From a virus (lineage: Duplodnaviria; Caudoviricetes): a stretch of 52,558 nt of DNA. The notes under the pieces were generated by a model. The model worked only from the letters and a program-made list of their open reading frames with translations. It did not search any database and had not been told where the DNA came from. Below are positions 1-52,558 of the stretch, in pieces. The position numbers and the translations under genes are program-made. The DNA lies in the IMG/VR virus record IMGVR_UViG_3300011115_000889, positions 1 to 52,558 of that record; one strand, given 5' to 3'. Positions within the stretch are counted from its first letter, which is position 1. Every line of letters starts with the position of its first letter.

Positions 1-11
1 CCTTTAATTGC

Positions 12-233
12 TCAGGTGTCGCTTTTATTGGTTTCATCATTTTCCTCTTCCAAGATTGTATGAGCAAAACTGTTTGGGCAGTACCAAGAAACGCTAGTGT
101 CAAGAACTTTACGAACATAAGTCCAGCCACCTGATTCCCGTTTTCGTGTACCTGTAACATGTCGCCTCTTTTTTTCGATTCGTTCCATGGGAACAACGCG
201 ACCTAGTAGTGGTTCACAAATTTGACAGTTCAT
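12..233 (-). CDS. hypothetical protein with CxxC
   Basis: 73-aa ORF tightly packed in the leftward small-gene run. Confidence 0.55.
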   Translation of the reverse strand: MNCQICEPLLGRVVPMERIEKKRRHVTGTRKRESGGWTYVRKVLDTSVSWYCPNSFAHTILEEENDETNKSDT

Positions 234-235
234 AA

Positions 236-511
236 TTAATCCGCCTTAAAGATTCCTAGTGCCCAACTTGTGTAAGGTTCAGCAAACACACCTTCAACTT
301 TGACAACATCGAATGCTTCGATTGCCCATTCGTAAGGTCCGCTTTCCCAAATGATTGCGTATGGTGCAGTGGTTCCTGACCAGTTCCAATCTTTTACAAG
401 TTTTGGTGCATCAGCGTAGGAATCTAGACCTTCAGTCCAGTAACCCCTGAATCGTTTGGTCACTTGAGCGTATGCTTTTTCTGCTTGCTTCTTAGTTACA
501 GTTGCCATCAT
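236..511 (-). CDS. hypothetical phage protein
   Basis: 91-aa ORF, ATGA overlap with the upstream gene. Confidence 0.7.
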   Translation of the reverse strand: MMATVTKKQAEKAYAQVTKRFRGYWTEGLDSYADAPKLVKDWNWSGTTAPYAIIWESGPYEWAIEAFDVVKVEGVFAEPYTSWALGIFKAD

Positions 512-735
512 GAACCTTCCTTTTCTGCGAATGCTTTGGCTTCTTCAGCCTTGGCTCGTTCGGCTTGAGTTGGGCGGTAGTACGAACTTTGCACCACAAT
601 GTTGCTGAATGGTTTTTTCTGCAAAATCCATACGGCTACTTCTTCGGCGGTTTGGTCGTAGATTGACACAACCTCTTGGTCGGTGAAATTTACGCCTTCT
701 TGTTCGATTCGCACTTTGATGATGAATTTCTTCAT
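508..735 (-). CDS. hypothetical phage protein
   Basis: 75-aa ORF preceded by AGGAAGGA RBS. Confidence 0.7.
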   Translation of the reverse strand: MKKFIIKVRIEQEGVNFTDQEVVSIYDQTAEEVAVWILQKKPFSNIVVQSSYYRPTQAERAKAEEAKAFAEKEGS

Positions 736-739
736 GTTG

Positions 740-826
740 TTATCGTCCTTCCTGACATGGGTGATTTTCTGGAACCATGATGCCTCTACAGTTTGGGCAA
801 ACCATGATTAGAATTTTGCTTTCCAT
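740..826 (-). CDS. 28-aa peptide with CxxC (MESKILIMVCPNCRG...)
   Basis: Translated by hand; first ORF after the promoter cassette at 855-886, AGGAAGGA RBS. Confidence 0.5.
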   Translation of the reverse strand: MESKILIMVCPNCRGIMVPENHPCQEGR

Positions 827-854
827 TTTTTGTCCTTCCTTTTGCCTACACTTA

Positions 855-886
855 ATTGTACCACAACTTGAGTTTAGTTTTTACCA
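855..886 (-). promoter_or_regulatory. repeated early promoter cassette copy
   Basis: Minus strand TGGTAAAAACTAAACTCAAGTTGTGGTACAAT; extended -10 TGnTACAAT. Confidence 0.8.
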
Positions 887-1006
887 CTTTCAAACCACTC
901 AGAAAAGGCGTACTTTAAGCACTTTGGGCACAAAATGTTCCAACCTAAAAAAACCTGTGGGTCATCAGTTGATTTATTACACCACGAACACCTGACAGAA
1001 ACCTCA

Positions 1007-1081
1007 TTACCGATTTCCACGATTAATCCATAACACAATTCCCAAAAGCCAAACCATGACCCCGATAAAAGCCCAAGCCAT
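1007..1081 (-). CDS. 24-aa single-TM peptide (MAWAFIGVMVWLLGIVLWINRGNR)
   Basis: Hand translation; starts 2 nt after the upstream stop; hydrophobic. Confidence 0.4.
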   Translation of the reverse strand: MAWAFIGVMVWLLGIVLWINRGNR

Positions 1082-1083
1082 GA

Positions 1084-1245
1084 TTAATCTTTTTTCATCG
1101 CTTCAACAACAAGAGTTAACGCTTGAGCCTCAGTGAACCCAGCCTGAGTAAAAGATAAAAACAATTCGTGCATCGCAATAGCACCTTGCACCAAAGAATT
1201 ATGTGCTTCACCAAAAATCTTGTTCAGTTCTTCTTCACTAGCCAT
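1084..1245 (-). CDS. hypothetical protein (MASEEELN..., AGFTEAQAL motif)
   Basis: Start trimmed to the ATG with GGGGAGG RBS. Confidence 0.7.
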   Translation of the reverse strand: MASEEELNKIFGEAHNSLVQGAIAMHELFLSFTQAGFTEAQALTLVVEAMKKD

Positions 1246-1597
1246 TAGATTCCTCCCCAGAATTCGTTTCCTCCAACTCAGACAAATAAAAAGCACCCTC
1301 ATGAAAATGAAAAGCACAGCCCTCTGGAGCCTTTTCTTTATTGAGCCAAGTAATTGCACGGTCAGCCAATCCATTCTCGTCAAAAAGCGTTGTAGCCGTT
1401 TCTCGGACTATTCCAAACGCATCAGTGTATTTAGGGAATTCATTTTCAAACGCTTCAACAGCAATTGCATCCGATGGGGTGATTTGATACCCAGCAGTTA
1501 CCGCTAATCGAATTGCACCACTAATGATTCGCCATTCTTGTGATGCGTCAATTAAGCGTCCAACATCTTCTTTAGCAAATACAACAACTTCAGCCAT
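1238..1597 (-). CDS. hypothetical phage protein
   Basis: 119-aa ORF with AAGGA RBS. Confidence 0.7.
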   Translation of the reverse strand: MAEVVVFAKEDVGRLIDASQEWRIISGAIRLAVTAGYQITPSDAIAVEAFENEFPKYTDAFGIVRETATTLFDENGLADRAITWLNKEKAPEGCAFHFHEGAFYLSELEETNSGEESNG

Positions 1598-1624
1598 TTG
1601 AGTTCCTTTTGTAGATTCTTAATA

Positions 1625-1833
1625 AAAGTTTAGAGGCTCCGTGTTTGCAGTGGCGGAGCAACCCACCTCCAAAATCTTAGGGAAATGACAACTAAAAACC
1701 TAAGACTGCAAGGTTCCTGATTACGAATGTCCAAAAAATCCATAAGCAGGAAATCTATGTTCCGTGTTTGCCACTGGCGGAACCACCCAGTTGATGAGCA
1801 ACAATTTTGTGATGGGGTACAAAACTGTTGCCA
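1625..1833 (-). ncRNA. candidate structured ncRNA or leader (five consecutive hairpins)
   Basis: Stems at 1798-1831, 1759-1783, 1714-1752, 1674-1706 and 1636-1659; wobble pairs are G-U on the minus strand; TACAAT at 1844-1839 just upstream. Confidence 0.55.
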
Positions 1834-1847
1834 GCAAGATTGTAAGA

Positions 1848-2075
1848 CTAAACCACTTCTAGAGCGATTAGCACATCGTCAATTGTGGTGTCTAAAGCAG
1901 TTGCCATAACGGGGAGCATGTCAATACTTGGGCGATTCTCAAAAGTGAAATACCGATAAAGGTTTCCACGGTTGATGCTCATTTGACTTGCCACTGCTTC
2001 TAACGATTTGTAGCCATTGCGTTCCATTTCGGTGCGTAGCCACTTCATGCCAGTTAGTTTTTTACTTTTCGCCAT
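1848..2075 (-). CDS. XRE/Cro-like HTH transcriptional regulator
   Basis: SLEAVASQMSINRGNLYRYFTFENRPSIDML...ALD is a typical HTH_3 pattern. Confidence 0.8.
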   Translation of the reverse strand: MAKSKKLTGMKWLRTEMERNGYKSLEAVASQMSINRGNLYRYFTFENRPSIDMLPVMATALDTTIDDVLIALEVV

Positions 2076-2229
2076 TTTGACCAAAGTTCCTTTCCCACAA
2101 AGTTTGTGGAGTTTCGGGGTTTTTGCATTCTGTACAAATAATGGAACCTGTCACTTTTGTGAGGATTACATCATTTGCAGTTTTGATTACAAAGTGTGGG
2201 CACTCTGTACCAAATTGATTTGTCACCAT
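2062..2229 (-). CDS. small Cys-containing hypothetical protein
   Basis: CPH...CTEC; fills the gap between neighbours. Confidence 0.45.
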   Translation of the reverse strand: MVTNQFGTECPHFVIKTANDVILTKVTGSIICTECKNPETPQTLWERNFGQNGEK

Positions 2230-2645
2230 TACGGCAACTGGTATTTGTATTCGGGACACAAATTAATTACAGCACCAGCAATCATTGATGCTACAAATTC
2301 AATGTCATTATCAGTTGTGTAATCCCCAGTAGAGATTAGATAATCCGAAACATCACTGACCGTGTTGCCTTCATCAAGTGTGTCGCAGACAATGTGACCC
2401 ACTGAAACAATTTGCTCATCTGGGTTACTTTCAATAACCGAGTTATTCACATTATGAACATCAAACAAAAATTCTTCTTCAGCGTTTGTGTATCCACTAT
2501 CAACTGGAGTATCAATTGGGGTTTCAACAACAGTGGTGTCTGTGGTGTCTGTTGTATCTGTCGCTGATGTTGACCCACCACCGCAAGCGGTTAGTGATAG
2601 CACCAGCAGTGCAGAGCCGATTACGGCTATTAGGGGTTTCTTCAT
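2229..2645 (-). CDS. lipoprotein, DUF732-like
   Basis: Signal peptide with lipobox LTA-C, Thr/Asp linker, GHIVCDTLDEG...AVINLCPEY. Confidence 0.7.
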   Translation of the reverse strand: MKKPLIAVIGSALLVLSLTACGGGSTSATDTTDTTDTTVVETPIDTPVDSGYTNAEEEFLFDVHNVNNSVIESNPDEQIVSVGHIVCDTLDEGNTVSDVSDYLISTGDYTTDNDIEFVASMIAGAVINLCPEYKYQLP

Positions 2646-2707
2646 TTGTTTCCTCTCATAGGGGTTAGTTGTAAATGTAGCATCAATGTTAGTTTTAAAC
2701 AACATTA

Positions 2708-2896
2708 TCAGAACGGTGTGTCATTTTTCAGTTCATCATCAAAATCGCATTTTGGACAATCGAACCAATACTTTTTCCAATCATCAACACGAACATCTGT
2801 GACTTCATCAAAATCACATTTCTCATTCGGGCATGAAACTTTAATTGCAATGTCATACGACAAAGTTCCCGACCCACGCCATTCATCAGGATTCAT
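2708..2896 (-). CDS. small zinc-ribbon protein
   Basis: CPNEKC...CPKC. Confidence 0.55.
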   Translation of the reverse strand: MNPDEWRGSGTLSYDIAIKVSCPNEKCDFDEVTDVRVDDWKKYWFDCPKCDFDDELKNDTPF

Positions 2897-3068
2897 TCGA
2901 CACCAACAATTCATTTAAAGTTTCCTGCAATTGAACAAGACGCTCTTTCATCTTTGTCAGTTCACAAGAACATCCATCCCAATCACGGATACGCATTTCG
3001 TAAACCGAAATGTTATGTTCTAACAGTTCACGACTATTGGCGTATTCGATGTTGTATTTGTTTTTCAT
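2886..3068 (-). CDS. hypothetical protein
   Basis: 60-aa ORF packed in the operon. Confidence 0.55.
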   Translation of the reverse strand: MKNKYNIEYANSRELLEHNISVYEMRIRDWDGCSCELTKMKERLVQLQETLNELLVSNES

Positions 3069-3070
3069 TC

Positions 3071-3283
3071 CTAGTCCTCCTCTAAGACTTTGACAATTTG
3101 GTCAGCCCAACCCCAAACGAGTTCGACTTTCCCGTTGTGATGTTCGGGTAATGTTTCGCCAAGGAATACACCTTGACTGTTTTCGATTTCGATACTGGTA
3201 ACTTCGATTGATAAAAGTTGACCTGAGTTGTTTCGGTATTGAATCTTGTTACCGATTTTGACATTAAACTTTTCCATGTCCAT
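3071..3283 (-). CDS. hypothetical protein (small beta-rich domain)
   Basis: 70-aa ORF, AAAGGA RBS. Confidence 0.6.
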   Translation of the reverse strand: MDMEKFNVKIGNKIQYRNNSGQLLSIEVTSIEIENSQGVFLGETLPEHHNGKVELVWGWADQIVKVLEED

Positions 3284-4193
3284 CCTTTCGTTTTTGATTT
3301 GATTGACATTCTTCTATTCCCATCACCAACGATGCCCAAGCAAACGGAGTTGCATCATCTGGACGGTATCCACCAGCACCACCAACAAGTATTGGCATGT
3401 TTGGAAAATTCTTGCGTATCATCCAACCAACAGATTCGTAATCATTGAGTTGATACTGCAACTCTGATAACGGGTCAAGGGCATGCCCATCAGCACCACC
3501 AGCAATAAAAATGTAATCAGGATTAAATTCCAAAGCCCTTTCAATAAAATCCTCAACACATTTAATCAATGCACGACCATCAGAGTTCGGGAACAATGGG
3601 CTGTTATAAACATTCTTTGTAACATTGTTGTAAAAACCAGTGTTAGGAAAAATGCCAGCCTCATGAATTGAATGCGTTAAAACATTTGGGTTATCAGCCG
3701 TTAGGTTTTCTGTCCCATCACCGTGATGTGCGTCAATGTCCAAGATAGCAACCTTGTGCCCATCATCAGTTAGCAACTTTGATGCAATAGCAAAATCATT
3801 AAACACACAGAATCCTGAAGAGGAATCAAATTGTGCATGATGTTTTGCACCCGTCAAATTCACTGCCGTTAAATGATTACCCCTGCGGAGTCCATCCAAT
3901 GCTGTAAGTGTTGATGCAACAAACTTTAATGCCAACGCTGACATGTCTGGTCGCTGACCAGTCCATTCATTACATTGATTGCCCTGTAAAACTTGAGCAA
4001 CATAAAGTGAGTCATGCACAGTTGTTAAAATTTGTGGGTCAATGTCAAAGGGTTTTATTTCTTCAACTTGAATACCAGCGTATTTTGCTGATTCAATAAT
4101 GGCGTTTCGCCCGTTGATAAATCTACGACCTTGAGTTGGATGCGTTTTGCTAAACACCCAGTTATTAAAATCTTCATCATGTACTAATAACAT
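3264..4193 (-). CDS. histone deacetylase family (AcuC-like) Zn-dependent deacetylase
   Basis: HHA, GFCVFND, LDIDAHHGDGT, GADGHALDPL and GGY motifs all present. Confidence 0.92.
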   Translation of the reverse strand: MLLVHDEDFNNWVFSKTHPTQGRRFINGRNAIIESAKYAGIQVEEIKPFDIDPQILTTVHDSLYVAQVLQGNQCNEWTGQRPDMSALALKFVASTLTALDGLRRGNHLTAVNLTGAKHHAQFDSSSGFCVFNDFAIASKLLTDDGHKVAILDIDAHHGDGTENLTADNPNVLTHSIHEAGIFPNTGFYNNVTKNVYNSPLFPNSDGRALIKCVEDFIERALEFNPDYIFIAGGADGHALDPLSELQYQLNDYESVGWMIRKNFPNMPILVGGAGGYRPDDATPFAWASLVMGIEECQSNQKRKDGHGKV

Positions 4194-4227
4194 TTTCGTC
4201 CTTCCTGTTGTTTATACGATACCACGG

Positions 4228-4446
4228 CTACATGCCAAAAACAAAATTAACCATTTCGCTCTTGCTACTAAACACTTTTTCAATCTCGCCATTGAGTTGC
4301 GGAACAGGATTACCCATTCCATCAACCTCCCAACATGCCCAAGTTTTTGTTCGGGGATTGTATCGGCACATAAAGTTGTAGCCGATAGGTTTTGATTCGT
4401 ATTGTCGGGGAGTTCGATTTATGTCGTCACCGTGGTAAAGCCTCAT
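4228..4446 (-). CDS. hypothetical protein
   Basis: 72-aa ORF, GGAGG-like RBS, ATGA overlap. Confidence 0.55.
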   Translation of the reverse strand: MRLYHGDDINRTPRQYESKPIGYNFMCRYNPRTKTWACWEVDGMGNPVPQLNGEIEKVFSSKSEMVNFVFGM

Positions 4447-5234
4447 GCAACCTCTTCCGTTATTTGTTTCTTGGTCTTGTACCGAGGTGGGAATTTCACC
4501 ACACCTTGCTTGTACAGTTGGCTCCCAATTATTCCATCCACATTGTAGCCATACTTGGTGACTTCATAGAACGAGATTCTTGTTTTCCATCGGCGTTCAG
4601 TGACATCTTTCATTGCTTTATAAAAGGTTTCATCGTGTGCCGAACAACGACCATTCCGACCCTTCGGGTATCGAACGCCAACAGCCATGTGCGTCAATTC
4701 GTGTAGCAACAATGTCCAAGTACTAAATTCGCTTCCTTGTTTCTTCACCACAATGCCACGCCATGATTGACCAACATGTGCCCAACCTAAGTTGCCCCTG
4801 TAATTGTTGTTCCGAATCTCAATCGGCGGTAACGCCCGACCACGGTGATACGGTTCCAACAATTTCCAAAGCCTCACGGCTTCTTTAGGAATGTTCAAAT
4901 CGCCAATCCAGTTCAATTCGGCTTTAGCAATTTTCTTTTGCCGTTCAGCCGTTAATCGTTGCTCACGCCAAATTGCTTGTTGGGCTTTTGTTTTTTCTGC
5001 TTGCTTCTTTTTGATTGCGGATTCTTTTTTCCGCTTGGCAGTTTGCTTTGCCACTTGTTTGGTTTTTGATGCGTCACGCTGTTTCTCAAGTGCAGGTGCA
5101 GTTCGCTGAACCAGCACTCCAGATTTTGCAGAACACGGCAAACAGTATCGTTTGACATCATTCATGCGTGGGCGTGACGAGTTCAAAACACCACTGTTGC
5201 ACGATGGGCATTTCCATCGAACTTGCTTTGTCAT
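4443..5234 (-). CDS. SprT-like zinc metallopeptidase with N-terminal zinc ribbon
   Basis: CPSC...CLPC, LLHELTH, AHDETF; start set at the ATG after GGGAGG. Confidence 0.75.
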   Translation of the reverse strand: MTKQVRWKCPSCNSGVLNSSRPRMNDVKRYCLPCSAKSGVLVQRTAPALEKQRDASKTKQVAKQTAKRKKESAIKKKQAEKTKAQQAIWREQRLTAERQKKIAKAELNWIGDLNIPKEAVRLWKLLEPYHRGRALPPIEIRNNNYRGNLGWAHVGQSWRGIVVKKQGSEFSTWTLLLHELTHMAVGVRYPKGRNGRCSAHDETFYKAMKDVTERRWKTRISFYEVTKYGYNVDGIIGSQLYKQGVVKFPPRYKTKKQITEEVA

Positions 5235-5325
5235 GTTTCCTCCCACATACTCAGTTTAGCAGGTCCACTGACTATAAACAAATTAGGGGTTTAGTTTAGG
5301 TATGCCAAAAACCCTTTAATACCAA

Positions 5326-5357
5326 TGGTAATAACTAAACCAAAGTTGTGGTACAAT
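5326..5357 (+). promoter_or_regulatory. repeated early promoter cassette copy
   Basis: TGGTAATAACTAAACCAAAGTTGTGGTACAAT followed by AGGAGG RBS. Confidence 0.85.
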
Positions 5358-5374
5358 GGAAGTAGGAGGTACGA

Positions 5375-5599
5375 ATGACAAAAACCAAATTGTCTAGGGA
5401 AGAACTTCTAAAGCAGTACGGCGTTCAAAAACGAAAGTCAAAAGAAAAACTGCCAACCTATGCAGAAGTTCAACAAGGTCACTTAGACCGACACAAAAAT
5501 GCGAACGGCAATTGTGCCGTTTGTAAAGAAGTAATCGGTGGAGTTGAAAAACAGCAAGCGTATCCATGTGCATCGCTACGCAGGGTCAATCTTGGATAG
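5375..5599 (+). CDS. hypothetical protein with H/C zinc-binding pattern
   Basis: H..CAVC..YPC; own promoter and RBS. Confidence 0.7.
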   Translation: MTKTKLSREELLKQYGVQKRKSKEKLPTYAEVQQGHLDRHKNANGNCAVCKEVIGGVEKQQAYPCASLRRVNLG

Positions 5600-5631
5600 T
5601 GGTAATAACTAAACCAAAAGTGTGTTACAAT
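5600..5631 (+). promoter_or_regulatory. repeated early promoter cassette copy
   Basis: TGGTAATAACTAAACCAAAAGTGTGTTACAAT. Confidence 0.85.
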
Positions 5632-5659
5632 GAAGTGTAGGGCAAAAGGGAGGAAAAAA

Positions 5660-5926
5660 ATGAAGTTCATTACAGACGATAGTCACGGGTGGTTGGCAGT
5701 TTCAATTAAAGATTACCCACAAGCAAAAAATTTCGGCACGGGCTACGGATACATTGATAAGAAAAATAGCGTCATCTATTTGGAAACCGATTGTGAGGCT
5801 TGGGAATTCTTGCGAGCCGAAGGCAAATGGGAAGATGCAAAAAATTTCCCAGTTACCAACATTGACGGGCAAGCGTTTGTTCGGAAGTTTGAACATAATG
5901 AAGCAATTTTCAGTTACAACTTTTAA
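5660..5926 (+). CDS. hypothetical phage protein (DDSHGWL...YLETDC)
   Basis: ATG after GGGAGG RBS. Confidence 0.75.
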   Translation: MKFITDDSHGWLAVSIKDYPQAKNFGTGYGYIDKKNSVIYLETDCEAWEFLRAEGKWEDAKNFPVTNIDGQAFVRKFEHNEAIFSYNF

Positions 5927-5956
5927 CTAAATAAAAATGTCAGGAAGGACAAAAAA

Positions 5957-6355
5957 ATGACAACAACAAAACAAGTTCGTGAAGCAAAGTTTCAAGCAAT
6001 CTGGGACGAAGCAGATAAGGCTGGTAAAGCAAATGCTGAAAAATGTATTCCAGTTCCGATGGTAGTCGGCACTCCGACCAGTTTCCTTGGCAGTGACATT
6101 GACTACACCAAGAAAACATACTTTGTCGCTGGTGGTGTGTGTGGATTTGCTGAAATCAATTTTGCTGGTAACACCAGTTTTGGTCGGTGGGCAAAAAACG
6201 CAGGATTAGCCAAGAAAAATTATTCTGGCGGTCTTTATGTGTGGGTTAGCGATTACGGTCAATCCATGGAAATCAAGCAAGCGTATGCCCGTGCTTTCGC
6301 TCAAGTGTTGCGTGATAACGGTATTGACGCTTCATCATCTAGTCGAATGGATTAG
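5957..6355 (+). CDS. conserved hypothetical phage protein
   Basis: GVCGFA...QSMEIK.AYARAFA..L...GI...SRMD pattern; AGGAAGGA RBS. Confidence 0.8.
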   Translation: MTTTKQVREAKFQAIWDEADKAGKANAEKCIPVPMVVGTPTSFLGSDIDYTKKTYFVAGGVCGFAEINFAGNTSFGRWAKNAGLAKKNYSGGLYVWVSDYGQSMEIKQAYARAFAQVLRDNGIDASSSSRMD

Positions 6356-6356
6356 T

Positions 6357-6388
6357 TGGTAATAACTAAACCAAAAGTGTGTTACACT
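6357..6388 (+). promoter_or_regulatory. repeated early promoter cassette copy
   Basis: TGGTAATAACTAAACCAAAAGTGTGTTACACT. Confidence 0.85.
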
Positions 6389-6414
6389 GAAAGTGTCAAC
6401 AGGAAGGACAAAAA

Positions 6415-7341
6415 ATGACCGACATAAAAACTCTCGCAGTTGCTACCGATACAGCAATTGCAGAAGAACTATTTAAACTTGGTCGTGCAGAATCTCAAAT
6501 CGAAAGATACGAATCAGAAATTTATTGGTCTGCTAATGCTAAATACGAAATTATCAAATTCCAACGGGTTTACACCGAATCAATCGGAAGCGTGATTGAT
6601 GGCGTGAGTTCAGAAAACACTCGCGTTCAGGAAATCATTGCCAAGTACCGACAGGCACGAATCGAAGCAAATGAAATCCGAATCCGCATCAGCAACTTGA
6701 ATGCAATTTATCTTCAGCACAAATGGACACGGGCTTACCTTGTAACCAACACCAACGGGCATGTTCACAAAAACCAAAAATGTTCAACCTGTTTCCCTTC
6801 AACAAATTATTTGTGGTTGACCCAATACAGTGGCTCACCTGAAGAAGAAATTGTTTCGGATGCTGGTCAGGATGCTTGTACTGTGTGGTATCCATCGGCT
6901 CCTGCTGAAGTTCTTAACCGTCCATCAGTGATTGTTACTGAAGAGAAGTTGGAAAAAGAAGCAAGGAAGAATGAACGGGCTGAAGCCAAAAAGGTTCGTG
7001 AAGCAAAACGAATTGCATCGGCTCCAACAGTTGACGGTTCGGAACTTTTGGTTGCCGATGGTTGGAAAAAGCAGAACGGCGATTTTCGTGTGGAAGAGTT
7101 GAAAACTGAACGCACGGCTCGCATTTGGTATGTTGACAAAGCCGAGAGTTTGGCACTGTATGACACAAAGCCTGAAGATGAGGTTGCGGTTATCAGGGAA
7201 TCTTTGGAAAAGATTTTGTCAGCCCTTGCTGGTAAACATGGGGTTTCAGTTGACGCGGTTCGTGCCGACCTAGACAAGAAGGTTGCGAAGCGAGTTAAGG
7301 ATGCTTTGAAAGCCCGTGAATCTTGGAAGAGTTTGCTCTAA
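6415..7341 (+). CDS. conserved actinophage hypothetical protein (GHVH..CSTC zinc site)
   Basis: 308-aa ORF, RBS, WTRAYLV..GHVH..CSTC. Confidence 0.8.
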   Translation: MTDIKTLAVATDTAIAEELFKLGRAESQIERYESEIYWSANAKYEIIKFQRVYTESIGSVIDGVSSENTRVQEIIAKYRQARIEANEIRIRISNLNAIYLQHKWTRAYLVTNTNGHVHKNQKCSTCFPSTNYLWLTQYSGSPEEEIVSDAGQDACTVWYPSAPAEVLNRPSVIVTEEKLEKEARKNERAEAKKVREAKRIASAPTVDGSELLVADGWKKQNGDFRVEELKTERTARIWYVDKAESLALYDTKPEDEVAVIRESLEKILSALAGKHGVSVDAVRADLDKKVAKRVKDALKARESWKSLL

Positions 7342-7342
7342 T

Positions 7343-7374
7343 TGGTAATAACTAAACCAAAAGTGTGTTACAAT
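7343..7374 (+). promoter_or_regulatory. repeated early promoter cassette copy
   Basis: TGGTAATAACTAAACCAAAAGTGTGTTACAAT. Confidence 0.85.
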
Positions 7375-7404
7375 TAGAGTGTAGGGAACGGAAGGACGGA
7401 AAAC

Positions 7405-7734
7405 ATGGAAAATCAAAAACCACTTGCAGTAGGGGACATTATTTATGCTTGCTACGGATACGATGCAACATTTTACAATTTCTACCAAGTAATTGGTGAA
7501 ACTGCTAAAAGCGTCAAGGTGCGTCAAGTCGCAGTAAAAAAGGAATACGGAAATTACTCCGATTATGTATCACCAATTGCAAACGAATTTGTTGGGGATG
7601 CGATTACTCGCCGAGTCAAAATAAATGGCGAAGGTGCAAATAACTGGATTGTAAAAATCAGTGATTACATCTGGTCATTCAATAAATGGACAGGACAAGA
7701 AAGTCTTGGACAAAGCCCAGTTGGAACCTACTAG
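7405..7734 (+). CDS. hypothetical phage protein (VGDI..YGYD..FYQV)
   Basis: 109-aa ORF with promoter and RBS. Confidence 0.8.
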   Translation: MENQKPLAVGDIIYACYGYDATFYNFYQVIGETAKSVKVRQVAVKKEYGNYSDYVSPIANEFVGDAITRRVKINGEGANNWIVKISDYIWSFNKWTGQESLGQSPVGTY

Positions 7735-7747
7735 GAAAGAGGAAAAC

Positions 7748-8107
7748 ATGACAAAGCAAGAAACCCGACCATTTGACCCACAAGTGCTTAAAGCACAAAT
7801 TGGAATTGGTAACATTCTTGCCATTTCTGGTGGACGCTTTTACATTGACGGTGCCACATTCCAAGATGGAAAAACTCAGCAAGTCGAATTGCCAGTAGCC
7901 TACGGATACCGAGTTCGCATTTTCCTTGCATGGGATGACACTTACACCGTTCAACGAGTTATCGTGAAAAACACCAAAAAGGGAATTAGCGAAAACATTA
8001 AAGGTTCAGTTGAAGGTGTGTATTTTGACCAAGTTGGTGAAGTGGCTTATTACGCAAGTTGTTTCCAATCACATCCCGAATTCGGTCAAACAGTAGAAAT
8101 TAACTAG
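7748..8107 (+). CDS. hypothetical actinophage protein
   Basis: QIG..NILAISGG..LPV..GYRV..DDTYTVQR; start after GAGGA. Confidence 0.8.
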   Translation: MTKQETRPFDPQVLKAQIGIGNILAISGGRFYIDGATFQDGKTQQVELPVAYGYRVRIFLAWDDTYTVQRVIVKNTKKGISENIKGSVEGVYFDQVGEVAYYASCFQSHPEFGQTVEIN

Positions 8108-8118
8108 GAAGGAAAAAC

Positions 8119-8292
8119 ATGTCAGAGCAAGCAAAATACCAATTATTCCGTGACGGCAAATTTATTACGGAATTTGAATACAGCAATCTAGGAATGTGCC
8201 AGTTCCTAAAATACATCCACCAAAATCATTCATACTCGGCTGATTGGGCTTTGAAGCATGAAGGTTACGAACTGAAAGCAATAGGCATTTAA
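8119..8292 (+). CDS. 57-aa hypothetical protein
   Basis: Hand translation MSEQAKYQLFRDGK...; AGGAAGGA RBS. Confidence 0.65.
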   Translation: MSEQAKYQLFRDGKFITEFEYSNLGMCQFLKYIHQNHSYSADWALKHEGYELKAIGI

Positions 8293-8293
8293 C

Positions 8294-8854
8294 ATGACCC
8301 AGCAACCCCCATTCAAATGTCCCCGATGTGGCGACATTAGCAAAATACCACCAGTCCCATCTCGGACAGATAACAAAACCCGTATCTGCTCCGATTGTGG
8401 ACGCTTTGAAGCATTAGAGCAGTTCGTCAATGCATTAACGCCACAAACAGATTGGGTCGCAAATAATTTCGATGCGGATTTCCCACTTTTGCCATACGGC
8501 GACACTTCGGGATGGTCAGGTTCTGAAACCTCTAAAGCCCGTGCCATTTCTGAAGATTCTGATGGTACGACCAGTAAACGGCAAAAAGACACAATTAAGG
8601 CGTTGGCTGGTGCTGGTATTCTGGGGTTAACTTGGAAAGAGTTGGCTTCCCACTTTGGCTGGCATCATGGTCAAGCAACAAGTGTGTTGTCGGTTCTGCA
8701 CCTAGAAAACCGAATAAACCGACTAACAGAGAAACGCAGTCGTTCTGCGGTGTATGTGTTGCCTGAGTTCGTCAACGAGCGTCAGACAAGCCCTCACGGG
8801 CGTAAGAAACGCATTCACACATGCAGTAACTGTGGACATAGCGAGGATTCATGA
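8294..8854 (+). CDS. zinc-ribbon / winged-HTH protein
   Basis: CPRC..CSDC N-terminus, GLTWKELA..HHGQA..LS.LH, C-terminal CSNC. Confidence 0.7.
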   Translation: MTQQPPFKCPRCGDISKIPPVPSRTDNKTRICSDCGRFEALEQFVNALTPQTDWVANNFDADFPLLPYGDTSGWSGSETSKARAISEDSDGTTSKRQKDTIKALAGAGILGLTWKELASHFGWHHGQATSVLSVLHLENRINRLTEKRSRSAVYVLPEFVNERQTSPHGRKKRIHTCSNCGHSEDS

Positions 8855-9330
8855 AGTTAACTAAACGAGGGAAAGCAGTTGTAAACACTTTTTATGGAAT
8901 TGTATTTTTCCTAATTGTGGGATTTTGTGGCTCATTGGAATACTCCGATGCAGTTGCCCTAGCCAAATACGATGCTAAAAACAAATCTCAGGCACTTTCA
9001 GTAGTTGCCCAAGCAAAGCCACCAGTGAAGATTTCTTTACGCTCCTATGCCCGTCTACAGGGCATTAAACGGGGTTGGAGTTCACACCAGCATTCATGTT
9101 TGGTGAAATTATGGAATAAAGAATCTGGCTGGAATCCTAGGGCACACAATTCCAGTTCTGGTGCCCACGGAATACCGCAAGCGTTACCTGCATCAAAAAT
9201 GCGTTCGGCTGGTTCCGATTATTTAACTAACGGCAAAACACAAATCCGTTGGGGAATTGGTTACATCGAAGGTCGCTACGGAACACCGTGTTCGGCACTA
9301 GATTTTCATAATAGCCACGGCTGGTATTAG
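8851..9330 (+). CDS. membrane-anchored lytic transglycosylase (SLT/lysozyme-like)
   Basis: N-terminal TM segment; LWNKESGWNP, SSGAHGIPQALP, YIEGRYG.PC.A, GWY. Confidence 0.88.
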   Translation: MKLTKRGKAVVNTFYGIVFFLIVGFCGSLEYSDAVALAKYDAKNKSQALSVVAQAKPPVKISLRSYARLQGIKRGWSSHQHSCLVKLWNKESGWNPRAHNSSSGAHGIPQALPASKMRSAGSDYLTNGKTQIRWGIGYIEGRYGTPCSALDFHNSHGWY

Positions 9331-9332
9331 CC

Positions 9333-9461
9333 ATGTCGGAATTGCCCGACACCAAAATTGTTGATTGTCCGAATTGTGGGCACCGAGTTTGGGAACCAAT
9401 GTTGAAATTGGGGAAATGCCAGACTTGCGAGTTGCTCAAGAACTTTAAGGATAAACAATAG
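9333..9461 (+). CDS. 42-aa zinc-ribbon protein
   Basis: Hand translation; CPNC...CQTC. Confidence 0.55.
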   Translation: MSELPDTKIVDCPNCGHRVWEPMLKLGKCQTCELLKNFKDKQ

Positions 9462-9470
9462 AATAGGTGC

Positions 9471-9734
9471 ATGCCAAAAGATGATGATGCTGTTGAAGCG
9501 TCAGAAAAGTCCCCCGTGGACAGTATGCTGTACGAAATCCAAAAGGAAATGTTTCCCGAAGGGGCACTTTCAACAGCGTGGGTTTTGGCAACGGAATGGG
9601 TTGCAATTAATGGTGAGTATTACACCGTTACTTTAACCGATGACAAAGCACCACCGTGGCATCATGTTGGGATTTTGGCAAAATCACAATCTGAGTTGGA
9701 CGAAATCTTATCTTCAGAAGAAGAGGAAGATTAG
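9471..9734 (+). CDS. acidic hypothetical protein
   Basis: 87-aa ORF. Confidence 0.65.
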   Translation: MPKDDDAVEASEKSPVDSMLYEIQKEMFPEGALSTAWVLATEWVAINGEYYTVTLTDDKAPPWHHVGILAKSQSELDEILSSEEEED

Positions 9735-10067
9735 TTGTACCCAAAGTTTGATGGGTCGCAACTTTGTGCCCAAGTTGACCCAGAGATGTGGTTCCCAGAT
9801 GGTTCGCTTGTGCGAGCAAACCGTGATGCCATGCAAATTTGTAAAAAATGTCACTTCCTTGAGGAATGCTTGGAGTACGCTGTACAAACTGATGTTCAGG
9901 GAATTTGGGGCGGTACTACCTATCCGCAACGAAAAGTGATAAGAAAGACTAGGGGAATTGTTGCAAAACCAATTTTTGAGTTTTTGTCAACAACACCTCA
10001 AGCAATTAAAGCCCGTGAAAAAAGGGCTTTGATTAAAGAACTCCAAAAAGAAAAGGAAAACGAATGA
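9735..10067 (+). CDS. whiB: WhiB-family Fe-S transcription factor
   Basis: CAQVDPEMWFP...CKKC..LEECLEYA...GIWGG. Confidence 0.93.
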   Translation: MYPKFDGSQLCAQVDPEMWFPDGSLVRANRDAMQICKKCHFLEECLEYAVQTDVQGIWGGTTYPQRKVIRKTRGIVAKPIFEFLSTTPQAIKAREKRALIKELQKEKENE

Positions 10068-10483
10068 GTGCAAATGTAACGGTAATTGGAAATCTTGCTG
10101 GCGACCCTGAGTTGCGATTTACTAAAGAAGGTAAGGCTGTAGCAACTTTTACAGTTTTAACTTCAACATCTAAGAAAACAGATTCGGGTTGGGAATCAAC
10201 CGATGTAACCGCTTGGCGTGTTTCTGCTTGGGACAAGTTGGGTGAGAATGTTGCTGAATCTTTGACCAAGGGTTCCCCTGTTGTTGTTTATGGGAAAGCA
10301 TCTTGGAAAGAATGGGAAAACAAAGACGGCAACAAAGGTGGGGCTATGCAAATTCAGGCTTACAATGTTGCAGTTGATTTGAAGCGTGACCCTGTGAGTA
10401 TCAATAAAGGTTCAGGTTCTAATCGTTCTAAAGAAGTTGACCCTTGGGCTACACCTACTCCATCTGAAGAATTTCCGTTCTAA
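10064..10483 (+). CDS. ssb: single-stranded DNA-binding protein
   Basis: VIGNLAGDPELRFT, W.KLGENVAESL.KG, acidic tail DPW...EEFPF. Confidence 0.95.
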   Translation: MSANVTVIGNLAGDPELRFTKEGKAVATFTVLTSTSKKTDSGWESTDVTAWRVSAWDKLGENVAESLTKGSPVVVYGKASWKEWENKDGNKGGAMQIQAYNVAVDLKRDPVSINKGSGSNRSKEVDPWATPTPSEEFPF

Positions 10484-10734
10484 TGTACGGCTATTTTAAG
10501 TTTGCGGTCAATGGCACGATTGTTGGTTTGGCTTTTTATTGGCATGAATACACGGTTCAGATTCTTGGCTGGATTGCGTTGGTGATGACGGCTCTGAGTT
10601 GGATTCGCAATAGCCTTCCTAAGCGTGAGCCTCAAGTTGTTGAGTGGGACAGGTTTGATTGGGATACTGTTGGCGGTTGCGAAAGTGGTAATTGTCAGTG
10701 TCAGGCTAAAGATGACACGGAACCCAAAGGGTAA
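10483..10734 (+). CDS. two-TM membrane protein
   Basis: Two hydrophobic segments. Confidence 0.6.
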   Translation: MYGYFKFAVNGTIVGLAFYWHEYTVQILGWIALVMTALSWIRNSLPKREPQVVEWDRFDWDTVGGCESGNCQCQAKDDTEPKG

Positions 10735-10760
10735 TAACTAAACCAAAAGTGTGTTACAAT
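10729..10760 (+). promoter_or_regulatory. repeated early promoter cassette copy
   Basis: GGGTAATAACTAAACCAAAAGTGTGTTACAAT. Confidence 0.85.
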
Positions 10761-10791
10761 CAAAATGTGGACAAAAAGGAAGGACGGAAAA

Positions 10792-10917
10792 TTGAGTTCA
10801 AAATTAATTCAATTAGTCATAGACATTATTAAATCTCAACAAGAAGATTTAATAACCATGGAAGAAGCAGTTTCACTTATTGAGATGGAACGCAGAAATC
10901 ATAAGGCAGGAAAATAA
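10792..10917 (+). CDS. 41-aa hypothetical protein (TTG start)
   Basis: Follows the promoter cassette and AGGAAGGA RBS; stop overlaps the next start. Confidence 0.55.
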   Translation: MSSKLIQLVIDIIKSQQEDLITMEEAVSLIEMERRNHKAGK

Positions 10918-11087
10918 TGGAAAAACTGATTAATCAAATTATTGCGTATGAACAAGGTGAATTGTTTGGGCAGGAAGTTATTGATTTCTTTCAAGAACTT
11001 GTTAACACTGGCAAAGCATGGTCATTGCAAGGGCATTACGGACGCACCGCAAAAGCACTTATTGAAGAAGGGCTGGTAACGGCATGA
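10917..11087 (+). CDS. 56-aa conserved phage protein (IIAYEQGEL...AWSLQGHYGR)
   Basis: Hand translation; translational coupling at both ends. Confidence 0.7.
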   Translation: MEKLINQIIAYEQGELFGQEVIDFFQELVNTGKAWSLQGHYGRTAKALIEEGLVTA

Positions 11088-11263
11088 GCGAACAAGAAGA
11101 AACAGCAGTTGGACGCAATTACATTTTCGACATGGTTGACGGTTCCCAAATCCTTGTAACAACTTGGGGCAACGACATTGGACGAATTGCGTTTCGTTCT
11201 GATGCGTGGTCAACATGGTCGCCACCAGTTCAAGCAACAAAAATTGAACAAATTGGTCAATGA
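11084..11263 (+). CDS. 59-aa hypothetical protein
   Basis: Hand translation; ATGA overlaps at both ends. Confidence 0.6.
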   Translation: MSEQEETAVGRNYIFDMVDGSQILVTTWGNDIGRIAFRSDAWSTWSPPVQATKIEQIGQ

Positions 11264-12255
11264 AGTTTATTGAACTTTTTGCAGGTATCGGTGCGTTTCG
11301 GCTAGGGCTGGAACGCACTGGTCATACCTGTGTCTGGGCAAACGAATGGGAAAAAGCACCACGGAGGATTTATGAACGACAATTCGGCGAACAACCAGAT
11401 GGAAGAGATGTTCGGACTATTTCCGCCAGCGACCTCCCTGAAGCCGACCTCATCGTTGGAGGATTTCCTTGTGCAACTTTTTCAGTTGCAGGAAAAAGAA
11501 CTGGATTCTCTCTGGAAGACACAAGAGGTACTTTGGCTTTTGAAATGTTCAGACTTGCCAGAGATAAGCGAATTCCGTACATCCTTTTTGAGAATGTCAA
11601 AGGACTCCTCAACCACGACAATGGAACAACTTTCGCAGTTATCCTCGGAGTCTTGGATGAGATGGGGTATGACTGCCAGTGGGAATTGCTTAACAGCGAA
11701 AACTTTGGAGTCCCACAACACCGAGAACGCATTTTCCTTGTCGCAAATCTTAGAGGAAAACCCCGACCCAAAGTATTTCCTATCGGAAGAACAGGTTCAA
11801 CGAATGTTGTCGAAGTTGAACCAGAAAACGGAATCGCTCAATGGAGCCGAAGAGATAACGGATTCCGATACTTCGGAGCAACATCCCCAACTCTTTTAGC
11901 CCAAATGGGTACAGGTGGTGGCAATGTTCCGTTTGTTACCGTAAAACCCGTGCTGACAGTTAACCGTGCCGAGAAACGCCAAAATGGTCGCAGAATCAAA
12001 GAGCATAACGAATCAGCATTTACTTTGACGGCTCAGGATAGGCATGGAGTTGCTATTGATAATGGCAATACGGTAGCAATTCGTAGGCTTACCCCGTTGG
12101 AATGTGAACGGCTACAAGGTTTACCAGATGAGTTCACTAAGTATTATGAAGACGGTTCATTGGTTTCCGATAATGTCAGATACGAACGATTGGGACGAAC
12201 AATCACAATCCCAGTTGTTGAAGCAATAGGAAAAGGGTTAAATGTTTTCTTTTGA
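11260..12255 (+). CDS. C5-cytosine DNA methyltransferase (possible carboxymethyltransferase)
   Basis: ELFAGIG, GFPC, FENV.G, PQHRER, RRLTPLECERLQG; motif X reads LGRTI instead of GN. Confidence 0.95.
   Translation: MKFIELFAGIGAFRLGLERTGHTCVWANEWEKAPRRIYERQFGEQPDGRDVRTISASDLPEADLIVGGFPCATFSVAGKRTGFSLEDTRGTLAFEMFRLARDKRIPYILFENVKGLLNHDNGTTFAVILGVLDEMGYDCQWELLNSENFGVPQHRERIFLVANLRGKPRPKVFPIGRTGSTNVVEVEPENGIAQWSRRDNGFRYFGATSPTLLAQMGTGGGNVPFVTVKPVLTVNRAEKRQNGRRIKEHNESAFTLTAQDRHGVAIDNGNTVAIRRLTPLECERLQGLPDEFTKYYEDGSLVSDNVRYERLGRTITIPVVEAIGKGLNVFF
11330..11899 (+). CDS. nested +1-frame ORF, putative MTase beta subunit (M.EcoHK31I-like arrangement)
   Basis: 189 open codons inside the MTase; WMRWG..GNCLT..E..SLSQILEENPDPKYFLS; start uncertain. 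Confidence 0.6.
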   Translation: MSGQTNGKKHHGGFMNDNSANNQMEEMFGLFPPATSLKPTSSLEDFLVQLFQLQEKELDSLWKTQEVLWLLKCSDLPEISEFRTSFLRMSKDSSTTTMEQLSQLSSESWMRWGMTASGNCLTAKTLESHNTENAFSLSQILEENPDPKYFLSEEQVQRMLSKLNQKTESLNGAEEITDSDTSEQHPQLF

Positions 12256-12877
12256 TACGGTCAAAAACTTTGATGACCACATAGCAAGTTCAATCCCTGC
12301 TTACGATGCTTTGTTTGACACGGTGGTAACTTTAAGCGATTTCTTTTTATTACCCGATACAACTTTCCTTGACATTGGTTGCAGTACAGGCAAATTGTTG
12401 GAAACCGTTCGACATGATGGTGTCAAAATTGGTATTGATAAATCCCGAAACCTGCTACCACGGTTGCCTTCACAAAGCGTTGACTATTTTAGTTACGACA
12501 TAACCGAGTATTTTGGGTTTGAAAATTGCTCACTAATTACTTCGCTATTTACCTTGCAGTTCATTGACAGCACTAAACGCCCAGAATTGTTAGAAAGAAT
12601 CTATAACGGGTTGCGACCAAATGGTGCTTTTATTTGGGCTGAAAAAGTTTATGCAGAATCAGGCAAAATTCAAGAAATGCTTACATCTACCTTGCATCAG
12701 CACAAAAGACCATACTTTGATGCTATGGAAATTTTGGATAAAGATTTAGATTTGCGTAAACTAATGCGACCCAACACATCTGCAAAGAATCAGGAAATGG
12801 CTTACAATGCAGGATTTGAGCAAGGTGAGTTGATTTGGAAGTCATTAAATTTTGAAGCATGGCTTTACATTAAGTAG
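12242..12877 (+). CDS. cmoA: CmoA-like carboxy-S-adenosylmethionine synthase
   Basis: FSF..FDDHI..SIP.Y, DIGCSTG, FTLQF, L.PNGAFIWAEK, AGF..W..LNF match the CmoA pattern. Confidence 0.8.
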   Translation: MFSFDTVKNFDDHIASSIPAYDALFDTVVTLSDFFLLPDTTFLDIGCSTGKLLETVRHDGVKIGIDKSRNLLPRLPSQSVDYFSYDITEYFGFENCSLITSLFTLQFIDSTKRPELLERIYNGLRPNGAFIWAEKVYAESGKIQEMLTSTLHQHKRPYFDAMEILDKDLDLRKLMRPNTSAKNQEMAYNAGFEQGELIWKSLNFEAWLYIK

Positions 12878-12949
12878 CGAGCCACCTCAAGATAGTGCTT
12901 TTTGCAATGTATTATGCAAGAAGGTTTATTTTACTGTAAGGATGTGAAC

Positions 12950-14401
12950 ATGGCACCAAAACCAGATTTTTCTGAGTTAGGCTCCACAGGGCTTCATCGT
13001 GCTGGTGGCACAGTCTTTGAAGAGTTCATTACAGCGTTACGAAACAAAAACGGTATTCGTGCTTACCGTGAAATGGCTGATAACGACCCCGTTATTGGTT
13101 CCATTTTGTATGCAATTGAGAAGGTTATTGTTCGTCTTGAATGGCGAGTTGACCCTTATCTTGAGCCAAATGCTGAAGGCGACCCTAAAGAAAAAGATGT
13201 TGAAGTTGCCGATTTTATTGAATCTTGCCTTTTTGACATGTCTGATTCTTGGGACGCAACCCTAGCAAGCATTCTTTCAATGCTAACTTTTGGTTGGTCA
13301 TACCACGAAATTGTTTACAAACGCCGAGTTGGACCTGACGGAAATGACCCAACAAAGCGTTCACAATACACAGACGGTAAAATTGGTTGGCGTAAATTTG
13401 CTATCCGTAGTCAAGATTCTTTAATGCGTTGGGAATTTGATGACGATGGTGGCGTGAACTGCATGATTCAAAATGACCCTTCAGGTGGTGGAACGCATTA
13501 TGTCCCTATTGAAAAAGCATTATTGTTCCGTACCACTAATCAAAAAAATAACCCTGAAGGTCGTTCCCTGCTTCGGAACGCTTACCGTCCTTATTTCTTT
13601 AAAAAGCGTATGGAAGAAATTGAAGCAATTGGTATTGAGCGTGATTTGGCTGGTCTTCCTGTCGCTTATGTTCCACCTGAGTTCCTTTCATCTACGGCTA
13701 CAGATGCACAAAAAGCGGTATTGAATAGCATTGTTGAAATTGTTCAAAACATTAAACGCAATGAACAAGAGGGTGTTGTTTTCCCTGCACAGTATGACGA
13801 ATCTGGTAAAAAACTTTTTGATTTGACCCTTTTGTCTGCTGGTGGTTCTCGTCAGTTCGATACGGACAAAATCATTTCCCGTTATGACCAACGAATTGCT
13901 ATGTCTGTTTTGTCGGACTTTATTTTGTTGGGTCATGACAATGTTGGCTCGTTTGCTTTGGGTACCGCAAAAATGGATTTGTGGTCTATGGCAGTTGACG
14001 CTATTGCTAAATCAATTGCCGAAGTTATTAATCAGCATGCTATTAGCCGTTTGATGCGTTTCAATGGGATGGATACTTCTCGTCTTCCCAAGTTGACTTA
14101 TGGTGACATTGCTCATGTTGATTTGACTGAAGTTGCAGATTATGTGACCAAGTTGGCTAATGCTGGAATTATTGTGTCTGACCCGAATCTTGAAGATTAT
14201 TTGCGTGAATTGGGTTCACTTCCACCTGCTGAACATAATGGTGATACTACGGGTGCAATTGACCCTGCTACAGGTTTGCCTGTGGTTCCAACAATTGACC
14301 CTGCTACAGGTCAACCAGTTCAACCTCCTGCAAAGCAACCAAATGCTAAAAAACCTGCACCGACCAAACAGGATGCTCAACAATCCGATAATGCTTTCTA
14401 G
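12950..14401 (+). CDS. portal protein (Mu gp29/DUF935-like)
   Basis: FGWSYHEIVY, NNPEGRSLLR.AY, IGIERDLAGLP, IISRYD..IA..L; located before MuF. Confidence 0.9.
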   Translation: MAPKPDFSELGSTGLHRAGGTVFEEFITALRNKNGIRAYREMADNDPVIGSILYAIEKVIVRLEWRVDPYLEPNAEGDPKEKDVEVADFIESCLFDMSDSWDATLASILSMLTFGWSYHEIVYKRRVGPDGNDPTKRSQYTDGKIGWRKFAIRSQDSLMRWEFDDDGGVNCMIQNDPSGGGTHYVPIEKALLFRTTNQKNNPEGRSLLRNAYRPYFFKKRMEEIEAIGIERDLAGLPVAYVPPEFLSSTATDAQKAVLNSIVEIVQNIKRNEQEGVVFPAQYDESGKKLFDLTLLSAGGSRQFDTDKIISRYDQRIAMSVLSDFILLGHDNVGSFALGTAKMDLWSMAVDAIAKSIAEVINQHAISRLMRFNGMDTSRLPKLTYGDIAHVDLTEVADYVTKLANAGIIVSDPNLEDYLRELGSLPPAEHNGDTTGAIDPATGLPVVPTIDPATGQPVQPPAKQPNAKKPAPTKQDAQQSDNAF

Positions 14402-14409
14402 GGGTAGCA

Positions 14410-15414
14410 ATGCCATTAGTCAGGAAAGCAAAATCCTCGGTACCTGCACCACCAGTTTTTAATGTAACAAAACAGCAGTTGTACAACATTATTCGTAATG
14501 CGTTGTATCGGGCTGGGCGAGTTGCTGATGCGGATTCGTTGGCTTCAGCGATTATTAACTTGCAACCAGATTTACTTGAGCAAGCATTATTAACTATTAA
14601 TGTTGATGCTATTGGGCAAATTATTCGTGATTCAATTACGGCAGTTATTAATAATGCTGGTGTTTTGGCTGGTCAGGAAATTAAACCACTTATTGAAGCG
14701 ACACCTGATTGGGGTAACGCTAACACTTTGACGGGTAAACCAAAGGGTGAGTTCACTTTTAACATTCATAATCCTGTAGCGGATTTGTATGCGGAGCGTC
14801 AGGCTGGTCGTTTGGTTACGGCTATTAATGATTCTATGCGTTTGGCTATTCGTCAGATTATTAGTGATTCTTTTAGTAAGGAAATTTCGGTTCCTTACAC
14901 TGCTAAAAAGTTGCGTCAAATTATTGGGTTGCATCCTCGTTGGGCACAGGCAGTTGACAAGTTTTTTGACCGTACCTATAAGGGTTTATTGAAGCAGGGT
15001 TTGAATCCTGAGAAAGCGGTTGAGAGAACGGATTTGTTGACGGATAGGTATCGTCAAAAATTGATTCGTGCCCGTGCCACAATGATTGCTCGTACCGAGA
15101 TTCAGATTGCTCAAAACATGGGTCGTCAGTTGGCTTGGCAACAGGCTGTTGATGGTGGTTGGGTTGCTGGTGATTCTATGAAACAGTGGCAAACTGTTTA
15201 TAAGAATAATGCTGGTGGACCTCCTTGCGATAAGTGTGCCCCATTAGACGGAGTTCAGGTGCGTTGGGATAGTGCTTTTGATAATGGGCTACTTATGCCA
15301 CCTGCTCATCCTCATTGTCGTTGTACGGCGTTCCTAGTGCCTCCTGACCGTGGTTTGAATGATGCTGAGTGGATTAGGACTGGGCAAATGAGGTATTCGG
15401 GTGAACAGGCATGA
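14410..15414 (+). CDS. MuF / SPP1 gp7-family head morphogenesis protein
   Basis: RA.MIARTE, K.W, CDKC..LDG, PPAHPHCRC. Confidence 0.9.
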   Translation: MPLVRKAKSSVPAPPVFNVTKQQLYNIIRNALYRAGRVADADSLASAIINLQPDLLEQALLTINVDAIGQIIRDSITAVINNAGVLAGQEIKPLIEATPDWGNANTLTGKPKGEFTFNIHNPVADLYAERQAGRLVTAINDSMRLAIRQIISDSFSKEISVPYTAKKLRQIIGLHPRWAQAVDKFFDRTYKGLLKQGLNPEKAVERTDLLTDRYRQKLIRARATMIARTEIQIAQNMGRQLAWQQAVDGGWVAGDSMKQWQTVYKNNAGGPPCDKCAPLDGVQVRWDSAFDNGLLMPPAHPHCRCTAFLVPPDRGLNDAEWIRTGQMRYSGEQA

Positions 15415-16577
15415 AATCTGTTTATGTAGTCGTTCCAGTTACTAAACATCTGGCTGGTCAACATGACCAATCTAGTCATGGCAATTGGTCTGGGTCGCCA
15501 AAACTGACTATCTTAAATGAAAAAGGTAGCGAGAACGAATTTCTAAATGAAAGTTTACGAGTTGTTAGGTATGAAGAAAAAGGTAAAAACCCAGTTGACT
15601 ATGTTCTTTTTGCAGACGGAAAATACAAAATTATTGTTGCTCCAAAGCCTACTGACGGAACTAATTTTACTGGTTATCGTGGCATAGAGAGTAAAGGAGT
15701 TGGGGTTTTAATTGCCGAGGGCCCAAAAGCAAATCATTTAAGACTTACCTCTAATCTTGATAATTATTTTACTGTCAACCAAATAGCAGTTAAACCAAGT
15801 CACCAACGCAGGGGATTGGCTTCAGCAATGCTTCAATTTCACCGTGACATGTACCCAGAAGCGAACATTCAACATTCAGATGCTTTAACTGAAGATGGAA
15901 AATCATGGGCAACTGTAGTTAAACATCTTGCAGGTCAACATGACCAATCAACTCACGGTAATTGGGCTGGTGCCGAAGGTTACAAATCTGCTTCATTAGA
16001 TGACTTACCAGCCCTAGACCTTAGCAGACTTGATTCAACAACAATGGATGCTCGTAACAATTATGTTGGTTTTGGGTATCAATGGATGAATGATTATCTT
16101 CGTAGTGGCAACATTGATGATACGGTTAGAATAATTTACAACGAACAAATCCCTAAAGAACAAGGAATTGCTCAAATTGAATCCTTAAAAAATGCTTTGT
16201 ATGAAACAGAAACAACACAAGATTTAACAGTTACTAGATGGAGTTCTGGAGCAAGTCTTTTTAGGCAACAAGTTTCTACAATGTCTGAAGAAGACATTAA
16301 AGGGCTTGTAGGTAAAACTTTTGAAGCAAAAGGTTTTACATCAACTTCTGCCCCAAATAGTTTGCATCAAAGTGTTAATGATTCCTTCAAAGCGTCTGCA
16401 ACGGTTTTTGCAAACATTCACATGCCAGCAGGTACGCACGGGGCAACTATGGGTAACGATGAAGAGGGCGAGTTCGTTATTGCCCCAAATACTACTTTTG
16501 TGGTTATGGGAGCAAAAAGGTTGGATGAAACTAGGATTGTGTTAGACCTTTTAGTGACGGGACAGGAAAATGGATAG
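15411..16577 (+). CDS. tagged polyprotein: GNAT acetyltransferase + VIP2-type ADP-ribosyltransferase
   Basis: 2 tags; IAVKPSHQRRGLASAML; Y..MNDYLR, VTR, GFTSTS, EEGEF. Confidence 0.85.
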   Translation: MKSVYVVVPVTKHLAGQHDQSSHGNWSGSPKLTILNEKGSENEFLNESLRVVRYEEKGKNPVDYVLFADGKYKIIVAPKPTDGTNFTGYRGIESKGVGVLIAEGPKANHLRLTSNLDNYFTVNQIAVKPSHQRRGLASAMLQFHRDMYPEANIQHSDALTEDGKSWATVVKHLAGQHDQSTHGNWAGAEGYKSASLDDLPALDLSRLDSTTMDARNNYVGFGYQWMNDYLRSGNIDDTVRIIYNEQIPKEQGIAQIESLKNALYETETTQDLTVTRWSSGASLFRQQVSTMSEEDIKGLVGKTFEAKGFTSTSAPNSLHQSVNDSFKASATVFANIHMPAGTHGATMGNDEEGEFVIAPNTTFVVMGAKRLDETRIVLDLLVTGQENG

Positions 16578-18492
16578 ATTTACTGATTCGTTCTTGTCTG
16601 AAGTTAAGGGTGATGAGGCTTTACGCCACCGTTTACGGGCAGAGGTTATTCTTGGGCGTTCTCTTTTAGTAAAGCATTTGGCAGGTCAACATGACCAGAG
16701 TTCGCACGGCAACTGGGCTGATGGTGATGGTTCAAAAGAAATAAGTATTGAGCAACTTGCATCTATCATTAATGCAAATAAACCATACGACAGTCTTGAT
16801 GTTTGGCGTAAAACTTTGCAAGATGTTTTAAAAGCCACGGGTAAAACTGGTAAACCTACTTTTGGTGACACTTCACAGGGTATGGAGTTGTGGCGAAGTT
16901 TTGAGCAAGGTTCTGCCTATGACTTAGAAACCGAAGATGAAATTAGTTTGTCTGCTGAAGATAAAATTAAACAATTTATGGCTTCTGAGTTGCCTTACAT
17001 TTCTATGGGTAGAAACGGTATTGGTCTTTATGGTGCCCACACTAAAAGTGAGGCTGTGACATGGAGTCGTGGAAACTTTGGTCAAATAGTAAAAATGGCT
17101 TTGAAGCCTGATGCAAAAATTTTAACTATTCCTTCTTCTGATGCAAATGTAGGTTTTGTTCTTGCAAATGCTGATTTTTTGGCACCTAGAATTGGTTTAC
17201 CAAATAAAACGGCATCTTTGTCAGACTTTAAAACAAGTTGGTTTTTTACCGACAAATCATCAATTGTGAATCTTATGGCTTTAGCAATGGGTTATGACGC
17301 AATTAATTTTAATCCTAGCATTTATTATCCAAATGGTGCTTTGCCTGACCGTGAAATTGTTGTGTTAAATGCTGGTGCTTTAATTGTTCAAAAACCTGAC
17401 ACAGTTAAAAAACATTATTTAGGTCAACATGACCAATCCACGCACGGTAACTGGGCACACGGAGCAGTTAACGATTTTGCTGAAACCACAACTTTTAAAA
17501 ATGCTGTCAAAAAATTGGCTAAAACTTATGCTGACAAAATAGACACCACTTCAGGTCAGTATGGTGGTAGTCGTTCAGAAGACAGATTAGTTCAAATTCT
17601 TCATGGCGATGCTTTTGCTAGTTCTGCTCTTGGAAAACAGTTACAACAGCAAGTTAAAGACGCTTATCCTCGCGATGCTGTTTTTCTTAAAACTGGTGGA
17701 ATTTTTAATAACTCTTTTCAAGGAGTTATTAATCCTAATTTTGTAACTGGCAAAGATTATCCTGTTGTGATGTATGAAGCGTTGCTTCGTAGGGTGTCTG
17801 ATGAAGTTGTTAAACAAGCCACTTTTGCCAAATTTGATGCTTCTGAGTTGCTTTATCAAAGTTTTATTGCCGATGATTTAAAAGCCTTGCAAAAAGATGG
17901 AAAAGTTTGTCAGGCAATGGACGAAAAATCGTTTACTGATTTGTTGAAAAGTGACGACCCAAGGTTTAAGACACAATTTGAAACAGGAAAAAGCAATGGT
18001 GCCTACAGCAAAATTGGTCGTATGGCTGGTGAGTTGCGTTCTCAAAGCATGCCTATGTCGGAACCTGTTTCCAAACGACCTATTTATGGCTATGTGGCTG
18101 AAAATGATTTTGATGAAAGCATTTTGATTGATGGACCTGAACAGTATGGTGGTATTCGGGTTGTGTTTAAAGATGATGTTAAAACTCGTACAACAATGTC
18201 GGTTGGGGATTCGTTGTCAACTGGTTGTGTCCCTATTTCTATGACTCAAAGTGAAATTACTCCTTTTGATGCTTGGCGAGCGTCTGACAGAATTTTGTAC
18301 AGCACGGCAAGGGATGAGGGTTGGAATAATGACACTTATGACATTGGGTATCTTAATGAGGGTAGTTATTTTGAATCTCAAATCCATGATGGTGTTAAGT
18401 TGAGCGATGTTGAGGCTATTTACATTCCTTCGGATAGTTTTGATGACATTAGTCCCCTTGTTCCCAAGGGAATTAGGGTGGTAGAGTATTAA
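16570..18492 (+). CDS. tagged polyprotein: ART-like domain + DUF3626-like domain
   Basis: 2 tags; GIGLYG..GYDAI..EIVVLN; RFKTQFETG.SNG, RPIYGY, QYG, GDS, YFESQIH. Confidence 0.75.
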   Translation: MDRFTDSFLSEVKGDEALRHRLRAEVILGRSLLVKHLAGQHDQSSHGNWADGDGSKEISIEQLASIINANKPYDSLDVWRKTLQDVLKATGKTGKPTFGDTSQGMELWRSFEQGSAYDLETEDEISLSAEDKIKQFMASELPYISMGRNGIGLYGAHTKSEAVTWSRGNFGQIVKMALKPDAKILTIPSSDANVGFVLANADFLAPRIGLPNKTASLSDFKTSWFFTDKSSIVNLMALAMGYDAINFNPSIYYPNGALPDREIVVLNAGALIVQKPDTVKKHYLGQHDQSTHGNWAHGAVNDFAETTTFKNAVKKLAKTYADKIDTTSGQYGGSRSEDRLVQILHGDAFASSALGKQLQQQVKDAYPRDAVFLKTGGIFNNSFQGVINPNFVTGKDYPVVMYEALLRRVSDEVVKQATFAKFDASELLYQSFIADDLKALQKDGKVCQAMDEKSFTDLLKSDDPRFKTQFETGKSNGAYSKIGRMAGELRSQSMPMSEPVSKRPIYGYVAENDFDESILIDGPEQYGGIRVVFKDDVKTRTTMSVGDSLSTGCVPISMTQSEITPFDAWRASDRILYSTARDEGWNNDTYDIGYLNEGSYFESQIHDGVKLSDVEAIYIPSDSFDDISPLVPKGIRVVEY

Positions 18493-18494
18493 TC

Positions 18495-19478
18495 ATGGAA
18501 CTAACCAAAGGTAGTGTTTACGCTGTAAGGGCTGACGGAGCCGAGTTAATTTTTGATTCCGTTGACGCTGACGGTTATCCATACGGCTATTTACGCCAAA
18601 ACAATGGCAAAACCAGCACTATTGGTTTATTTGATAAGTGGCAAAAGGTTGGCAATTGGACAGTTGTTCAGGCTTTCACCAAACACCTAGCAGGGCAACA
18701 TGACCAAAGTTCACACGGTAACTGGGCTAAAGTAAAAACGAGTGTTAGGCATGCTTTTGGCGTAAACGACCTTGTGCTGGAAAACGCTGATGTTCATGAA
18801 TCAAAAATTAACGGTTCAACTTTTGCAACTTATTTTGATAACAGGGACAACATTACTGAAGACCAAAAACGGGATGTGTTGGCTTTAGTTCACGATTTGC
18901 AAACAATTGCACCGCTATCACCTATGTCTGAGGTAAAAATTGTTATTAGTAATAGTGCCCTTTTTGATAACGAATTTGAACGCGGTTGGACTATTAATTT
19001 TTCTGAGCCAGAACGAATGGTATCAAGATTTGACGAAACAGTTGGCAGAACTGTTAGGGAAATGAAAAAACCTGCTATTCACCAAGTTATTATTGCGGTT
19101 CGCCCCGAAGACATGAATCATTATGCTGATGAAGATACTGCTCGCCAGAGTTGGATGCCTTCGGCAGGGGCTAAACAATTTTTTGCTATGGAATACTTTT
19201 TGGCTCACGAATGGGGTCACGCAACTGATTATGATGCACTATTTCATAAAGGTGGTGACGGAACAATGTCGGGAAGTGGTTACAAAGATGAAAAAACTAC
19301 AGGTTTGATGTTGATGGCTCACGAAGACCAGTTAAGTCCGTATGGTAAAACCGATACTGGCGAGGGTTATGCTGAAGCGTTTGCTGAATGGTTTATGACC
19401 GATGGTAAGTCTGAGATTCCTATCGTTAAGGCTTTGGCTAAAGAACATAATTGGGGTATGCAGTACAAATGGAAGTAG
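18495..19478 (+). CDS. tagged zincin metallopeptidase with N-terminal ~60-aa partner domain
   Basis: 1 tag; HEWGH, LSPYG..EGYAEAFAEW. Confidence 0.8.
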   Translation: MELTKGSVYAVRADGAELIFDSVDADGYPYGYLRQNNGKTSTIGLFDKWQKVGNWTVVQAFTKHLAGQHDQSSHGNWAKVKTSVRHAFGVNDLVLENADVHESKINGSTFATYFDNRDNITEDQKRDVLALVHDLQTIAPLSPMSEVKIVISNSALFDNEFERGWTINFSEPERMVSRFDETVGRTVREMKKPAIHQVIIAVRPEDMNHYADEDTARQSWMPSAGAKQFFAMEYFLAHEWGHATDYDALFHKGGDGTMSGSGYKDEKTTGLMLMAHEDQLSPYGKTDTGEGYAEAFAEWFMTDGKSEIPIVKALAKEHNWGMQYKWK

Positions 19479-19487
19479 TGATTTAGT

Positions 19488-21560
19488 ATGTTGCAGAGTC
19501 CCCCAATGATTTCGGGTCAAAAAATTAGTTGTACTTTTGGCTTAGATAAATCTGTTGAAAAACATTTACAAGGCCAGCACAATCAGTCAACTCACGGTTC
19601 TTGGGCTGACCACGCATGGGGTAATCGTTTTGAACCTGTTGCTGGTTGGAAACCATCAGATGATAAATCGCAGTATTTAACTTTTGAGTCCACTATCCGT
19701 GGTGTAAGAATTACAGCAAATTTTAAATCTTTACAGGATTTCAAAGTATCAAAAGAAAATGATGCAGAAATTCAAAAGTATGTAAATGCTGTTTTGTTAC
19801 AAGTAAATGAGTTGGCTGAACATGCTCCTTTGCCAAAAAATACTGTGCTTAGAATTTTTGTTGGTGATGAGGCTTTAGCGACTGCTCCTACAGCAAGCGG
19901 TGAACCAGTTCCAGTAGGAGTAGCAGGGTTGCATCGTGGTGGCTGGGATACGGTAGCCAACAAGTCAGGTTCGTTAATTTATGTTGCTTCTACTGAATTT
20001 TTTGATAAACCAGATTTTAGCAAAAGACCAACAGACAGTTTTATGCCATCTATGCAAAATGTTGAGTACAAAGGACAATACTGGTTGGCTCATGAGTACG
20101 GTCATGCTAAACAAATGCGAATAAATCAAACTAACAATGATGTTGACACAGCCAATACTTATGCACTTTGGCAAAGATGCAAACTTGATTTAAGCACTTA
20201 TGGGCAAAAAAATTCTCATGAAGGTTTTGCGGAAGCGTTTTCTGATTGGTTTTTGAGTAAAGGTAAAAGCGATAATCCAGCAACTTATCTTTATGCTTAC
20301 GAAGGTCAATGGGCTTTTGACCGACAACCTGAATACGGTCAAAATGAAGTGTTAAAAAGCAAAACCAATAAAGACAATACTGTTTACACAATTGAAAACA
20401 TTTGTGATTTTGGTGAAGGTTTAAATAAACCTATTGCTAAATCGGTGTTTATTGTTCCCCCGTTAAGTTTTGTTAAACATTTAGCAGGGCAACATGACCA
20501 AAGTTCACACGGTAACTGGGCAGATGGCGGACCTGTTGCTGAAGGTGAGTACGGTCAATGGGGTGCTGAACGCCAACGCATGATTTTGAGCATGAAAGAT
20601 AAGGGCCCAAACATGTCGTGGTTGAATCGAATTAAAGAGTTATCAGATGCTTCTGTTGAAATTGGGGATAGGGCTAGGGATTGGGTTGATGGTAAAAATA
20701 ACGCTTATTGGAAACTTCAGTTATTAAATTATTTGGATGTTCGTGCTGTTGAACATCAAGGGGATTCGTCACTTATTGAAGAGTTTACAGATAATTTTTA
20801 TCAAAGAAACGCTGGAAGAATTTTATTAGATGCTGGTGACGAGTTTGCAAGCGGATTAAAACGAACCCTTAAAGAAATTTATAACATGGATTACAATTAC
20901 ATTAATGGTAAAAGACAAGACGAAACCATTAAAAGCAGGATTTTAGATGTTGAAGTTAATTTAGATGAGGGCACTATTAATGTAGAGGGTGGTGTTTACA
21001 ATCAATTTGATGACCAAATTGGTGAATTTGAAAGAACACTTAACACGACCACTGGAGTTGTTTCACATGATGTTTTAAACATTTGGGATTCTGATTATAA
21101 CAATACTGGGTTTGGAACTGTTTTTATTACTCAATCCGAAAACTATTACATCAGTCACGGTTTCAATGCTATTACTTTAGATACGGCTTGGAATGGTGCT
21201 TATACATGGGCAAAAATGGGCTACGATTGGTCGGGAAATCATCCGCAGGATTGGCGAGATGTCAGAAAAAACTTAACTGACCGTTTAACTCTTATTCCAG
21301 ATGAGCCAGAAAATAAACCAATTAGGGACGACATTCAAACTATGATTACTCGGTTGTATGGGGATTCTTTGGCTTCAGATTTCCCAACTCCGTATGACAT
21401 TGCAATGGTTGGCTACGGCGATGGAACAAATGGGTTGGGCGGAAAAGATTTGACCATGTGGCTTGGCAAAAGCATTTTATCAAATCAAAGATACCATTAC
21501 AAAAAGAAGTTAAATGTTGCACCTCGGCAAATCATAAGTAAGGGAATTGATAATGAATAG
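19488..21560 (+). CDS. tagged polyprotein: zincin peptidase + GNAT-like domain
   Basis: 2 tags; HEYGH, LSTYG..EGFAEAF; YNNTGFGT, GAYTWAKMGYDW. Confidence 0.75.
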   Translation: MLQSPPMISGQKISCTFGLDKSVEKHLQGQHNQSTHGSWADHAWGNRFEPVAGWKPSDDKSQYLTFESTIRGVRITANFKSLQDFKVSKENDAEIQKYVNAVLLQVNELAEHAPLPKNTVLRIFVGDEALATAPTASGEPVPVGVAGLHRGGWDTVANKSGSLIYVASTEFFDKPDFSKRPTDSFMPSMQNVEYKGQYWLAHEYGHAKQMRINQTNNDVDTANTYALWQRCKLDLSTYGQKNSHEGFAEAFSDWFLSKGKSDNPATYLYAYEGQWAFDRQPEYGQNEVLKSKTNKDNTVYTIENICDFGEGLNKPIAKSVFIVPPLSFVKHLAGQHDQSSHGNWADGGPVAEGEYGQWGAERQRMILSMKDKGPNMSWLNRIKELSDASVEIGDRARDWVDGKNNAYWKLQLLNYLDVRAVEHQGDSSLIEEFTDNFYQRNAGRILLDAGDEFASGLKRTLKEIYNMDYNYINGKRQDETIKSRILDVEVNLDEGTINVEGGVYNQFDDQIGEFERTLNTTTGVVSHDVLNIWDSDYNNTGFGTVFITQSENYYISHGFNAITLDTAWNGAYTWAKMGYDWSGNHPQDWRDVRKNLTDRLTLIPDEPENKPIRDDIQTMITRLYGDSLASDFPTPYDIAMVGYGDGTNGLGGKDLTMWLGKSILSNQRYHYKKKLNVAPRQIISKGIDNE

Positions 21561-21786
21561 AGATACAAAAATGGCAACCATGAGTTCCGTTTATGATGCT
21601 TGGGTTTCAAAGTACAAAAATGTTGCTAGTTTTAATCCCGAAAACCCCACTTCTGAACAATCTTTAGATTTTCATGAAATGTGTTCTGAAGCAGTTGGTG
21701 GTAAAAAACTTACTGCTTATCCACCTGAACTTATGGACAATCTTATGAAATTGCCTTTCTATAGCATTGACCCTGCCGATAATTAA
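21547..21786 (+). CDS. small protein, candidate partner/immunity protein for the upstream GNAT-like domain
   Basis: 79-aa ORF overlapping the upstream stop; no tag. Confidence 0.6.
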   Translation: MIMNRDTKMATMSSVYDAWVSKYKNVASFNPENPTSEQSLDFHEMCSEAVGGKKLTAYPPELMDNLMKLPFYSIDPADN

Positions 21787-21848
21787 GCGAGTTGCCCTTT
21801 TGAGGTATTACCTTTGGGGTATTCTTGATTAGTTGTTGAGGAGGTTTT

Positions 21849-22589
21849 GTGTCACGCATTGCACGGCTCGCTAAATTTATTGGGCTTGTTGAGTCTTCTG
21901 ATGCTGTCCTGATTAAACATCTTGCTGGTCAACATGACCAATCTACCCATGGCAACTGGGCTGAAGATGCATTTGATGATTTAGCAACTTGGGCTGAAAC
22001 TGCCGACAGTGAAATTGCTACAGATTACGATAAAAGAGATGCAGTATGGAATAGAACCCTGCGACAACAAGTTAAAAACGGGTTTTCTGCTAAAACACAT
22101 CCTGAATTTTTGCCAGCAATTGAACTTTATCTTAGTGAAGACGGTTACGAAATTAATAAATTGTTGCGTACTGGTTTTGTTCGTGACTTTGTAACATTGA
22201 GTTTTAACGATGCTATTGATGGTCTTGACACCGCAATTGATGAGGCTCCACCATTAGAAAAACCTGTCATTGCCTATCGTGGAGTTAAAGGTGCTGGTCT
22301 TGATTTTTTTGAAAATTTAAAAATTGGTGATTCTTTTGAAGACAAAGGTTATGCATCAACAACTTTAAGTGCTACAACCGCAAGTGAAGATTTTGCTGGG
22401 GCTGATTATGGTGACGGAATGGTATTACAAATGCATTTACCAGAAGGAACTCAGTGTCTTTTTCCGTCTGAATTTGTTGGCGATGATGGTTTTACATGGT
22501 CTGAAAGAGAATTATTGTTGCCTAGAGATTCTATTTTCAAAGTAACTAACATTCGTGGTCGTATCATAGACATGGAAGTTGAGCAATGA
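21849..22589 (+). CDS. tagged VIP2-type ADP-ribosyltransferase
   Basis: 1 tag; YEINKLLR, AYRG, GYASTT, ERELLL (R-S-E). Confidence 0.88.
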   Translation: MSRIARLAKFIGLVESSDAVLIKHLAGQHDQSTHGNWAEDAFDDLATWAETADSEIATDYDKRDAVWNRTLRQQVKNGFSAKTHPEFLPAIELYLSEDGYEINKLLRTGFVRDFVTLSFNDAIDGLDTAIDEAPPLEKPVIAYRGVKGAGLDFFENLKIGDSFEDKGYASTTLSATTASEDFAGADYGDGMVLQMHLPEGTQCLFPSEFVGDDGFTWSERELLLPRDSIFKVTNIRGRIIDMEVEQ

Positions 22590-24727
22590 AAAATAAATTT
22601 TATTATGATTCACCCCAAGGTTTATCACTTGTAGTTTCTAAACACCTTCAAGGGCAACACGACCAAGCCACTCACGGTAACTGGGCTGGGCATCATGGGC
22701 AAGCAGTTGACCGTAAAAATACTGCCCAAGGCAATCCTTATCCTCATCCAATTCAAACCGCTTACGACAATGTTGTGGCTGGAAAAGAAGGAATTGTTAG
22801 CCCAATTGACGCTCCTGCATGGTTGGATGCTATGGCTGACCGTACCGATAATCCTGATTTAACTAATTTGGAAATCCTTGGTACGCAGTATTTTACTAAA
22901 GATAATTTGGGCATTATGCGTGACCACATGCCTCAGATTCCTCCTGATACTCAAGAGGCTTTTATTAAGGCTATGCAGGCCCGTGGTGTCCGAGTTGATT
23001 TGGTTGATGTTACGCCTTTTGGTTTGCATCCGATTCAGGCTGAAATTTCGGCTACTAAATCTGGAAAAATTTTTCGGAAAATGAAAAAAGAAGGAGTTGA
23101 CGATACTCCTATTGTTGTTTCTAGTGATGATTTTGTGATTGATGGGCATCATCGTTGGGCCGCTGGACTTTTCCTTGGTTTGTCCCCTAAGCATAGAAAC
23201 ATTAAATTAAAGGCTTTGCGTGTTGACATGCCACAGGAGCAGTTGCTGGATGTGGTTTTGGCGTGGAATAAGGCTGTGGGTATTTCCTCTATTGCTTTGG
23301 GTGCTGATGTAAAAGATTCTATGAAAAAGATGTTGGCGTTTGACATTGCGGTGTTAAAAGGTAAGATTAAATCAACCGAGGTTGAGAAACATCTTCAAGG
23401 TCAACACGACCAGTCAACTCACGGACGCAGGTTCAACACCGAAGTTGCACCAGAAGTCGTTCATGATGTGCTGGCTCAAGTAGCCGAAAACGGTGGATTA
23501 TCAATCAAGTTAACAGACGGCTCACTACCTCCTGACGGCTACATGGTGTCAAGGAATAGTGAAAAGTTTGGCACTGTTGTCATGGCATCGGATTTCTTTA
23601 ACGAGAAAAAAGGAGCCAAGATTCTGGGTGCGTTTTTGATTAAGAACAAGGCAGAGTTGGGTTCTGGTAGGGCTTATCTTGGTGTGTGGCATGAAACATC
23701 TAAGACGGTTAATGGTGTAACGGTTGAGATACCAAAAGACCAGCAACGAGTTCATTTGGATGTTACAGACAAAATTGTTAGCAAGAAGCAAGCAGTTTCG
23801 TTGGGTAGAAGGCGTAACCAAATTAGTATTTGGGATGTCGTAAACTTTGACGAGATTCAAACAGGAGGTACTGGTGGAACAGTCGAAAAAGGAAATTATA
23901 AACATAGCCTCATCCCCGAAACCGTTGAATCAGATGACGGACGAGGAAATTATGGATTGGGCGGAAAAGATTTACGGGAAGTTACCGAAGCCTCAGTAAT
24001 TGTTCAGGTTCCTGTTAGTTCTTTTTTTACTAAACACCTTCAAGGGCAACATGACCAAAGTTCACATGGTTCGTGGGCTGGTGGTTCCAAAATCCCAATG
24101 GTTGATGAGTTTGCTGATGCTTGGATAGGTGGAACAGACAAGTATCCATTTGCTTATCTTGATGAAATTCGTGGTGCTTACAGGGTATTAACAGATGTTG
24201 CAGATAATTTTTATCCAAAAATGGATGAAAATGGCAGGGTGCAACCAAATTATAAAGAAGTTTTTGATTCAACTAAACAAATTCTTTTAGCCTTGGCAGA
24301 TGCTAAACCATTGAGTGAAACAATGTATAGGGGTTTATCTTTAAGTCAATTTGATTCTGGGCATGTTGAAAAATTGACAACTGTTGGTTCTACATTTAAA
24401 GAAGACCTTGCATCTTGGACTCCTGATGAAGGATTGGCAAAAACTTTTTCGCAAGAACGCTATGGTAGAAAAGCGGAAACATCTATTTTGATAAAAATTG
24501 ATGGGTTGCGTGGGATACCTTTGACTCCTCATACAAGCAATAAAAGCGAAGAAGTGTTAAGTGGCAAAGAAGTCATTGCTTCTGGTTCATACACAGTTTC
24601 TAAAGTTATAAAAACTAGCAATAATTCTTATGAAGTGACAGTGATTCAAAATCAGTTGCCCTATGACCCATTGGTTGTTGCGTCTAAAAATTTCAATACA
24701 GAAGAAGAGGGCGTTTTCATAAGATGA
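22586..24727 (+). CDS. tagged polyprotein: ParB/Srx-like + unknown domain + ADP-ribosyltransferase
   Basis: 3 tags; PIVVSSDDFVIDGHHRWAA; YLGVWH..HLDV..NQISIWD; MYRGL, LASWT, KEVI. Confidence 0.78.
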   Translation: MKNKFYYDSPQGLSLVVSKHLQGQHDQATHGNWAGHHGQAVDRKNTAQGNPYPHPIQTAYDNVVAGKEGIVSPIDAPAWLDAMADRTDNPDLTNLEILGTQYFTKDNLGIMRDHMPQIPPDTQEAFIKAMQARGVRVDLVDVTPFGLHPIQAEISATKSGKIFRKMKKEGVDDTPIVVSSDDFVIDGHHRWAAGLFLGLSPKHRNIKLKALRVDMPQEQLLDVVLAWNKAVGISSIALGADVKDSMKKMLAFDIAVLKGKIKSTEVEKHLQGQHDQSTHGRRFNTEVAPEVVHDVLAQVAENGGLSIKLTDGSLPPDGYMVSRNSEKFGTVVMASDFFNEKKGAKILGAFLIKNKAELGSGRAYLGVWHETSKTVNGVTVEIPKDQQRVHLDVTDKIVSKKQAVSLGRRRNQISIWDVVNFDEIQTGGTGGTVEKGNYKHSLIPETVESDDGRGNYGLGGKDLREVTEASVIVQVPVSSFFTKHLQGQHDQSSHGSWAGGSKIPMVDEFADAWIGGTDKYPFAYLDEIRGAYRVLTDVADNFYPKMDENGRVQPNYKEVFDSTKQILLALADAKPLSETMYRGLSLSQFDSGHVEKLTTVGSTFKEDLASWTPDEGLAKTFSQERYGRKAETSILIKIDGLRGIPLTPHTSNKSEEVLSGKEVIASGSYTVSKVIKTSNNSYEVTVIQNQLPYDPLVVASKNFNTEEEGVFIR

Positions 24728-25422
24728 GTGGATTAAAAGAAAGAATGTTTTTGTCTTTAATAGATGAAGAAAACGATGATGTAACTAAACATCTTGAGGG
24801 CAAACATGACCAGAGTTCACATGGTAATTGGGCTAAAAATAACGGGGTTATTCATAAACCAAATAATTTGAGTGGTGTAGCAATACCTTGGAAAACCAGT
24901 ACAGATTGGAGCGATGTTGTTCCAACGGGTGCCCCTGATGATAAACAAATTGAGTTTGGGGCAGGGTTAACTTTAGATTCTGCACCATTAGCATCAGTTG
25001 GACAAGGGAAAATTTTTACTGATAGTCAAGAAATTTCAAATTATGTTGACGGGGTTTTTGCTAAATACGGTTACGGTGACAGGGTTTGGAAATTGTATCC
25101 TGACGAAGCAAATCAATACTTGGTTGATGGTATTGAGGCTGGAGTTACCCGTGGCGATGCTCCAGAAGGTCATGTTTTGCATGGTGGGAACATTCCTGTA
25201 TTAATTTACAAACCTTCGGGTGTTAGCCAGTTCGTTTTGTTGCATGAAATTTCTCACATTCTTGAAGGCAACTGGACAGAGGGCAATGTGAATCATGGTG
25301 GTCACAATTTGCCGTTTTTGGAAACTTGGAAATACCTTTTACGCAATGAAGGCTTGGACAAACAGGCTAATGTTTTGGATTTGTTTACTTACAAAACCGA
25401 TGGCAATGGGGTGTTTTCATGA
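24724..25422 (+). CDS. tagged SprT-like metallopeptidase
   Basis: 1 tag; LLHEISH...GHNLPF. Confidence 0.75.
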   Translation: MSGLKERMFLSLIDEENDDVTKHLEGKHDQSSHGNWAKNNGVIHKPNNLSGVAIPWKTSTDWSDVVPTGAPDDKQIEFGAGLTLDSAPLASVGQGKIFTDSQEISNYVDGVFAKYGYGDRVWKLYPDEANQYLVDGIEAGVTRGDAPEGHVLHGGNIPVLIYKPSGVSQFVLLHEISHILEGNWTEGNVNHGGHNLPFLETWKYLLRNEGLDKQANVLDLFTYKTDGNGVFS

Positions 25423-26261
25423 TTTTAGATGAAGTAACTTTTGATGTGGTGTACCCAGATTTGGGTGTTAAGCATGGTGTCAGAGTTGAAAAGCATTTGC
25501 AAGGCAAGCATGACCAATCCAGCCATGGCAGTTGGGCACAAGGTACGCATTTAAATGCGGTCAAAGGTGGGCACAGTTTAACTACTAGGGAAATGCTGGA
25601 GTTACGAAAAAATACTTATGACCCATTGCAAAATAAACTTTATTATGCTGAAAGTTTGTTAAAAGAAAAAGTAATGGGTAAAGACCATTACGATGAATTA
25701 GAAAAAAATCAACCACAAGCACCACAAAGTAGTGATTTTGAATCACGGGACGATTATGTAAAAGCGTTTAAAGATTACAAAAAAGCCCACACTGTTTGGG
25801 CTAGAGAAATACATAAATTTGTTGTTTCGGATTTAGGTAAAGAAAATTTGAATGGCACTTTATCTGGAGTTAAAAAATACATTAATGCTGTTATTTATGA
25901 CCCTTGGTTTGTTGAAAATTTTGGTGACGGAAAACAGTTAAGAAGTAAGTTGGAAATTAAATTAAGTAATTCAATGACTTTGGCTGGGTCGTATTCTTAT
26001 GGTGTGATTGTTAGCCGCATTACTGGCATTGAAAAAACTTCAAGCGAGTTTAAGTTAGATACGCATTATACTTTTAGTGAAAACACTATTTTGCATGAGA
26101 TTGCTCACTATGCCACGGCTATTAGTGAGGATACTCCTCATGCGTCCCACGGTGTTGAGTTTGCCCAAAATCTTGTAACGCTTGCTGACCATTATTGGGG
26201 TGCAGAGTTGGGTGCTAGTTTGCGTAATTTTTATGTTCAAGAAGGTGTTTTAAATGGATAA
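25419..26261 (+). CDS. tagged SprT-like metallopeptidase
   Basis: 1 tag; TILHEIAH...SHGVEF. Confidence 0.78.
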   Translation: MILDEVTFDVVYPDLGVKHGVRVEKHLQGKHDQSSHGSWAQGTHLNAVKGGHSLTTREMLELRKNTYDPLQNKLYYAESLLKEKVMGKDHYDELEKNQPQAPQSSDFESRDDYVKAFKDYKKAHTVWAREIHKFVVSDLGKENLNGTLSGVKKYINAVIYDPWFVENFGDGKQLRSKLEIKLSNSMTLAGSYSYGVIVSRITGIEKTSSEFKLDTHYTFSENTILHEIAHYATAISEDTPHASHGVEFAQNLVTLADHYWGAELGASLRNFYVQEGVLNG

Positions 26262-26358
26262 TTATTTAATCGTTTCTAACATTGACCCTATTGACCCTGA
26301 TTGCATTCCTGAGCGAATAAAACTTGAAGAATTGCCTGAGCCGAGAAAACCAGAATAG
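26254..26358 (+). CDS. 34-aa acidic peptide (MDNYLIVSNIDPIDPDCIPE...), candidate peptidase inhibitor
   Basis: Hand translation; overlaps the upstream stop, GAAGG RBS. Confidence 0.5.
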   Translation: MDNYLIVSNIDPIDPDCIPERIKLEELPEPRKPE

Positions 26359-26395
26359 TTAATTTTGTTTGCTATTCTGTCGGGGAGGAGTTCAA

Positions 26396-28402
26396 ATGTC
26401 ATTTGATTTAACAAATTTAAGTAATGCTAATTTGGAGGCATTGCATAAGTCTTTGCATGCTGATGTTTCTGACCCTGTAAAAGTTCAAGCCCATCACCTT
26501 GTCACAACCGAGTTGCTGGTTCGTGGTTTAGACCATGGACATAATGGCGATGAGTGGAATCGTGCCGTTATTGAAATTGGTGTTGAAAATGATGTGCCTG
26601 TTAATAAGGCGTTTGATGGCATTCCTTCTGATGTGGTTGATACGGTCAATGTTGAGTTGGGTTATCCTGAATCTGTTTCTAAAACCACTATTTTGACTGT
26701 TGATGGTTACACCTTAAAGTTTGATACTTTCAAAAAAGATGGTGAACCTGAAGATAGATTGAACCCTACTCAATCTGCTGTGTATGAGTTTTTGGAATCT
26801 TTAACGGAAACTGTTGGCAAATTTAACCAGAGTTCGGATGCTAACGGGGCACATTACATGGAAGAAAACCCGTTTGTTGACGAAGGTTTGATGTGTGCTA
26901 ATTGCGTCTTTTTTCAAGGCGGTGGCGGTTGTGAAATCGTTGAGGGTCAGATTGACCACATGGCTTTGTGTAAGTTTTGGATTATTCCTGAAAACCTTTT
27001 AAATGGAATGTCCAAGCATCTTCAGGGTCAGCATGACCAGAGAAGTCATGGTCTTTGGTCACATACTACCTCTTCTGTTAGTGCATCTGATTTGAACAAA
27101 ATTGGTTTGTTTATGAATAAACGCACTATGCGTTTGAATTACAATGAAGGTTATGACGCTGGTGCTGAGTTAATACGCACTAATCCTGATGCTCAAAAAT
27201 TGCCAGAAGTTTTGGCTCGCCATAACGATTTGCATGCAACATTAACTAAGTTCAAAACAAGCACTGATGAATTATTTAATGTGCATGTTTCTGAAGCCAT
27301 TATTACTGATGCAGGTTTTTTTGATGGCTTGAATGGAAATAAGCGTCAGTTCCGCCGTCTTTTGGTTGACCCACTTCCTTGGGTAAATGGGATTCCTTTG
27401 ATGAAACATCTTTCTGGTCAACACGACCAGTCCAGTCACGGCTCTTGGGCTAAGGGCAATTTATCAACCCACGACTGGGGTTATGGAAGTGACCGTCCTG
27501 AAGTTTTAAGTAAACCGCAATCAATTGAAGTTGGTGGCGAAACTATTACTGCTTCAAGTTCTGGTTTGTGGCATTATTTGATGAGCGATGGTCGTGGTGG
27601 TTGGGAGTTAACTCCTGAACGCAAAGAATTTCATGATAAACTTATTGCAGAGGCTTTAGATGGAGTTCCTAAATCTTCTGACCCTACTTTTACTATGATG
27701 GGTGGCGGTGGTGGTTCTGGTAAAGGAACCGTTCAGAAAAAACCTCAAACAGTTAAATTGGCTAAAGATGCTGGAGTTCCTTTGCCTCCTGAAGGCATGG
27801 CTGTAAAAATTGATGCTGACGAAATTAAAGCAAAATTACCAGATTTTAAAGTTTATTTGGATGCTGGCAGAAAAGCAGATGTGGCTGGTTGGACACATGA
27901 AGAATCTTCAATTATTGGTAAAGCAATTCAAGCGGCCGCTATTAAGGCTGGTAAAGATGTTTTCTTGGATGGTACTGGTAATTCAAGTGCAAGTAGTTTA
28001 AATAAAAAAATTACTCAAGCCCGTGATGCTGGTTACAAAGTTAATGGTTGTTATGTAAGTGCAAGTATTGATTTGGCTTGGAAACAAAACATGCAAAGGT
28101 CTGTAGAAGACCCTAATCGTGGTCTTGTTCCTGCCCCTAATTTCTTAAATAATCACAAATCGGTTTCAGCAATTATTCCTCAAATGGCTAGTCAGTTTGA
28201 TAATTTTGTGCTGTTTGATACTAATCATGATACTCGCGTTGAGGGTGCCCCTGCTGAACTAATTGCAACTGCTTCCCGTGGTGGTAGAATAAACATTGTT
28301 AATAGTTCTTTGTGGAAAACATTTATTAACAAAGCAAGTGATAAAACAACTGTTCAAGATTTGGATGCTCGGTATGTTCAATTTCAGAAAGGGAATAAAT
28401 AA
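26396..28402 (+). CDS. polyprotein: His-rich N-domain + HiPIP-like 4-Cys domain + tagged unknown domain + tagged zeta-toxin P-loop kinase
   Basis: Start after GGAGGAG; CANC..CEIV.G.I..LCKFW; 2 tags; MGGGGGSGKGT, IDADEIK, HEES, DGT. Confidence 0.8.
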   Translation: MSFDLTNLSNANLEALHKSLHADVSDPVKVQAHHLVTTELLVRGLDHGHNGDEWNRAVIEIGVENDVPVNKAFDGIPSDVVDTVNVELGYPESVSKTTILTVDGYTLKFDTFKKDGEPEDRLNPTQSAVYEFLESLTETVGKFNQSSDANGAHYMEENPFVDEGLMCANCVFFQGGGGCEIVEGQIDHMALCKFWIIPENLLNGMSKHLQGQHDQRSHGLWSHTTSSVSASDLNKIGLFMNKRTMRLNYNEGYDAGAELIRTNPDAQKLPEVLARHNDLHATLTKFKTSTDELFNVHVSEAIITDAGFFDGLNGNKRQFRRLLVDPLPWVNGIPLMKHLSGQHDQSSHGSWAKGNLSTHDWGYGSDRPEVLSKPQSIEVGGETITASSSGLWHYLMSDGRGGWELTPERKEFHDKLIAEALDGVPKSSDPTFTMMGGGGGSGKGTVQKKPQTVKLAKDAGVPLPPEGMAVKIDADEIKAKLPDFKVYLDAGRKADVAGWTHEESSIIGKAIQAAAIKAGKDVFLDGTGNSSASSLNKKITQARDAGYKVNGCYVSASIDLAWKQNMQRSVEDPNRGLVPAPNFLNNHKSVSAIIPQMASQFDNFVLFDTNHDTRVEGAPAELIATASRGGRINIVNSSLWKTFINKASDKTTVQDLDARYVQFQKGNK

Positions 28403-29181
28403 TGGATAGTCGTATTCTTGAACTGATGTCGCAAGATGTTCAGGCTGGCGTAACAGAAAATGACAGTATTTATGTTACTGATGCTGAATCTAGTGAAGCG
28501 TGGAAAAGTTTAGAATCCATCTATCAAAATCTAAAAAATTCAAACATTGTTATGGCGATTCCTGCGGAATGGGATAATGCTGATTATGACCTTGACATGC
28601 TTTACGGTAAAGGATTTTTAGATAAGTATGCAGACACAGAATCAGTTGAAAAAATGTCTTTGGTTTCCAAGGCTGTTAGTGAAGACCGATACACCCTAGG
28701 TCCAATGTATGTTCCTGACCGTGTTGATGCTCATGGTGAGTGGACAAGTTCTGAAGAGTTGCAAAAATCGGTTTGGGATTATGTTCGTAAAGATGACCGC
28801 CGTATCCGTTTACAGCACAATAAAGATGTTGTGGCTGGTGAATGGGTTGAAGTCATGGCTTGGCCTTACGAAGTTTCAGTTCCTATGCAAAAGTCTGATG
28901 GTTCTATGGAAGATGTTACTTTCCCAAAGGACACTGTTTTCCTTGGTGTTGTTTGGGAACCTTGGGCTTGGGAAATGGTGAAGGCTGGCAAGTTGTTGGG
29001 TTATTCCATTGGTGGTCGTGCCCAGCGTCTTGAAGTTGATTTACCAGTTGCTAAAGAAGATGGTTCATCTACCGTGTCGGGTCCTACAGTGAACACTGTT
29101 CATGTGGATACTGTTATGGGTGGGCAGAAAAAGAAGCCCAAAAAAGATGTAAAGGTGACTGACAAAGATGTTTCTGACTAG
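28402..29181 (+). CDS. XkdF-like prohead serine protease with ~85-aa N-terminal extension
   Basis: RYTLGPMYVPDRVDAHGEW, RLQH, W..VKAGKLLGYSIGG. Confidence 0.85.
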   Translation: MDSRILELMSQDVQAGVTENDSIYVTDAESSEAWKSLESIYQNLKNSNIVMAIPAEWDNADYDLDMLYGKGFLDKYADTESVEKMSLVSKAVSEDRYTLGPMYVPDRVDAHGEWTSSEELQKSVWDYVRKDDRRIRLQHNKDVVAGEWVEVMAWPYEVSVPMQKSDGSMEDVTFPKDTVFLGVVWEPWAWEMVKAGKLLGYSIGGRAQRLEVDLPVAKEDGSSTVSGPTVNTVHVDTVMGGQKKKPKKDVKVTDKDVSD

Positions 29182-29665
29182 CGATAGTGATTATGTTCCT
29201 TTTGGTTCTGTAAATAAGTCTGTGGCTGATGTTGCGTCACTTTTGCGTACCACTTTGTCTGATGTTGTAACTTTTTACAATCGTGCCCATGGGTTTCATT
29301 GGAATGTTAAGGGTTCTGATTTTGCTCAGTATCATGAACTTTTTGAATCCATTTACGAAGATGTTTACAGTTCAATTGACCCTCTTGCTGAAAACATGTT
29401 AAAACTTGGCGTGGATGCCCCATTTAAGTTGTCTGATTTTATTGCTTACCGAACTTTGCCAGAAACCACTATTGGTTCTGCTGATGACCCCCGTTCTATG
29501 GCATCAGATTTGCAGAAGGCAAACCTTCAACTGATTAACACATTAAACATGGCTTTCACTTCTGCAAACTCGTCTAATGAGCAGGGTGTGGCTAATTTTC
29601 TTGCTGAACGCATTGACATGCACAAAAAGTGGGATTGGCAACTTCGTTCAAGTTTGGGGATGTAA
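29168..29665 (+). CDS. dps: Dps / mini-ferritin
   Basis: AHGFHWNVKG..F..YHELFE.IY..D.LAE...HKKW.W.L ferroxidase residues. Confidence 0.93.
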   Translation: MFLTSDSDYVPFGSVNKSVADVASLLRTTLSDVVTFYNRAHGFHWNVKGSDFAQYHELFESIYEDVYSSIDPLAENMLKLGVDAPFKLSDFIAYRTLPETTIGSADDPRSMASDLQKANLQLINTLNMAFTSANSSNEQGVANFLAERIDMHKKWDWQLRSSLGM

Positions 29666-29859
29666 TGCAAATTTTTAAGGTCGGCACTTCAGTTCGTTAT
29701 CGTGAATCTGGTCGTGTGTATCATGCCATTGTTACTGGTGTAACTAATCAAACCACTTTAAATTTGCGTATCGGTAATGGTGCAACCAAAAAAGTAGTCA
29801 CGGGTGCAACCAAAGTTGACCCAACTGGTACCACGACTGGTTTTTATCAGGGTCGTTAA
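29665..29859 (+). CDS. small virion-region protein
   Basis: 64 aa from MQIFKVG; TAATG coupling to dps. Confidence 0.6.
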   Translation: MQIFKVGTSVRYRESGRVYHAIVTGVTNQTTLNLRIGNGATKKVVTGATKVDPTGTTTGFYQGR

Positions 29860-29962
29860 ATCCGACACGCCCAAAGTCGAACCCTCAATGTAATTGATTT
29901 GTGTTAATTTTGAGCAAGTCAAGATTTGCAGTTAATTCTGCATGTTCAGAACAGAGGATGTT

Positions 29963-30733
29963 ATGGCTCGTACAACAACTCGCAAAATGGTTAATCTCGA
30001 CATTGAGGAAACCAGTGGCGTTGACCGTCCTGCACATTTGCATGATGGTTGGTTGGTTATGAAGTCTGCTAATACGGAATCTGTTAACGAACTCCTTGAA
30101 TCATCCGTTATCAAACAGGAGGAATCAATGTCGGAAACCATTGAAACCCGTCTTGAAGAAGCAATGAACTTGCTTCAAAAGGCAGAAGAAAGAATTGCTG
30201 AACTTGAGGAAGCAACAGAGGTTGACGCAGAAGTTGAGGCTCCTGCTGATGAAACCGATGAAGAAGTAATCAAATCAGCCCCAGAGCCTGTGCAGAAGGC
30301 TTTTGAAGTTTTGCGTAAGCAAGCGGAAGAAGCAGTTGCTAAGGCTGAAGAAGTTGAAGCCGTTTTGAAATCAGAGCGTGATGCCCGTGCAGATGCAGAA
30401 GCAGTTGCTAAGGCTCGTTCATGGTCACACCTTTCACTAGATGCAGAAAATGTTGGACCTGCCCTTCGTCAGTTGGCAGAAACCAATGAAGTTCTTGCAA
30501 AATCTGTTGAAGCAGTCCTTGAGAGCGTTAATGCTCAGGCTGAATCAGCAAACATTTTTGCCGAAATTGGTCGCACTTCAGCCAATACGGGAAACGCTTT
30601 CTCTCAGATGGAATCAATGGCTAAGTCCATGGTTTCTGCTGGTGAAGCAAACACATTTGAACAGGCTTTTGCTGAAATTGCATCAGCCGAACCGTCATTG
30701 TACGCACAATACCAAAACGAGAAAGGTGCTTAA
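29963..30733 (+). CDS. capsid scaffolding protein
   Basis: ETSGVDRPAH N-motif, acidic coiled coil, many [VILM]-x-K-[SA] sites; precedes the capsid genes. Confidence 0.75.
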   Translation: MARTTTRKMVNLDIEETSGVDRPAHLHDGWLVMKSANTESVNELLESSVIKQEESMSETIETRLEEAMNLLQKAEERIAELEEATEVDAEVEAPADETDEEVIKSAPEPVQKAFEVLRKQAEEAVAKAEEVEAVLKSERDARADAEAVAKARSWSHLSLDAENVGPALRQLAETNEVLAKSVEAVLESVNAQAESANIFAEIGRTSANTGNAFSQMESMAKSMVSAGEANTFEQAFAEIASAEPSLYAQYQNEKGA

Positions 30734-30739
30734 TTAACC

Positions 30740-31132
30740 ATGGCATACGAATTCAGTAATTACAGCGTAAAGATAACACTTGTTGCAGGTGCAGACCTTT
30801 CCGCTTTACAGTACAACTTTGTTAAGTTGAACTCCAGTGGTCAGGCAATTGCTATTGCGGCCGCGACAGATGTACCTGTTGGCGTTCTTCAGAATGCTCC
30901 ACTTTCAGGTCAAGAAGCAGAAGTTCTAATTGTTGGTGGAACCAAAATTGTTGCTGGTGCTTCAATTTCTCTACCTAGTGCAATTGGTACTGGTGCTACA
31001 GGTAAGGCAGTTGCTCTAACTACTGCTGATACCACAAAGTATGTTGTCGGTTCATTGATTTCTGCTTCTGGAGCAGACGGAAATGTTGTTACAGCCGTTG
31101 TCAATTGTGCCAACGCTACACGGGCTAACTAA
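30740..31132 (+). CDS. capsid decoration/cement protein (DUF2190-like)
   Basis: AGADLS..QY.FVKL, GVLQNAP..G.EA.V. Confidence 0.75.
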   Translation: MAYEFSNYSVKITLVAGADLSALQYNFVKLNSSGQAIAIAAATDVPVGVLQNAPLSGQEAEVLIVGGTKIVAGASISLPSAIGTGATGKAVALTTADTTKYVVGSLISASGADGNVVTAVVNCANATRAN

Positions 31133-31145
31133 GAGGAGTTAACTA

Positions 31146-32123
31146 ATGCCACAGCCATCAATTAATAGCGTACACATTGACGCTATCCTAACAAACATCT
31201 CAGTTGCTTACATGCAGAAGGCTGAGAACTACATTGCCGACAAGGTTTTCCCTGTTGTTCCTGTAGATAAGAAGAGCAACAAGTTCTTCACCTACACCAA
31301 GAACGATTGGTTCCGCGATGAGGCACAACGCCGTGCAGATGCTACTGAGTCAGCAGGTTCGGGCTACAGCCTTAACACTGATACTTACAGTGCAGAAGTA
31401 TTTGCATTCCACAAGGATGTTGGCGACCAGACAATTGCTAACTCTGATGCACCTTTGTCACCGCTTCGTGAAGCGGCCGAGTTCGTAACAAACCGTATGC
31501 TTCTTCGTAAGGAAATTCAGTTTGTTTCTGACTTCATTAAGACTGGTGTTTGGGGTACCGACCTAACTGGTGTTTCTGGTACACCGTCTACCAATGAATT
31601 TAAGCAGTGGAGCGATTTTGCTAACTCTGACCCATTGGAAGACATTGAACTTGCAAAAGAAACCATTCTTTCAACCACAGGTTTTGAGGCTAATACCCTT
31701 GTCCTTGGTTACTCGGTATTCCGTAAGTTAAAGAATCACCCTGATTTGGTTGACCGTATCAAGTACACCTCTTCAAATGTTATTACCGAAGACATGATTG
31801 CTCGTATGTTCGGTGTTGACCGTGTTCTTGTTGCTAAGTCAGTAAAGGCAACCAACAACGAAGGTGCTACTGGTGCCTATGCGTTTAATGTTGGTAAGTC
31901 TGCTCTTCTTTGCCATGTTGCTCCAAACCCAGGCCTCTTGACTCCTTCTGCTGGTTACACCTTCGCTTGGAATGGTGTTTCAGGCGGTCTTGGTCAGAGC
32001 ATCGGTACTTCACAGTTCCGTATGGAAAGCATCAAGGCTACCCGTGTTGAGGCTGAAATGGCGTTCGATAACAAGATTATCGGCACTGACCTAGGCGTTT
32101 ACCTCGCTTCGGTGGTTGCATAA
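31146..32123 (+). CDS. major capsid protein (lambda gpE-like)
   Basis: HIDAILTNISVAY..IADKVFP.VPV, LKNHP, PSAGYTF; codon usage of a highly expressed gene. Confidence 0.9.
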   Translation: MPQPSINSVHIDAILTNISVAYMQKAENYIADKVFPVVPVDKKSNKFFTYTKNDWFRDEAQRRADATESAGSGYSLNTDTYSAEVFAFHKDVGDQTIANSDAPLSPLREAAEFVTNRMLLRKEIQFVSDFIKTGVWGTDLTGVSGTPSTNEFKQWSDFANSDPLEDIELAKETILSTTGFEANTLVLGYSVFRKLKNHPDLVDRIKYTSSNVITEDMIARMFGVDRVLVAKSVKATNNEGATGAYAFNVGKSALLCHVAPNPGLLTPSAGYTFAWNGVSGGLGQSIGTSQFRMESIKATRVEAEMAFDNKIIGTDLGVYLASVVA

Positions 32124-32124
32124 C

Positions 32125-32364
32125 ATGACTAAGCAGTACCGCGAGGTACTGCGTCCGTTTGACGGGAACGGAACTCGTTACCAAAGTGGAGACATCGTTG
32201 AGGTGTCAACATGGAAACATGTTCACAAATTAGTGGCTACTAGGTACTTGAGTTCCTTCCTCGTCAAACAGGGGCAGAATGAACCTCAAGAAACCAAGGC
32301 TGAAGAGCCTAAAAAAACTACGGCAACAAAAAAAGTTGCTAAACCTACTACAGATGTAGAGTAG
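32125..32364 (+). CDS. small post-capsid protein
   Basis: VLRPF..GDIV motif with a Lys-rich tail. Confidence 0.65.
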   Translation: MTKQYREVLRPFDGNGTRYQSGDIVEVSTWKHVHKLVATRYLSSFLVKQGQNEPQETKAEEPKKTTATKKVAKPTTDVE

Positions 32365-32368
32365 AAGT

Positions 32369-32394
32369 AGCGACCTGAAAGGGTCGCTCTTTTA
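32369..32394 (+). terminator. intrinsic terminator
   Basis: AGCGACC-TGAAAG-GGTCGCT then CTTTTAC. Confidence 0.75.
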
Positions 32395-32409
32395 CTTTAA
32401 GGAGTCTTT

Positions 32410-32832
32410 ATGTCTTTTACTTATACTGGCGACCCAGCAAATTCTGATTTGGATTTGATTCGTTTTTTGCTTTGGGATACTGATAGCACTGATGTGCTTC
32501 TGTCGGACGAAGAATACGCTTACATGCTGAGTACTTGGGGCAATGTGTATGAGGCTGGTAGGGCTTGTGCGGAGCGTATAGCGGCTAAATTTACTCGTCA
32601 GGCTGACCACATCAGTCGAACAGTTGGCGATTTAACAATTTCTAAATCATTTTCTGCTAAGGCTGATGAATACATTAAATTGTCTGATGAGTTGGCTGAA
32701 CAAAGGGCTAGGTTGTTTCCTGCTACCCCTGTTGTTGCTCGTAATAATTTGCTTGCCACTTCTGACCGTGATTTTAGTTCACCTCGTAGGACTGATTTCT
32801 TTGAGGGCATGACTGATAACAGGTCGTTCTAA
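32410..32832 (+). CDS. head-tail adaptor
   Basis: FTYTGDP..D.IRFL..DTD..LLSDEE; synteny. Confidence 0.8.
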   Translation: MSFTYTGDPANSDLDLIRFLLWDTDSTDVLLSDEEYAYMLSTWGNVYEAGRACAERIAAKFTRQADHISRTVGDLTISKSFSAKADEYIKLSDELAEQRARLFPATPVVARNNLLATSDRDFSSPRRTDFFEGMTDNRSF

Positions 32833-33161
32833 TGGCTATTGATGCTGAACTTGTTGAGTTAATGGTTGATTCTGTAACTATTTACCCTTATACAACTACG
32901 GATGCTTACGGTAAGCGTTCTAAGGGTTCTGGTAAAAAGTTTAAGTGCCGTCTTGTTTACGATACGCAGTTGAATAAAGATAACGATGGGCGTGATGTGT
33001 TGGCTTCTGGTCGCATTATTACGGCTGATGATGTGTCTACGGTGAGTGTGGATTCTAAGTTGTTGTTGCCTGATGGTTCAACTCCTCCGATTGTTTCTGT
33101 GTCGGTTATTTCGGATGAAACTGCTGTGTATCATCATGCGGTTATCAGGTTTGGACGGTAG
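32832..33161 (+). CDS. head-tail stopper/closure protein
   Basis: Synteny; DAYG motif, LPDG. Confidence 0.7.
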   Translation: MAIDAELVELMVDSVTIYPYTTTDAYGKRSKGSGKKFKCRLVYDTQLNKDNDGRDVLASGRIITADDVSTVSVDSKLLLPDGSTPPIVSVSVISDETAVYHHAVIRFGR

Positions 33162-33163
33162 TT

Positions 33164-33565
33164 GTGGCTAGGGTCGGTATTGAATGGGATGGGTTGGATG
33201 AGTTGAAGTTTGCTCTTAAAAATTCCCCTCCTTATTTGACGGACATTTTTGAGATGGCTTTGGCTGAAGAGTCGGCTGTAATTTTTGCTCGTTCACAGTT
33301 TTTGGTTCCTGTTGCTACGGGTGTTTTGAAGGGTTCTGGGTATGTCACACCAGTTAAGCGTTCTGGTGCTGTAAGTTATCAGGACATTGGTTATGGTGGA
33401 CCTGCGGCCAGTTATGCGATGTGGGTTCATGAATCGTTTTCTGAGCATACGGAGCCAACTCAGCGTAAGTATTTGGAGCGTCCTGTTAGTGAGCGTTCTA
33501 AGTTTTTGCAGAAAAACATTGCTCTTCGTATGAATGACATGTTGCGTAGATTGTGGGCTAGATAA
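33164..33565 (+). CDS. neck protein, HK97 gp10-like
   Basis: VPVATG.L..S, YA..VHE, KYLE.P. Confidence 0.8.
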   Translation: MARVGIEWDGLDELKFALKNSPPYLTDIFEMALAEESAVIFARSQFLVPVATGVLKGSGYVTPVKRSGAVSYQDIGYGGPAASYAMWVHESFSEHTEPTQRKYLERPVSERSKFLQKNIALRMNDMLRRLWAR

Positions 33566-33960
33566 TGAGTACGATTCTTGAGGCTGTTGGCGATTATTTG
33601 GTTGCTCAGGGTTACGGGACTTTGGGTACAAACATTTTTTTGGGCAAGATGCCTAATAAACCTGATGTGTGTATTGGTGTTTATGAGAATGAGGGTGGTT
33701 CGCCTGATTTCACTATGGGAACTGTTTTGTTGGACAATCCTGCTATTCAGGTCATTGTTAGGGCTGGGATTGAGGATTACCCTACTGCGAGGGATACAGC
33801 ACAGTCCATTCGTCTTTTATTGGCTCAGGTAGCCAATACCACTTTGTCTGGAGTTACGGTGCTTAGGATTGCTCCTGTAGGCTCTGTGTTGCCTATGGGT
33901 GATGACACGAATGACCGTCCCCATGTTAGTGCCAATTTTAGGTGTATTATTCAGTCATGA
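33565..33960 (+). CDS. tail terminator protein
   Basis: IFLGKMP..PD, P.IQVIVRA, D.NDRP..S.NF. Confidence 0.8.
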   Translation: MSTILEAVGDYLVAQGYGTLGTNIFLGKMPNKPDVCIGVYENEGGSPDFTMGTVLLDNPAIQVIVRAGIEDYPTARDTAQSIRLLLAQVANTTLSGVTVLRIAPVGSVLPMGDDTNDRPHVSANFRCIIQS

Positions 33961-34187
33961 CCCCGAAAGAGTTGGCTTGTATTAAGTCCATAGATTCGGC
34001 GATTATGCAGTTGCAAGCAATTAGGCTTGCTTTGGTGAGTTCCGTGGTTGAAAACACCACCGAGGTTGCAAATAGCGACACGCCCGAAGGTGCTTGTTCC
34101 CATAATTCAGTTCAAAATTTTGAAATGATGGGTGGAACAAAAGTGTCCTTGTGTCTAGATTGCGATTTGCAATGGGAGGCACCGTAG
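33957..34187 (+). CDS. hypothetical protein with C-terminal zinc site
   Basis: CSH...MGG...CLDC; ATGA overlap. Confidence 0.6.
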   Translation: MTPKELACIKSIDSAIMQLQAIRLALVSSVVENTTEVANSDTPEGACSHNSVQNFEMMGGTKVSLCLDCDLQWEAP

Positions 34188-34336
34188 TGACCGAAGGGAA
34201 ACCAGACGCTTATGGCAGGAATACGAAAACAGACGAACTCCCAAGATGTTGGCGATGTAACAGAATCCTCGCTCTCAAAGTCACCCGACCTTGGAGTATC
34301 CGATGTTCAAGATGTAAAGCCGAAAATAACGCTTGA
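34187..34336 (+). CDS. Mu Com-like zinc-ribbon protein
   Basis: RCWRCNRIL...IRCSRCKAEN; GTG start after GGAGG. Confidence 0.65.
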   Translation: MTEGKPDAYGRNTKTDELPRCWRCNRILALKVTRPWSIRCSRCKAENNA

Positions 34337-34583
34337 TGACGACATTGATGAGTTGATGAATTCGGAATACCGTCCCCCTTCACAATGCAAAGTTGCTTGG
34401 GTTTTGGAACGGGTTTCTGATGACCATTACGAAAAGTTGTCTGCACTTTTTGATAATCCTTCAGTTCAAGTTACTAAAATTTCTGAAATGATGTCACGCC
34501 ACGGTTTTAGCATTTCGTATCAAAGTATTTTGCGTCACCGTAAACGCTTTTCTAGCGGTTCAGGGTGCAGGTGTCCTAAGTGA
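34212..34583 (+). CDS. small HTH-like protein (true start uncertain, likely near 34330-34356)
   Basis: CKV..L..ISYQSILRHR..CRCP; adjacent to the phosphoesterase. Confidence 0.55.
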   Translation: MAGIRKQTNSQDVGDVTESSLSKSPDLGVSDVQDVKPKITLDDDIDELMNSEYRPPSQCKVAWVLERVSDDHYEKLSALFDNPSVQVTKISEMMSRHGFSISYQSILRHRKRFSSGSGCRCPK

Positions 34584-35776
34584 ATTTAGATGACGACATT
34601 CAGCAATTGTTGGAACCAGTTGAGGCTGGTAAAACGATGGAGCCGACCCGTAAAAAGGATGCTGAGTGGCGTTCAGGGGCAGTCTGGGACGGTAATAGCG
34701 GAACCGTAACCACAGATGCTATTGCTGGTACTGACCCTCCTGAGTGGTCTGCTGTGTTGTCTGTGTTTGAGTTGAATCCTGATGAATACCAAGTTGTTGA
34801 ACCTGTTCTTTTTAACGCTTGGCATGGGGCTACGGCTGATGGACCTCAGTTATTTAGGCAGTGGAAAGCCAAAATTATTCGCCGTGTTCAGGGTTCTGAG
34901 CAATTAGATGTCAGCGAATTAGTTGATGAAATTAAGAAACATAAACCGTCTAAAAGAGTTCCTGTTGGTGATGGTGCTTTTTGTGTTGTATTGGCTGATT
35001 GGCAAATTGGCAAAGAGGGCACCAACGGAACTGTTCAAAGAGTTTTGAAGGGTATTGACGATGTTGAAACGCGAGTTCGGGAATTGCGTAAAATTGGTCG
35101 CTCCCTTGGAACTCTGTTTATTCTCTGGCCTGGGGATAGCGTTGAGGGTTGTGTCGGGTTTTATGCGATGCAAACTTTTGGTGTTGAGTTGGATAGGCGT
35201 GACCAAGTTAAATTAACTCGCCGTTTGTTGCGTGATTCCATTATTAGATGGTCAAAAATTTTTGACAAAGTTGTTGTGGTTGCTGTTGGTGGTAATCATG
35301 GGGAAAATCGTGGCGGTTCGGGTAAGGCTTACACCACTTTTGGCGACAATGATGATTTGGCTGTTGTGGAGCAAGTTGCTGAAATTCTTGCGTCAAATAA
35401 AGAGGCTTATGGACATGTTGAGTTCGTTATGCCTAAAGACCATTTGACTATCACTGTTGAGATTGCTGGTTGGATTCTTGGTTTAACTCATGGACATGTC
35501 GCTCGTTCTGGTGGCACGGCTGAAGCCAAGTTGCATGGCTGGTTCAACAAAATGGCTGGTGGTAAACACAACATTGGCAATTCTGACATTCTTGTCACGG
35601 GTCATTACCATCATTTGCGTCAGGCTGATTGGGGTGGGTGCATGTGGTTGCAAGCCCCTGCGTTGGATTCGGGTTCTGAGTGGTGGCGGTTGGTGTCTGG
35701 TGAGCATTCTCAGGCTGGTATTCTTACTTTTGCTGTGTATCCCGATAAACGAGTAGCGGATTTGGAGATTTTGTGA
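34580..35776 (+). CDS. calcineurin-like metallophosphoesterase / Mre11-like nuclease
   Basis: ADWQIGK, GDSVEG, GNHGE, THGH, GHYHH. Confidence 0.88.
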   Translation: MNLDDDIQQLLEPVEAGKTMEPTRKKDAEWRSGAVWDGNSGTVTTDAIAGTDPPEWSAVLSVFELNPDEYQVVEPVLFNAWHGATADGPQLFRQWKAKIIRRVQGSEQLDVSELVDEIKKHKPSKRVPVGDGAFCVVLADWQIGKEGTNGTVQRVLKGIDDVETRVRELRKIGRSLGTLFILWPGDSVEGCVGFYAMQTFGVELDRRDQVKLTRRLLRDSIIRWSKIFDKVVVVAVGGNHGENRGGSGKAYTTFGDNDDLAVVEQVAEILASNKEAYGHVEFVMPKDHLTITVEIAGWILGLTHGHVARSGGTAEAKLHGWFNKMAGGKHNIGNSDILVTGHYHHLRQADWGGCMWLQAPALDSGSEWWRLVSGEHSQAGILTFAVYPDKRVADLEIL

Positions 35777-36078
35777 TGCAACATCCTGCTGACATTGCGT
35801 CCTATGCGGCGAGTTTAGTGAGTGGCGATAGAAACAATGAGTACGGGCATCCGTTGGACGATTTTTCCCGTGCTGGTTTAATTTGGGAGTCCATTTTGGG
35901 TGTTCCTGTGAGTGCTGAACAGGTTGCTTTGTGCATGATTGGTGTGAAGATTGCCCGTGAGGTTCACAAGTCGAAACCTGACACCATTATTGATGGGATT
36001 GGGTATTTTTTGACCCTTGCTATGGTTCGTGAGGAACGGGCTGAACGCGAAATGGATAAAACTAAACCAGAAGTGTGA
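35773..36078 (+). CDS. DUF6378-like putative nucleotide-processing protein
   Basis: GDRNNEYG.P...VALCMIGVKIARE...DGIGY. Confidence 0.75.
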   Translation: MMQHPADIASYAASLVSGDRNNEYGHPLDDFSRAGLIWESILGVPVSAEQVALCMIGVKIAREVHKSKPDTIIDGIGYFLTLAMVREERAEREMDKTKPEV

Positions 36079-36084
36079 TACACT
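36053..36084 (+). promoter_or_regulatory. repeated early promoter cassette copy (variant)
   Basis: TGGATAAAACTAAACCAGAAGTGTGATACACT then GAAAGTGTCA, as at 6389. Confidence 0.75.
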
Positions 36085-36112
36085 GAAAGTGTCAGGACGA
36101 GAAAGGACACTT

Positions 36113-36301
36113 ATGGGAATCCAAATTGGCACCACAATCACGGTTGAGTTCAGTGCAGAACAAATAGCAAAACTAGATTCAATACTTCAAGCGTATGAGG
36201 CTTATGTTTTCGACCCAGTTACAGAACCAGCCCGTTATGAAAAAGCCCAAAAAGATGTGGCATTAATTTTCAAAGCACTTCATGACGCTGGTTATCGCTA
36301 A
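36113..36301 (+). CDS. 62-aa hypothetical protein
   Basis: ATG after AAAGGA; own promoter cassette. Confidence 0.65.
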   Translation: MGIQIGTTITVEFSAEQIAKLDSILQAYEAYVFDPVTEPARYEKAQKDVALIFKALHDAGYR

Positions 36302-36331
36302 GTTGGAACTAAACTCAAAGTGTGTTATACT
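36302..36331 (+). promoter_or_regulatory. repeated early promoter cassette copy (variant)
   Basis: GTTGGAACTAAACTCAAAGTGTGTTATACT then AAAGTGTAGGG...GAGGAGG. Confidence 0.75.
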
Positions 36332-36356
36332 TAAAGTGTAGGGACGAGGAGGACAA

Positions 36357-37601
36357 ATGGAATCTTACAGTTGGGTGGTTGACCCGTTATCAGCCCAAGC
36401 ATCACTTGAAAAGGCTCAAAAGTTAGTAAAACGAGCAAACAAAAAAGGCTTAAACGGCGGTTATTCAGTTGAACTTGTCAAAAAAGTTAACCCTGAAAAC
36501 GAAGCCGTTTATTACGAAATTGTCGTGTCTGGCACCCCTTATGAGATTGGTGGCTGGACTTTTGTTGGTGTCATCGAATGGGTGCCAGAATCCGAGTTGT
36601 TCATCACCAAATCTTCACCAAACTATGAAGGTGCCGAAATTGACCGTTCCTTGGTCAAGCAAAACGCATGTGACCACTGTGGAACCAACCGTAAGCGTAA
36701 CTACCAAATCGTAGTTGAAAACGCGGAAGGTGAACGCAAGGTTGTTGGCTCCACTTGTACCAAAGACTTCTTAGGCTGGGTTTTCAGCCCAACCTTCATT
36801 GACTCGGAAAAAGATTTGGAAGAATCATTCCGTGGTTACGGTAGTGATTACGAGCGTCCACAAACCAGCGTTTCGGTTTTGGAAACCGCGTTGGCAATCA
36901 TCGCTGAAATTGACGGTGGCTACATTCCATCCAGCAAGTTGGGTGCTACCAAAGATAAGGTTTTGAACTTTGAGTTGATTTGTAGAGAAGAAGCCAAGTC
37001 CCCACAATACCCTTCGCCTTTCACTTTTGCTGGTCGGTCAATTGATTCTGGCAAATACAAGGCTCAAGCAGAAGCGTTGATTGTTGAGGGTCGCAAGTTC
37101 GTAGCCGACAAATCAGGTAGTTACTACGACAACTTGAAGGTTGCCTTGGAAAGCGAGTTCGCGTTTCCATCATTGGTTGGTTTGCTTATTTCAATCATTC
37201 CAGTTTTGAAAAAGGTTGAGTTGGAAGCCATCAAAGCGAAGGCTGAAGCCGAGAAGCGTTTGGAAATCGAAGGCGAAGTCACCATCCAAACTCAGTTCGC
37301 TGAAGTTGGAACCAAGGTGGTGTTGAACCAAGCCAAGGTTGTTGATGTTCACGGCTTTGACGGTGCCTACGGTTGGGTTCAGATTTTCACTTTTGTTGCC
37401 GAGGGTGCCCGATTCAAATGGTTCTCAACTGGTGGCTTTGATGCTGAAATTGGTAGCACGGTCAACTTGAAGGGAACTGTTAAGGGATTTGATACCTACA
37501 AAGATGCTAACTCAACCTTGTTGACCCGATGCTCAGAGGTTAAGCCAAAGTTGACCAAGGCTGAAAAAGAAGCCCTAAAAGAAATCGAATGGGCTTTGTA
37601 A
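36357..37601 (+). CDS. conserved phage protein with zinc site and C-terminal OB-fold-like domain
   Basis: CDHC..R.R..VGSTC; G..V.LKGTVK..Y..T.LTRC. Confidence 0.75.
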   Translation: MESYSWVVDPLSAQASLEKAQKLVKRANKKGLNGGYSVELVKKVNPENEAVYYEIVVSGTPYEIGGWTFVGVIEWVPESELFITKSSPNYEGAEIDRSLVKQNACDHCGTNRKRNYQIVVENAEGERKVVGSTCTKDFLGWVFSPTFIDSEKDLEESFRGYGSDYERPQTSVSVLETALAIIAEIDGGYIPSSKLGATKDKVLNFELICREEAKSPQYPSPFTFAGRSIDSGKYKAQAEALIVEGRKFVADKSGSYYDNLKVALESEFAFPSLVGLLISIIPVLKKVELEAIKAKAEAEKRLEIEGEVTIQTQFAEVGTKVVLNQAKVVDVHGFDGAYGWVQIFTFVAEGARFKWFSTGGFDAEIGSTVNLKGTVKGFDTYKDANSTLLTRCSEVKPKLTKAEKEALKEIEWAL

Positions 37602-37680
37602 ATTGACCCACAACACGGATTGAGTTAAGATTCTTATCAGGCTACTGCCTTGTTGAGAGAACTCGTCCTTCCTTAACACA

Positions 37681-37731
37681 AACGCCGAGTCGTTCTGTTC
37701 TTGCTTTCGGAACGACTCGGTGTTTTTATTT
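37681..37731 (+). terminator. intrinsic terminator
   Basis: AACGCCGAGTCGTTC / GAACGACTCGGTGTT stem followed by TTTATTT. Confidence 0.75.
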
Positions 37732-37870
37732 CGGCGTGTTTCATGTCGGCGTGTCACGCCAAAAATGTATGCTGTGTGGTAACGAAGTGACCAAGGTGTC
37801 CCCAGCCGTTACCGTGCCCTTGGTGGTCTTATGGCAGGGATTTCGCCTTGCCTATTAGACGGGACTGGAA

Positions 37871-38110
37871 ATGCCTAAGTATCGGATACTTAACGGTTTA
37901 ATTAGTTATCCACCCAACAATCATGTTTACGCTGGTGACATTGTTGATGATTTGCCAACAAAATCAATTAAATGGTTGTTGGAAGATGGTCACATTGAAC
38001 TTGCTGACGATTCAAAATCTTCTAAAAAGCCTGTAGCAGTTGAAATTCCTGAAGTTACAGAAGAAACCATTATTGATGAACCCGTTATTGATGAAGAGGT
38101 ATCAGAATAA
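37871..38110 (+). CDS. small tail-region protein
   Basis: AGDIVDDLP..SIKWLLEDGHIE with an acidic tail. Confidence 0.7.
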   Translation: MPKYRILNGLISYPPNNHVYAGDIVDDLPTKSIKWLLEDGHIELADDSKSSKKPVAVEIPEVTEETIIDEPVIDEEVSE

Positions 38111-39090
38111 TGCCAACTTTCCGCCATGGTCGTAAAACGGCTATTTTGTTTGATGCAAATAATCTTTCTCAGTACATGAACTCTGTTGGTGTTTCTAATG
38201 CACTTGACACTAACGAAACCACAACTTTTGGTAATGACGCAAAAACTTACATTACAGGTATTGAAGATGCTGGTGTTTCTTTAAGTGGATTGTTTGAAGG
38301 TTCCGAAAATGACCCAGTTCTTAATAGTGCTTTAGTTGGCGATAATGCAAGCAACATCACTTCAGGTACCAGTAATGGAACTGTCACGATTGCTTTTGTT
38401 GTCCCGACCATGGAACGGGCTTTTATTGCTGGTCAACGAGTTACGGTAAGCAATACCTCTCAAGCAACTCACAATGTTTCTGGCGTAGTTGCCGTGTCAC
38501 CAGCACCAACAACAACCAGTTTTAGTTTAACTACCACAGCGACAGTTGCTACAGCATCTTCAACAGGTGGCAGTGTTGCTACTGACGACAATCGTATTGT
38601 TACCGTGTGCCAAGAAGGTTTGACACAAGGAACTCGTTCTTTACTTGCTTCTACCGTTATAAAAAGTTACGAAATTAAATCAGCAGTTGCTGATGTAGTT
38701 TCTATTTCTGTTGAATTGCAAGCAGATGGTGGGCTTGAGGCTGGTATTGTCCTTCAGGGTGCCACAACTGTTGCAGGTGGTTCTGGTGCAAATAACGGTA
38801 CAACTTTAGATAATGGTGCAACCCTTGGTGCCACTACAAGAGGTTATGTAGCACATTTGCATGTGACTGCAAACACACTAACTGTAAGACCAACTATTGT
38901 TATTCAGCATTCAACCGATGGAAGTACATGGGTTTTGCTGGATACTTTTGCTGGACAACTTGCAGGAATCGCTACGGCAGAGCGTTTAACAGCATCTTCA
39001 ACAACTGTTAACCGTTATGTTCGTGCATTAGTTACCAGTGCATCGGGCACTGGTAGCCTCACCTATTCGATGGCTTTTTCAAGGAGATAA
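38110..39090 (+). CDS. major tail (tube) protein 1 with inserted and C-terminal beta domains
   Basis: MPTFRHG, ETTTFGNDAKTYITG..DA, SYEI.S.VADVV. Confidence 0.8.
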   Translation: MPTFRHGRKTAILFDANNLSQYMNSVGVSNALDTNETTTFGNDAKTYITGIEDAGVSLSGLFEGSENDPVLNSALVGDNASNITSGTSNGTVTIAFVVPTMERAFIAGQRVTVSNTSQATHNVSGVVAVSPAPTTTSFSLTTTATVATASSTGGSVATDDNRIVTVCQEGLTQGTRSLLASTVIKSYEIKSAVADVVSISVELQADGGLEAGIVLQGATTVAGGSGANNGTTLDNGATLGATTRGYVAHLHVTANTLTVRPTIVIQHSTDGSTWVLLDTFAGQLAGIATAERLTASSTTVNRYVRALVTSASGTGSLTYSMAFSRR

Positions 39091-39091
39091 C

Positions 39092-39535
39092 ATGCCAACT
39101 TTTCGTCACGGTAAATCCGCAGTATTCACTATTACTGACGGCACAAGCAATACAACAACAGTACGCGACATTTCTAATGTTATTCAGGATGTCGGCTTTT
39201 CACGCTCACTTGATTTGGGTGAAGTAACCGCACTTGGTAACTCAGCAAAGGCTTACATTACAGGTTTACAAGATGCAAGCATTTCTGTGTCAATGAAGTA
39301 CGATTCAACAGTTGATGGCTACATTCAGACAGTTATTTCTGCTCTTACAGGTGGAACTCAAGATTACTTGTCATGGACTTACAAGGCTAACAGTGGTGCC
39401 ACCAGTGCAACAAATCCAGTTTGGTCAGGAACTGCTGTAATTAAGTCTTATGAAGTCAAGGCTGGCGTTGGCGATGTAGTAGCATCTTCGCTAGAACTAC
39501 AAGTTACGGGCACCATAACCCGTGCAACATCATAA
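39092..39535 (+). CDS. major tail (tube) protein 2, paralog
   Basis: MPTFRHGK, EVTALGNSAKAYITGLQDA, SYEV..VGDVV..LQVTG.ITRAT. Confidence 0.85.
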   Translation: MPTFRHGKSAVFTITDGTSNTTTVRDISNVIQDVGFSRSLDLGEVTALGNSAKAYITGLQDASISVSMKYDSTVDGYIQTVISALTGGTQDYLSWTYKANSGATSATNPVWSGTAVIKSYEVKAGVGDVVASSLELQVTGTITRATS

Positions 39536-39582
39536 CTAAATAAAACAATCGTGGCTTAGTGCCCCAAACCCTAGGAGTAAAA

Positions 39583-39954
39583 ATGTCCCTTCGTGACAAA
39601 ATTCTGGCAACAGATGACATCTTGAAAAAAATTGTTAGTGTCCCTGAATGGGGCATTGATGTTGAAGTTCGTGGAATGACTGGTGCTGACCGTACCACAA
39701 TCCTTGAGAACGCTGTCAACCCAACTACGGGAGCAGTTGACTTGAGAATTATGTACCCAGCAATGGTTATTGCATCATGCTTTGACCCTGAAACAGGGGA
39801 ACAGATTTTTACTCCAGAGGACAAAGACTTGTTGCTGGCTAAATCTGCTACTGCTCTTGACCGTTTGGCTCAGGAAGCAATGCAGGTTGGTGGACTCACG
39901 AATGATGAGGTCGAACAAGCAGGTAAACAATTTCCTGCTGTATCCGAATCGTAG
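39583..39954 (+). CDS. tail assembly chaperone (gpG-like)
   Basis: LRDKIL..V.VPEWG..VEVRGMTG; located before the tape measure gene. Confidence 0.85.
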   Translation: MSLRDKILATDDILKKIVSVPEWGIDVEVRGMTGADRTTILENAVNPTTGAVDLRIMYPAMVIASCFDPETGEQIFTPEDKDLLLAKSATALDRLAQEAMQVGGLTNDEVEQAGKQFPAVSES

Positions 39955-40099
39955 ATTCGTTTTCACTCTGGCACGGGAGTTGGGGAAAACGGTTGGGGAA
40001 CTGCTTTACGGCAGTCCCAGCCAACCCCCGATTTCTGGTTACGAGTTAATGCAATGGGAGGCTTTGTACGCATTGGAAGCCGAAGAATCTAAAGATTAA
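39932..40099 (+). CDS. tail assembly chaperone frameshift extension (gpT-like)
   Basis: RRFVFTLARELGKTVGELL..IS..EL..W.A.Y in the +1 frame overlapping the end of gpG. Confidence 0.7.
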   Translation, partial: FLLYPNRRFVFTLARELGKTVGELLYGSPSQPPISGYELMQWEALYALEAEESKD

Positions 40100-40114
40100 C
40101 TGTAAGGAGTTGAA

Positions 40115-43100
40115 ATGTCTGAATCCATCGTCACTGATGTGATTGCAAGGATTTCTGCTGACTCCGCAAATTTTGTTCGTGGCATGCAAATGGCCGCGGA
40201 TTCTGCCCAGCGTATGCAACAGGTTGTTGCTGGTGGTACTGAGCAAATCAATGGGATGACTGCAAGCATGGAAGGCATGCAGATGCGTTCCCAAATGATT
40301 CAAAAAGGTCTTGCCACTCTTGGTGTTGTTGCTGGTGTCGCTGGTGGTGCTTTAATTCATTTTGGCATGAAATCTTTTGAAGCGGCCGCCCGTGTTAACG
40401 AACTTGACATTGCGATGCAAGCAGTTGGTCGTTCAACTGGTTTAGGTTACACAAAACTTAAAGAAGCGACCATTGCAGTTCGTGACAATGGTATCGAAAT
40501 GCATGCGGCCCAAGAAATGATTTTGTTGTATGCAAAAGCAAATCTTGATGTTGCTAAGGCTCAAGAAGTTTCCCGTGTTGCACAGGATTTGGCTGTTATC
40601 TCGCAATCAAACTCAACGGAAACTGCTACTCGTTTGACTTACGCCATTATGAACCAAGATACTCAAATGCTTCGTTCTGTTGGTATTACTAAATCTGCTG
40701 GTGAAGCGTTTAACGAGTACGCAATGGCTAACCACATGACCGTTAAGTCCATGACTGAAATGGATAAAAAAGCGGCGATTACTAACATGATTATTGCTGA
40801 GGGTGCCAAAGTTGCTGGCGTTTACGAAAAGGCTATGGAAGAACCTGCTAAAGTTTTGCGTTCGTTCCCTCGTATTTTTGATGACATTTATGAATCAGTT
40901 GGTCAAGGTTTAACTAAAGCCTTTGGTCCATTAATTCTTAGTGCTTACGATGCCACTAAAGCATTTAGTAAATTGGTGCGTGAAGGTGGGGCATTTAATT
41001 ACATTTTTGAGGCTATTGGGCGTACTTTTAGTTACATAACAAAACCATTGACTGACATTATTAAAAAAGTTGGTGAGTTTTTTAAGAAAAAACAAGAACT
41101 TTATGACATGAGTAAAAAGTGGCGTGAGTCTGCTGAAGGTGTTGCAGACTTGAATACGCACACTCAGGAACTTGCTCAAAAATTTGCAATGTTGATGCCT
41201 TTAATTACGGCTGTAACAGGATTTTTGGCTATTAAGGCTGGAAATACTTTCTTAGGCGATTTGCCTATTATTGGTGATTTTCTTGGAAATCTAAATCCTG
41301 TTTTGGGTGCTTTAGTTGGCATGATTTTGACAAGTCCAGAAATTCAAAAAGCGTTAATGAGTATTGTCAAGGGTTTGGCTCCTTTACTTAAAATTGGTAA
41401 AGACATAGCGGCCTTCTTCGCAAAAGTTTTGAATGGTGTTTTGCATCTTGTTGCTCAGGGGCTTAAAGAAATGGCTAAATGGGTTGCTGTTGGAGTTGAA
41501 TGGCTGGATAAACATCGAATTGTTGTTTACGCAATTGTCGCTATTTTGGCTATTTACATGCTCCGAACTCAAGGTATGACTAAGGCTACCGAGTTGTTGG
41601 GTAAGGCTACTTAGTTTGTTAAAAAAATGTTGGCTGGCGTTAATGTTCAAATTTTGCTTTCTACAGCAGTAATTGTTGCTTTGGTTGGTGCTTTTATTTA
41701 TGCGTATACGCATTCCACGACATTTGCCAATCAAGTTGGCAAAGCCTTTAATGCAGTTATGAGAGTTGTTGTTTTGGTTGTTGGCAACATTTTGAAATAC
41801 TTGGGCATGTTTTTAACTGCTTACGGCAATTTAATTAGTTCAAGTAGCGGTTTTGGTAAATTTGTTCGTCAAATGTGGACTGCTATTGGTAAAACACTGC
41901 TTACTGTTATTGGTTTTATTTTGACTATGCTTGGCAGATTTTTAATTGCAATGTCGGACAACATTAAAGCCCATGGTGTTTTGTATAAAGCAATTGCCAC
42001 ATACATTAACGGCGTTTTGAAAATTTACACTGCTGTCATTGCGGCGATTCTTGAGGGCGTTGCAGTTATTTTGCGTGGTTTAGGTAAATGGTTGACTGGT
42101 ATGCAATCTTTTGGCGAATCTTATACTCAAGTTTCTAATGGGCTATTGCAAATTACAAAGAATCTTGCCACTGTCATGTTTAAAATTTTTAAAGGCATTG
42201 CCACTGCTGTTTTCAATCTTGGAAAAAGCATTGTTGCTGGTGTCGTTAATTGGGCAAAAGGAATTATTGTTGCACAAGAAGAAATTGATGATTCTACGGC
42301 TAAATTGGGTGACAATACTCAAAAATGGCAGTATAAAGTTGGCACTCAAATGCTTGGATTTGCTGACACTTTAGAATCTTGGGCAACTAAAGTCAGAGCA
42401 GTTGGTAATACACCTATTGGTGAAAAAGTTGCCGAATTTTTGGGTAAGGCTTTTGGTGTTGCTGGAAATCAATTAGTTAAATGGGGTGGACAAGCCACCG
42501 AGTTTGCTGGAAAAGTTGAAGGCATTGTTAACACTGTTGTTGACACAATTTCTGATGGCATGTTAAAGGCTGGGTCTTGGCTCACCAGTGCTAGTGTCAC
42601 TGTTTTGGCTCATGCTAATGATGATTTCTTTACTATGTTGAAAGATACTGCTAAAAAGTTTGGCGAGTTGTCTAAAGATTTGTTTGGTTCAGGCAAAGAA
42701 AAAGAAAAAGACACAGGTACAAATCCTATTGTTACTGCTAATCAAAAAATGCTTCAGGATTTGAAAAAGATTGGTGCTGACGCTAAAAAAATTGCCAAAG
42801 ATGTAAGTCAAACTGTTTTAGATAGTATGAAAGAACGGGCACAAAAAGTTCTAGATTTTGCTAACGAAGTGCGTTCTAACATGAATTCTTATGGCAGTTT
42901 GATGTCCCTTGATGCTACTGCGGATACGCCTGTGAGTTCGGAAATGATTATTGCTAATCTTTCGCAAAGGTTTGCTCGCATTACTGAGTTTGGTAACGAT
43001 TTGAAAAAACTCAGGAGCATGAAGTTGAATCCTGCTTATTTGCAAGAATTAATTAGTGCAGGTCCTGATGCTGGTGGCAAAATGGCTAAGGCTCTTATCA

Positions 43101-43390
43101 ATGCTGGTAAGGGTGGGGTTGACCAAGTTAATACTTTGCAGACTGCTATTGATACTGCTTCTTTTGCAGTTGGTGACATTGCGGCTAAATCTCAGTTCGG
43201 TATGGGTGTTGCTGAGGCTAAGGGTGTTCAGGCTACCACGGTTCAAACTTTCCAAAATGGTGCTTTCCAGTTCAGTTTTGGGGCTAATGTTGATGCAACT
43301 ACAAGGGCAGAGATGACAAAAGAAATGACAAAGGCTATTAAGACAGCGTTGGCTGAGGCTGTGCGTCAGGGTAAGGCTAAGGCTAAATAA
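40115..43390 (+). CDS. tape measure protein interrupted by one in-frame TAG at 41612-41614
   Basis: ORFs 40115-41614 and 41627-43390 are in the same frame and read continuously as helical Ala/Gly-rich TMP. Confidence 0.85.
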
Positions 43391-43392
43391 TT

Positions 43393-44919
43393 ATGTCTAC
43401 TGTAGTTTTGCGACCTAATGGTGATGGTGCTGGTGCGTCTGGTTTTCAAAGATTGGATGGCAATGTAACCAATTTGTATTCAGTTCTTGATGATAGCCCT
43501 GCTGATGATACAACTGGTGTCATTAAATTGGCTGGTACTGCAAATGGTACTAAGCGTATAAATTTTGACATGGAATCAACCACATTGAGTTCGGCTCAAT
43601 TGGTTCGTTATGTTCGGGTTCGTGCTAGGGCTACGGCTCCAGTGGCTTCAAGTCGTTATGATTTACAAATTGGCACCATAGTTTCGGGTTTGTCTTATTA
43701 TTCGCAACCTTTAAGTATTCGTGGTGAGTTTGATAATGCAACTAATTTTTCTGGTGGCTATTTTACTTTTGCTCCAGATGGTCAGCCTTGGAATCAAGAC
43801 CGTTTAGATAAATTATTTGTTCAATGTACAGAGTATGGCGAAAATACGGGGACTGTTTCGGCTGTTAGTTTGCTTGAGTTGTATGTTGATGTTGTTGTGG
43901 CTAATCAACCTACAGTTGTGGTTACTAATCCTTCTACTACTGCTACTTCTTATCCTCAAGTTACATGGACTTATACTGATTCTGATGGCGATGCTCAAGA
44001 GTATTATCAGATGAAAGTTTTTACTTCGGCTCAATACGGTGCAGGTGATTTTAATCCTGCTACTTCTACGGCTTTTTATGATTCTGGTGAAGTTGCTTCT
44101 TTTGATTTGTTTGCTACTTCTTTAGAGTTGGTGCCTAATGGAACTTACAAGTTTTATGTTAAGGCTGGTAAAAAAATTGCTGGGTCAATTTATTATTCAA
44201 ATTGGACAACTTCAACTGCTGTAGTTATGAATGTAGCAACACCAACTGTTCCAACTTTGACCGCTTCCTACAGTTCAACAACTAACAGTGTGAGTTTGAG
44301 TGCCACTGGTGCTATTTATTCGGCTGGAACTCAGTTGTTTAATTTTCAGCGTTCCGATGATGGTGGAACAACATGGACTGATGTGACATTGGGTACGAAT
44401 CTTGTTCCGAGTGCTAGTTATGTTGCTTCTGTTACTGATTATGAGGCTCAAAGAAAAACTGTTTATTATCGTGTTCGTTCGGTTGGGACAACGAGTTCAG
44501 GTACTTTTACTTCGGCTTGGAGTTCTTCAAGTAGTGTATCTGTGACCAATGACAAAAAATGGTGGTTTAAGCCAATTAATTATCCAACTTACAACATTGG
44601 TGGAGTACGAGTTAATTATGGCATTAGTGAAACTATTGCTGAAACTACTGGAGTTTTTCGTCCTTTGGGTCGCACTAATCCTGTGGTTGTTGCTGGGTCA
44701 ATTTATCAAAATGATGGTAGTTATCAGATTTCTTTGATTGATGATACTGAGTGGGATGCAATGGAAAATGTTTTGAAATCGCAATCCATTGTTTTAGTTC
44801 AAGACCCTTATGGAACTCAAAAGTATGTACGGTTTATTACCCGTGAACTTGATTTGGCTGGTACGAGTGGTCGAAGGGTTCGTAGTTTGAAAATTGATTA
44901 CATTGAAGTTGTGCCGTAG
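43393..44919 (+). CDS. minor tail / distal tail protein with Fn3-like domains
   Basis: Follows TMP; WTYTDSDGDAQ, YYRVRS, PLGR..PVVV. Confidence 0.75.
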   Translation: MSTVVLRPNGDGAGASGFQRLDGNVTNLYSVLDDSPADDTTGVIKLAGTANGTKRINFDMESTTLSSAQLVRYVRVRARATAPVASSRYDLQIGTIVSGLSYYSQPLSIRGEFDNATNFSGGYFTFAPDGQPWNQDRLDKLFVQCTEYGENTGTVSAVSLLELYVDVVVANQPTVVVTNPSTTATSYPQVTWTYTDSDGDAQEYYQMKVFTSAQYGAGDFNPATSTAFYDSGEVASFDLFATSLELVPNGTYKFYVKAGKKIAGSIYYSNWTTSTAVVMNVATPTVPTLTASYSSTTNSVSLSATGAIYSAGTQLFNFQRSDDGGTTWTDVTLGTNLVPSASYVASVTDYEAQRKTVYYRVRSVGTTSSGTFTSAWSSSSSVSVTNDKKWWFKPINYPTYNIGGVRVNYGISETIAETTGVFRPLGRTNPVVVAGSIYQNDGSYQISLIDDTEWDAMENVLKSQSIVLVQDPYGTQKYVRFITRELDLAGTSGRRVRSLKIDYIEVVP

Positions 44920-44921
44920 TC

Positions 44922-46214
44922 ATGTATCCAGTTACTTCTAAATTTCTTTCAGCAGTTCGTAATACGCATAATGCAACTATTCGTGCTGAGGTTCGTGTGT
45001 TTGGTCAAACTGTTTTGGAATTGTATCCGACAAGTGGAAATGTGACGATTGATGCTAATAGTAGTTTTCGCCGTACAATGACGATGACTATTGCTGAAGA
45101 AACAAATGACATTGCAGATACTGTCCCTGTTTACAATAATTACACAGCCGTTAATAGTGCTACTGCAACTTACACTTTATTGAATGCAAGCAAGGCAACT
45201 TATTCTTTGTTTTTAGAACTTTTGTCATACAGTTTAAATAAATCATCTATTTCTAAGTATGTTCCAGTTAATGCTTATTCACCTTTAACTCCTTTTGGTA
45301 ACGAAATTACTGTTTGGCGTGGTGTTAAATACGATGATGGAACAGTTGAAGAAGTTCCTCTTGGCGTTTTTTTGATTACCAAAGTGGATGTTGATGCAAA
45401 TGAAGGTGGCACCACCATTAAAGTTGATGGAGTTGACCGTTCTTTGCGTGTTAGTCGCAATAAACCAACTGAGGCTCCTTATTATTCTTCGGGTGGCACG
45501 GCTGGTGTGACAGGCACTGAAGTAATTAATTTGGTTACTGCTTTGAAAAATTTAATTCAAACCAGTTGGGCTGATGTTAAATTTAATTTTATTGATGTTG
45601 ATTTGAACATTAATGCTTTTGTTCTGGGGATTGGTGAAGACCCTTGGGTCAAAGCAGTTCAGATTGCTAATCAGTGTGGCTACGATTTGTTTTTTGATGC
45701 TGATGGGGTTTGCACTTTAGGTTCAATTCCTGATTCTTCCAGCATGATACCTATGGTGACTTATCAAGAGGGTTCTGAAGCAGTTTTGTTGGGTGTAAGT
45801 CGTAGCATCTCTTCAGATAACACCTACAATGGAGTTCATTTAACGGCTACAGGAACTTCAATGCCTATACCTTTTATGGCTACAGCATGGGATGAGGACT
45901 CAAGTTCACCAACTTACCGTTATGGAAGTTTTGGTCAAGTACCAATTTTCTTAACTTCTAACCTTTTATCAACAAAGGCTATTTGTGAGGCATCAGCAGT
46001 TCGTACTTTGTATCGCTACATTGGGGCTAGTGAAGAAATTTCTTGGAGTTCTATCACTAATCCTGCTCATGATGTGTTTGATGTGGTTCAGGTTCAAAAT
46101 ACTGGAACTCAAATTAATGTGGTTTTGATTATTGATAGTTTGACCATTCCGTTTGGGGCTAACGAGTCCATGTCGGCTAAGGCTCGTTCTATCAAGTTTT
46201 TGCCGTTGAGTTGA
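44922..46214 (+). CDS. baseplate hub-type minor tail protein (DUF5047-like)
   Basis: MYPVT..FL.AV, PFGNEI..WRG, VPLGVF, LFFDADG, SSPTY..FG.VP. Confidence 0.75.
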   Translation: MYPVTSKFLSAVRNTHNATIRAEVRVFGQTVLELYPTSGNVTIDANSSFRRTMTMTIAEETNDIADTVPVYNNYTAVNSATATYTLLNASKATYSLFLELLSYSLNKSSISKYVPVNAYSPLTPFGNEITVWRGVKYDDGTVEEVPLGVFLITKVDVDANEGGTTIKVDGVDRSLRVSRNKPTEAPYYSSGGTAGVTGTEVINLVTALKNLIQTSWADVKFNFIDVDLNINAFVLGIGEDPWVKAVQIANQCGYDLFFDADGVCTLGSIPDSSSMIPMVTYQEGSEAVLLGVSRSISSDNTYNGVHLTATGTSMPIPFMATAWDEDSSSPTYRYGSFGQVPIFLTSNLLSTKAICEASAVRTLYRYIGASEEISWSSITNPAHDVFDVVQVQNTGTQINVVLIIDSLTIPFGANESMSAKARSIKFLPLS

Positions 46215-46243
46215 TACAATAAATAGAAAATTGAGGAGTTTAC

Positions 46244-46876
46244 ATGGCTGGTACTACATCTAGGGGTTATCGTTATCCTTCTAATGCGGATACGCCCAAC
46301 ATTGCTACTGACTTTCAGAATCTTGCAAGTGACATTAATACTGATGTTGGCACAAAAGTTGGTTTATTTCTTGTAAATACAACTACTTTTGGCACTTCAC
46401 CTTGCACTCTTGATGGTGTTTTTACTGGTAGTTTTCGTAATTACAAAATTATTTTAACTGCAACTATTGGGGCTTCCAGTTCAACTGGTGCAACCATGGG
46501 GCTTCGTGCTTCTGGGACTACTGCTACTGGTGCCAACTACCAATGGAGTGGATTTTATGTCAATACTTCAGCAACAATAACTGCTGAAACCAGCACCACA
46601 GGAACAACTTTTAAGTTGCCTTGGAATTATGGTGGTACTGCGTCTAGTGGAATTTATGGCAGTGTTGGCAATCTTGTTCTTGATGTTTTAAATCCACAGT
46701 TGGCTTTGCAAACTTCATTTTCTTGTGATGGACAAGTTCCAAATTTATCTCAGTCTGGTGGCAGTGCAAAATACTCAGGTTTTCACACTCTCAGTAACGC
46801 TTATGATGGTTTTACTATTGCAATAACAGGTGCAACGGTAAGTGGTGGCATTGTTAAGGTTTACGGATACAACTAA
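46244..46876 (+). CDS. tail fiber / receptor-binding-type protein
   Basis: MAGTT..G..YP, F..NYKI, YDGFT..G..VYGY. Confidence 0.7.
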   Translation: MAGTTSRGYRYPSNADTPNIATDFQNLASDINTDVGTKVGLFLVNTTTFGTSPCTLDGVFTGSFRNYKIILTATIGASSSTGATMGLRASGTTATGANYQWSGFYVNTSATITAETSTTGTTFKLPWNYGGTASSGIYGSVGNLVLDVLNPQLALQTSFSCDGQVPNLSQSGGSAKYSGFHTLSNAYDGFTIAITGATVSGGIVKVYGYN

Positions 46877-46878
46877 AC

Positions 46879-47673
46879 ATGGATGATTTGACCCCAAATA
46901 AGGCTGGAAACGCAACCACTCCAAATGTTGATTCTACAGCCAGTTCAAGTTTTGAATTTCCAACAGGATTTTTTGACAGTTTTGTTGATACATTTCAAAG
47001 TCCAGTTTCAAATTTTAATTGCATTTTAGGAACAGTTAAATCATTTAACCCTACCTATGGTACTTTGAGTGTTTACATTGGTGGTTCCGCTACCGCTACT
47101 AGCCCAATAAAAATGTTAAATAATTTTGAACCTGTTATTGGTGGGGCTGTTTGGTTATTGCAAATTGGCACAGACTATTTGGCTATCGGTCAACAGCGTT
47201 TTGATACAGAATCCTTTTTGGATAGTTGGAACACTTGGGACTCAACTGCACCAAATGGTGCCATAACTTTTGATAGTGCGTCAGGTTGGGTTTTGAACAA
47301 CGGCACGGTTTCTGGTTCTTATCTACAAATTGGCAAAACTGTTTTTTTTAAGGGTGTCTACACAGTTGGTTCTTCTGACACCATTGGTTCTACAGGTTTG
47401 AACATCAGTCTTCCAGTTCAATCTATTGATACTAATTGGCAGGGCATTGGTCGTGCGTCATTGGTCTTAGGTGGAACCAGTTTATCCGTGCCCTGTCTTC
47501 TTGCCCCTGTGAGTGGAAATTTATATTTCCAACCACAAGTTTTCACAATTGTTACAAGTGCGAGTCCTGCAAGTTCAACTTTTTATGTGCGTAGGTCAGC
47601 AATCACCAGCACAAATTACACAAGAACGGCTGGTAACTCAATCATTTTTAATGGCGTATACCCATCGGTGTAA
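46879..47673 (+). CDS. tail tip/fiber protein
   Basis: N-terminal OB-like segment (P.IGG.VW), C-terminal G.Y.QIGKTV..SLPV fiber-head pattern. Confidence 0.65.
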   Translation: MDDLTPNKAGNATTPNVDSTASSSFEFPTGFFDSFVDTFQSPVSNFNCILGTVKSFNPTYGTLSVYIGGSATATSPIKMLNNFEPVIGGAVWLLQIGTDYLAIGQQRFDTESFLDSWNTWDSTAPNGAITFDSASGWVLNNGTVSGSYLQIGKTVFFKGVYTVGSSDTIGSTGLNISLPVQSIDTNWQGIGRASLVLGGTSLSVPCLLAPVSGNLYFQPQVFTIVTSASPASSTFYVRRSAITSTNYTRTAGNSIIFNGVYPSV

Positions 47674-47727
47674 AACTTTTTATGTAAACTGAGTTCAATG
47701 CCTAAACAAACTTAGTGGAGTAGATAG

Positions 47728-48018
47728 ATGACGCAGTGGCAAACTTATTTAGCAATAACTTGCTCCGTGATTGTAATCCTTGGTGGGATTGTAAAAATCT
47801 ATCAGTTGACTAAACGCATAGATGCGTCAATAGGTTTGGACAGAGAAGGGCGAACTGTTTCGGAGCGTATTGGTAGAGTTGAACATCAACTCTGGCCCAA
47901 TGGCGGTTCAAGTTTGATGGATAAAGTGAACTCAAATGAGCGTATTAATAGCGAAATTTCAGGGGAAATCACAATTATTCGTGAACTGCTTCAGGCTCTT
48001 TTAACTAACCGTAAATAG
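47728..48018 (+). CDS. single-TM membrane protein (possible lysis-associated)
   Basis: N-terminal TM segment, PNGGSSL.DKV. Confidence 0.65.
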   Translation: MTQWQTYLAITCSVIVILGGIVKIYQLTKRIDASIGLDREGRTVSERIGRVEHQLWPNGGSSLMDKVNSNERINSEISGEITIIRELLQALLTNRK

Positions 48019-48159
48019 ACTGAAACTGGAGTGAAAAGGGAAAAACACTCCAGTCCCAGCCGAGCAACTGGGAACCCCTTACCAGTCGCTCTCGCAAGTA
48101 AACATAAAAGTCTTGCTTTGTTTATCTTTGCCACTTTTTGTTGACGATTCAAGCCGTGT

Positions 48160-48187
48160 TTGACTTTCTAAACCCTAGGTGTATTAT
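48160..48187 (+). promoter_or_regulatory. sigma70-type promoter for the replication/recombination operon
   Basis: TTGACT-16nt-TATTAT, with the CTAAACC core in the spacer; GGAGGAG RBS follows. Confidence 0.6.
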
Positions 48188-48210
48188 GGGTACAAAGGGA
48201 GGAGTTAATC

Positions 48211-48753
48211 ATGGAAAACATTCATGAATTTGAAGACTCAGAAACAGAAGCAAGTGAGTTCAAAGAAGCGTTCAAAGTTTTGGACGATTCTGGGGCGACT
48301 TGGGCAATTCGCAAGTTGTTAGCGATTCGTATGAAGTTAAGTGAAAATACGGAAATTTATTCACAAGAATTAAATCGCATTAACAAATGGTTAGAAAAAT
48401 CCAACGAAAAATTGGAAAAAGATGAAAATTATTTTGTTAGTCTTTTGACCGATTACGCCTATCGTGTTCGCGTAAAAGACAATCGTAAAACCATTACCTT
48501 GATTCATGGCGTAATTAAATCTCGCGTGTCAGCACCAAAAGTTAAAGTAGATGATACGGAAGTTTTTATGGGTTGGGCAAAAGCCACAGGTGCCAGTGAA
48601 CTCATTCGTGTTAAAGAAGAGCCAGCAGTTTCCACATTTAAAGAACTGTTTGACATAGTAGGCGATAAAGTCGTGCTACGAGCAACAGGTGAAGTCGTTC
48701 AAGGCGTAACTGTTGTACCAGAATCAACCTCAATCACAATCGAATCGGAGTAG
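48211..48753 (+). CDS. Mu Gam-like host-nuclease inhibitor
   Basis: F.V.D..A.WA.RKL coiled coil, KTI.L.HG.IK.R; adjacent to ERF. Confidence 0.75.
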   Translation: MENIHEFEDSETEASEFKEAFKVLDDSGATWAIRKLLAIRMKLSENTEIYSQELNRINKWLEKSNEKLEKDENYFVSLLTDYAYRVRVKDNRKTITLIHGVIKSRVSAPKVKVDDTEVFMGWAKATGASELIRVKEEPAVSTFKELFDIVGDKVVLRATGEVVQGVTVVPESTSITIESE

Positions 48754-48754
48754 A

Positions 48755-49369
48755 ATGTCAGAGAACCCCACCATTCAACAATCGCTTGCTTTCGTTATGG
48801 AAGATGTGCAAGCAGTAGCCAAGAAAGACCGCAACAACTCGCAGGGATTCAGTTTCCGTGGCATTGATGCAGTCGTTAACGCCGTTGCTCCAGCATTGCG
48901 TAAACACAAAGTCGTAGTAGTTCCTGTGGTGCTTGAACACCAATACGGGACTGTGGAAGTTGGCAAGAACCGAACTCCCATGAGCCATGTTATCTTGAAG
49001 GTGTCTTACAAGTTCATAGGCATCGCTGGTGACGCGATTGAAGCCGTGGTGGTATCTGAAGCCATGGACTCAGGTGACAAGGCTATGTCGAAGGCTATGT
49101 CCGTTGCGTTCCGAACTGCACTGCTTCAAGCACTTGCTTTACCCACCGATGAACCTGACCCAGATTCAGTTTCGTATGAGCGTTCAGAACCACTACCGCC
49201 AGCCACGCAGGAAGAATACAACTCAGTTCACGCTGGCTTGATGGAAGCAGATACAGCCGAGAAGTTGACGACTGTCGCTCAAACTGTTGGTAACTACAAT
49301 TTTACAGCCGAGGAAAAGAAGTCCTTACGCTTGGTGTACACTCAACGCTTTACTGAACTCAGCAGTTAG
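48755..49369 (+). CDS. ERF-family ssDNA annealing protein
   Basis: K..RN..QGF.FRGIDAV, EAMDSGDKA..KA.SVA, LPTDEPDPD. Confidence 0.88.
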   Translation: MSENPTIQQSLAFVMEDVQAVAKKDRNNSQGFSFRGIDAVVNAVAPALRKHKVVVVPVVLEHQYGTVEVGKNRTPMSHVILKVSYKFIGIAGDAIEAVVVSEAMDSGDKAMSKAMSVAFRTALLQALALPTDEPDPDSVSYERSEPLPPATQEEYNSVHAGLMEADTAEKLTTVAQTVGNYNFTAEEKKSLRLVYTQRFTELSS

Positions 49370-49377
49370 GAAGCGTT

Positions 49378-50145
49378 ATGAGCATTATCCGTGCCCAGCG
49401 TCCACATTCAGGGTTCACGGTAGTTCGTAACGATGTCGCTCAAGACACCCGTTTGTCCTACCGTGCCCGTGGACTCTTAATCTACATTTTGTCGTTGCCA
49501 GATAATTGGCGAACGGACTCAATTTCACTTGCAAAAGAAGCAATTGAGGGTCGGGATGCGATTCGTAAATGTTTGACTGAGATGGAAGAAGCAGGGTATC
49601 TAAAACGCTCCAAATCACAGAATGAGTTGGGGCATTGGGAAACCTTGTGGACAATCTACGACCACCCAGAGTTGGCAAACCTCGAAAACACCGAAGACGG
49701 ATTTCCAGTCATCGGTAAATCAGGCACTATACAAAGTACTAATACAAAAGACTTACTAATAGAGTTACAACCTGCGGTTGATGCACCTATTACGGCAAGG
49801 GAAGTTGTAGGTGCTTATGTGGATACTTGGGTTGAGTTGCATGGGGAAAAACCGTTAACTCGTCAGATTGGTCAGTTGTCGCGTGAAGCCCGTGTTTTGC
49901 TTGAGCAAGGGGTTGAGCCAACCCGACTCATAGAATCTGCCAAAAAGTGTGCAACTGATGGTCATGCACGATTGGACTCATCTTACGCATGGTTGACCGC
50001 TAACGGGACTCGCAGTTCCAACAACAGTGCCCGTTCCGAGAATCTCAACACGGGACTCAATTTGGTTAAGCATTTTGAAGCACAGGAAGGACAAGTAGCA
50101 GAAATTGAAGCGTTCAGACCTCGCCAGATTGCTAACGATGGTTAA
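49378..50145 (+). CDS. replication initiator with N-terminal wHTH
   Basis: FTVV.N..D.RLS..ARGLL.Y.LS.PD.W..EGRDAI..L.E.E.AGYL. Confidence 0.8.
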   Translation: MSIIRAQRPHSGFTVVRNDVAQDTRLSYRARGLLIYILSLPDNWRTDSISLAKEAIEGRDAIRKCLTEMEEAGYLKRSKSQNELGHWETLWTIYDHPELANLENTEDGFPVIGKSGTIQSTNTKDLLIELQPAVDAPITAREVVGAYVDTWVELHGEKPLTRQIGQLSREARVLLEQGVEPTRLIESAKKCATDGHARLDSSYAWLTANGTRSSNNSARSENLNTGLNLVKHFEAQEGQVAEIEAFRPRQIANDG

Positions 50146-50425
50146 GTCTATAGATGACCGCATTTCGGTGGATGAAGCCCGTGTTTACGCTTGGGAACTC
50201 GTTTTGGATAGCGACATCACTTTCGAGTTCGGCATAGAAGCCCTGAAACGCCATTACAGCGTTTCTAACGAGCGAATCATGCCTAGCCACCTGAATGTCC
50301 CGTGGAGGGCTTACAAGCGTGATGAGAGCCTTAAACAGCAAGTTTTGGAGTCCACCACCCAGATAGGTGTACCACCCACAGAAGAGTTCAAACAAGCCCT
50401 AAACAAAATCAGAAGGATAAAATGA
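50105..50425 (+). CDS. helicase loader/inhibitor-like protein (SPP1 G39P-like)
   Basis: D.R..AW..L..A...HY...IMP; follows the initiator. Confidence 0.6.
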   Translation: MKRSDLARLLTMVKSIDDRISVDEARVYAWELVLDSDITFEFGIEALKRHYSVSNERIMPSHLNVPWRAYKRDESLKQQVLESTTQIGVPPTEEFKQALNKIRRIK

Positions 50426-50808
50426 AAAAAGCACACGGAGTCCACCCAGATACAAGGCGTGAAGTTTTAGCGAGAGCATACTTCACTTGCGAGTTTTGCG
50501 GATGGAAAAACAATTCACTCAACATTCATCACCGAACTCCACGGGGGATGGGTGGAACCAGAGTCAAAGAGATTAATGAACCAGCCAATTTATTGGTGTT
50601 GTGTGGCTCAGGAACCACAGGATGCCACGGATGGGTTGAGTCCAACCGTGAACAGGCTACAGAACTCGGATTGTTGGTAAAACGGGGACAAAACGCTGAA
50701 CTCATACCGTTCAAGAACAAAGAAGGGCAAGTTTTTACCATTTTGAACGATGGAACCAAATTGCTTTGGGTCGAAACCACGGAAAAAGGCACAGAAAATG
50801 ACTTGTAA
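50422..50808 (+). CDS. HNH endonuclease
   Basis: CEFC, HHR..RGMGG, NL..LCGSGTTGCHGWVE. Confidence 0.88.
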   Translation: MKKAHGVHPDTRREVLARAYFTCEFCGWKNNSLNIHHRTPRGMGGTRVKEINEPANLLVLCGSGTTGCHGWVESNREQATELGLLVKRGQNAELIPFKNKEGQVFTILNDGTKLLWVETTEKGTENDL

Positions 50809-50838
50809 TACACAACTAGAGTTGTTAAACTACAGTTT

Positions 50839-51222
50839 ATGTGCAGTACAACTCACACCCATGAGTTCACACTTCATTTTGCTCAAAAACCATGGACAAC
50901 GAACGCAGAACGAGCAGGAAACAGGTGGGAACGAGCGAACAATGTCAAAACATGGCGAACCGCTTTCTTCTACCTAGCCAAACAGCAAAAAATACCGCAA
51001 CTCACAGATGTACAAATCACAGTTGGGGTACAACAAGAAAAAGGACGACTCCAAGATGTCGGAGCATGCAACCCAGCATGCAAAGCGGCCATTGATGGAC
51101 TCGTAGACGCAGGGGTGATGGAAGACGATTCCCCAAAGTTTTTAACTTCAATCACATTCATGCAACCCACAAGAGCAAAAAACGGATTAACACTACACAT
51201 AAAAGGAACAGGAACCTCGTAA
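50839..51222 (+). CDS. RusA-like Holliday junction resolvase
   Basis: QD...P..KAAIDGLVDAGV.EDD. Confidence 0.8.
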   Translation: MCSTTHTHEFTLHFAQKPWTTNAERAGNRWERANNVKTWRTAFFYLAKQQKIPQLTDVQITVGVQQEKGRLQDVGACNPACKAAIDGLVDAGVMEDDSPKFLTSITFMQPTRAKNGLTLHIKGTGTS

Positions 51223-51500
51223 TGGCATTCATACGACCTTCAGGGAAAGAAACTGAACGCCAACTTGAAGAACTCAGGTTGGTATCAGGAATGATGAAAG
51301 AACACCACGACCAAGTTGAAAAACTTATGAAACGGCGTAAAGAACTCATTCTCAAACTCAAAGAGAAGAACATTACCTACAAAACCATGTCCGAGTACAT
51401 GGGCACCACTTACCAAAACATTTACAAAATCATCAAGGACGAAATTCCGCGAGATGAACACGGTAAAGCCAGAGTTGGAAGACCACCACTAAATCCTTGA
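51222..51500 (+). CDS. HTH DNA-binding protein
   Basis: ITYKTMSEYMGTTYQNIYKII; C-terminal GRP. Confidence 0.7.
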   Translation: MAFIRPSGKETERQLEELRLVSGMMKEHHDQVEKLMKRRKELILKLKEKNITYKTMSEYMGTTYQNIYKIIKDEIPRDEHGKARVGRPPLNP

Positions 51501-51513
51501 GAGGGGATAAGAA

Positions 51514-51720
51514 ATGACCAACACAGCAACTCAAAGCCTGATTAAAGCACTTGCTTGTAATGAGGAAACCAGCCACACGGACGAAGCAGTCGCACAAGTA
51601 GCAACTCAATGGTTCGCACATTGGCTAGAAGTTCGTGCAACTTTAGAAATCGCTGAAGGGCGAGAAACAGACGCTGAAAGTTTAATCAGAGCGTCATACG
51701 CACTCAAAAACTTGGAGTAA
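51514..51720 (+). CDS. hypothetical protein
   Basis: 68-aa ORF with GAGGGG RBS. Confidence 0.6.
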   Translation: MTNTATQSLIKALACNEETSHTDEAVAQVATQWFAHWLEVRATLEIAEGRETDAESLIRASYALKNLE

Positions 51721-51723
51721 ACC

Positions 51724-52558
51724 ATGGGCAACAACATTAGGATTACTGAAACTGAAACAGTTCCAGTGAACTCAATCACGCCACACCCACAAAACGCTAG
51801 ACGCGGTGACATTGACAAGATTGCTGAGTCCCTAGACAAGCACGGGCAATACAAGCCCATAGTTGTGAACAGGCGAGATAACTGCATACTTGCAGGTAAT
51901 CACACATACAAGGCAGTCAAGAAACTCAAATGGTCAAAAATTGCTGTCGTTTGGGTAGATGTAGATGAAACCACAGCCAAGAAAATCATGATTGTGGACA
52001 ATCGCACCTCCGACTTGAGTTCATACAACGAAGACGCACTTTTTGGCATGCTCAGTGAACTCCCCGACCTCGCAGGTACAGGATTCACAGATGATGACCT
52101 AGCAAACCTCAGCGAACTCCTAAACAGCCCATTCACTCCAGATGACAAACCAATGCGTGAAGCACAAGATGACGAATACCAACTTGTGTTAGGTAAGTTC
52201 AGAGGGACTCTAGATGCACAAATCTATGAAGCGTGGGAAGAGGCAATACTCGCAGACTGTGACCAGAAACGCCCAAGAGTCATAGCGACACTTAAAGAAT
52301 GGCTCCAACTACCCACCCCAGTGTTACCAATGTACAACGACCCAGCGACATTACTAAGCCCACCAGAACGAGTCGAAGCAGTCCTAGCAGATGTAGACAC
52401 CCTACGCCCATACCCACAAAACCCACGCGAAGGGGACATCGGAGCAATCGCCCAATCCCTCCAAGAACTCGGACAATACCGACCAATCGTAGCCCGAACA
52501 GACGGCACAATCCTCGCAGGAAACCACACCTACCAAGCAGTCAAAGCCCTCGGATGGA
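51724..52558 (+). CDS. tandem ParB/Srx-domain protein (runs off the window end)
   Basis: Hand translation: PHPQNARRGD..GQYKPIVV..ILAGNHT and PYPQNPREGD..GQYRPIV..ILAGNHT; absent from the ORF track because there is no stop in the window. Confidence 0.88.
   Translation, partial: MGNNIRITETETVPVNSITPHPQNARRGDIDKIAESLDKHGQYKPIVVNRRDNCILAGNHTYKAVKKLKWSKIAVVWVDVDETTAKKIMIVDNRTSDLSSYNEDALFGMLSELPDLAGTGFTDDDLANLSELLNSPFTPDDKPMREAQDDEYQLVLGKFRGTLDAQIYEAWEEAILADCDQKRPRVIATLKEWLQLPTPVLPMYNDPATLLSPPERVEAVLADVDTLRPYPQNPREGDIGAIAQSLQELGQYRPIVARTDGTILAGNHTYQAVKALGW

What the first reader, a model, noticed from the sequence alone, without database searches (positions are those of the whole stretch)
15411..28402. 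13-kb array of enzymatic effectors, each headed by the same His-rich peptide tag, inside the head-assembly operon
Seen: 15 copies of KHL.G[QK]H[DN]Q.[ST]HG.W in nine ORFs between muF and the prohead protease. Each copy is followed directly by its own domain: GNAT (15489), VIP2 ART (15966), ART-like (16717), DUF3626-like (17455), zincins (18726, 19605), GNAT-like (20520), VIP2 ART (21960), ParB-like (22685), unknown (23432), ART (24077), SprT-like (24832, 25536), unknown (27059) and zeta kinase (27449). The tag occurs nowhere else in the ORF track. Its codons vary synonymously, so selection acts on the peptide. Known: MuF-fused polymorphic toxins and phage polyvalent proteins use these enzyme classes, and T4 targets internal proteins with a short capsid-targeting sequence. 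Inference: the tag is a portable packaging or ejection signal that loads many host-modifying or anti-defence enzymes into the virion without fusing each to MuF. I do not know of a description of this tag.
Basis: partly seen in the sequence, partly recalled or inferred. Interest (0 to 1): 0.95.

Follow-up and report, generated by a model that had tools for sequence, protein, structure and literature searches.

The report
Shared tag heading phage capsid cargo
A quarter of this uncultured actinobacterial phage genome encodes fifteen different enzyme modules in the head-assembly operon, each headed by the same short histidine-rich peptide, which probably marks proteins for loading into the capsid and cutting apart, and which I did not find described in print.

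Summary
There are 15 copies of V-x-K-H-L-x-G-x-H-D-Q-x-[ST]-H-G-x-W, all on the + strand. All lie in nine ORFs between MuF (14410-15414) and the XkdF-type prohead protease (28402-29181). Shuffles of the window give 0.02 copies.

The tag is not private to this phage.
- A profile of it finds 674 cluster representatives among 1.84 billion proteins, with up to 19 copies in one protein.
- In 72 related viral loci it occurs only between MuF and the scaffold gene.
- It always precedes a domain; median spacing is 245 aa.
- Cargo is very diverse: 1143 segments fall into 386 clusters.
- AlphaFold models it as a disordered linear motif.
- Natural MuF-tag, portal-tag and XkdF-tag fusions exist.
- An unrelated head module, with a different portal, protease and capsid family, uses it the same way.

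Best reading (0.45): a combined junction and address motif for capsid-internal, ejected effectors. It would be cut by the prohead protease and needed for loading, like T4's capsid-targeting sequence. No step of this is shown experimentally.

The framework (polyvalent proteins, MuF toxins) is known. I found no description of the tag in the searches I could run.

The parts
12902..14401 (+). portal protein (Portal_Mu family)
   Evidence: Pfam PF06074 E 4.6e-40
14410..15414 (+). MuF / SPP1 gp7-type head morphogenesis protein, a separate ORF whose stop overlaps the start of the first tagged ORF
   Evidence: Pfam PF04233, 39.1 bits against cut-off 29.6; several 'head morphogenesis' PHROGs
15411..16577 (+). 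tagged ORF 1: leader-tag-GNAT(weak)-tag-ART
16570..18492 (+). tagged ORF 2: leader-tag-unknown-tag-DUF3626-like
18495..19478 (+). tagged ORF 3: 61-aa N piece-tag-zincin (HEWGH)
19488..21560 (+). tagged ORF 4: leader-tag-zincin (HEYGH)-tag-unknown 340-aa domain
21849..22589 (+). tagged ORF 5: leader-tag-VIP2/C3-like ADP-ribosyltransferase
   Evidence: Pfam 60.6 bits; AF2 pLDDT 85.6; Foldseek VIP2 E 1.8e-12
22586..24727 (+). tagged ORF 6: leader-tag-ParB-like-tag-unknown-tag-possible ART
24724..25422 (+). tagged ORF 7: leader-tag-HExxH domain
25419..26261 (+). tagged ORF 8: leader-tag-SprT/HEXXH_Rv0185-like metallohydrolase
26369..28402 (+). tagged ORF 9 (likely start at 26396): conserved untagged N module + Cys-rich piece-tag-unknown-tag-zeta-toxin-like kinase
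   Evidence: Pfam Zeta_toxin 70.9 bits; alignment A4; AF2
15444..15488 (+). tag 1
15921..15965 (+). tag 2
16672..16716 (+). tag 3
17410..17454 (+). tag 4 (KHY variant)
18681..18725 (+). tag 5
19560..19604 (+). tag 6 (HNQ variant)
20475..20519 (+). tag 7
21915..21959 (+). tag 8
22640..22684 (+). tag 9
23387..23431 (+). tag 10 (ends HGRR, no W)
24032..24076 (+). tag 11
24787..24831 (+). tag 12
25491..25535 (+). tag 13
27014..27058 (+). tag 14
27404..27448 (+). tag 15
28402..29181 (+). XkdF-type prohead serine protease, candidate reader and cutter of the tag
   Evidence: Pfam PF14550, 45.7 bits against cut-off 24; 36 homologues aligned
29942..30733 (+). scaffold-like coiled-coil acidic protein; downstream limit of the tag zone in relatives
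   Evidence: sequence; homologues in 31 loci, none with tags past it
31146..32123 (+). major capsid protein (weak Phage_cap_E match)
   Evidence: homologues in 26 loci

Best explanation
The ~20-residue tag is an intrinsically disordered linear motif. It marks the N-terminal boundary of every module destined for the inside of the prohead. I propose it does two linked jobs, like the capsid-targeting sequence of T4 internal proteins. First, it is the recognition and cleavage junction read by the HK97-type prohead serine protease (XkdF here, Peptidase_S78 in another lineage). Polyproteins and carrier fusions (MuF-, portal- and protease-cargo) would thus be cut into single enzymes. Second, because it is also kept near the N-terminus of single-domain ORFs, it is what recruits free-standing cargo into the assembling prohead core. 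The released enzymes (ADP-ribosyltransferases, zincins, a ParB-like domain, a zeta-like kinase and many unknown domains) would then be ejected with the DNA and act on the actinobacterial host early in infection.

Shown: the motif, its selection at peptide level, its strict position in the head operon, one tag per domain, its disorder in models, its presence at carrier-cargo junctions, cassette-wise shuffling, and its reuse by an unrelated head module.

For: Position:
- 0 tags lie upstream of MuF in 54 loci. The first tag lies a median of 43 bp after the MuF ORF.
- In 36 loci with XkdF, 279 tags lie upstream of XkdF, 23 lie between XkdF and the scaffold gene, and 1 lies inside the XkdF ORF.
- 0 tags lie past the scaffold gene (31 loci) or the capsid gene (26 loci).
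- All tags are on the head-gene strand.

One tag per domain:
- Median spacing is 245 aa. The tail after the last tag has a median of 279 aa and a 5th percentile of 134 aa.
- 15 window cargos fall in 15 clusters.

Peptide-level selection:
- The third codon position is 54% identical, against 78% and 85% for the first two.
- 6 of the 13 invariant columns of the ART cassette alignment lie in the tag.
- The first tag's core residues (K, H, H-D-Q and the third H) are invariant in all 37 last-ORF homologues.

Disorder:
- pLDDT is 50-65 with no secondary structure over the tag, next to an ART domain at 88-98.
- pLDDT is below 50 over the tag of ORF9.

Junction use:
- MuF-tag-cargo in 9 representatives, portal-tag in P0063, XkdF-tag in P0082.
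- In a phage with a Phage_portal, Peptidase_S78 and HK97 capsid module: portal-tag-like-TopoIB, MuF-like-tag-kinase-like and GNAT-tag-ART.

N-terminal tags on single-domain ORFs, with leaders of 11-34 aa in the window, argue that each cargo needs its own tag.

Homologous cargo domains occur fused to head proteins in PHROG families called head maturation protease, minor head protein and head morphogenesis.

Precedent, from passages only:
- Prohead proteases remove 20-254-aa N-terminal propeptides from ejection proteins at a short motif, and T4 propeptides target proteins to the core (PMC10052503).
- A polyvalent protein was found in the phi24B virion by proteomics (bioRxiv 10.64898/2026.04.10.717836).
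Against: - There is no experimental datum on packaging or cleavage for any tagged protein. No cultured phage with the tag was found. A tblastn of the tag against 50,697 phage records gave no match, and all 19 phage-type representatives among the 20 looked up come from metagenomes.
- The structural proteins of the window (capsid, scaffold, protease, portal) carry no tag. If XkdF also cuts them, it does so at other sites.
- A 17-20-residue invariant motif with three His, Asp and Gln is longer and more chemically suggestive than a usual protease site. This leaves room for metal binding or another reader.
- In locus L077 a cargo is fused to XkdF through a decayed tag, so a tag is not obligatory at every junction.
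- The tag is nearly unchanged between phages whose portal, protease and capsid families differ. That fits a conserved protease specificity, but it fits a host-side or intrinsic function equally well.
Confidence: 0.45

Rival explanations
1. Pure address label. The tag binds a prohead component (scaffold, capsid interior, MuF or portal) and loads cargo. It is never cleaved. Multi-domain ORFs carry several tags only because cassettes were joined.
For: N-terminal tags occur on single-domain ORFs. The tag is strictly confined to the head operon. Tag-plus-domain cassettes shuffle as units among close relatives. The tag is a disordered linear motif.
Against: Tags sit directly after MuF, portal and XkdF domains, which are already prohead residents. 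One tag per domain is kept even in proteins with 9-19 tags, where one address would do. Unrelated capsid, scaffold and portal families use the same tag, which argues against a lineage-specific docking surface.
Confidence: 0.2
2. The tag is the processing site of the zincin-like metallopeptidases embedded in the array (the Iyer et al. 2017 model for polyvalent proteins), not of the prohead protease.
For: Four of the 15 window cargos carry HExxH. 23 of 25 complete arrays contain at least one HExxH cargo. The paper predicts such processing (PMC5512222, abstract and passages). A His/Asp-rich site could sit in a metal centre.
Against: Two complete arrays (L062, L070) have no HExxH cargo. The tagged ORFs of the independent 95-kb phage have none in the stretches I fetched. 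The zincins are themselves tagged cargo belonging to several unrelated clusters.
Confidence: 0.1
3. The tag acts after ejection, in the host. It could be a handle for a host chaperone or unfoldase that pulls or refolds ejected proteins, a localisation signal, or a small His3/Asp metal-binding site needed by every effector.
For: The motif is nearly invariant across phages with different head-protein families. It has three invariant His plus Asp and Gln, with fixed H-x4-H spacing. All lineages looked at may share an actinobacterial host range: WhiB and DUF732 genes occur in the window.
Against: This does not explain why tags are confined to the head operon and absent from the other genes of the window. 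It does not explain tags in non-enzymatic head-module proteins such as the Tudor-tag-acidic tail proteins next to XkdF. The scan of one genome for each of 185,579 species confirmed no tag, so hosts apparently do not use this motif themselves.
Confidence: 0.12
4. The tag is mainly an evolutionary device. It would be a conserved junction that lets cassettes recombine, or an inert linker inherited with them, with no signalling role.
For: Arrays of the three closest relatives differ by gain, loss and reordering of whole tag-plus-domain cassettes. Neighbouring window cargos have their best matches in different relatives.
Against: Homologous recombination needs DNA identity, but mean pairwise tag DNA identity is 72% and third positions are 54% identical, with Ser and Leu switching codon boxes. 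Conservation is at the peptide level and as strong as at catalytic residues.
Confidence: 0.05

Closest known systems
Phage polyvalent proteins (Iyer, Burroughs, Anand, de Souza, Aravind 2017, PMC5512222; passages read)
   Same: Many unrelated effector domains (ART, zincin MPTase, GNAT, ParB-like, zeta-like kinase) are strung together next to virion genes and often fused to MuF. They are predicted to be packaged and injected, and processing by peptidases is predicted. One relative carries the Pfam family ART-PolyVal.
   Different: In the window the string is split into nine ORFs, and none of the LPD/PolyVal Pfam families matches at E <= 0.1. Every module is headed by one conserved 20-residue motif. 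I did not find that motif mentioned in the passages returned for linker, motif, cleavage, repeat, peptide or histidine. The paper's supplements could not be seen.
MuF polymorphic toxins (Jamet et al. 2017, PMC5576092)
   Same: A MuF head protein serves as carrier of variable toxic C-terminal domains in the head module. Nine tag-bearing representatives are MuF-tag-cargo fusions.
   Different: The window's MuF is a separate ORF. There are 15 cargos rather than one. No immunity genes were looked for. The six terms I searched in that paper (linker, cleavage, conserved motif, central domain, histidine, pre-toxin) gave no passage.
T4 internal proteins and Alt with the capsid-targeting sequence, and the propeptides of giant-phage ejection proteins (PMC10052503 passages; T4 details recalled)
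   Same: A short N-terminal signal shared by otherwise unrelated head-internal proteins. It is read during prohead assembly and removed by the prohead protease, and the cargo is ejected into the host. This is the closest match to how the tag probably works.
   Different: The sequence is unrelated (T4 uses about 10 residues ending L-x-E; recalled). The protease family differs (S77 against S78_2/S78). Here the signal is also internal and repeated up to 19 times per protein, and cleavage is not shown.
Encapsulin cargo-loading peptides (recalled)
   Same: A short disordered peptide addresses diverse enzymes to the interior of an HK97-fold shell. A ferritin/Dps-like gene also sits in this head module.
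   Different: Encapsulin peptides are mostly C-terminal and of different sequence. Here the tag is always N-terminal to its cargo, and the Dps-like protein carries no tag.

Membership tests
Phage polyvalent proteins (Iyer et al. 2017) | Two or more unrelated effector domains in one polypeptide | tested here: met
   5 of 9 ORFs hold 2-3 tagged domains from different sequence clusters. Relatives hold up to 19.
Phage polyvalent proteins (Iyer et al. 2017) | Encoded beside virion or late genes | tested here: met
   The array lies between portal-MuF and XkdF-scaffold-capsid.
Phage polyvalent proteins (Iyer et al. 2017) | Signature Pfam families (LPD, ART-PolyVal, MPTase-PolyVal and the like) | tested here: not met
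   None matches the nine window ORFs at E <= 0.1. ART-PolyVal matches at E 4.9e-25 in tagged cargo of locus L061 only.
MuF polymorphic toxins (Jamet et al. 2017) | N-terminal MuF domain fused to a C-terminal toxin domain | tested here: not met
   The window's MuF ends at 15414 as its own ORF. The fused form is present in 9 representatives.
MuF polymorphic toxins (Jamet et al. 2017) | Cognate immunity gene downstream; temperate phage | not tested
   No search for immunity genes or an integrase was made.
T4-type capsid-targeting sequence | N-terminal ~10-residue signal ending in the gp21 site L/I-x-E, with a prohead protease of family S77 (recalled definition) | tested here: not met
   The tag sequence is unrelated. 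The protease is Peptidase_S78_2.
T4-type capsid-targeting sequence | Signal sufficient to load a foreign protein and removed on maturation | not testable with these tools
   This needs a prohead assembly assay.
R-S-E (C3/VIP2-like) ADP-ribosyltransferases (cargo of ORF1 and ORF5) | Pfam ADPrib_exo_Tox above cut-off; Arg, Ser-Thr-Ser/Thr and Glu-x-Glu motifs; ART fold | tested here: met
   46.5 and 60.6 bits against a cut-off of 23.4. S170 invariant and R144, T171-T172, E219 and E221 kept in at least 90% of 50 homologues. Foldseek VIP2 E 1.8e-12, plus C3, iota Ia and CDTa.
Zeta-toxin kinases (last cargo of ORF9) | Pfam Zeta_toxin above cut-off | tested here: met
   70.9 bits against a cut-off of 22.3, residues 430-617.
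Encapsulin cargo-loading peptide | Terminal (mostly C-terminal) peptide binding the shell interior (recalled definition) | tested here: not met
   The tag is N-terminal to its cargo. At least 20 aa, and a median of 279 aa, follow the last tag. Binding is not testable here.

The most novel reading that the evidence does not exclude
The tag is a universal, transplantable 'load and release' signal for tailed-phage capsids. Any protein headed by these ~20 residues would be recruited into the prohead, cut free by an HK97-type protease and injected. It would work across head modules with unrelated portal, protease and capsid sequences. Whole lineages of abundant freshwater actinophages would spend up to a quarter of their genome on swappable tagged effector cassettes. 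Most of these are enzyme folds with no known family. The VIP2-like ARTs earlier read as anti-eukaryote 'Trojan horse' toxins would instead be injected anti-host or anti-defence enzymes.
Probability: 0.3. Interest if true: 0.85.

Novelty: new variant of a known kind. Interest (0 to 1): 0.72.

Why it matters
If the tag is a loading and processing signal, it gives a sequence-only way to list the injected protein arsenal of uncultured phages. Here 1143 cargo segments fall in 386 clusters, and 17 of the 20 cluster representatives scanned among the commoner families have no Pfam family. It also gives a compact handle for engineering protein delivery by phage capsids.

It would also change how phage-borne VIP2-like ADP-ribosyltransferases in freshwater actinophages are read. 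They were interpreted as toxins against eukaryotic grazers (PMC6802176, passages). Here they sit as tagged modules inside the head operon, as T4 Alt-like injected enzymes would.

The scale is unusual: 13 kb, or 24.7% of this record, and about 26 kb in a 172-kb relative.

Tried and rejected
Co-folding. I co-folded the XkdF protease (residues 80-259, 34-row alignment as used) with the tag alignment. The score was 0.00 in both runs, controls were not run, and the verdict was 'no answer'. This is no evidence either way.

Cultured phages carrying the tag.
- Megablast of 12000-32000 against 50,697 phage records gave no match.
- tblastn of a 30-aa tag gave no match at E <= 10.
- tblastn of ORF6 hit 482 records. 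In the 40 rows listed, the hits cover only the ParB-like part, from residue 95 on.
- tblastn of the ORF9 N-terminus hit one record, Actinomycetia phage DSL-LC01 'capsid maturation protease'. Its 30-kb head region has no tag.

Bacterial and archaeal genomes. One genome per species was scanned. 37 pattern matches were found and none was confirmed.

Family libraries. No Pfam, NCBIfam or named PHROG family covers the tag. phrog_2859, of unknown function, contains it at profile positions ~265-289.

Conserved N module of ORF9.
- The AF2 model is usable only for residues 1-112.
- Foldseek against PDB gave no hit at E <= 0.001.
- A PDB profile search gave nothing below E 0.76.
- The protein atlas gave no usable hit.
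- A VIA-align wide search had not finished after eight collecting calls and a last one (110). I never saw its result.

Ni(II)-type self-cleavage at (S/T)-x-H (chemistry recalled). I considered and dropped this. The required Ser/Thr two residues before the third His is Ser in only 38% of 859 tags.

Clustering. A loose single-linkage clustering of cargo merged unrelated domains. It was replaced by a strict one.

False positive. P0112, one of the 150 listed representatives, is a vertebrate tyrosine phosphatase.

Literature searches that found no description of the tag: (six motif strings, 0 papers). Supplements of PMC5512222 and the other papers could not be read and may hold alignments that show the motif.

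Full report
**What is in the window**

The window is a whole IMG/VR virus record of 52,558 bases, estimated 87% complete. It has no close relative among 50,697 deposited phage genomes. It carries a WhiB gene (9759-9935, E 2.6e-16) and a DUF732 protein. Both point to an actinobacterial host. The WhiB argument is the one used for freshwater actinophages in PMC6802176 (passages).

The head module reads as follows:
- portal (Portal_Mu), 12902-14401
- MuF, 14410-15414
- nine tightly packed ORFs, 15411-28402
- XkdF-type prohead protease, 28402-29181
- a ferritin/Dps-like gene
- a coiled-coil scaffold-like gene, 29942-30733
- a small capsid-associated gene
- the major capsid protein, 31146-32123

**The observation**

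A six-frame search finds exactly 15 copies of the motif. All are on the + strand and all lie in the nine ORFs. One has KHY in place of KHL and one lacks the Trp. Shuffled windows give 0.02 copies on average.

The codons differ synonymously. Third positions are 54% identical, against 78% and 85% at the first two positions. Ser and Leu switch codon boxes. Selection is therefore on the peptide.

Each tag is followed by a different domain. The 15 cargo segments fall in 15 different sequence clusters. The domain labels stand as follows:
- Firm: two VIP2/C3-like ADP-ribosyltransferases and a zeta-toxin-like kinase.
- Suggestive: two related zincins, two HExxH/SprT-like metallohydrolases, a ParB-like domain, a weak GNAT, a weak DUF3626 and a possible third ART.
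- Not supported by my tests: 'ART-like' at 16717 and 'GNAT-like' at 20520.

The array is 12,992 bases, or 24.7% of the record, and encodes 4193 residues.

**The tag elsewhere**

A profile of the 15 copies was searched against 1.84 billion cluster representatives. It finds 674 proteins at E <= 0.001 and 160 at E <= 1e-10. One protein of 7059 aa holds up to 19 copies. A 2201-aa protein made of nine ART domains holds nine copies.

One of the 150 listed hits is a vertebrate false positive. The other 149 hold two or more tags by my own HMM. Twenty representatives were looked up, and the 19 phage-type ones are all from metagenomes. The only informative name was 'SPP1 gp7 family putative phage head morphogenesis protein'.

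In IMG/VR, the narrow pattern KHLxG[QK]HD matched 182 stretches. Of these, 127 were confirmed and 72 loci were kept. Those loci hold 501 tags. Of 115 new loci, 112 hold a tag, 94 hold two or more, and none has tags on both strands.

I found no tag in one genome for each of 185,579 bacterial and archaeal species, nor in deposited phage genomes.

From 859 distinct copies, the consensus is V-x-K-H-L-x-G-x-H-D-Q-[SK]-[TS]-H-G-[NS]-W-A-x-G, followed by a Gly/Ser-rich stretch. A short form, K-H-G-x-H-D-Q, also occurs.

**Anatomy and context**

The tag always precedes a domain:
- Median spacing is 245 aa.
- The first tag has a median position of 32.
- After the last tag come a median of 279 aa, with a 5th percentile of 134 aa.

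Position in the genome is strict:
- In 54 loci with a MuF homologue, no tag lies upstream of MuF. The first tag lies a median of 43 bp after the MuF ORF's end.
- In 36 loci with XkdF, 279 tags lie upstream of it. Another 23 lie just downstream, spread over 20 loci, and 1 lies inside the XkdF ORF.
- No tag lies beyond the scaffold gene (31 loci) or the capsid gene (26 loci).

The downstream tags belong to small proteins built as coil, Hva1-Tudor domain, tag and acidic tail, or as tag and acidic tail alone.

The last array ORF begins with a conserved untagged N module with invariant His, Glu, Arg, Asp and Trp residues. Variable inserts follow, and then the first tag, whose core residues are invariant in all 37 aligned sequences. 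In two loci this ORF runs on into the XkdF protease domain.

Twenty-five loci, counting the window, hold both flanks. Their arrays span 5.3 to 13 kb, and the window's is the longest.

**Cargo**

The 1143 cargo segments fall in 386 strict clusters, of which 292 are singletons. I scanned one representative of each of 20 clusters chosen from the commoner families not already named. Seventeen have no Pfam match at E <= 0.05. The exceptions are DUF3626 (weak), DRAT, and ART-PolyVal, a family defined on polyvalent proteins.

The three closest relatives have near-identical portals. They differ from the window by gain, loss and reordering of whole tag-plus-domain cassettes. Neighbouring window cargos have their best matches in different relatives. 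The cassette is thus the unit of exchange.

**Structure**

With a 50-sequence alignment, AlphaFold2 models the ART domain of ORF5 at pLDDT 88-98. The leader and tag (residues 1-40) come out at 50-65, with no secondary structure over the tag and no packing on the domain. The tag of ORF9 is likewise below 50. It behaves as a disordered linear motif, to be read by something in trans.

**Junctions and an independent lineage**

Nine representatives are MuF-tag-cargo fusions, with the tag within about 35 residues of the end of the MuF match (3 to 32 residues). One is portal-tag-cargo. In one, the tag abuts the last strand of an XkdF protease domain and is followed by small tagged domains.

A complete 95-kb phage with terminal repeats has a different portal family (Phage_portal). 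It also has a Peptidase_S78-type protease (E 4.5e-4, just under the cut-off) and an HK97 Phage_capsid protein. It uses the tag in three places: between portal and a topoisomerase IB domain (a weak copy), between a MuF-like domain and a kinase-like domain, and between a GNAT and an ART.

A complete 172-kb phage has tags from about 9.3 to 35.8 kb, and one more just after its XkdF gene.

**How it most likely works**

Three facts constrain the answer.

First, every cargo, even a single-domain ORF, keeps a tag behind a short leader. The tag is therefore needed by each module and is not merely a spacer.

Second, the tag is kept at junctions after MuF, portal and protease. These are prohead residents in their own right, so an address alone does not explain it, whereas a release site does.

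Third, the same motif serves head modules whose portal, protease and capsid have diverged beyond recognition.

The HK97-type prohead serine protease fits all three. It is present in the prohead core. It is encoded at the end of the tag zone. Prohead-protease specificity can also stay constant across distant phages. In giant phages, the protease removes 20-254-residue N-terminal propeptides from ejection proteins at a short shared motif, and T4 propeptides target proteins to the core (PMC10052503, passages).

I therefore favour a combined address and cleavage junction, at confidence 0.45. That polyvalent proteins do reach virions is supported by proteomics of phi24B gp47 (bioRxiv 10.64898/2026.04.10.717836, passages).

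The rivals are:
- a pure address (0.2)
- cleavage by the array's own zincins, as Iyer et al. proposed for polyvalent proteins (0.1); 23 of 25 complete arrays have an HExxH cargo, but two do not, nor do the fetched parts of the independent 95-kb phage
- a role after ejection in the host, or a metal site (0.12)
- a mere recombination junction (0.05), which the synonymous codon variation argues against

**What is known and what is new**

The frame is known. Phage polyvalent proteins and MuF-borne toxins were described in 2017 (PMC5512222, PMC5576092), and capsid-targeting signals are known from T4.

The window fails the letter of the MuF-toxin definition, because its MuF is a separate ORF. It also lacks the PolyVal Pfam signatures. 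It clearly belongs to the same kind of system.

What I could not find in print is the tag itself:
- six motif strings matched 0 of about 8.4 million papers and preprints;
- the passages of the two 2017 papers returned for linker, motif, cleavage, repeat, peptide and histidine do not mention it;
- no Pfam or NCBIfam model covers it.

Supplements could not be read and might show it in alignments.

**Verdict**

The finding is real, widespread and mechanistically suggestive. It is a new variant of a known kind.

Noticed in passing
window 29168-29665: A ferritin/Dps-like gene (Pfam Ferritin E 3.9e-14) sits inside the head module between the prohead protease and the scaffold gene. It carries no tag. 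Homologues lie at the same place in loci L021 and L071. This recalls ferritin-like cargo of encapsulins.
   Followed up: partly
window 14258, 14294, 21766, 26281, 26290 (+) and 5581 (-): The 10-mer ATTGACCCTR occurs 6 times, against 0.16 expected. Two copies encode the IDPATG repeat in the portal tail. The others lie in the two short gaps that split the tagged array (21560-21849 and 26261-26369), where small untagged reading frames end in or contain IDP.
   Followed up: partly
window 26396-26740 (ORF9 residues 1-115): A conserved untagged N-terminal module heads the last array ORF. It has invariant L..LH..LH, HH, E, R and D.W residues in all 37 homologues. Its AF2 pLDDT is 73-89. It has no Foldseek, PDB-profile or atlas match. 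In two relatives the same ORF continues into the XkdF protease domain.
   Followed up: partly
loci L025 14317-14892, L062 10106-11493, L020 9937-10215 and others: Just after XkdF, many relatives encode proteins built as coil, Hva1-Tudor domain, tag and a very acidic tail. The tail has repeated DDSEGE motifs and a terminal DDMDILRP motif. The tag-plus-tail part sometimes stands as its own 90-aa ORF. The window has no such gene.
   Followed up: partly
L088 14144-16756 (record G003): A portal protein (Phage_portal) is fused at its C-terminus to a eukaryote-type topoisomerase IB catalytic domain. A weak tag copy lies between the two.
   Followed up: partly
protein P0002 (2201 aa): A single protein consists of nine tandem ADPrib_exo_Tox domains (summed E 1.5e-124), each with its own tag.
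   Followed up: no
L077 14592-16493: A cargo is fused straight onto XkdF. The tag at the junction has decayed: KH became KN, HDQ became QEQ and HGAW became IGAY, compared with the homologous position in L025.
   Followed up: no
window 3264-4193 (-), 9735-10067, 11260-12877: The window also encodes a histone-deacetylase-family protein (E 2.8e-50), WhiB, and a C5 cytosine methylase followed by a second SAM methyltransferase directly upstream of the portal gene. No terminase was seen between these and the portal, but I did not search for one.
   Followed up: no
window 15966-16577 and 21960-22589: VIP2-like ARTs of freshwater actinophages were interpreted in PMC6802176 (passages) as 'Trojan horse' toxins against eukaryotic grazers. 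Here they are tagged modules of the head operon, which suggests injected anti-host enzymes instead.
   Followed up: partly

Follow-up and report, generated by a model that had tools for sequence, protein, structure and literature searches.

A hydrophobic-x-Lys triplet before the His-rich tags of a phage cargo locus, and its possible cleavage by an XkdF-type head protease

How are enzyme modules that are encoded as chains within a phage head module taken apart, if they are taken apart at all? This question is raised by a 52,558 nt stretch of viral DNA (the window; IMG/VR record IMGVR_UViG_3300011115_000889), which belongs to an uncultured tailed phage and includes its head module. The MuF gene and the gene for the head protease flank nine cargo ORFs, which encode 15 enzyme modules (Table 1). 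These are ADP-ribosyltransferases, one GNAT-like module, four modules with an HExxH motif, one zeta-toxin-like kinase, and others without a family match.

The ADP-ribosyltransferase module of cargo ORF 1 matches Pfam ADPrib_exo_Tox (E 3.5e-12) and the Acetyltransf_7 match of this ORF is weak; its two tags are found at aa 13 and aa 172. Cargo ORF 2 (tags at aa 36 and 282) and cargo ORF 6 gave no Pfam match with E <= 0.01, and neither a Pfam nor a PHROG family was found for cargo ORFs 3 and 7. The translation of the first module of cargo ORF 6 contains a DGHHR motif, and we take this module to be ParB-like. An ATLF match in cargo ORF 4 is weak and below the Pfam cut-off. Cargo ORF 9 matches Pfam Zeta_toxin (E 1.3e-19).

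Table 1. Positions of the head genes, cargo ORFs, tags and putative cut sites in the window. A slash marks the putative cut; tag positions include the preceding triplet.
Feature	Position (nt)	Strand	Remarks
Portal protein	12902..14401	+	Pfam Portal_Mu, E 4.6e-40
MuF-like minor head protein, untagged	14410..15414	+	Pfam Phage_Mu_F, E 1.4e-09
MuF VRK6/A, near N-terminus	14419-14427	+	
Cargo ORF 1	15411..16577	+	12-aa leader, tag, GNAT-like module, tag, ADP-ribosyltransferase module
Tag 1, VTK/HLAGQHDQSSHG	15438..15482	+	
Tag 2, VVK/HLAGQHDQSTHG	15915..15959	+	
Cargo ORF 2	16570..18492	+	two tagged modules without family match
Tag 3, LVK/HLAGQHDQSSHG	16666..16710	+	
Tag 4, VKK/HYLGQHDQSTHG	17404..17448	+	
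Cargo ORF 3	18495..19478	+	63-aa leader, tag, HEWGH (HExxH) module (from translation)
Tag 5, FTK/HLAGQHDQSSHG	18675..18719	+	
Cargo ORF 4	19488..21560	+	tag, HEYGH module, linker with VLK290/S and IAK318/S, tag, second module
Tag 6, VEK/HLQGQHNQSTHG	19554..19598	+	
Tag 7, FVK/HLAGQHDQSSHG	20469..20513	+	
Cargo ORF 5	21849..22589	+	leader, tag, ADP-ribosyltransferase module; Pfam ADPrib_exo_Tox, E 1.7e-16
Tag 8, LIK/HLAGQHDQSTHG	21909..21953	+	
Cargo ORF 6	22586..24727	+	three tagged modules; tags at aa 20, 269, 484
Tag 9, VSK/HLQGQHDQATHG	22634..22678	+	
Tag 10, VEK/HLQGQHDQSTHG	23381..23425	+	
Tag 11, FTK/HLQGQHDQSSHG	24026..24070	+	
Cargo ORF 7	24724..25422	+	leader, tag, HEISH (HExxH) module (from translation)
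Tag 12, VTK/HLEGKHDQSSHG	24781..24825	+	
Cargo ORF 8	25419..26261	+	leader, tag, SprT-like (HEIAH) module; Pfam SprT-like, E 1.9e-4, below cut-off
Tag 13, VEK/HLQGKHDQSSHG	25485..25529	+	
Cargo ORF 9	26369..28402	+	untagged Cys-rich N-terminal domain (aa 1-216), tag, module, tag, zeta-toxin-like kinase module
Tag 14, MSK/HLQGQHDQRSHG	27008..27052	+	
Tag 15, LMK/HLSGQHDQSSHG	27398..27442	+	
XkdF-type prohead serine protease	28402..29181	+	Pfam Peptidase_S78_2, 45.7 bits against a cut-off of 24
Putative protease self-cut site VEK84/M		+	
Putative protease self-cut site VSK90/A	28663-28671	+	
Putative protease self-cut site VAK218/E	29047-29055	+	
Dps/ferritin-like protein	29168..29665	+	Pfam Ferritin, E 3.9e-14
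Dps leader end VNK17/S	29210-29218	+	
Scaffolding protein	29942..30733	+	phrog_13547
Decoration-like small head protein	30740..31132	+	weak Pfam XM1_gp53_minor_capsid match; phrog_673
Major capsid protein (MCP)	31146..32123	+	phrog_1005, E 6.2e-102

A six-frame scan for H..G.H[DN]Q..HG gave exactly 15 matches, all on the + strand and within the nine ORFs from 15411 to 28402. The tag reads H-[LY]-x-G-[QK]-H-[DN]-Q-x-x-H-G, with a conserved form H-Phi-x-G-x-H-D-Q-x-[ST]-H-G, and its three His, its Asp and its Gln are near-invariant among 526 tag copies. A literature search for the tag strings found no paper containing them. Each of the 15 tags follows a triplet [VLFM]-x-K (here Phi-x-K, where Phi is V, L, F or M), and the triplets, listed in genome order in Table 1, are identical to those in the initial annotation.

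A triplet of this kind could simply be where the tag begins, with the chains remaining uncut as polyvalent proteins in which the tag acts as a linker or loading signal between modules. Both the Lys and the hydrophobic residue share the conservation of the tag, and the sections of Iyer et al. 2017 (PMC5512222) on multidomain virion proteins describe some that are packaged or transferred full length, such as the N4 virion RNA polymerase. We nevertheless consider uncut chains unlikely. The Cys-rich domain of cargo ORF 9, which ends ...CKFWIIPENLLNGMSK/HLQG, has a homologue as the N-terminal domain of the protease in four other phages (L042, L032, L105 and L111), where it ends ...CKFWIIPEDLMSHAMTK/ASD and reads AMTK/ASD, without a tag. 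The triplet is therefore an element separate from the tag, as it is kept at a homologous boundary where there is no tag. The triplet also fills the scaffold and is found at the edges of the protease domain, and across phages the residue before the constant tag shifts to R, F, E or A and tracks the protease family.

In the scaffolding protein, the gene for which precedes those for the decoration-like protein and the MCP, V, L or M stands two residues upstream of 11 of the 13 Lys residues: VMK41/S, VIK58/Q, LQK80/A, VIK111/S, VQK119/A, LRK126/Q, VAK134/A, VLK143/S, VAK157/A, LAK187/S and MAK228/S. As an internal control, a hydrophobic residue is found at this position for 11 of 45 Glu and 1 of 10 Asp, and at other offsets from Lys in at most 4 of 13 cases. 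The next residue is S, A or Q after 11 of the 13 Lys. Using 500 residue shuffles per protein, 0.7 copies of [VILFM]xK[SA] are expected in the scaffold and 9 are observed, a number reached by none of the shuffles. All 16 homologues identified with phmmer contain 7-11 Phi-x-K[SAQ] against 0.8-1.9 expected (0/300 shuffles each), and single sites align among them (W[LV][VI]MK/S, [IM]K/S.PE, LAK/S and [ML]AK/S). Three ORFs at the scaffold position in further XkdF contigs have 8, 10 and 9 copies against 1.1, 1.9 and 1.4 expected.

An excess of this kind could arise from amphipathic helices rather than cut sites, with the likeness to the residues before the tags being coincidental. The tape-measure-like protein (40115-41614) is in keeping with this, having a hydrophobic residue at -2 for 21 of 36 Lys and 21 [VILFM]xK against 12.0 expected, as is the ORF at 41627-43390, with 7 Phi-x-K[SA] against 2.9. 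However, the scaffold pattern is specific to Lys, restricted to offset -2, followed by S, A or Q, and conserved in the homologue alignment, and a helical origin for it seems quite improbable. Some Phi-x-K in helical proteins may have other causes, because the tape-measure-like protein is itself enriched.

The Phi-x-K sites reported by the initial annotation in the scaffold, protease, Dps, MuF and cargo ORFs are all present in the translations. In the same 500 shuffles, [VILFM]xK[SA] occurs 4 times in the protease against 0.9 expected (p ~0.01), twice in Dps against 0.4 (p 0.07), 3 times in the MCP against 1.0 (p 0.07), and 7 times in other genes against 6.5. It is clear that the excess is real, with a large effect in the scaffold and a moderate one in the protease, and that the contrast between head and tail is not a clean one. 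The head class has 21 copies against 5.1 expected, and the tail class also has 29 against 14.0, driven by the tape-measure-like protein (6 against 2.2) and the ORF at 41627-43390 (7 against 2.9). The suggested enrichment in head over tail proteins is thus only partly borne out, because the tape-measure-like protein is also enriched. The sites noted earlier after cargo domains (VLK290/S, IAK318/S and ISK685/G in cargo ORF 4, VEK435/G in cargo ORF 6) do exist, but once the tags are set aside the cargo ORFs contain about as many copies as chance predicts (13 against 10.6). The proposed site at the MuF N-terminus is present here and only some homologues have Phi-x-K/A, and the MCP site YMQK25/A is not conserved, with K in 1 of 11 sequences.

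The window protease matches PF14550, and not PF04586, in Pfam, and its fold matches that of T4 gp21 (Z 6.7). The domain spans approximately aa 95-210 and includes His111 and Ser202 (GYSIGG); among 18 homologues His111 is invariant and Ser202 is kept in at least 90%. The C-terminal tail consists of VHVDTVM and a KKKPKK run. The putative self-cut sites fall in segments with pLDDT <50 (residues 54-94 and 203-259). In the homologues, a triplet is found 6-11 residues N-terminal to the start of the domain (RYTLGPMYVP), reading SLVSK/A, SYVSK/S, YEVSK/A, YELNK/S, YGVTK/A, TLVSK/A, TLISK/A or FIK/A, and DLTK/A in gp18 of Arthrobacter phage Wheelbite; what lies upstream of it varies in content and in length (85 to ~470 aa). 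At the C-terminal edge the readings are PVAK/E, PVNK/E, PVSK/D, EVEK/E, IEK/S, and MEK followed by A or N. In one relative (L063), Dps, protease, tag and kinase are all fused as a single ORF.

Of 210 distinct tags from IMG/VR contigs, 176 are preceded by K and 17 by R, and position -3 is V, I, L, F or M in 67%, compared with 18-36% at eleven other upstream positions. The preceding residue is uniform in all 44 multi-tag loci and, by profile search, in 81 of 82 multi-tag proteins. As the tags in one phage are paralogues, the shared K and this uniformity may be inherited rather than selected. The XkdF protease is present in 27 K-type loci, and in 6 of 21 further K-type records against none of 29 non-K records; all 33 records with this protease have K before the tag. 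The HK97-type S78 protease was searched for in 50 records, chosen as all 29 non-K records and 21 of the K-type records, and was found in 11 of 14 R-type, one A-type and four K-type records, R thus preceding the tag in 11 of the 16 records that have it. A local profile also found S78 in 10 R-type and 2 K-type loci. A search for the protease family accompanying F- and E-type tags found none. From phage to phage the preceding residue follows the protease family while the tag itself is constant; by eye, the lineages behind this link are few (~7 R-type, at least 10 K-type). Because S78 occurs in four K-type records, the residue is not fixed by the family.

Changes in the protease family and in the preceding residue leave the tag unaltered, and what it does therefore probably does not depend on the protease. 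For the same reason it is unlikely to be the element that the protease recognizes; a function in loading, retention or a later step is more likely. The initial annotation suggested that the three His at the new N-terminus could form a metal site or a recognition signal; these His are among the near-invariant residues of the tag. It could also be argued that the chains are cut not by the head protease but by the HExxH metallopeptidase modules of the cargo, or by the tag, whose three His and Asp would act together with a metal. HExxH is found in four modules, with weak SprT-like and ATLF matches, the near-invariant His, Asp and Gln of the tag would suit such a role, and autoprocessing by zincin-like domains is predicted in the relevant part of Iyer et al. 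2017 (PMC5512222). This would leave unexplained the same triplet in the scaffold and at the protease edges, as well as the link between the preceding residue and the protease family, and we hold it to be very doubtful.

The position of the His-rich tag after a triplet that recurs across the scaffold suggests that, within the capsid, the modules are probably separated from one another by the head protease. From the gene order, families, tags and statistics, together with the conservation of the triplet and its protease-family link across phages, we infer that the cargo is loaded, cut after Phi-x-K by the XkdF protease, retained and injected, a course of events that is, as a whole, reasonably likely. 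The procapsid would be loaded with the proteins, and the XkdF-type serine protease (His111, Ser202) would become active within it and cleave after Phi-x-K. It would degrade the scaffold at up to 11 sites, trim its own catalytic domain at both edges, remove the Dps leader, and split the cargo chains at every tag, so that each module would start with the first His of its tag. The modules would be retained in the head and then enter the host along with the DNA. A cut after hydrophobic-x-Lys, leaving modules that start with His, had been proposed in the initial annotation. It now has indirect support from several independent comparisons, namely the protease edges, the tagless boundary, the excess in scaffold homologues and the protease-family link; the MCP site and the sites after cargo domains lend it none. 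No cleavage product of the window phage or of any related phage was found in the material searched.

The internal proteins and Alt of T4 have a capsid-targeting sequence and are processed at a short motif by the prohead protease gp21; the short N-terminal signal is lost on cutting and Glu precedes the cut. The window is predicted to resemble T4 in that enzymes whose genes lie among the head genes would travel in the capsid and be matured at a short motif by the prohead protease. Unlike in T4, the conserved tag is C-terminal to the putative cut and would remain on the module, the protease is of the XkdF family, Lys rather than Glu precedes the putative cut, and up to three modules are chained per ORF. 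The T4 propeptides direct proteins to the prohead core, according to the section of PMC10052503 that deals with them.

The same part of that paper describes, for the ejection proteins of the giant phages SPN3US and phiKZ, a P3-x-P1 motif, a Ser preference, self-cutting of the protease and several motif copies within propeptides, all of which are similar to the features predicted here; gp245 of SPN3US cleaves after A-x-E, with Ser favoured next. These systems differ in their S77-type protease, the cut after Glu, the removal of long propeptides, and having no shared header tag. The HK97 protease gp4 (Peptidase S78) cleaves the capsid protein at K103/S104 (PMC10275583), and shares with the cleavage proposed for the window the P3-x-P1 layout, the cut after Lys and the small residue that follows; it also destroys scaffold function, as the window protease would. 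HK97 has neither a separate scaffold nor cargo, and the window protease belongs to PF14550, not PF04586.

Polyvalent proteins and effectors fused to MuF or portal proteins are the subject of Iyer et al. 2017 (PMC5512222) and 2022 (PMC9503650). In the sections concerned, these are likewise multidomain (ADP-ribosyltransferases, zincin-like peptidases and others); their genes lie next to those for portal and MuF, and packaging and injection are predicted for them. Neither a shared header tag nor a protease-matched junction is described there. Unlike the MuF-fused effectors, the cargo ORFs of the window are separate from MuF. In six relatives (L110, L079, L100, L061, L058 and L118), the tag is found immediately after the MuF domain.

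The head genes of the window, which is a whole 52,558-base IMG/VR record, form a single module on one strand, and the positions of its features are collected in the table. Five of the nine cargo ORFs contain two or three tagged modules. Family matches among the nine are to ADP-ribosyltransferases (E 3.5e-12 and 1.7e-16) and to a zeta-toxin-like kinase (E 1.3e-19), with weak ones to GNAT and SprT-like families; four HExxH motifs are also present, and several modules match no family. As in polyvalent proteins, two or more unrelated effector domains can share a polypeptide, and the genes adjoin the portal and MuF. The MuF-like protein of the window has no C-terminal effector and so is not a MuF-fused effector, and six relatives have MuF-tag-cargo fusions. 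The leaders upstream of the first tags are 12 to 216 residues and are dissimilar to one another.

Features of the window, with the head genes in their order
Feature	Position	Strand	Remarks
Head module	12902-32123	+	
Mu-type portal		+	
MuF-like protein	14410-15414	+	overlaps first cargo ORF by 4 nt
Nine cargo ORFs	15411-28402	+	tightly packed, directly 3' of MuF
Small untagged ORF	21547-21786	+	79 aa; immediately precedes an ADP-ribosyltransferase ORF; with the next small ORF, occupies the sole sizeable head-operon gaps
Cys-rich domain	26369-27016	+	untagged start of last cargo ORF; ...CANCVFFQGGGGC...CKFWIIPE...
XkdF-type protease	28402-29181	+	
Protease tail	29080-29178	+	VHVDT[IV]M, then Lys-rich KKKPKK run; conserved in most homologues
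Dps/ferritin-like protein	29168-29665	+	between protease and scaffold
Small untagged ORF	29629-29859	+	76 aa
Scaffold		+	phrog_13547
Scaffold N-terminus	29942-30070	+	
Small decoration-like protein		+	
Major capsid protein (MCP)		+	
Exonuclease-like gene	34580-35776		phrog_284, E 6.3e-56; between head-completion genes and major tail gene
Tape-measure-like protein	40115-41614		phrog_167
Neighbour of tape-measure-like protein	41627-43390		

A six-frame scan of the window identified exactly 15 copies of the tag, H-[LY]-x-G-[QK]-H-[DN]-Q-x-x-H-G, all inside the nine cargo ORFs. Each is preceded by [VLFM]-x-K, with triplets identical to those listed in the initial annotation. A degenerate DNA pattern of the tag matched IMG/VR contigs in at least 118 stretches and GTDB species genomes in only 24, with Streptosporangium longisporum JCM 3106 and Ktedonobacter racemifer DSM 44963 as candidate carriers of a tagged prophage. 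Of the 210 distinct copies among the IMG/VR matches listed, 176 have K immediately before the tag, 17 have R, 7 have F, 4 have E, and 3 have A. Upstream, V, I, L, F or M stands at position -3 in 67% of these copies and at each of the remaining eleven positions in 18-36%; the 12 codons before the tag are free of stop codons in all 210. A profile of the 15 tags of the window matched 700 representative proteins among 1.84 billion at E <= 0.001, a lower bound as proteins with a single tag score below the counting level, and 174 at E <= 1e-10. Two of the proteins found, P0004 (7,059 aa, 19 tag-profile stretches) and P0001 (3,023 aa, 10 stretches), far exceed every cargo ORF of the window in length.

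Conservation was assessed in 526 profile-defined tag copies from the best 150 proteins. Among aligned copies, His is kept at tag position 1 in 478 of 478, at position 6 in 505 of 507, and at position 11 in 506 of 506; the Gln is kept in 523 of 526 and the Asp in 473 of 526. The median spacing from tag to tag is 267 residues, and a domain-sized stretch almost always follows the tag. No counted tag begins a protein, the first one being preceded by 4 residues or more. Judged from sequence, the tags are module headers. A tblastn search of INPHARED phages with two short tag segments found nothing at E <= 1 or E <= 10, although queries of 22-23 residues are so short that this does not show cultured phages to be without the tag. 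Arthrobacter phage Wheelbite has homologues of the scaffold, the protease, and the capsid protein, but a 21-kb stretch of it showed no HDQ tag. A literature search with tag strings and topic terms, supplementary files and subscription journals excepted, found no description of the tag.

All 44 multi-tag loci among the matches listed have one and the same residue before their tags, as do 81 of 82 multi-tag proteins. Among the matches listed, phmmer identified an XkdF-type protease in 27 loci with Lys before the tag (K-type). A further 50 records were searched, a chosen set made up of every non-K record (29) and of 21 K-type ones; an XkdF-type protease is present in 6 of the 21 K-type records and in none of the 29 non-K records. 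The HK97-type S78 protease is present in 11 of 14 R-type, 1 A-type, and 4 K-type records, and a local S78 profile run across all loci matched 10 R-type and 2 K-type loci. These figures suggest that protease family and the residue before the tag go together, a lead that carries some weight but is not a tree-corrected test, as the records were chosen and the lineages are few. The F- and E-type records have no match to PF14550, PF04586, PF03420 or PF00574, although the S77 search (PF03420) was also without a match in control genomes and is therefore uninformative, and no protease was found by Pfam in ten ORFs of one F-type contig. When Phi-x-R, the hydrophobic-x-Arg equivalent, was sought in the R-type phages with S78, their capsid delta domains were seen to share GE[IV]R/S..FE.R/D (a slash marks a putative cut point here and below), a stretch that fixes no cut position.

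The protease of the window matches PF14550 (Peptidase_S78_2) over residues 86-211 at E 7.9e-12, scoring 45.7 bits where the curated cut-off is 24. In 18 aligned homologues H111 is invariant and S202 is present in at least 90%, and a catalytic role for these two residues is inferred. The structure model has a mean pLDDT of 58.5. Foldseek searches with it gave no hit at E <= 0.001, and VIA-align matched the low-confidence model to T4 gp21 (5jbl_B) at Z 6.7, with an rmsd of 3.0 over 99 residues, and to herpesvirus proteases at Z 3.5-5.0; matches under Z 8 count as not decisive. A phmmer search of PDB sequences gave chance-level matches only. A complex prediction of protease residues 86-225 with a 32-residue tag segment had scores of 0.02 and 0.14 where the mark is 0.32, and so speaks neither for nor against binding. 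No published cut specificity for the XkdF-type family was found in the literature. The conserved protease tail may carry the protease into the procapsid.

Phi-x-K triplets stand at both edges of the protease domain. In homologues they lie 6-11 residues before RYTLGPMYVP, with which the domain begins in conserved form, as SLVSK/A, SYVSK/S, YEVSK/A, YELNK/S, YGVTK/A, TLVSK/A, TLISK/A, and FIK/A, with DLTK/A at this edge in Wheelbite gp18. Upstream of them are 85 to about 470 residues that are unrelated between groups. After the domain the homologues have PVAK/E, PVNK/E, PVSK/D, EVEK/E, IEK/S, and MEK/A or MEK/N. The putative self-cut sites of the window protease fall in low-confidence segments of the model (54-94 and 203-259). 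The C-terminal part of Wheelbite gp18 (positions 14510-15631 of locus L001), of phrog_14859, and of phrog_1530 matches the window protease; the catalogue labels 'RNA ligase' and 'DNA methyltransferase' cover the N-terminal cargo domain only and miss the protease.

The triplet is also found without the tag. In the last cargo ORF a Cys-rich N-terminal domain ends in CKFWIIPENLLNGMSK/HLQG, and its homologue in four other phages, where it is joined to the protease, terminates in CKFWIIPEDLMSHAMTK/ASD and no tag follows. To judge by these domain ends, the Phi-x-K triplet can stand without the tag. The Cys-rich domain, for which no family was found, is the N-terminal part of the head protease in loci L042, L032, L105, and L111. 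Another fusion, in a 676-aa ORF at the edge of locus L063, combines protease and Dps domains with a tag and a zeta-like kinase. Because of this arrangement, the Dps of the window is probably capsid cargo as well.

Counts of [VILFM]xK[SA] were compared with 500 residue shuffles per protein. The scaffold has 9 where 0.7 are expected, a number reached in none of the 500 shuffles, and the protease has 4 where 0.9 are expected (p about 0.01). Of the 13 Lys residues in the scaffold, 11 have V, L or M at -2. As a control, a hydrophobic residue is at -2 of 11 of 45 Glu and 1 of 10 Asp, and at other offsets from the Lys residues it occurs at most 4 times in 13. The scaffold pattern is specific to Lys and to offset -2. 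All 16 scaffold homologues have 7-11 Phi-x-K[SAQ] sites against 0.8-1.9 expected, with none of 300 shuffles reaching this in each case, individual sites align among them, and three further ORFs in the scaffold position show a like excess. The excess is, across these sequences, a family trait, although the homologues share descent and so are not independent trials. The scaffold N-terminus has the motif ETSGVD.PAHLH.GW[LV]VMK/S in common with Wheelbite gp23 (L001). In a distant jumbo-phage relative (L145, 2014-2922) FLLYK/S is retained after a looser shared motif, VS.VG.PA.

All of the remaining Phi-x-K sites named in the initial annotation are present in the translated ORFs. The head-against-tail comparison it proposed gives an excess in the head class (21 observed, 5.1 expected), but the contrast is not a clean one, as the tail class also has 29 where 14.0 are expected. 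Part of this is in the tape-measure-like protein, where 21 of 36 Lys have a hydrophobic residue at -2 (21 [VILFM]xK against 12.0 expected), and in its neighbour (7 Phi-x-K[SA] against 2.9). For these two, the excess may come from real processing or from a bias of helices, and in helical proteins some of the Phi-x-K signal may have other causes. The remaining genes have 7 where 6.5 are expected. Sites proposed to follow cargo domains did not hold up, since the cargo ORFs apart from the tags have 13 against 10.6 expected, a chance level.

The proposal that the protease cuts at Phi-x-K is thus favoured by the triplets at the protease edges, the triplet without a tag, the scaffold excess, the link to protease family, and the way in which known head proteases cut, while the cargo-domain sites speak against it. 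The site suggested at the MuF N-terminus is present in some homologues and absent from others. The Lys shared by the tags of one phage may instead be inherited, because tags within a phage are paralogues. Cleavage by the head protease after the Phi-x-K before the tags nevertheless appears somewhat more probable than its absence. N-terminal processing of the MCP at YMQK25/A was rejected, as the Lys is present in just 1 of 11 sequences.

The tag is unchanged across phages with XkdF, S78, ClpP-type, and other proteases, and the preceding residue varies. A tag that is constant while the residue before it changes would not be the recognition element of the protease, and we infer that it serves another purpose. 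Loading into the procapsid would be the simplest role, as the stand-alone cargo ORFs of the window share only the tag. The invariant His-x4-His-Asp-Gln-x2-His is compatible with a metal site. Cleavage by the head protease would free the first His of the tag, giving, as the initial annotation suggested, a candidate N-terminal metal site. It would resemble histidine-brace or ATCUN-like sites, in which a free N-terminal His or amine binds metal together with further His residues. It is improbable, though conceivable, that this His with the two others and the Asp would bind metal only after maturation, holding the module in the filled capsid or preparing its exit through the tail. Were this so, a maturation-gated metal switch would be common to phages with quite different head proteases.

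If cleavage before the tag is correct, a large group of uncultured phages would share a modular means of enzyme delivery, in which a 12-residue header and a junction residue matched to the protease allow any enzyme to be carried in the capsid and freed as a separate protein. This would explain how long 'polyvalent' proteins become working units. It would also provide a sequence rule for predicting virion-borne anti-host and anti-defence enzymes from metagenomes, as well as a means by which proteins could be loaded into phage capsids. From sequence alone, the pairing of junction residue with protease family could reveal the cut specificity of head proteases not yet characterised.

Similar processing is described for other phages. 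The HK97 head protease cut is at K103/S104 (excerpt of PMC10275583). In SPN3US, gp245 cuts after A-x-E with Ser preferred next, cuts itself, and has several copies of its motif in propeptides (excerpt of PMC10052503). The window system would work like the T4 internal proteins and the ejection proteins of giant phages, cargo of the capsid that the head protease matures by cutting at a P3-x-P1 motif. Unlike the T4 capsid-targeting sequence, a short N-terminal signal that is removed, the conserved element of the window follows the putative cut. The system has components in common with the phage-type polyvalent proteins and the MuF-fused effectors of Iyer et al., as these are set out in excerpts of PMC5512222 and PMC9503650. 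From these known systems, so far as the excerpts describe them, that of the window would differ in its retained and widely shared header tag, in a junction residue that agrees with the protease family, and in its XkdF-type protease.

What the first reader, a model, noticed from the sequence alone, without database searches (positions are those of the whole stretch)
16570..28660. Gene boundaries are offset: each ORF's pre-tag leader looks like the partner of the previous effector
Seen: leaders before the first tag seem to depend on the upstream cargo. After the three R-S-E ARTs come short leaders with a basic residue followed by Phe (MDRFTDS, MKNKFYYDS, MSGLKERMF). After several peptidases come short Cys-containing or acidic peptides (KISCTFG, ENICDFG, DPIDPDCIPE at 26254, and MILDEVTFDVV). 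A ~60-aa domain follows DUF3626, a free 79-aa ORF follows the GNAT-like domain, and an ~85-aa acidic segment following the zeta kinase is fused to the protease. Inference: the mobile unit is tag-effector-stop-partner, and the partner becomes fused to whichever tag follows. These would be new immunity or inhibitor peptides (Arg substrate mimics for ARTs, Cys-switch for zincins, an epsilon-like antitoxin), removed by the protease at maturation.
Basis: inference. Interest (0 to 1): 0.75.

Follow-up and report, generated by a model that had tools for sequence, protein, structure and literature searches.

The report
Phage cargo cassettes with trailing partner peptides
An uncultured phage carries, between its portal and head-protease genes, a string of swappable toxin-like enzyme cassettes separated by a repeated 20-residue tag, and each enzyme that ends in a stop codon drags along its own short peptide that gets translated as the start of whatever gene comes next, probably as its personal inhibitor.

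Summary
The window is a whole 52.6-kb phage contig. Between portal/MuF and an XkdF-type prohead protease lie 11 ORFs carrying 15 copies of a tag, [VLI]xKHLxGQHDQxxHGxWA.

The same tag, plus a shorter form, occurs 552 times in the window and 109 uncultured viral loci. It has no match in 50,697 GenBank phage records or in the papers searched.

Across 134 boundaries in 31 leader families, 28 families have a single upstream domain family and only 11 a single downstream one. Same-leader pairs: same upstream/different downstream 207, the reverse 5. DNA homology blocks run tag to tag, and their order is shuffled between phages.

Leaders are under purifying selection (dN/dS 0.04-0.46). The same partner families also occur as free small ORFs or as the protease N-terminus, always behind the same effector.

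One pair was modelled: the SopF/DUF3626-like domain with its 60-aa leader. The score was 0.66 against a best control of 0.00, and the interface covers 13 of 27 invariant residues.

So the unit "tag-effector-stop-partner" is supported, and an inhibitor role is plausible but not shown. The specific sub-claims fail or stay open: Arg mimic, Cys switch, epsilon homology. This is a new variant of phage toxin-immunity and cargo systems.

The parts
12902..14401 (+). Mu-type portal protein
   Evidence: Pfam Portal_Mu E=4.6e-40
14410..15414 (+). MuF-like minor head protein. Its stop overlaps the first cargo ORF by 4 nt.
   Evidence: Pfam Phage_Mu_F E=1.4e-9; architecture
15411..16577 (+). Cargo ORF A: 8-aa minimal leader, tag, small GNAT-like piece, tag, ADP-ribosyltransferase (cluster 0), stop
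   Evidence: Tags at 15447 and 15924; ADPrib_exo_Tox E=3.5e-12, weak GNAT hits
16570..16662 (+). 31-aa leader MDRFTDSFLSEV... of ORF B (16570-18492). It is cognate to the upstream ART.
   Evidence: Leaders of this family (L36) follow ART cluster 0 in 5 of 5 cases, with 2 kinds of downstream piece. They carry the [RK]F motif. Leader dN/dS is 0.16.
17461..18489 (+). SopF/DUF3626-like effector piece, the end of ORF B
   Evidence: Pfam DUF3626 E=0.004, below the curated cut-off. The family profile hits PDB 7dn8/7dn9 at E=1e-4. This family is the terminal piece of its ORF in 33 of 36 occurrences.
18495..18671 (+). 59-aa small leader domain of ORF C (18495-19478), placed before its tag; predicted partner of the SopF-like piece
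   Evidence: Follows cluster 8 in 19 of 19 cases, either fused or free. Complex model scores 0.66, 0.50 and 0.66, against a best control of 0.00.
19488..19550 (+). 21-aa leader MLQSPPMISGQKISCTFGLDK of ORF D (19488-21560). It equals the C-terminal tail of the preceding zincin, cut off by two in-frame stops (19479-19484).
   Evidence: In-frame TAG TGA. It aligns with the tail of inter-tag zincin pieces such as 19611-20465, which contains ENICDFG.
20526..21557 (+). Helical N-terminal part plus GNAT-like effector piece, the end of ORF D
   Evidence: AF2 model pLDDT 86.6. The best 30 Foldseek matches listed are mostly GNAT acetyltransferases, with a few malonyl-CoA decarboxylase and isocitrate lyase chains, at E 4e-3 to 3e-2.
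21547..21786 (+). Free small acidic ORF, 79 aa from TTG. The likely start is ATG 21553, which overlaps the upstream stop. Cognate to the GNAT-like piece.
   Evidence: Cluster 3 pieces are followed by a free 46-79-aa ORF in 37 of 38 cases. It aligns with that small-ORF family.
21849..22589 (+). ORF F, start of the second translational block: 19-aa leader, tag, ART
   Evidence: Strong SD GAGGAGG; ADPrib_exo_Tox E=1.7e-16. Its leader family L44 is not tied to one upstream family.
22586..24727 (+). ORF G: 15-aa ART-cognate leader MKNKFYYDSPQGLSL, tag, ParB-like piece, tag, unknown piece, tag, ART-like piece
   Evidence: Tags at 22643, 23390 and 24035; phrog_2859 and ParB-like phrog; leader motif
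24724..25422 (+). ORF H: 18-aa leader MSGLKERMFLSLIDEEND, tag, HEISH zincin
   Evidence: The leader family has 2 members, both after cluster 70.
25419..26261 (+). ORF I: 21-aa leader MILDEVTFDVV..., tag, SprT-like HEIAH zincin
   Evidence: Leader family L45 follows cluster 32 in 4 of 4 cases, with 3 kinds of downstream piece. Leader dN/dS is 0.04. SprT-like E=1.9e-4.
26254..26358 (+). Free 34-aa ORF MDNYLIVSNIDPIDPDCIPE..., homologue of the proline-rich leaders that follow this zincin family elsewhere
   Evidence: Alignment. Cluster 10 is followed by this leader family in 17 of 33 cases and by the free form in 3 of 33.
26396..28402 (+). ORF J, third translational block (ORF listing start is 26369): conserved ~205-aa N-terminal domain, tag, 110-aa piece, tag, zeta-toxin kinase
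   Evidence: SD GGGAGGAG before ATG 26396; Zeta_toxin E=1.3e-19; tags at 27017 and 27407
28402..28662 (+). Acidic helical N-terminal extension of the prohead protease, cognate to the upstream zeta kinase
   Evidence: The extension type matches the upstream family in 26 of 26 proteases and cuts across the protease-core tree. In the AF2 model, helices 3-14 and 28-46 are confident.
28657..29181 (+). XkdF-type prohead serine protease core
   Evidence: Peptidase_S78_2 E=7.9e-12, residues 86-211
15438..27457 (+). Span holding the 15 tag copies [VLI]xKHLxGQHDQxxHGxWA. The first His codons are at 15447, 15924, 16675, 17413, 18684, 19563, 20478, 21918, 22643, 23390, 24035, 24790, 25494, 27017 and 27407.
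   Evidence: Regex scan of six frames; all copies are on the + strand. Column profile over 316 copies.

Best explanation
The region is the virion-cargo part of a phage head module. It is an array of effector cassettes delimited by a conserved ~20-residue tag, and related phages exchange cassettes with breakpoints inside the tags.

Some effector families end their ORF with a stop codon: ADP-ribosyltransferases, a SopF/DUF3626-like domain, a GNAT-like domain, several zincins, a zeta kinase. In these, the 3' end of the cassette encodes a family-specific peptide or small domain of 13 to about 90 aa.

Translational coupling expresses that segment in one of three forms: as the N-terminal leader of the next tagged ORF, as the N-terminal extension of the prohead protease, or as a free small ORF.

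I think these segments most likely bind their own effector and keep it inactive in the producing cell. Processing at the tag by the XkdF-type protease inside the prohead would then separate them. The inhibition and the processing are both inferred.

Shown: the architecture, the co-segregation, the purifying selection, and the interchangeability of fused and free forms. Supported by a model for one pair: binding over the invariant surface. Not shown: inhibition, cleavage at tags, packaging.
For: - Head-module context: portal, MuF, XkdF-type protease, scaffold region and capsid protein.
- The window has 15 tags. The window plus 109 loci have 552 tags, and in each locus all tags found by the stricter pattern lie on one strand.
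- Leader families have one upstream family in 28 of 31 cases, against one downstream family in 11 of 31. Same-leader pairs: 207 same upstream/different downstream, against 5 the other way.
- Homology blocks run tag to tag and are reordered between the window and L103, L001 and L023. Of 94 HSP ends, 61 lie within 40 nt of a tag, against 8.8 expected.
- Leader dN/dS is 0.04-0.46. For 12 of the 13 upstream domain sets it is 0.11-0.39; the 13th (family L22) gave 1.24.
- Relatives of cluster 9 and of the ARTs that run straight into the next tag, with no stop, lack the peptide altogether.
- The minimal leader after MuF has a median of 9 aa (n=38). After terminal effectors the median is 31 aa (n=181).
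- Partner families are kept even when nothing is fused to them: the free 58-66-aa form after cluster 8 (5 of 5), a free ORF after the GNAT-like family (37 of 38), the 34-aa ORF in the window, and a free 75-aa type-B form in L007.
- The protease N-terminus type matches the upstream effector in 26 of 26 cases, while cutting across the protease-core tree.
- Complex model of the SopF-like piece with the 60-aa leader: 0.66, 0.50, 0.66, best of 3 controls 0.00. That mark was reached by 58 of 80 solved complexes and 2 of 110 mismatched pairs.
- Of the 28 interface residues, 13 are among the 27 invariant or nearly invariant columns. Expected 2.2, hypergeometric p=3.5e-9.
Against: - Tag-to-tag exchange by itself predicts that anything between two tags co-segregates. 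The main statistic therefore does not require a partner function.
- Binding was modelled for only one pair.
- In that job the runs agree in at least 0% of their contacts, so the poses may differ. Partner pLDDT is at least 79. My own alignments were used, so the calibration holds only roughly.
- Models tend to dock partners on conserved patches.
- The ART leaders are only 13-16 aa, barely longer than the minimal leader.
- The zincin 'leader' at 19488 is simply the tail of an inter-tag piece cut off by two in-frame stops, and the same tail is in cis in other copies.
- No partner matches a known immunity or antitoxin family.
- The dN/dS values pool non-independent pairs, and dS is near saturation in some sets.
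- Nothing here shows that tags are cleaved or that the proteins are packaged.
Confidence: 0.5

Rival explanations
1. Passive linkage. The leader is just a re-initiation stub and linker needed to put a start codon in front of the next tag. It has no interaction with the effector.
For: - HSP ends cluster at tags.
- Internal junctions overlap or abut stop codons and have weak Shine-Dalgarno sites. This fits termination-reinitiation.
- The zincin leader at 19488 is an ex-tail separated by two in-frame stops.
- ART leaders are short, 13-16 aa.
Against: - Leaders evolve under purifying selection about as strong as that on most of the upstream enzyme sets compared.
- A stub of about 8 aa suffices after MuF, yet terminal effectors carry 13-90 aa.
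- Partners persist as free ORFs where no tag follows.
- Relatives without a stop lack the peptide.
- The modelled interface lies on invariant residues.
Confidence: 0.2
2. Tether or assembly helper. The peptide binds its effector, but in order to re-link separately translated cargo proteins. Each effector would be tied to the next tagged protein, and the last one to the protease. The purpose would be co-packaging in fixed proportions or folding, not inhibition.
For: - The partners are usually fused to the next cargo's tag, or to the prohead protease itself.
- Binding is supported for one pair.
- The array as a whole looks like a polyvalent protein broken into coupled ORFs.
Against: - Free forms (34, 58-66, 75 and 46-79 aa) are not fused to anything, yet are conserved behind the same effectors.
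- Each effector already has its own tag.
- The predicted interface covers the invariant, presumably catalytic, surface. That suits an inhibitor better than a handle.
Confidence: 0.2
3. The ORF breaks are not real. The array is read as one polyprotein through recoding, or the stops are assembly errors, so the 'leaders' are ordinary inter-domain linkers.
For: Some junctions are in frame: a 9-nt gap at 19479-19487, and gaps of 0 or 6 nt in other loci. Inter-tag versions of the zincin exist.
Against: - The same junctions, with overlaps of -4, -8 and -1 nt, recur in many independent metagenome contigs.
- The frame offsets differ between junctions, so no single recoding rule fits.
- There is a double stop, TAG TGA, at 19479-19484.
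- Domain families are strongly position-specific. For example, ARTs are the terminal piece in 72 of 77 occurrences, and cluster 1 is internal in 43 of 47.
Confidence: 0.03

Closest known systems
MuF polymorphic toxins of temperate phages with downstream small immunity ORFs (Jamet et al. 2017, PMC5576092; passages read)
   Same: - A MuF gene lies directly after the portal gene.
- Toxin-type domains (ART, metallopeptidase) sit in the head module and are proposed to be delivered with the DNA.
- Each toxin is followed by a small ORF of no known family, proposed to be an immunity protein.
   Different: - In the window, MuF is a separate ORF.
- There are up to 15 effector pieces in 11 ORFs, not one C-terminal toxin.
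- A repeated tag separates the pieces.
- The candidate partner is usually not a free ORF but the N-terminus of the next cargo protein or of the protease.
- No sign of lysogeny was seen in the ORFs scanned.
- The tag pattern gave only 6 single hits in 185,579 prokaryote genomes.
Polyvalent proteins of phages and conjugative elements (Iyer et al. 2017, PMC5512222; passages read)
   Same: Multi-domain effector polypeptides lie beside virion genes. The domain repertoire overlaps: MuF, zincin-like metallopeptidases, ParB-like, ART. In both cases processing into units is proposed.
   Different: - The passages returned by my term search of that paper propose autoproteolysis by the metallopeptidase domain. 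The term 'HDQ' did not occur, and 'linker' and 'conserved motif' gave no hits.
- Here the units are separated by a defined tag and by stop codons, and each stop is followed by a cognate peptide.
- The paper's supplements were not seen and might list such a motif.
Phage T4 internal proteins and Alt with N-terminal capsid-targeting sequences cut by the prohead protease (recalled; review listings only)
   Same: Enzymes, including an ART, are packed in the head and injected. A short N-terminal signal is removed by the head protease.
   Different: The protease family differs (XkdF/S78_2). The signal is a repeated internal tag as well as an N-proximal one. T4 has no cassette-specific peptide tied to the previous gene.
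Zeta-epsilon (PezAT) toxin-antitoxin pairs (recalled)
   Same: A zeta-family kinase (Pfam E=1.3e-19) lies next to a short acidic helical segment that switches together with it.
   Different: The candidate partner lies downstream and is fused to a protease. It has no sequence match or fold match to epsilon or any antitoxin. Binding was not modelled.

Membership tests
MuF polymorphic toxin-immunity system | MuF-domain gene immediately downstream of the portal gene | tested here: met
   Portal_Mu at 12902-14401 and Phage_Mu_F at 14410-15414
MuF polymorphic toxin-immunity system | Toxin domain fused to the C-terminus of the MuF polypeptide | tested here: not met
   In the window the MuF ORF stops at 15414, and the first cargo ORF starts at 15411. 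Only 3 of 42 MuF-family pieces in the loci run into a tag in the same ORF.
MuF polymorphic toxin-immunity system | Small ORF of unknown family directly after the toxin, as candidate immunity protein | tested here: met
   Met in altered form. Free ORFs lie at 21547-21786 and 26254-26358. Elsewhere the equivalent segment is fused to the next tag or to the protease.
MuF polymorphic toxin-immunity system | Carried by temperate phages or prophages | tested here: inconclusive
   No integrase or repressor family was found among the 20 flanking ORFs scanned. The tag pattern gave only 6 single hits in prokaryote genomes. Not all ORFs were scanned.
Polyvalent proteins | Two or more unrelated effector domains in one polypeptide, encoded beside virion genes | tested here: met
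   ORFs A, B, D, G and J each hold 2-3 pieces of different families.
T4-type capsid-targeting leader | N-terminal leader removed by the prohead protease at a defined site, and needed for packaging | not testable with these tools
   Needs virion proteomics or a cleavage assay. Only the adjacency of the protease gene is shown.
Zeta-epsilon toxin-antitoxin | Zeta-family kinase domain | tested here: met
   Zeta_toxin E=1.3e-19, residues 430-617 of ORF J
Zeta-epsilon toxin-antitoxin | Epsilon-type antitoxin (a helical bundle homologous to epsilon/PezA) encoded beside the toxin | tested here: not met
   The profile of 8 N-terminal extensions finds no antitoxin in the PDB at E<=10. The Foldseek search of the model gives no match at E<=0.001 and no antitoxin among the matches shown. 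The model is confident only for residues 1-46.
Cysteine-switch propeptide of zincins | Invariant Cys in the inhibitory peptide | tested here: not met
   In leaders after the SprT-like family, the window's Cys aligns with F/L/Y in the other sequences. After the cluster-15 zincins, Cys is present only in a subgroup of close relatives.
SopF/DUF3626 family | Match to Pfam PF12294 above its curated cut-off | tested here: not met
   16.6 bits against a cut-off of 27, E=0.004. The family profile does reach PDB 7dn8/7dn9 at E=1e-4 over about 95 residues. This is a distant relationship only.
GNAT acetyltransferase fold (piece 20526-21557) | GNAT core fold | tested here: inconclusive
   No Pfam hit. The AF2 model has pLDDT 86.6. 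Most of the best Foldseek matches are GNATs, with rmsd 2.0-2.4 A over 82-88 columns, but E is only 4e-3 to 3e-2.

The most novel reading that the evidence does not exclude
A maturation-armed toxin relay. Each packaged effector would be held off by its own inhibitor peptide, and that peptide is translated as the front end of the next cargo protein's capsid tag or of the prohead protease itself. The same proteolytic step that matures the capsid would then cut the inhibitors away, arming a whole swappable arsenal just before injection. The tag would serve three purposes at once: packaging or cleavage signal, recombination joint for cassette exchange, and release switch.
Probability: 0.3. Interest if true: 0.85.

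Novelty: new variant of a known kind. Interest (0 to 1): 0.72.

Why it matters
If the partner peptides are inhibitors, this array holds about a dozen new small inhibitor-enzyme pairs, for ARTs, a SopF-like enzyme, a GNAT, zincins and a zeta kinase. It would also be a way of coupling antitoxin removal to capsid maturation.

Independently of function, the tag gives a simple handle. It can be used to find and delimit injected phage effectors in metagenomes: 552 copies were found in 109 loci plus the window. It also shows how phages shuffle such effectors as cassettes.

There is an annotation lesson too. In these arrays the first 10-90 residues of an ORF belong, in evolutionary terms, to the gene before it.

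Tried and rejected
- Megablast of 12902-32123 against GenBank phages found no match.
- tblastn of ORF G found only ParB-like hits, with no tags.
- tblastn of a 23-aa tag found no match at E<=10.
- A literature search for six tag strings returned 0 papers. The search on XkdF, MuF and cargo returned nothing useful.
- The first clustering of pieces chained everything together, because a shorter tag form (KH[GQ]xHDQ) had been missed. I redid it with a wider tag definition.
- Many leader-to-inter-tag-piece hits came from ORFs cut by locus ends and were set aside.
- The idea that a terminal piece plus its leader always equals an interrupted inter-tag piece holds for the cluster-15 zincin only. It does not hold for cluster 9 or the ARTs.
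- A uniform frameshift or readthrough was rejected, because junction offsets fall in all three frames.
- Promoter-like and terminator-like sites are not enriched: 34 found against 38 expected, and 10 against 14.
- Pfam and PHROGs left most pieces unnamed. I could therefore not test whether stop-terminated families are the toxic ones.
- The partners have no Pfam family, no Atlas family and no PDB sequence match.
- Epsilon-likeness of the protease N-terminus: Foldseek gave nothing at E<=0.001.
- The search of earlier findings found nothing for this genome. By sequence it returned one loosely related note on another genome.

Full report
**What the region is.** The window is a complete 52,558-base contig. 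Its centre is a phage head module:
- Mu-type portal, 12902-14401;
- MuF-like protein, 14410-15414;
- eleven + strand ORFs, 15411-28402;
- an XkdF-type prohead serine protease, 28402-29181, whose Pfam domain starts only at residue 86;
- a Dps/ferritin-like ORF, a probable scaffold gene, and a capsid protein with a weak match to the E-type family.

A six-frame scan finds 15 copies of one motif, all in these ORFs and all on the + strand. Over 316 copies from related DNA, the conserved block is [VLI]-x-K-H-L-x-G-Q-H-D-Q-x-[ST]-H-G-[SN]-W-A-x-G, and conservation falls off sharply on both sides.

Between tags lie recognisable effector-type pieces:
- two ADPrib_exo_Tox ARTs;
- a zeta-toxin kinase;
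- HExxH zincins, one weakly SprT-like;
- a ParB-like piece;
- a weak DUF3626 match.

The DUF3626-like family profile reaches PDB 7dn8/7dn9 at E=1e-4. DUF3626 is the domain of Salmonella SopF (PMC6682159, passages). That SopF is an ADP-ribosyltransferase is my recollection.

The piece at 20526-21557 gives a good model (pLDDT 86.6). Most of its best Foldseek matches are GNAT acetyltransferases, at weak E-values of 4e-3 to 3e-2.

Two details were added. DPIDPDCIPE is in a free 34-aa ORF (26254-26358) that overlaps the stop of the zincin ORF. ORF J most likely starts at ATG 26396, behind GGGAGGAG.

Only 21849 and 26396 have strong Shine-Dalgarno sites. The other junctions overlap or abut stops, with overlaps of 4, 8, 1 or 14 nt or gaps of 2 or 9 nt. 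The array therefore reads as three translationally coupled blocks. Promoter-like and terminator-like sites are not enriched.

**Relatives.** An IUPAC pattern for the tag found 109 stretches in IMG/VR contigs, several holding 5-10 copies. In every locus, all tags found by the stricter pattern lie on one strand.

A profile search showed a second, shorter tag form, KH[GQ]xHDQxxHGxWA. With both forms there are 552 tags in the 109 loci plus the window.

The tag is absent elsewhere at the sensitivity used:
- the same pattern gave only six single hits in one genome for each of 185,579 prokaryote species;
- a 23-aa tag found nothing in 50,697 GenBank phage records at E<=10;
- megablast of the module found nothing there;
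- six tag strings occur in none of about 8.4 million papers and preprints searched.

**The central test.** I cut every tag-bearing ORF into four kinds of piece: the leader (start to first tag), inter-tag pieces, the terminal piece, and tagless neighbours. I clustered the pieces by blastp, requiring E<1e-3 and coverage of at least 0.7 of the longer piece. I then tabulated each ORF boundary as upstream terminal piece, leader, and first downstream piece (319 boundaries).

I removed duplicate boundaries. I then kept only leaders of at most 120 aa, adjacent genes, and pieces not cut by a locus end. This left 196 boundaries, of which 134 fall in the 31 leader families with at least two members. The results:
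- 28 of 31 families have a single upstream family, and 11 of 31 a single downstream family;
- 18 have one upstream but several downstream families, and 1 the reverse;
- same-leader pairs are 207 same-upstream/different-downstream against 5 the other way;
- 186 pairs share both sides and 9 share neither;
- 130 of 134 boundaries carry the modal upstream family. In 1000 shuffles the mean was 55 and the maximum 66.

Examples:

| Leader | Follows | Count | Downstream |
|---|---|---|---|
| 59-aa family | DUF3626-like family | 14 of 14 | at least 7 kinds |
| MDRFTDS family | ARTs | 5 of 5 | 2 kinds |
| MILDEVTFDVV family | its zincin | 4 of 4 | 3 kinds |

**Why they co-segregate.** I ran blastn of 14001-29500 against the loci. 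Homology blocks begin about 19 nt before one tag anchor and end about 30 nt after the next. Their order differs between the window and its closest relatives. For example, 15920-16725 and 16669-17457 lie in the opposite order in L103.

Of 94 HSP ends inside the array, not counting six cut by locus ends, 61 lie within 40 nt of a tag anchor, against 8.8 expected. The loci are related, so these ends are not independent events.

The exchange unit is therefore tag to tag. This alone would link a leader to the effector before it, so co-segregation is not by itself evidence of a functional pair.

The tags in the window are 65% identical on average over 60 nt. Exact shared runs of 20 nt or more occur in 5 of 105 pairs. 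Whether recombination is guided by the tags, or only recombinants that break in tags survive, is open.

**Evidence that the trailing segments do something.**
1. Rough Nei-Gojobori estimates give leader dN/dS of 0.04-0.46. For 12 of the 13 matching sets of upstream domains the value is 0.11-0.39; the set for leader family L22 gave 1.24. Codons overlapping the upstream ORF were skipped. Pairs are pooled and not independent, and dS is high in some sets.
2. About 8-9 residues are enough before a tag after MuF (median 9, n=38). After terminal effectors the median is 31 (n=181).
3. Stop and peptide come together. The subfamily of cluster 9 that ends in a stop has a 38-56-aa, probably helical, leader behind it. 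The subfamily that runs into the next tag has no such tail. The two ARTs that run into a tag also lack the ART-type leader motif.
4. The same partner families appear in three guises behind the same effector.
   - The 60-aa family is a pre-tag leader 14 times and a free 58-66-aa ORF 5 times, always after the DUF3626-like family.
   - The window's free 34-aa ORF aligns with the proline-rich leaders (E-I-V-D-P-I-x-P-x-F-I-P-x-P-Y-E) that follow the same zincin family in other loci.
   - The GNAT-like family is followed by a free small acidic ORF in 37 of 38 cases, and the window's 79-aa ORF is a longer member of that family.
5. The protease N-terminus behaves like a leader.
   - An acidic helical type follows the zeta kinase, and an unrelated MRYF... 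type follows another family (cluster 13 or, in one locus, cluster 142), with no exception in 26 proteases.
   - On a tree of 23 distinct protease cores (26 were complete at both ends), the two types are interleaved. L082 and L084 fall among L010 and L011. L027 falls with L037 and L053. Supports are 88-100, most other forks are unresolved, and one branch is long.
   - The MRYF type also occurs as a pre-tag leader (L017, L022) and as a free 75-aa ORF (L007).

**The one binding test.** I modelled the DUF3626-like piece (17461-18489, alignment of 18 sequences) with the 59-aa leader (18495-18671, alignment of 18 sequences).
- Scores were 0.66, 0.50 and 0.66, against 0.00 for the best of three controls.
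- The tool's mark was reached by 58 of 80 solved complexes and 2 of 110 mismatched pairs.
- Partner pLDDT was at least 79.
- The runs agree in at least 0% of their contacts, so the poses may differ.
- My own alignments were used, so the calibration holds only roughly.

In the best run the partner touches 28 residues of the effector. Of these, 13 are among its 27 invariant or nearly invariant positions, against 2.2 expected (p=3.5e-9). The partner's invariant G15, G53 and W55 are also in the interface.

I know of no solved complex of this kind, so a pass from memory seems unlikely. The model supports binding but does not show it, and docking on conserved patches is a known bias.

- *Arg mimic.* In 59 unique ART-following leaders, the aromatic position is F 54 and Y 3, and the residue before it is R 32, K 21, N 6. 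This is a real conserved motif, roughly [SED]-[RK]-F-x-[YT]-D-S-x-x-G-L, but not an invariant Arg.
- *Cys switch.* The Cys of DPDCIPE aligns with F, L or Y in the other sequences. The KISCTFG/ENICDFG Cys is limited to a few close relatives, and other tails of that zincin family have none. The leader at 19488 is the zincin's own tail, separated by two in-frame stops.
- *Epsilon-like.* The protease extension is predicted helical, with confidence for residues 1-46 only. It matches no antitoxin by sequence or by fold. A functional analogy remains possible but was not modelled.
- *Removal at maturation.* Not testable here.

**Comparison with what is known.** MuF polymorphic toxins have a portal-adjacent MuF gene, a C-terminal toxin and a small downstream ORF taken as an immunity gene (PMC5576092, passages). 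Polyvalent proteins are multi-effector polypeptides next to virion genes, with proposed autoprocessing by a metallopeptidase domain (PMC5512222, passages). T4 packs Alt and internal proteins through a cleaved N-terminal signal (recalled; listings).

The present system shares the logic of all three. It differs in three respects:
- a repeated tag delimits shuffling cassettes;
- the array is split into coupled ORFs;
- the candidate immunity segment is placed at the front of the next cargo protein or of the protease.

I found no description of the tag. Supplements of the two papers were closed and could list it.

It is a parallel, not the same system, and I did not test it.

**Verdict.** The 'offset unit' is supported by strong comparative evidence. 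The partner or inhibitor function is plausible and supported by one model, but unproven. The three mechanistic sub-claims are not supported. I rate this a new variant of a known kind, phage-delivered toxin with cognate small partner, and of high interest because of the tag-cassette design and the fusion of partners to the next module.

Noticed in passing
29168-29665: A Dps/ferritin-like ORF (Pfam Ferritin E=3.9e-14) sits inside the head module, between the prohead protease and the probable scaffold gene. It overlaps the protease stop by 14 nt.
   Followed up: no
3264-4193 (-): A histone-deacetylase-family ORF (Hist_deacetyl E=2.8e-50) in a phage contig. Next to it, 2229-2705 (-) has a DUF732 match.
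   Followed up: no
11260-12877: An ORF that reads like a cytosine-5 DNA methyltransferase (my reading of the translation; not scanned) and a SAM-methyltransferase ORF lie directly upstream of the portal. No terminase family turned up in the ORFs scanned.
   Followed up: partly
L012, L013, L039, L060 and many other loci: A shorter tag form, KH[GQ]xHDQxxHGxWA, lacks two residues of the window's form. It dominates a second group of loci, and some ORFs mix both forms.
   Followed up: partly
L013:7545-8645: In some relatives the XkdF protease domain lies behind a tag in the same ORF as a ~200-aa piece (Peptidase_S78_2 at residues 210-331). There the protease itself is a tagged module.
   Followed up: no
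26396-27004: The ~205-aa N-terminal domain of ORF J carries a four-Cys stretch (CANC...C...C). It is conserved in 42 loci as the start of the last cargo ORF and matches the N-terminus of phrog_2859. Its upstream neighbours vary, so it is not a partner-type leader.
   Followed up: partly
23390-23440: One tag copy is degenerate after H-G: it reads HGRRF instead of HGxWA.
   Followed up: no
21849-21905 and homologues: Block-initial leaders (VSRIARLAKFIG..., MSRSNRFARLVAI...) form their own conserved basic family. They lie behind strong ribosome-binding sites and are not tied to one upstream effector.
   Followed up: partly
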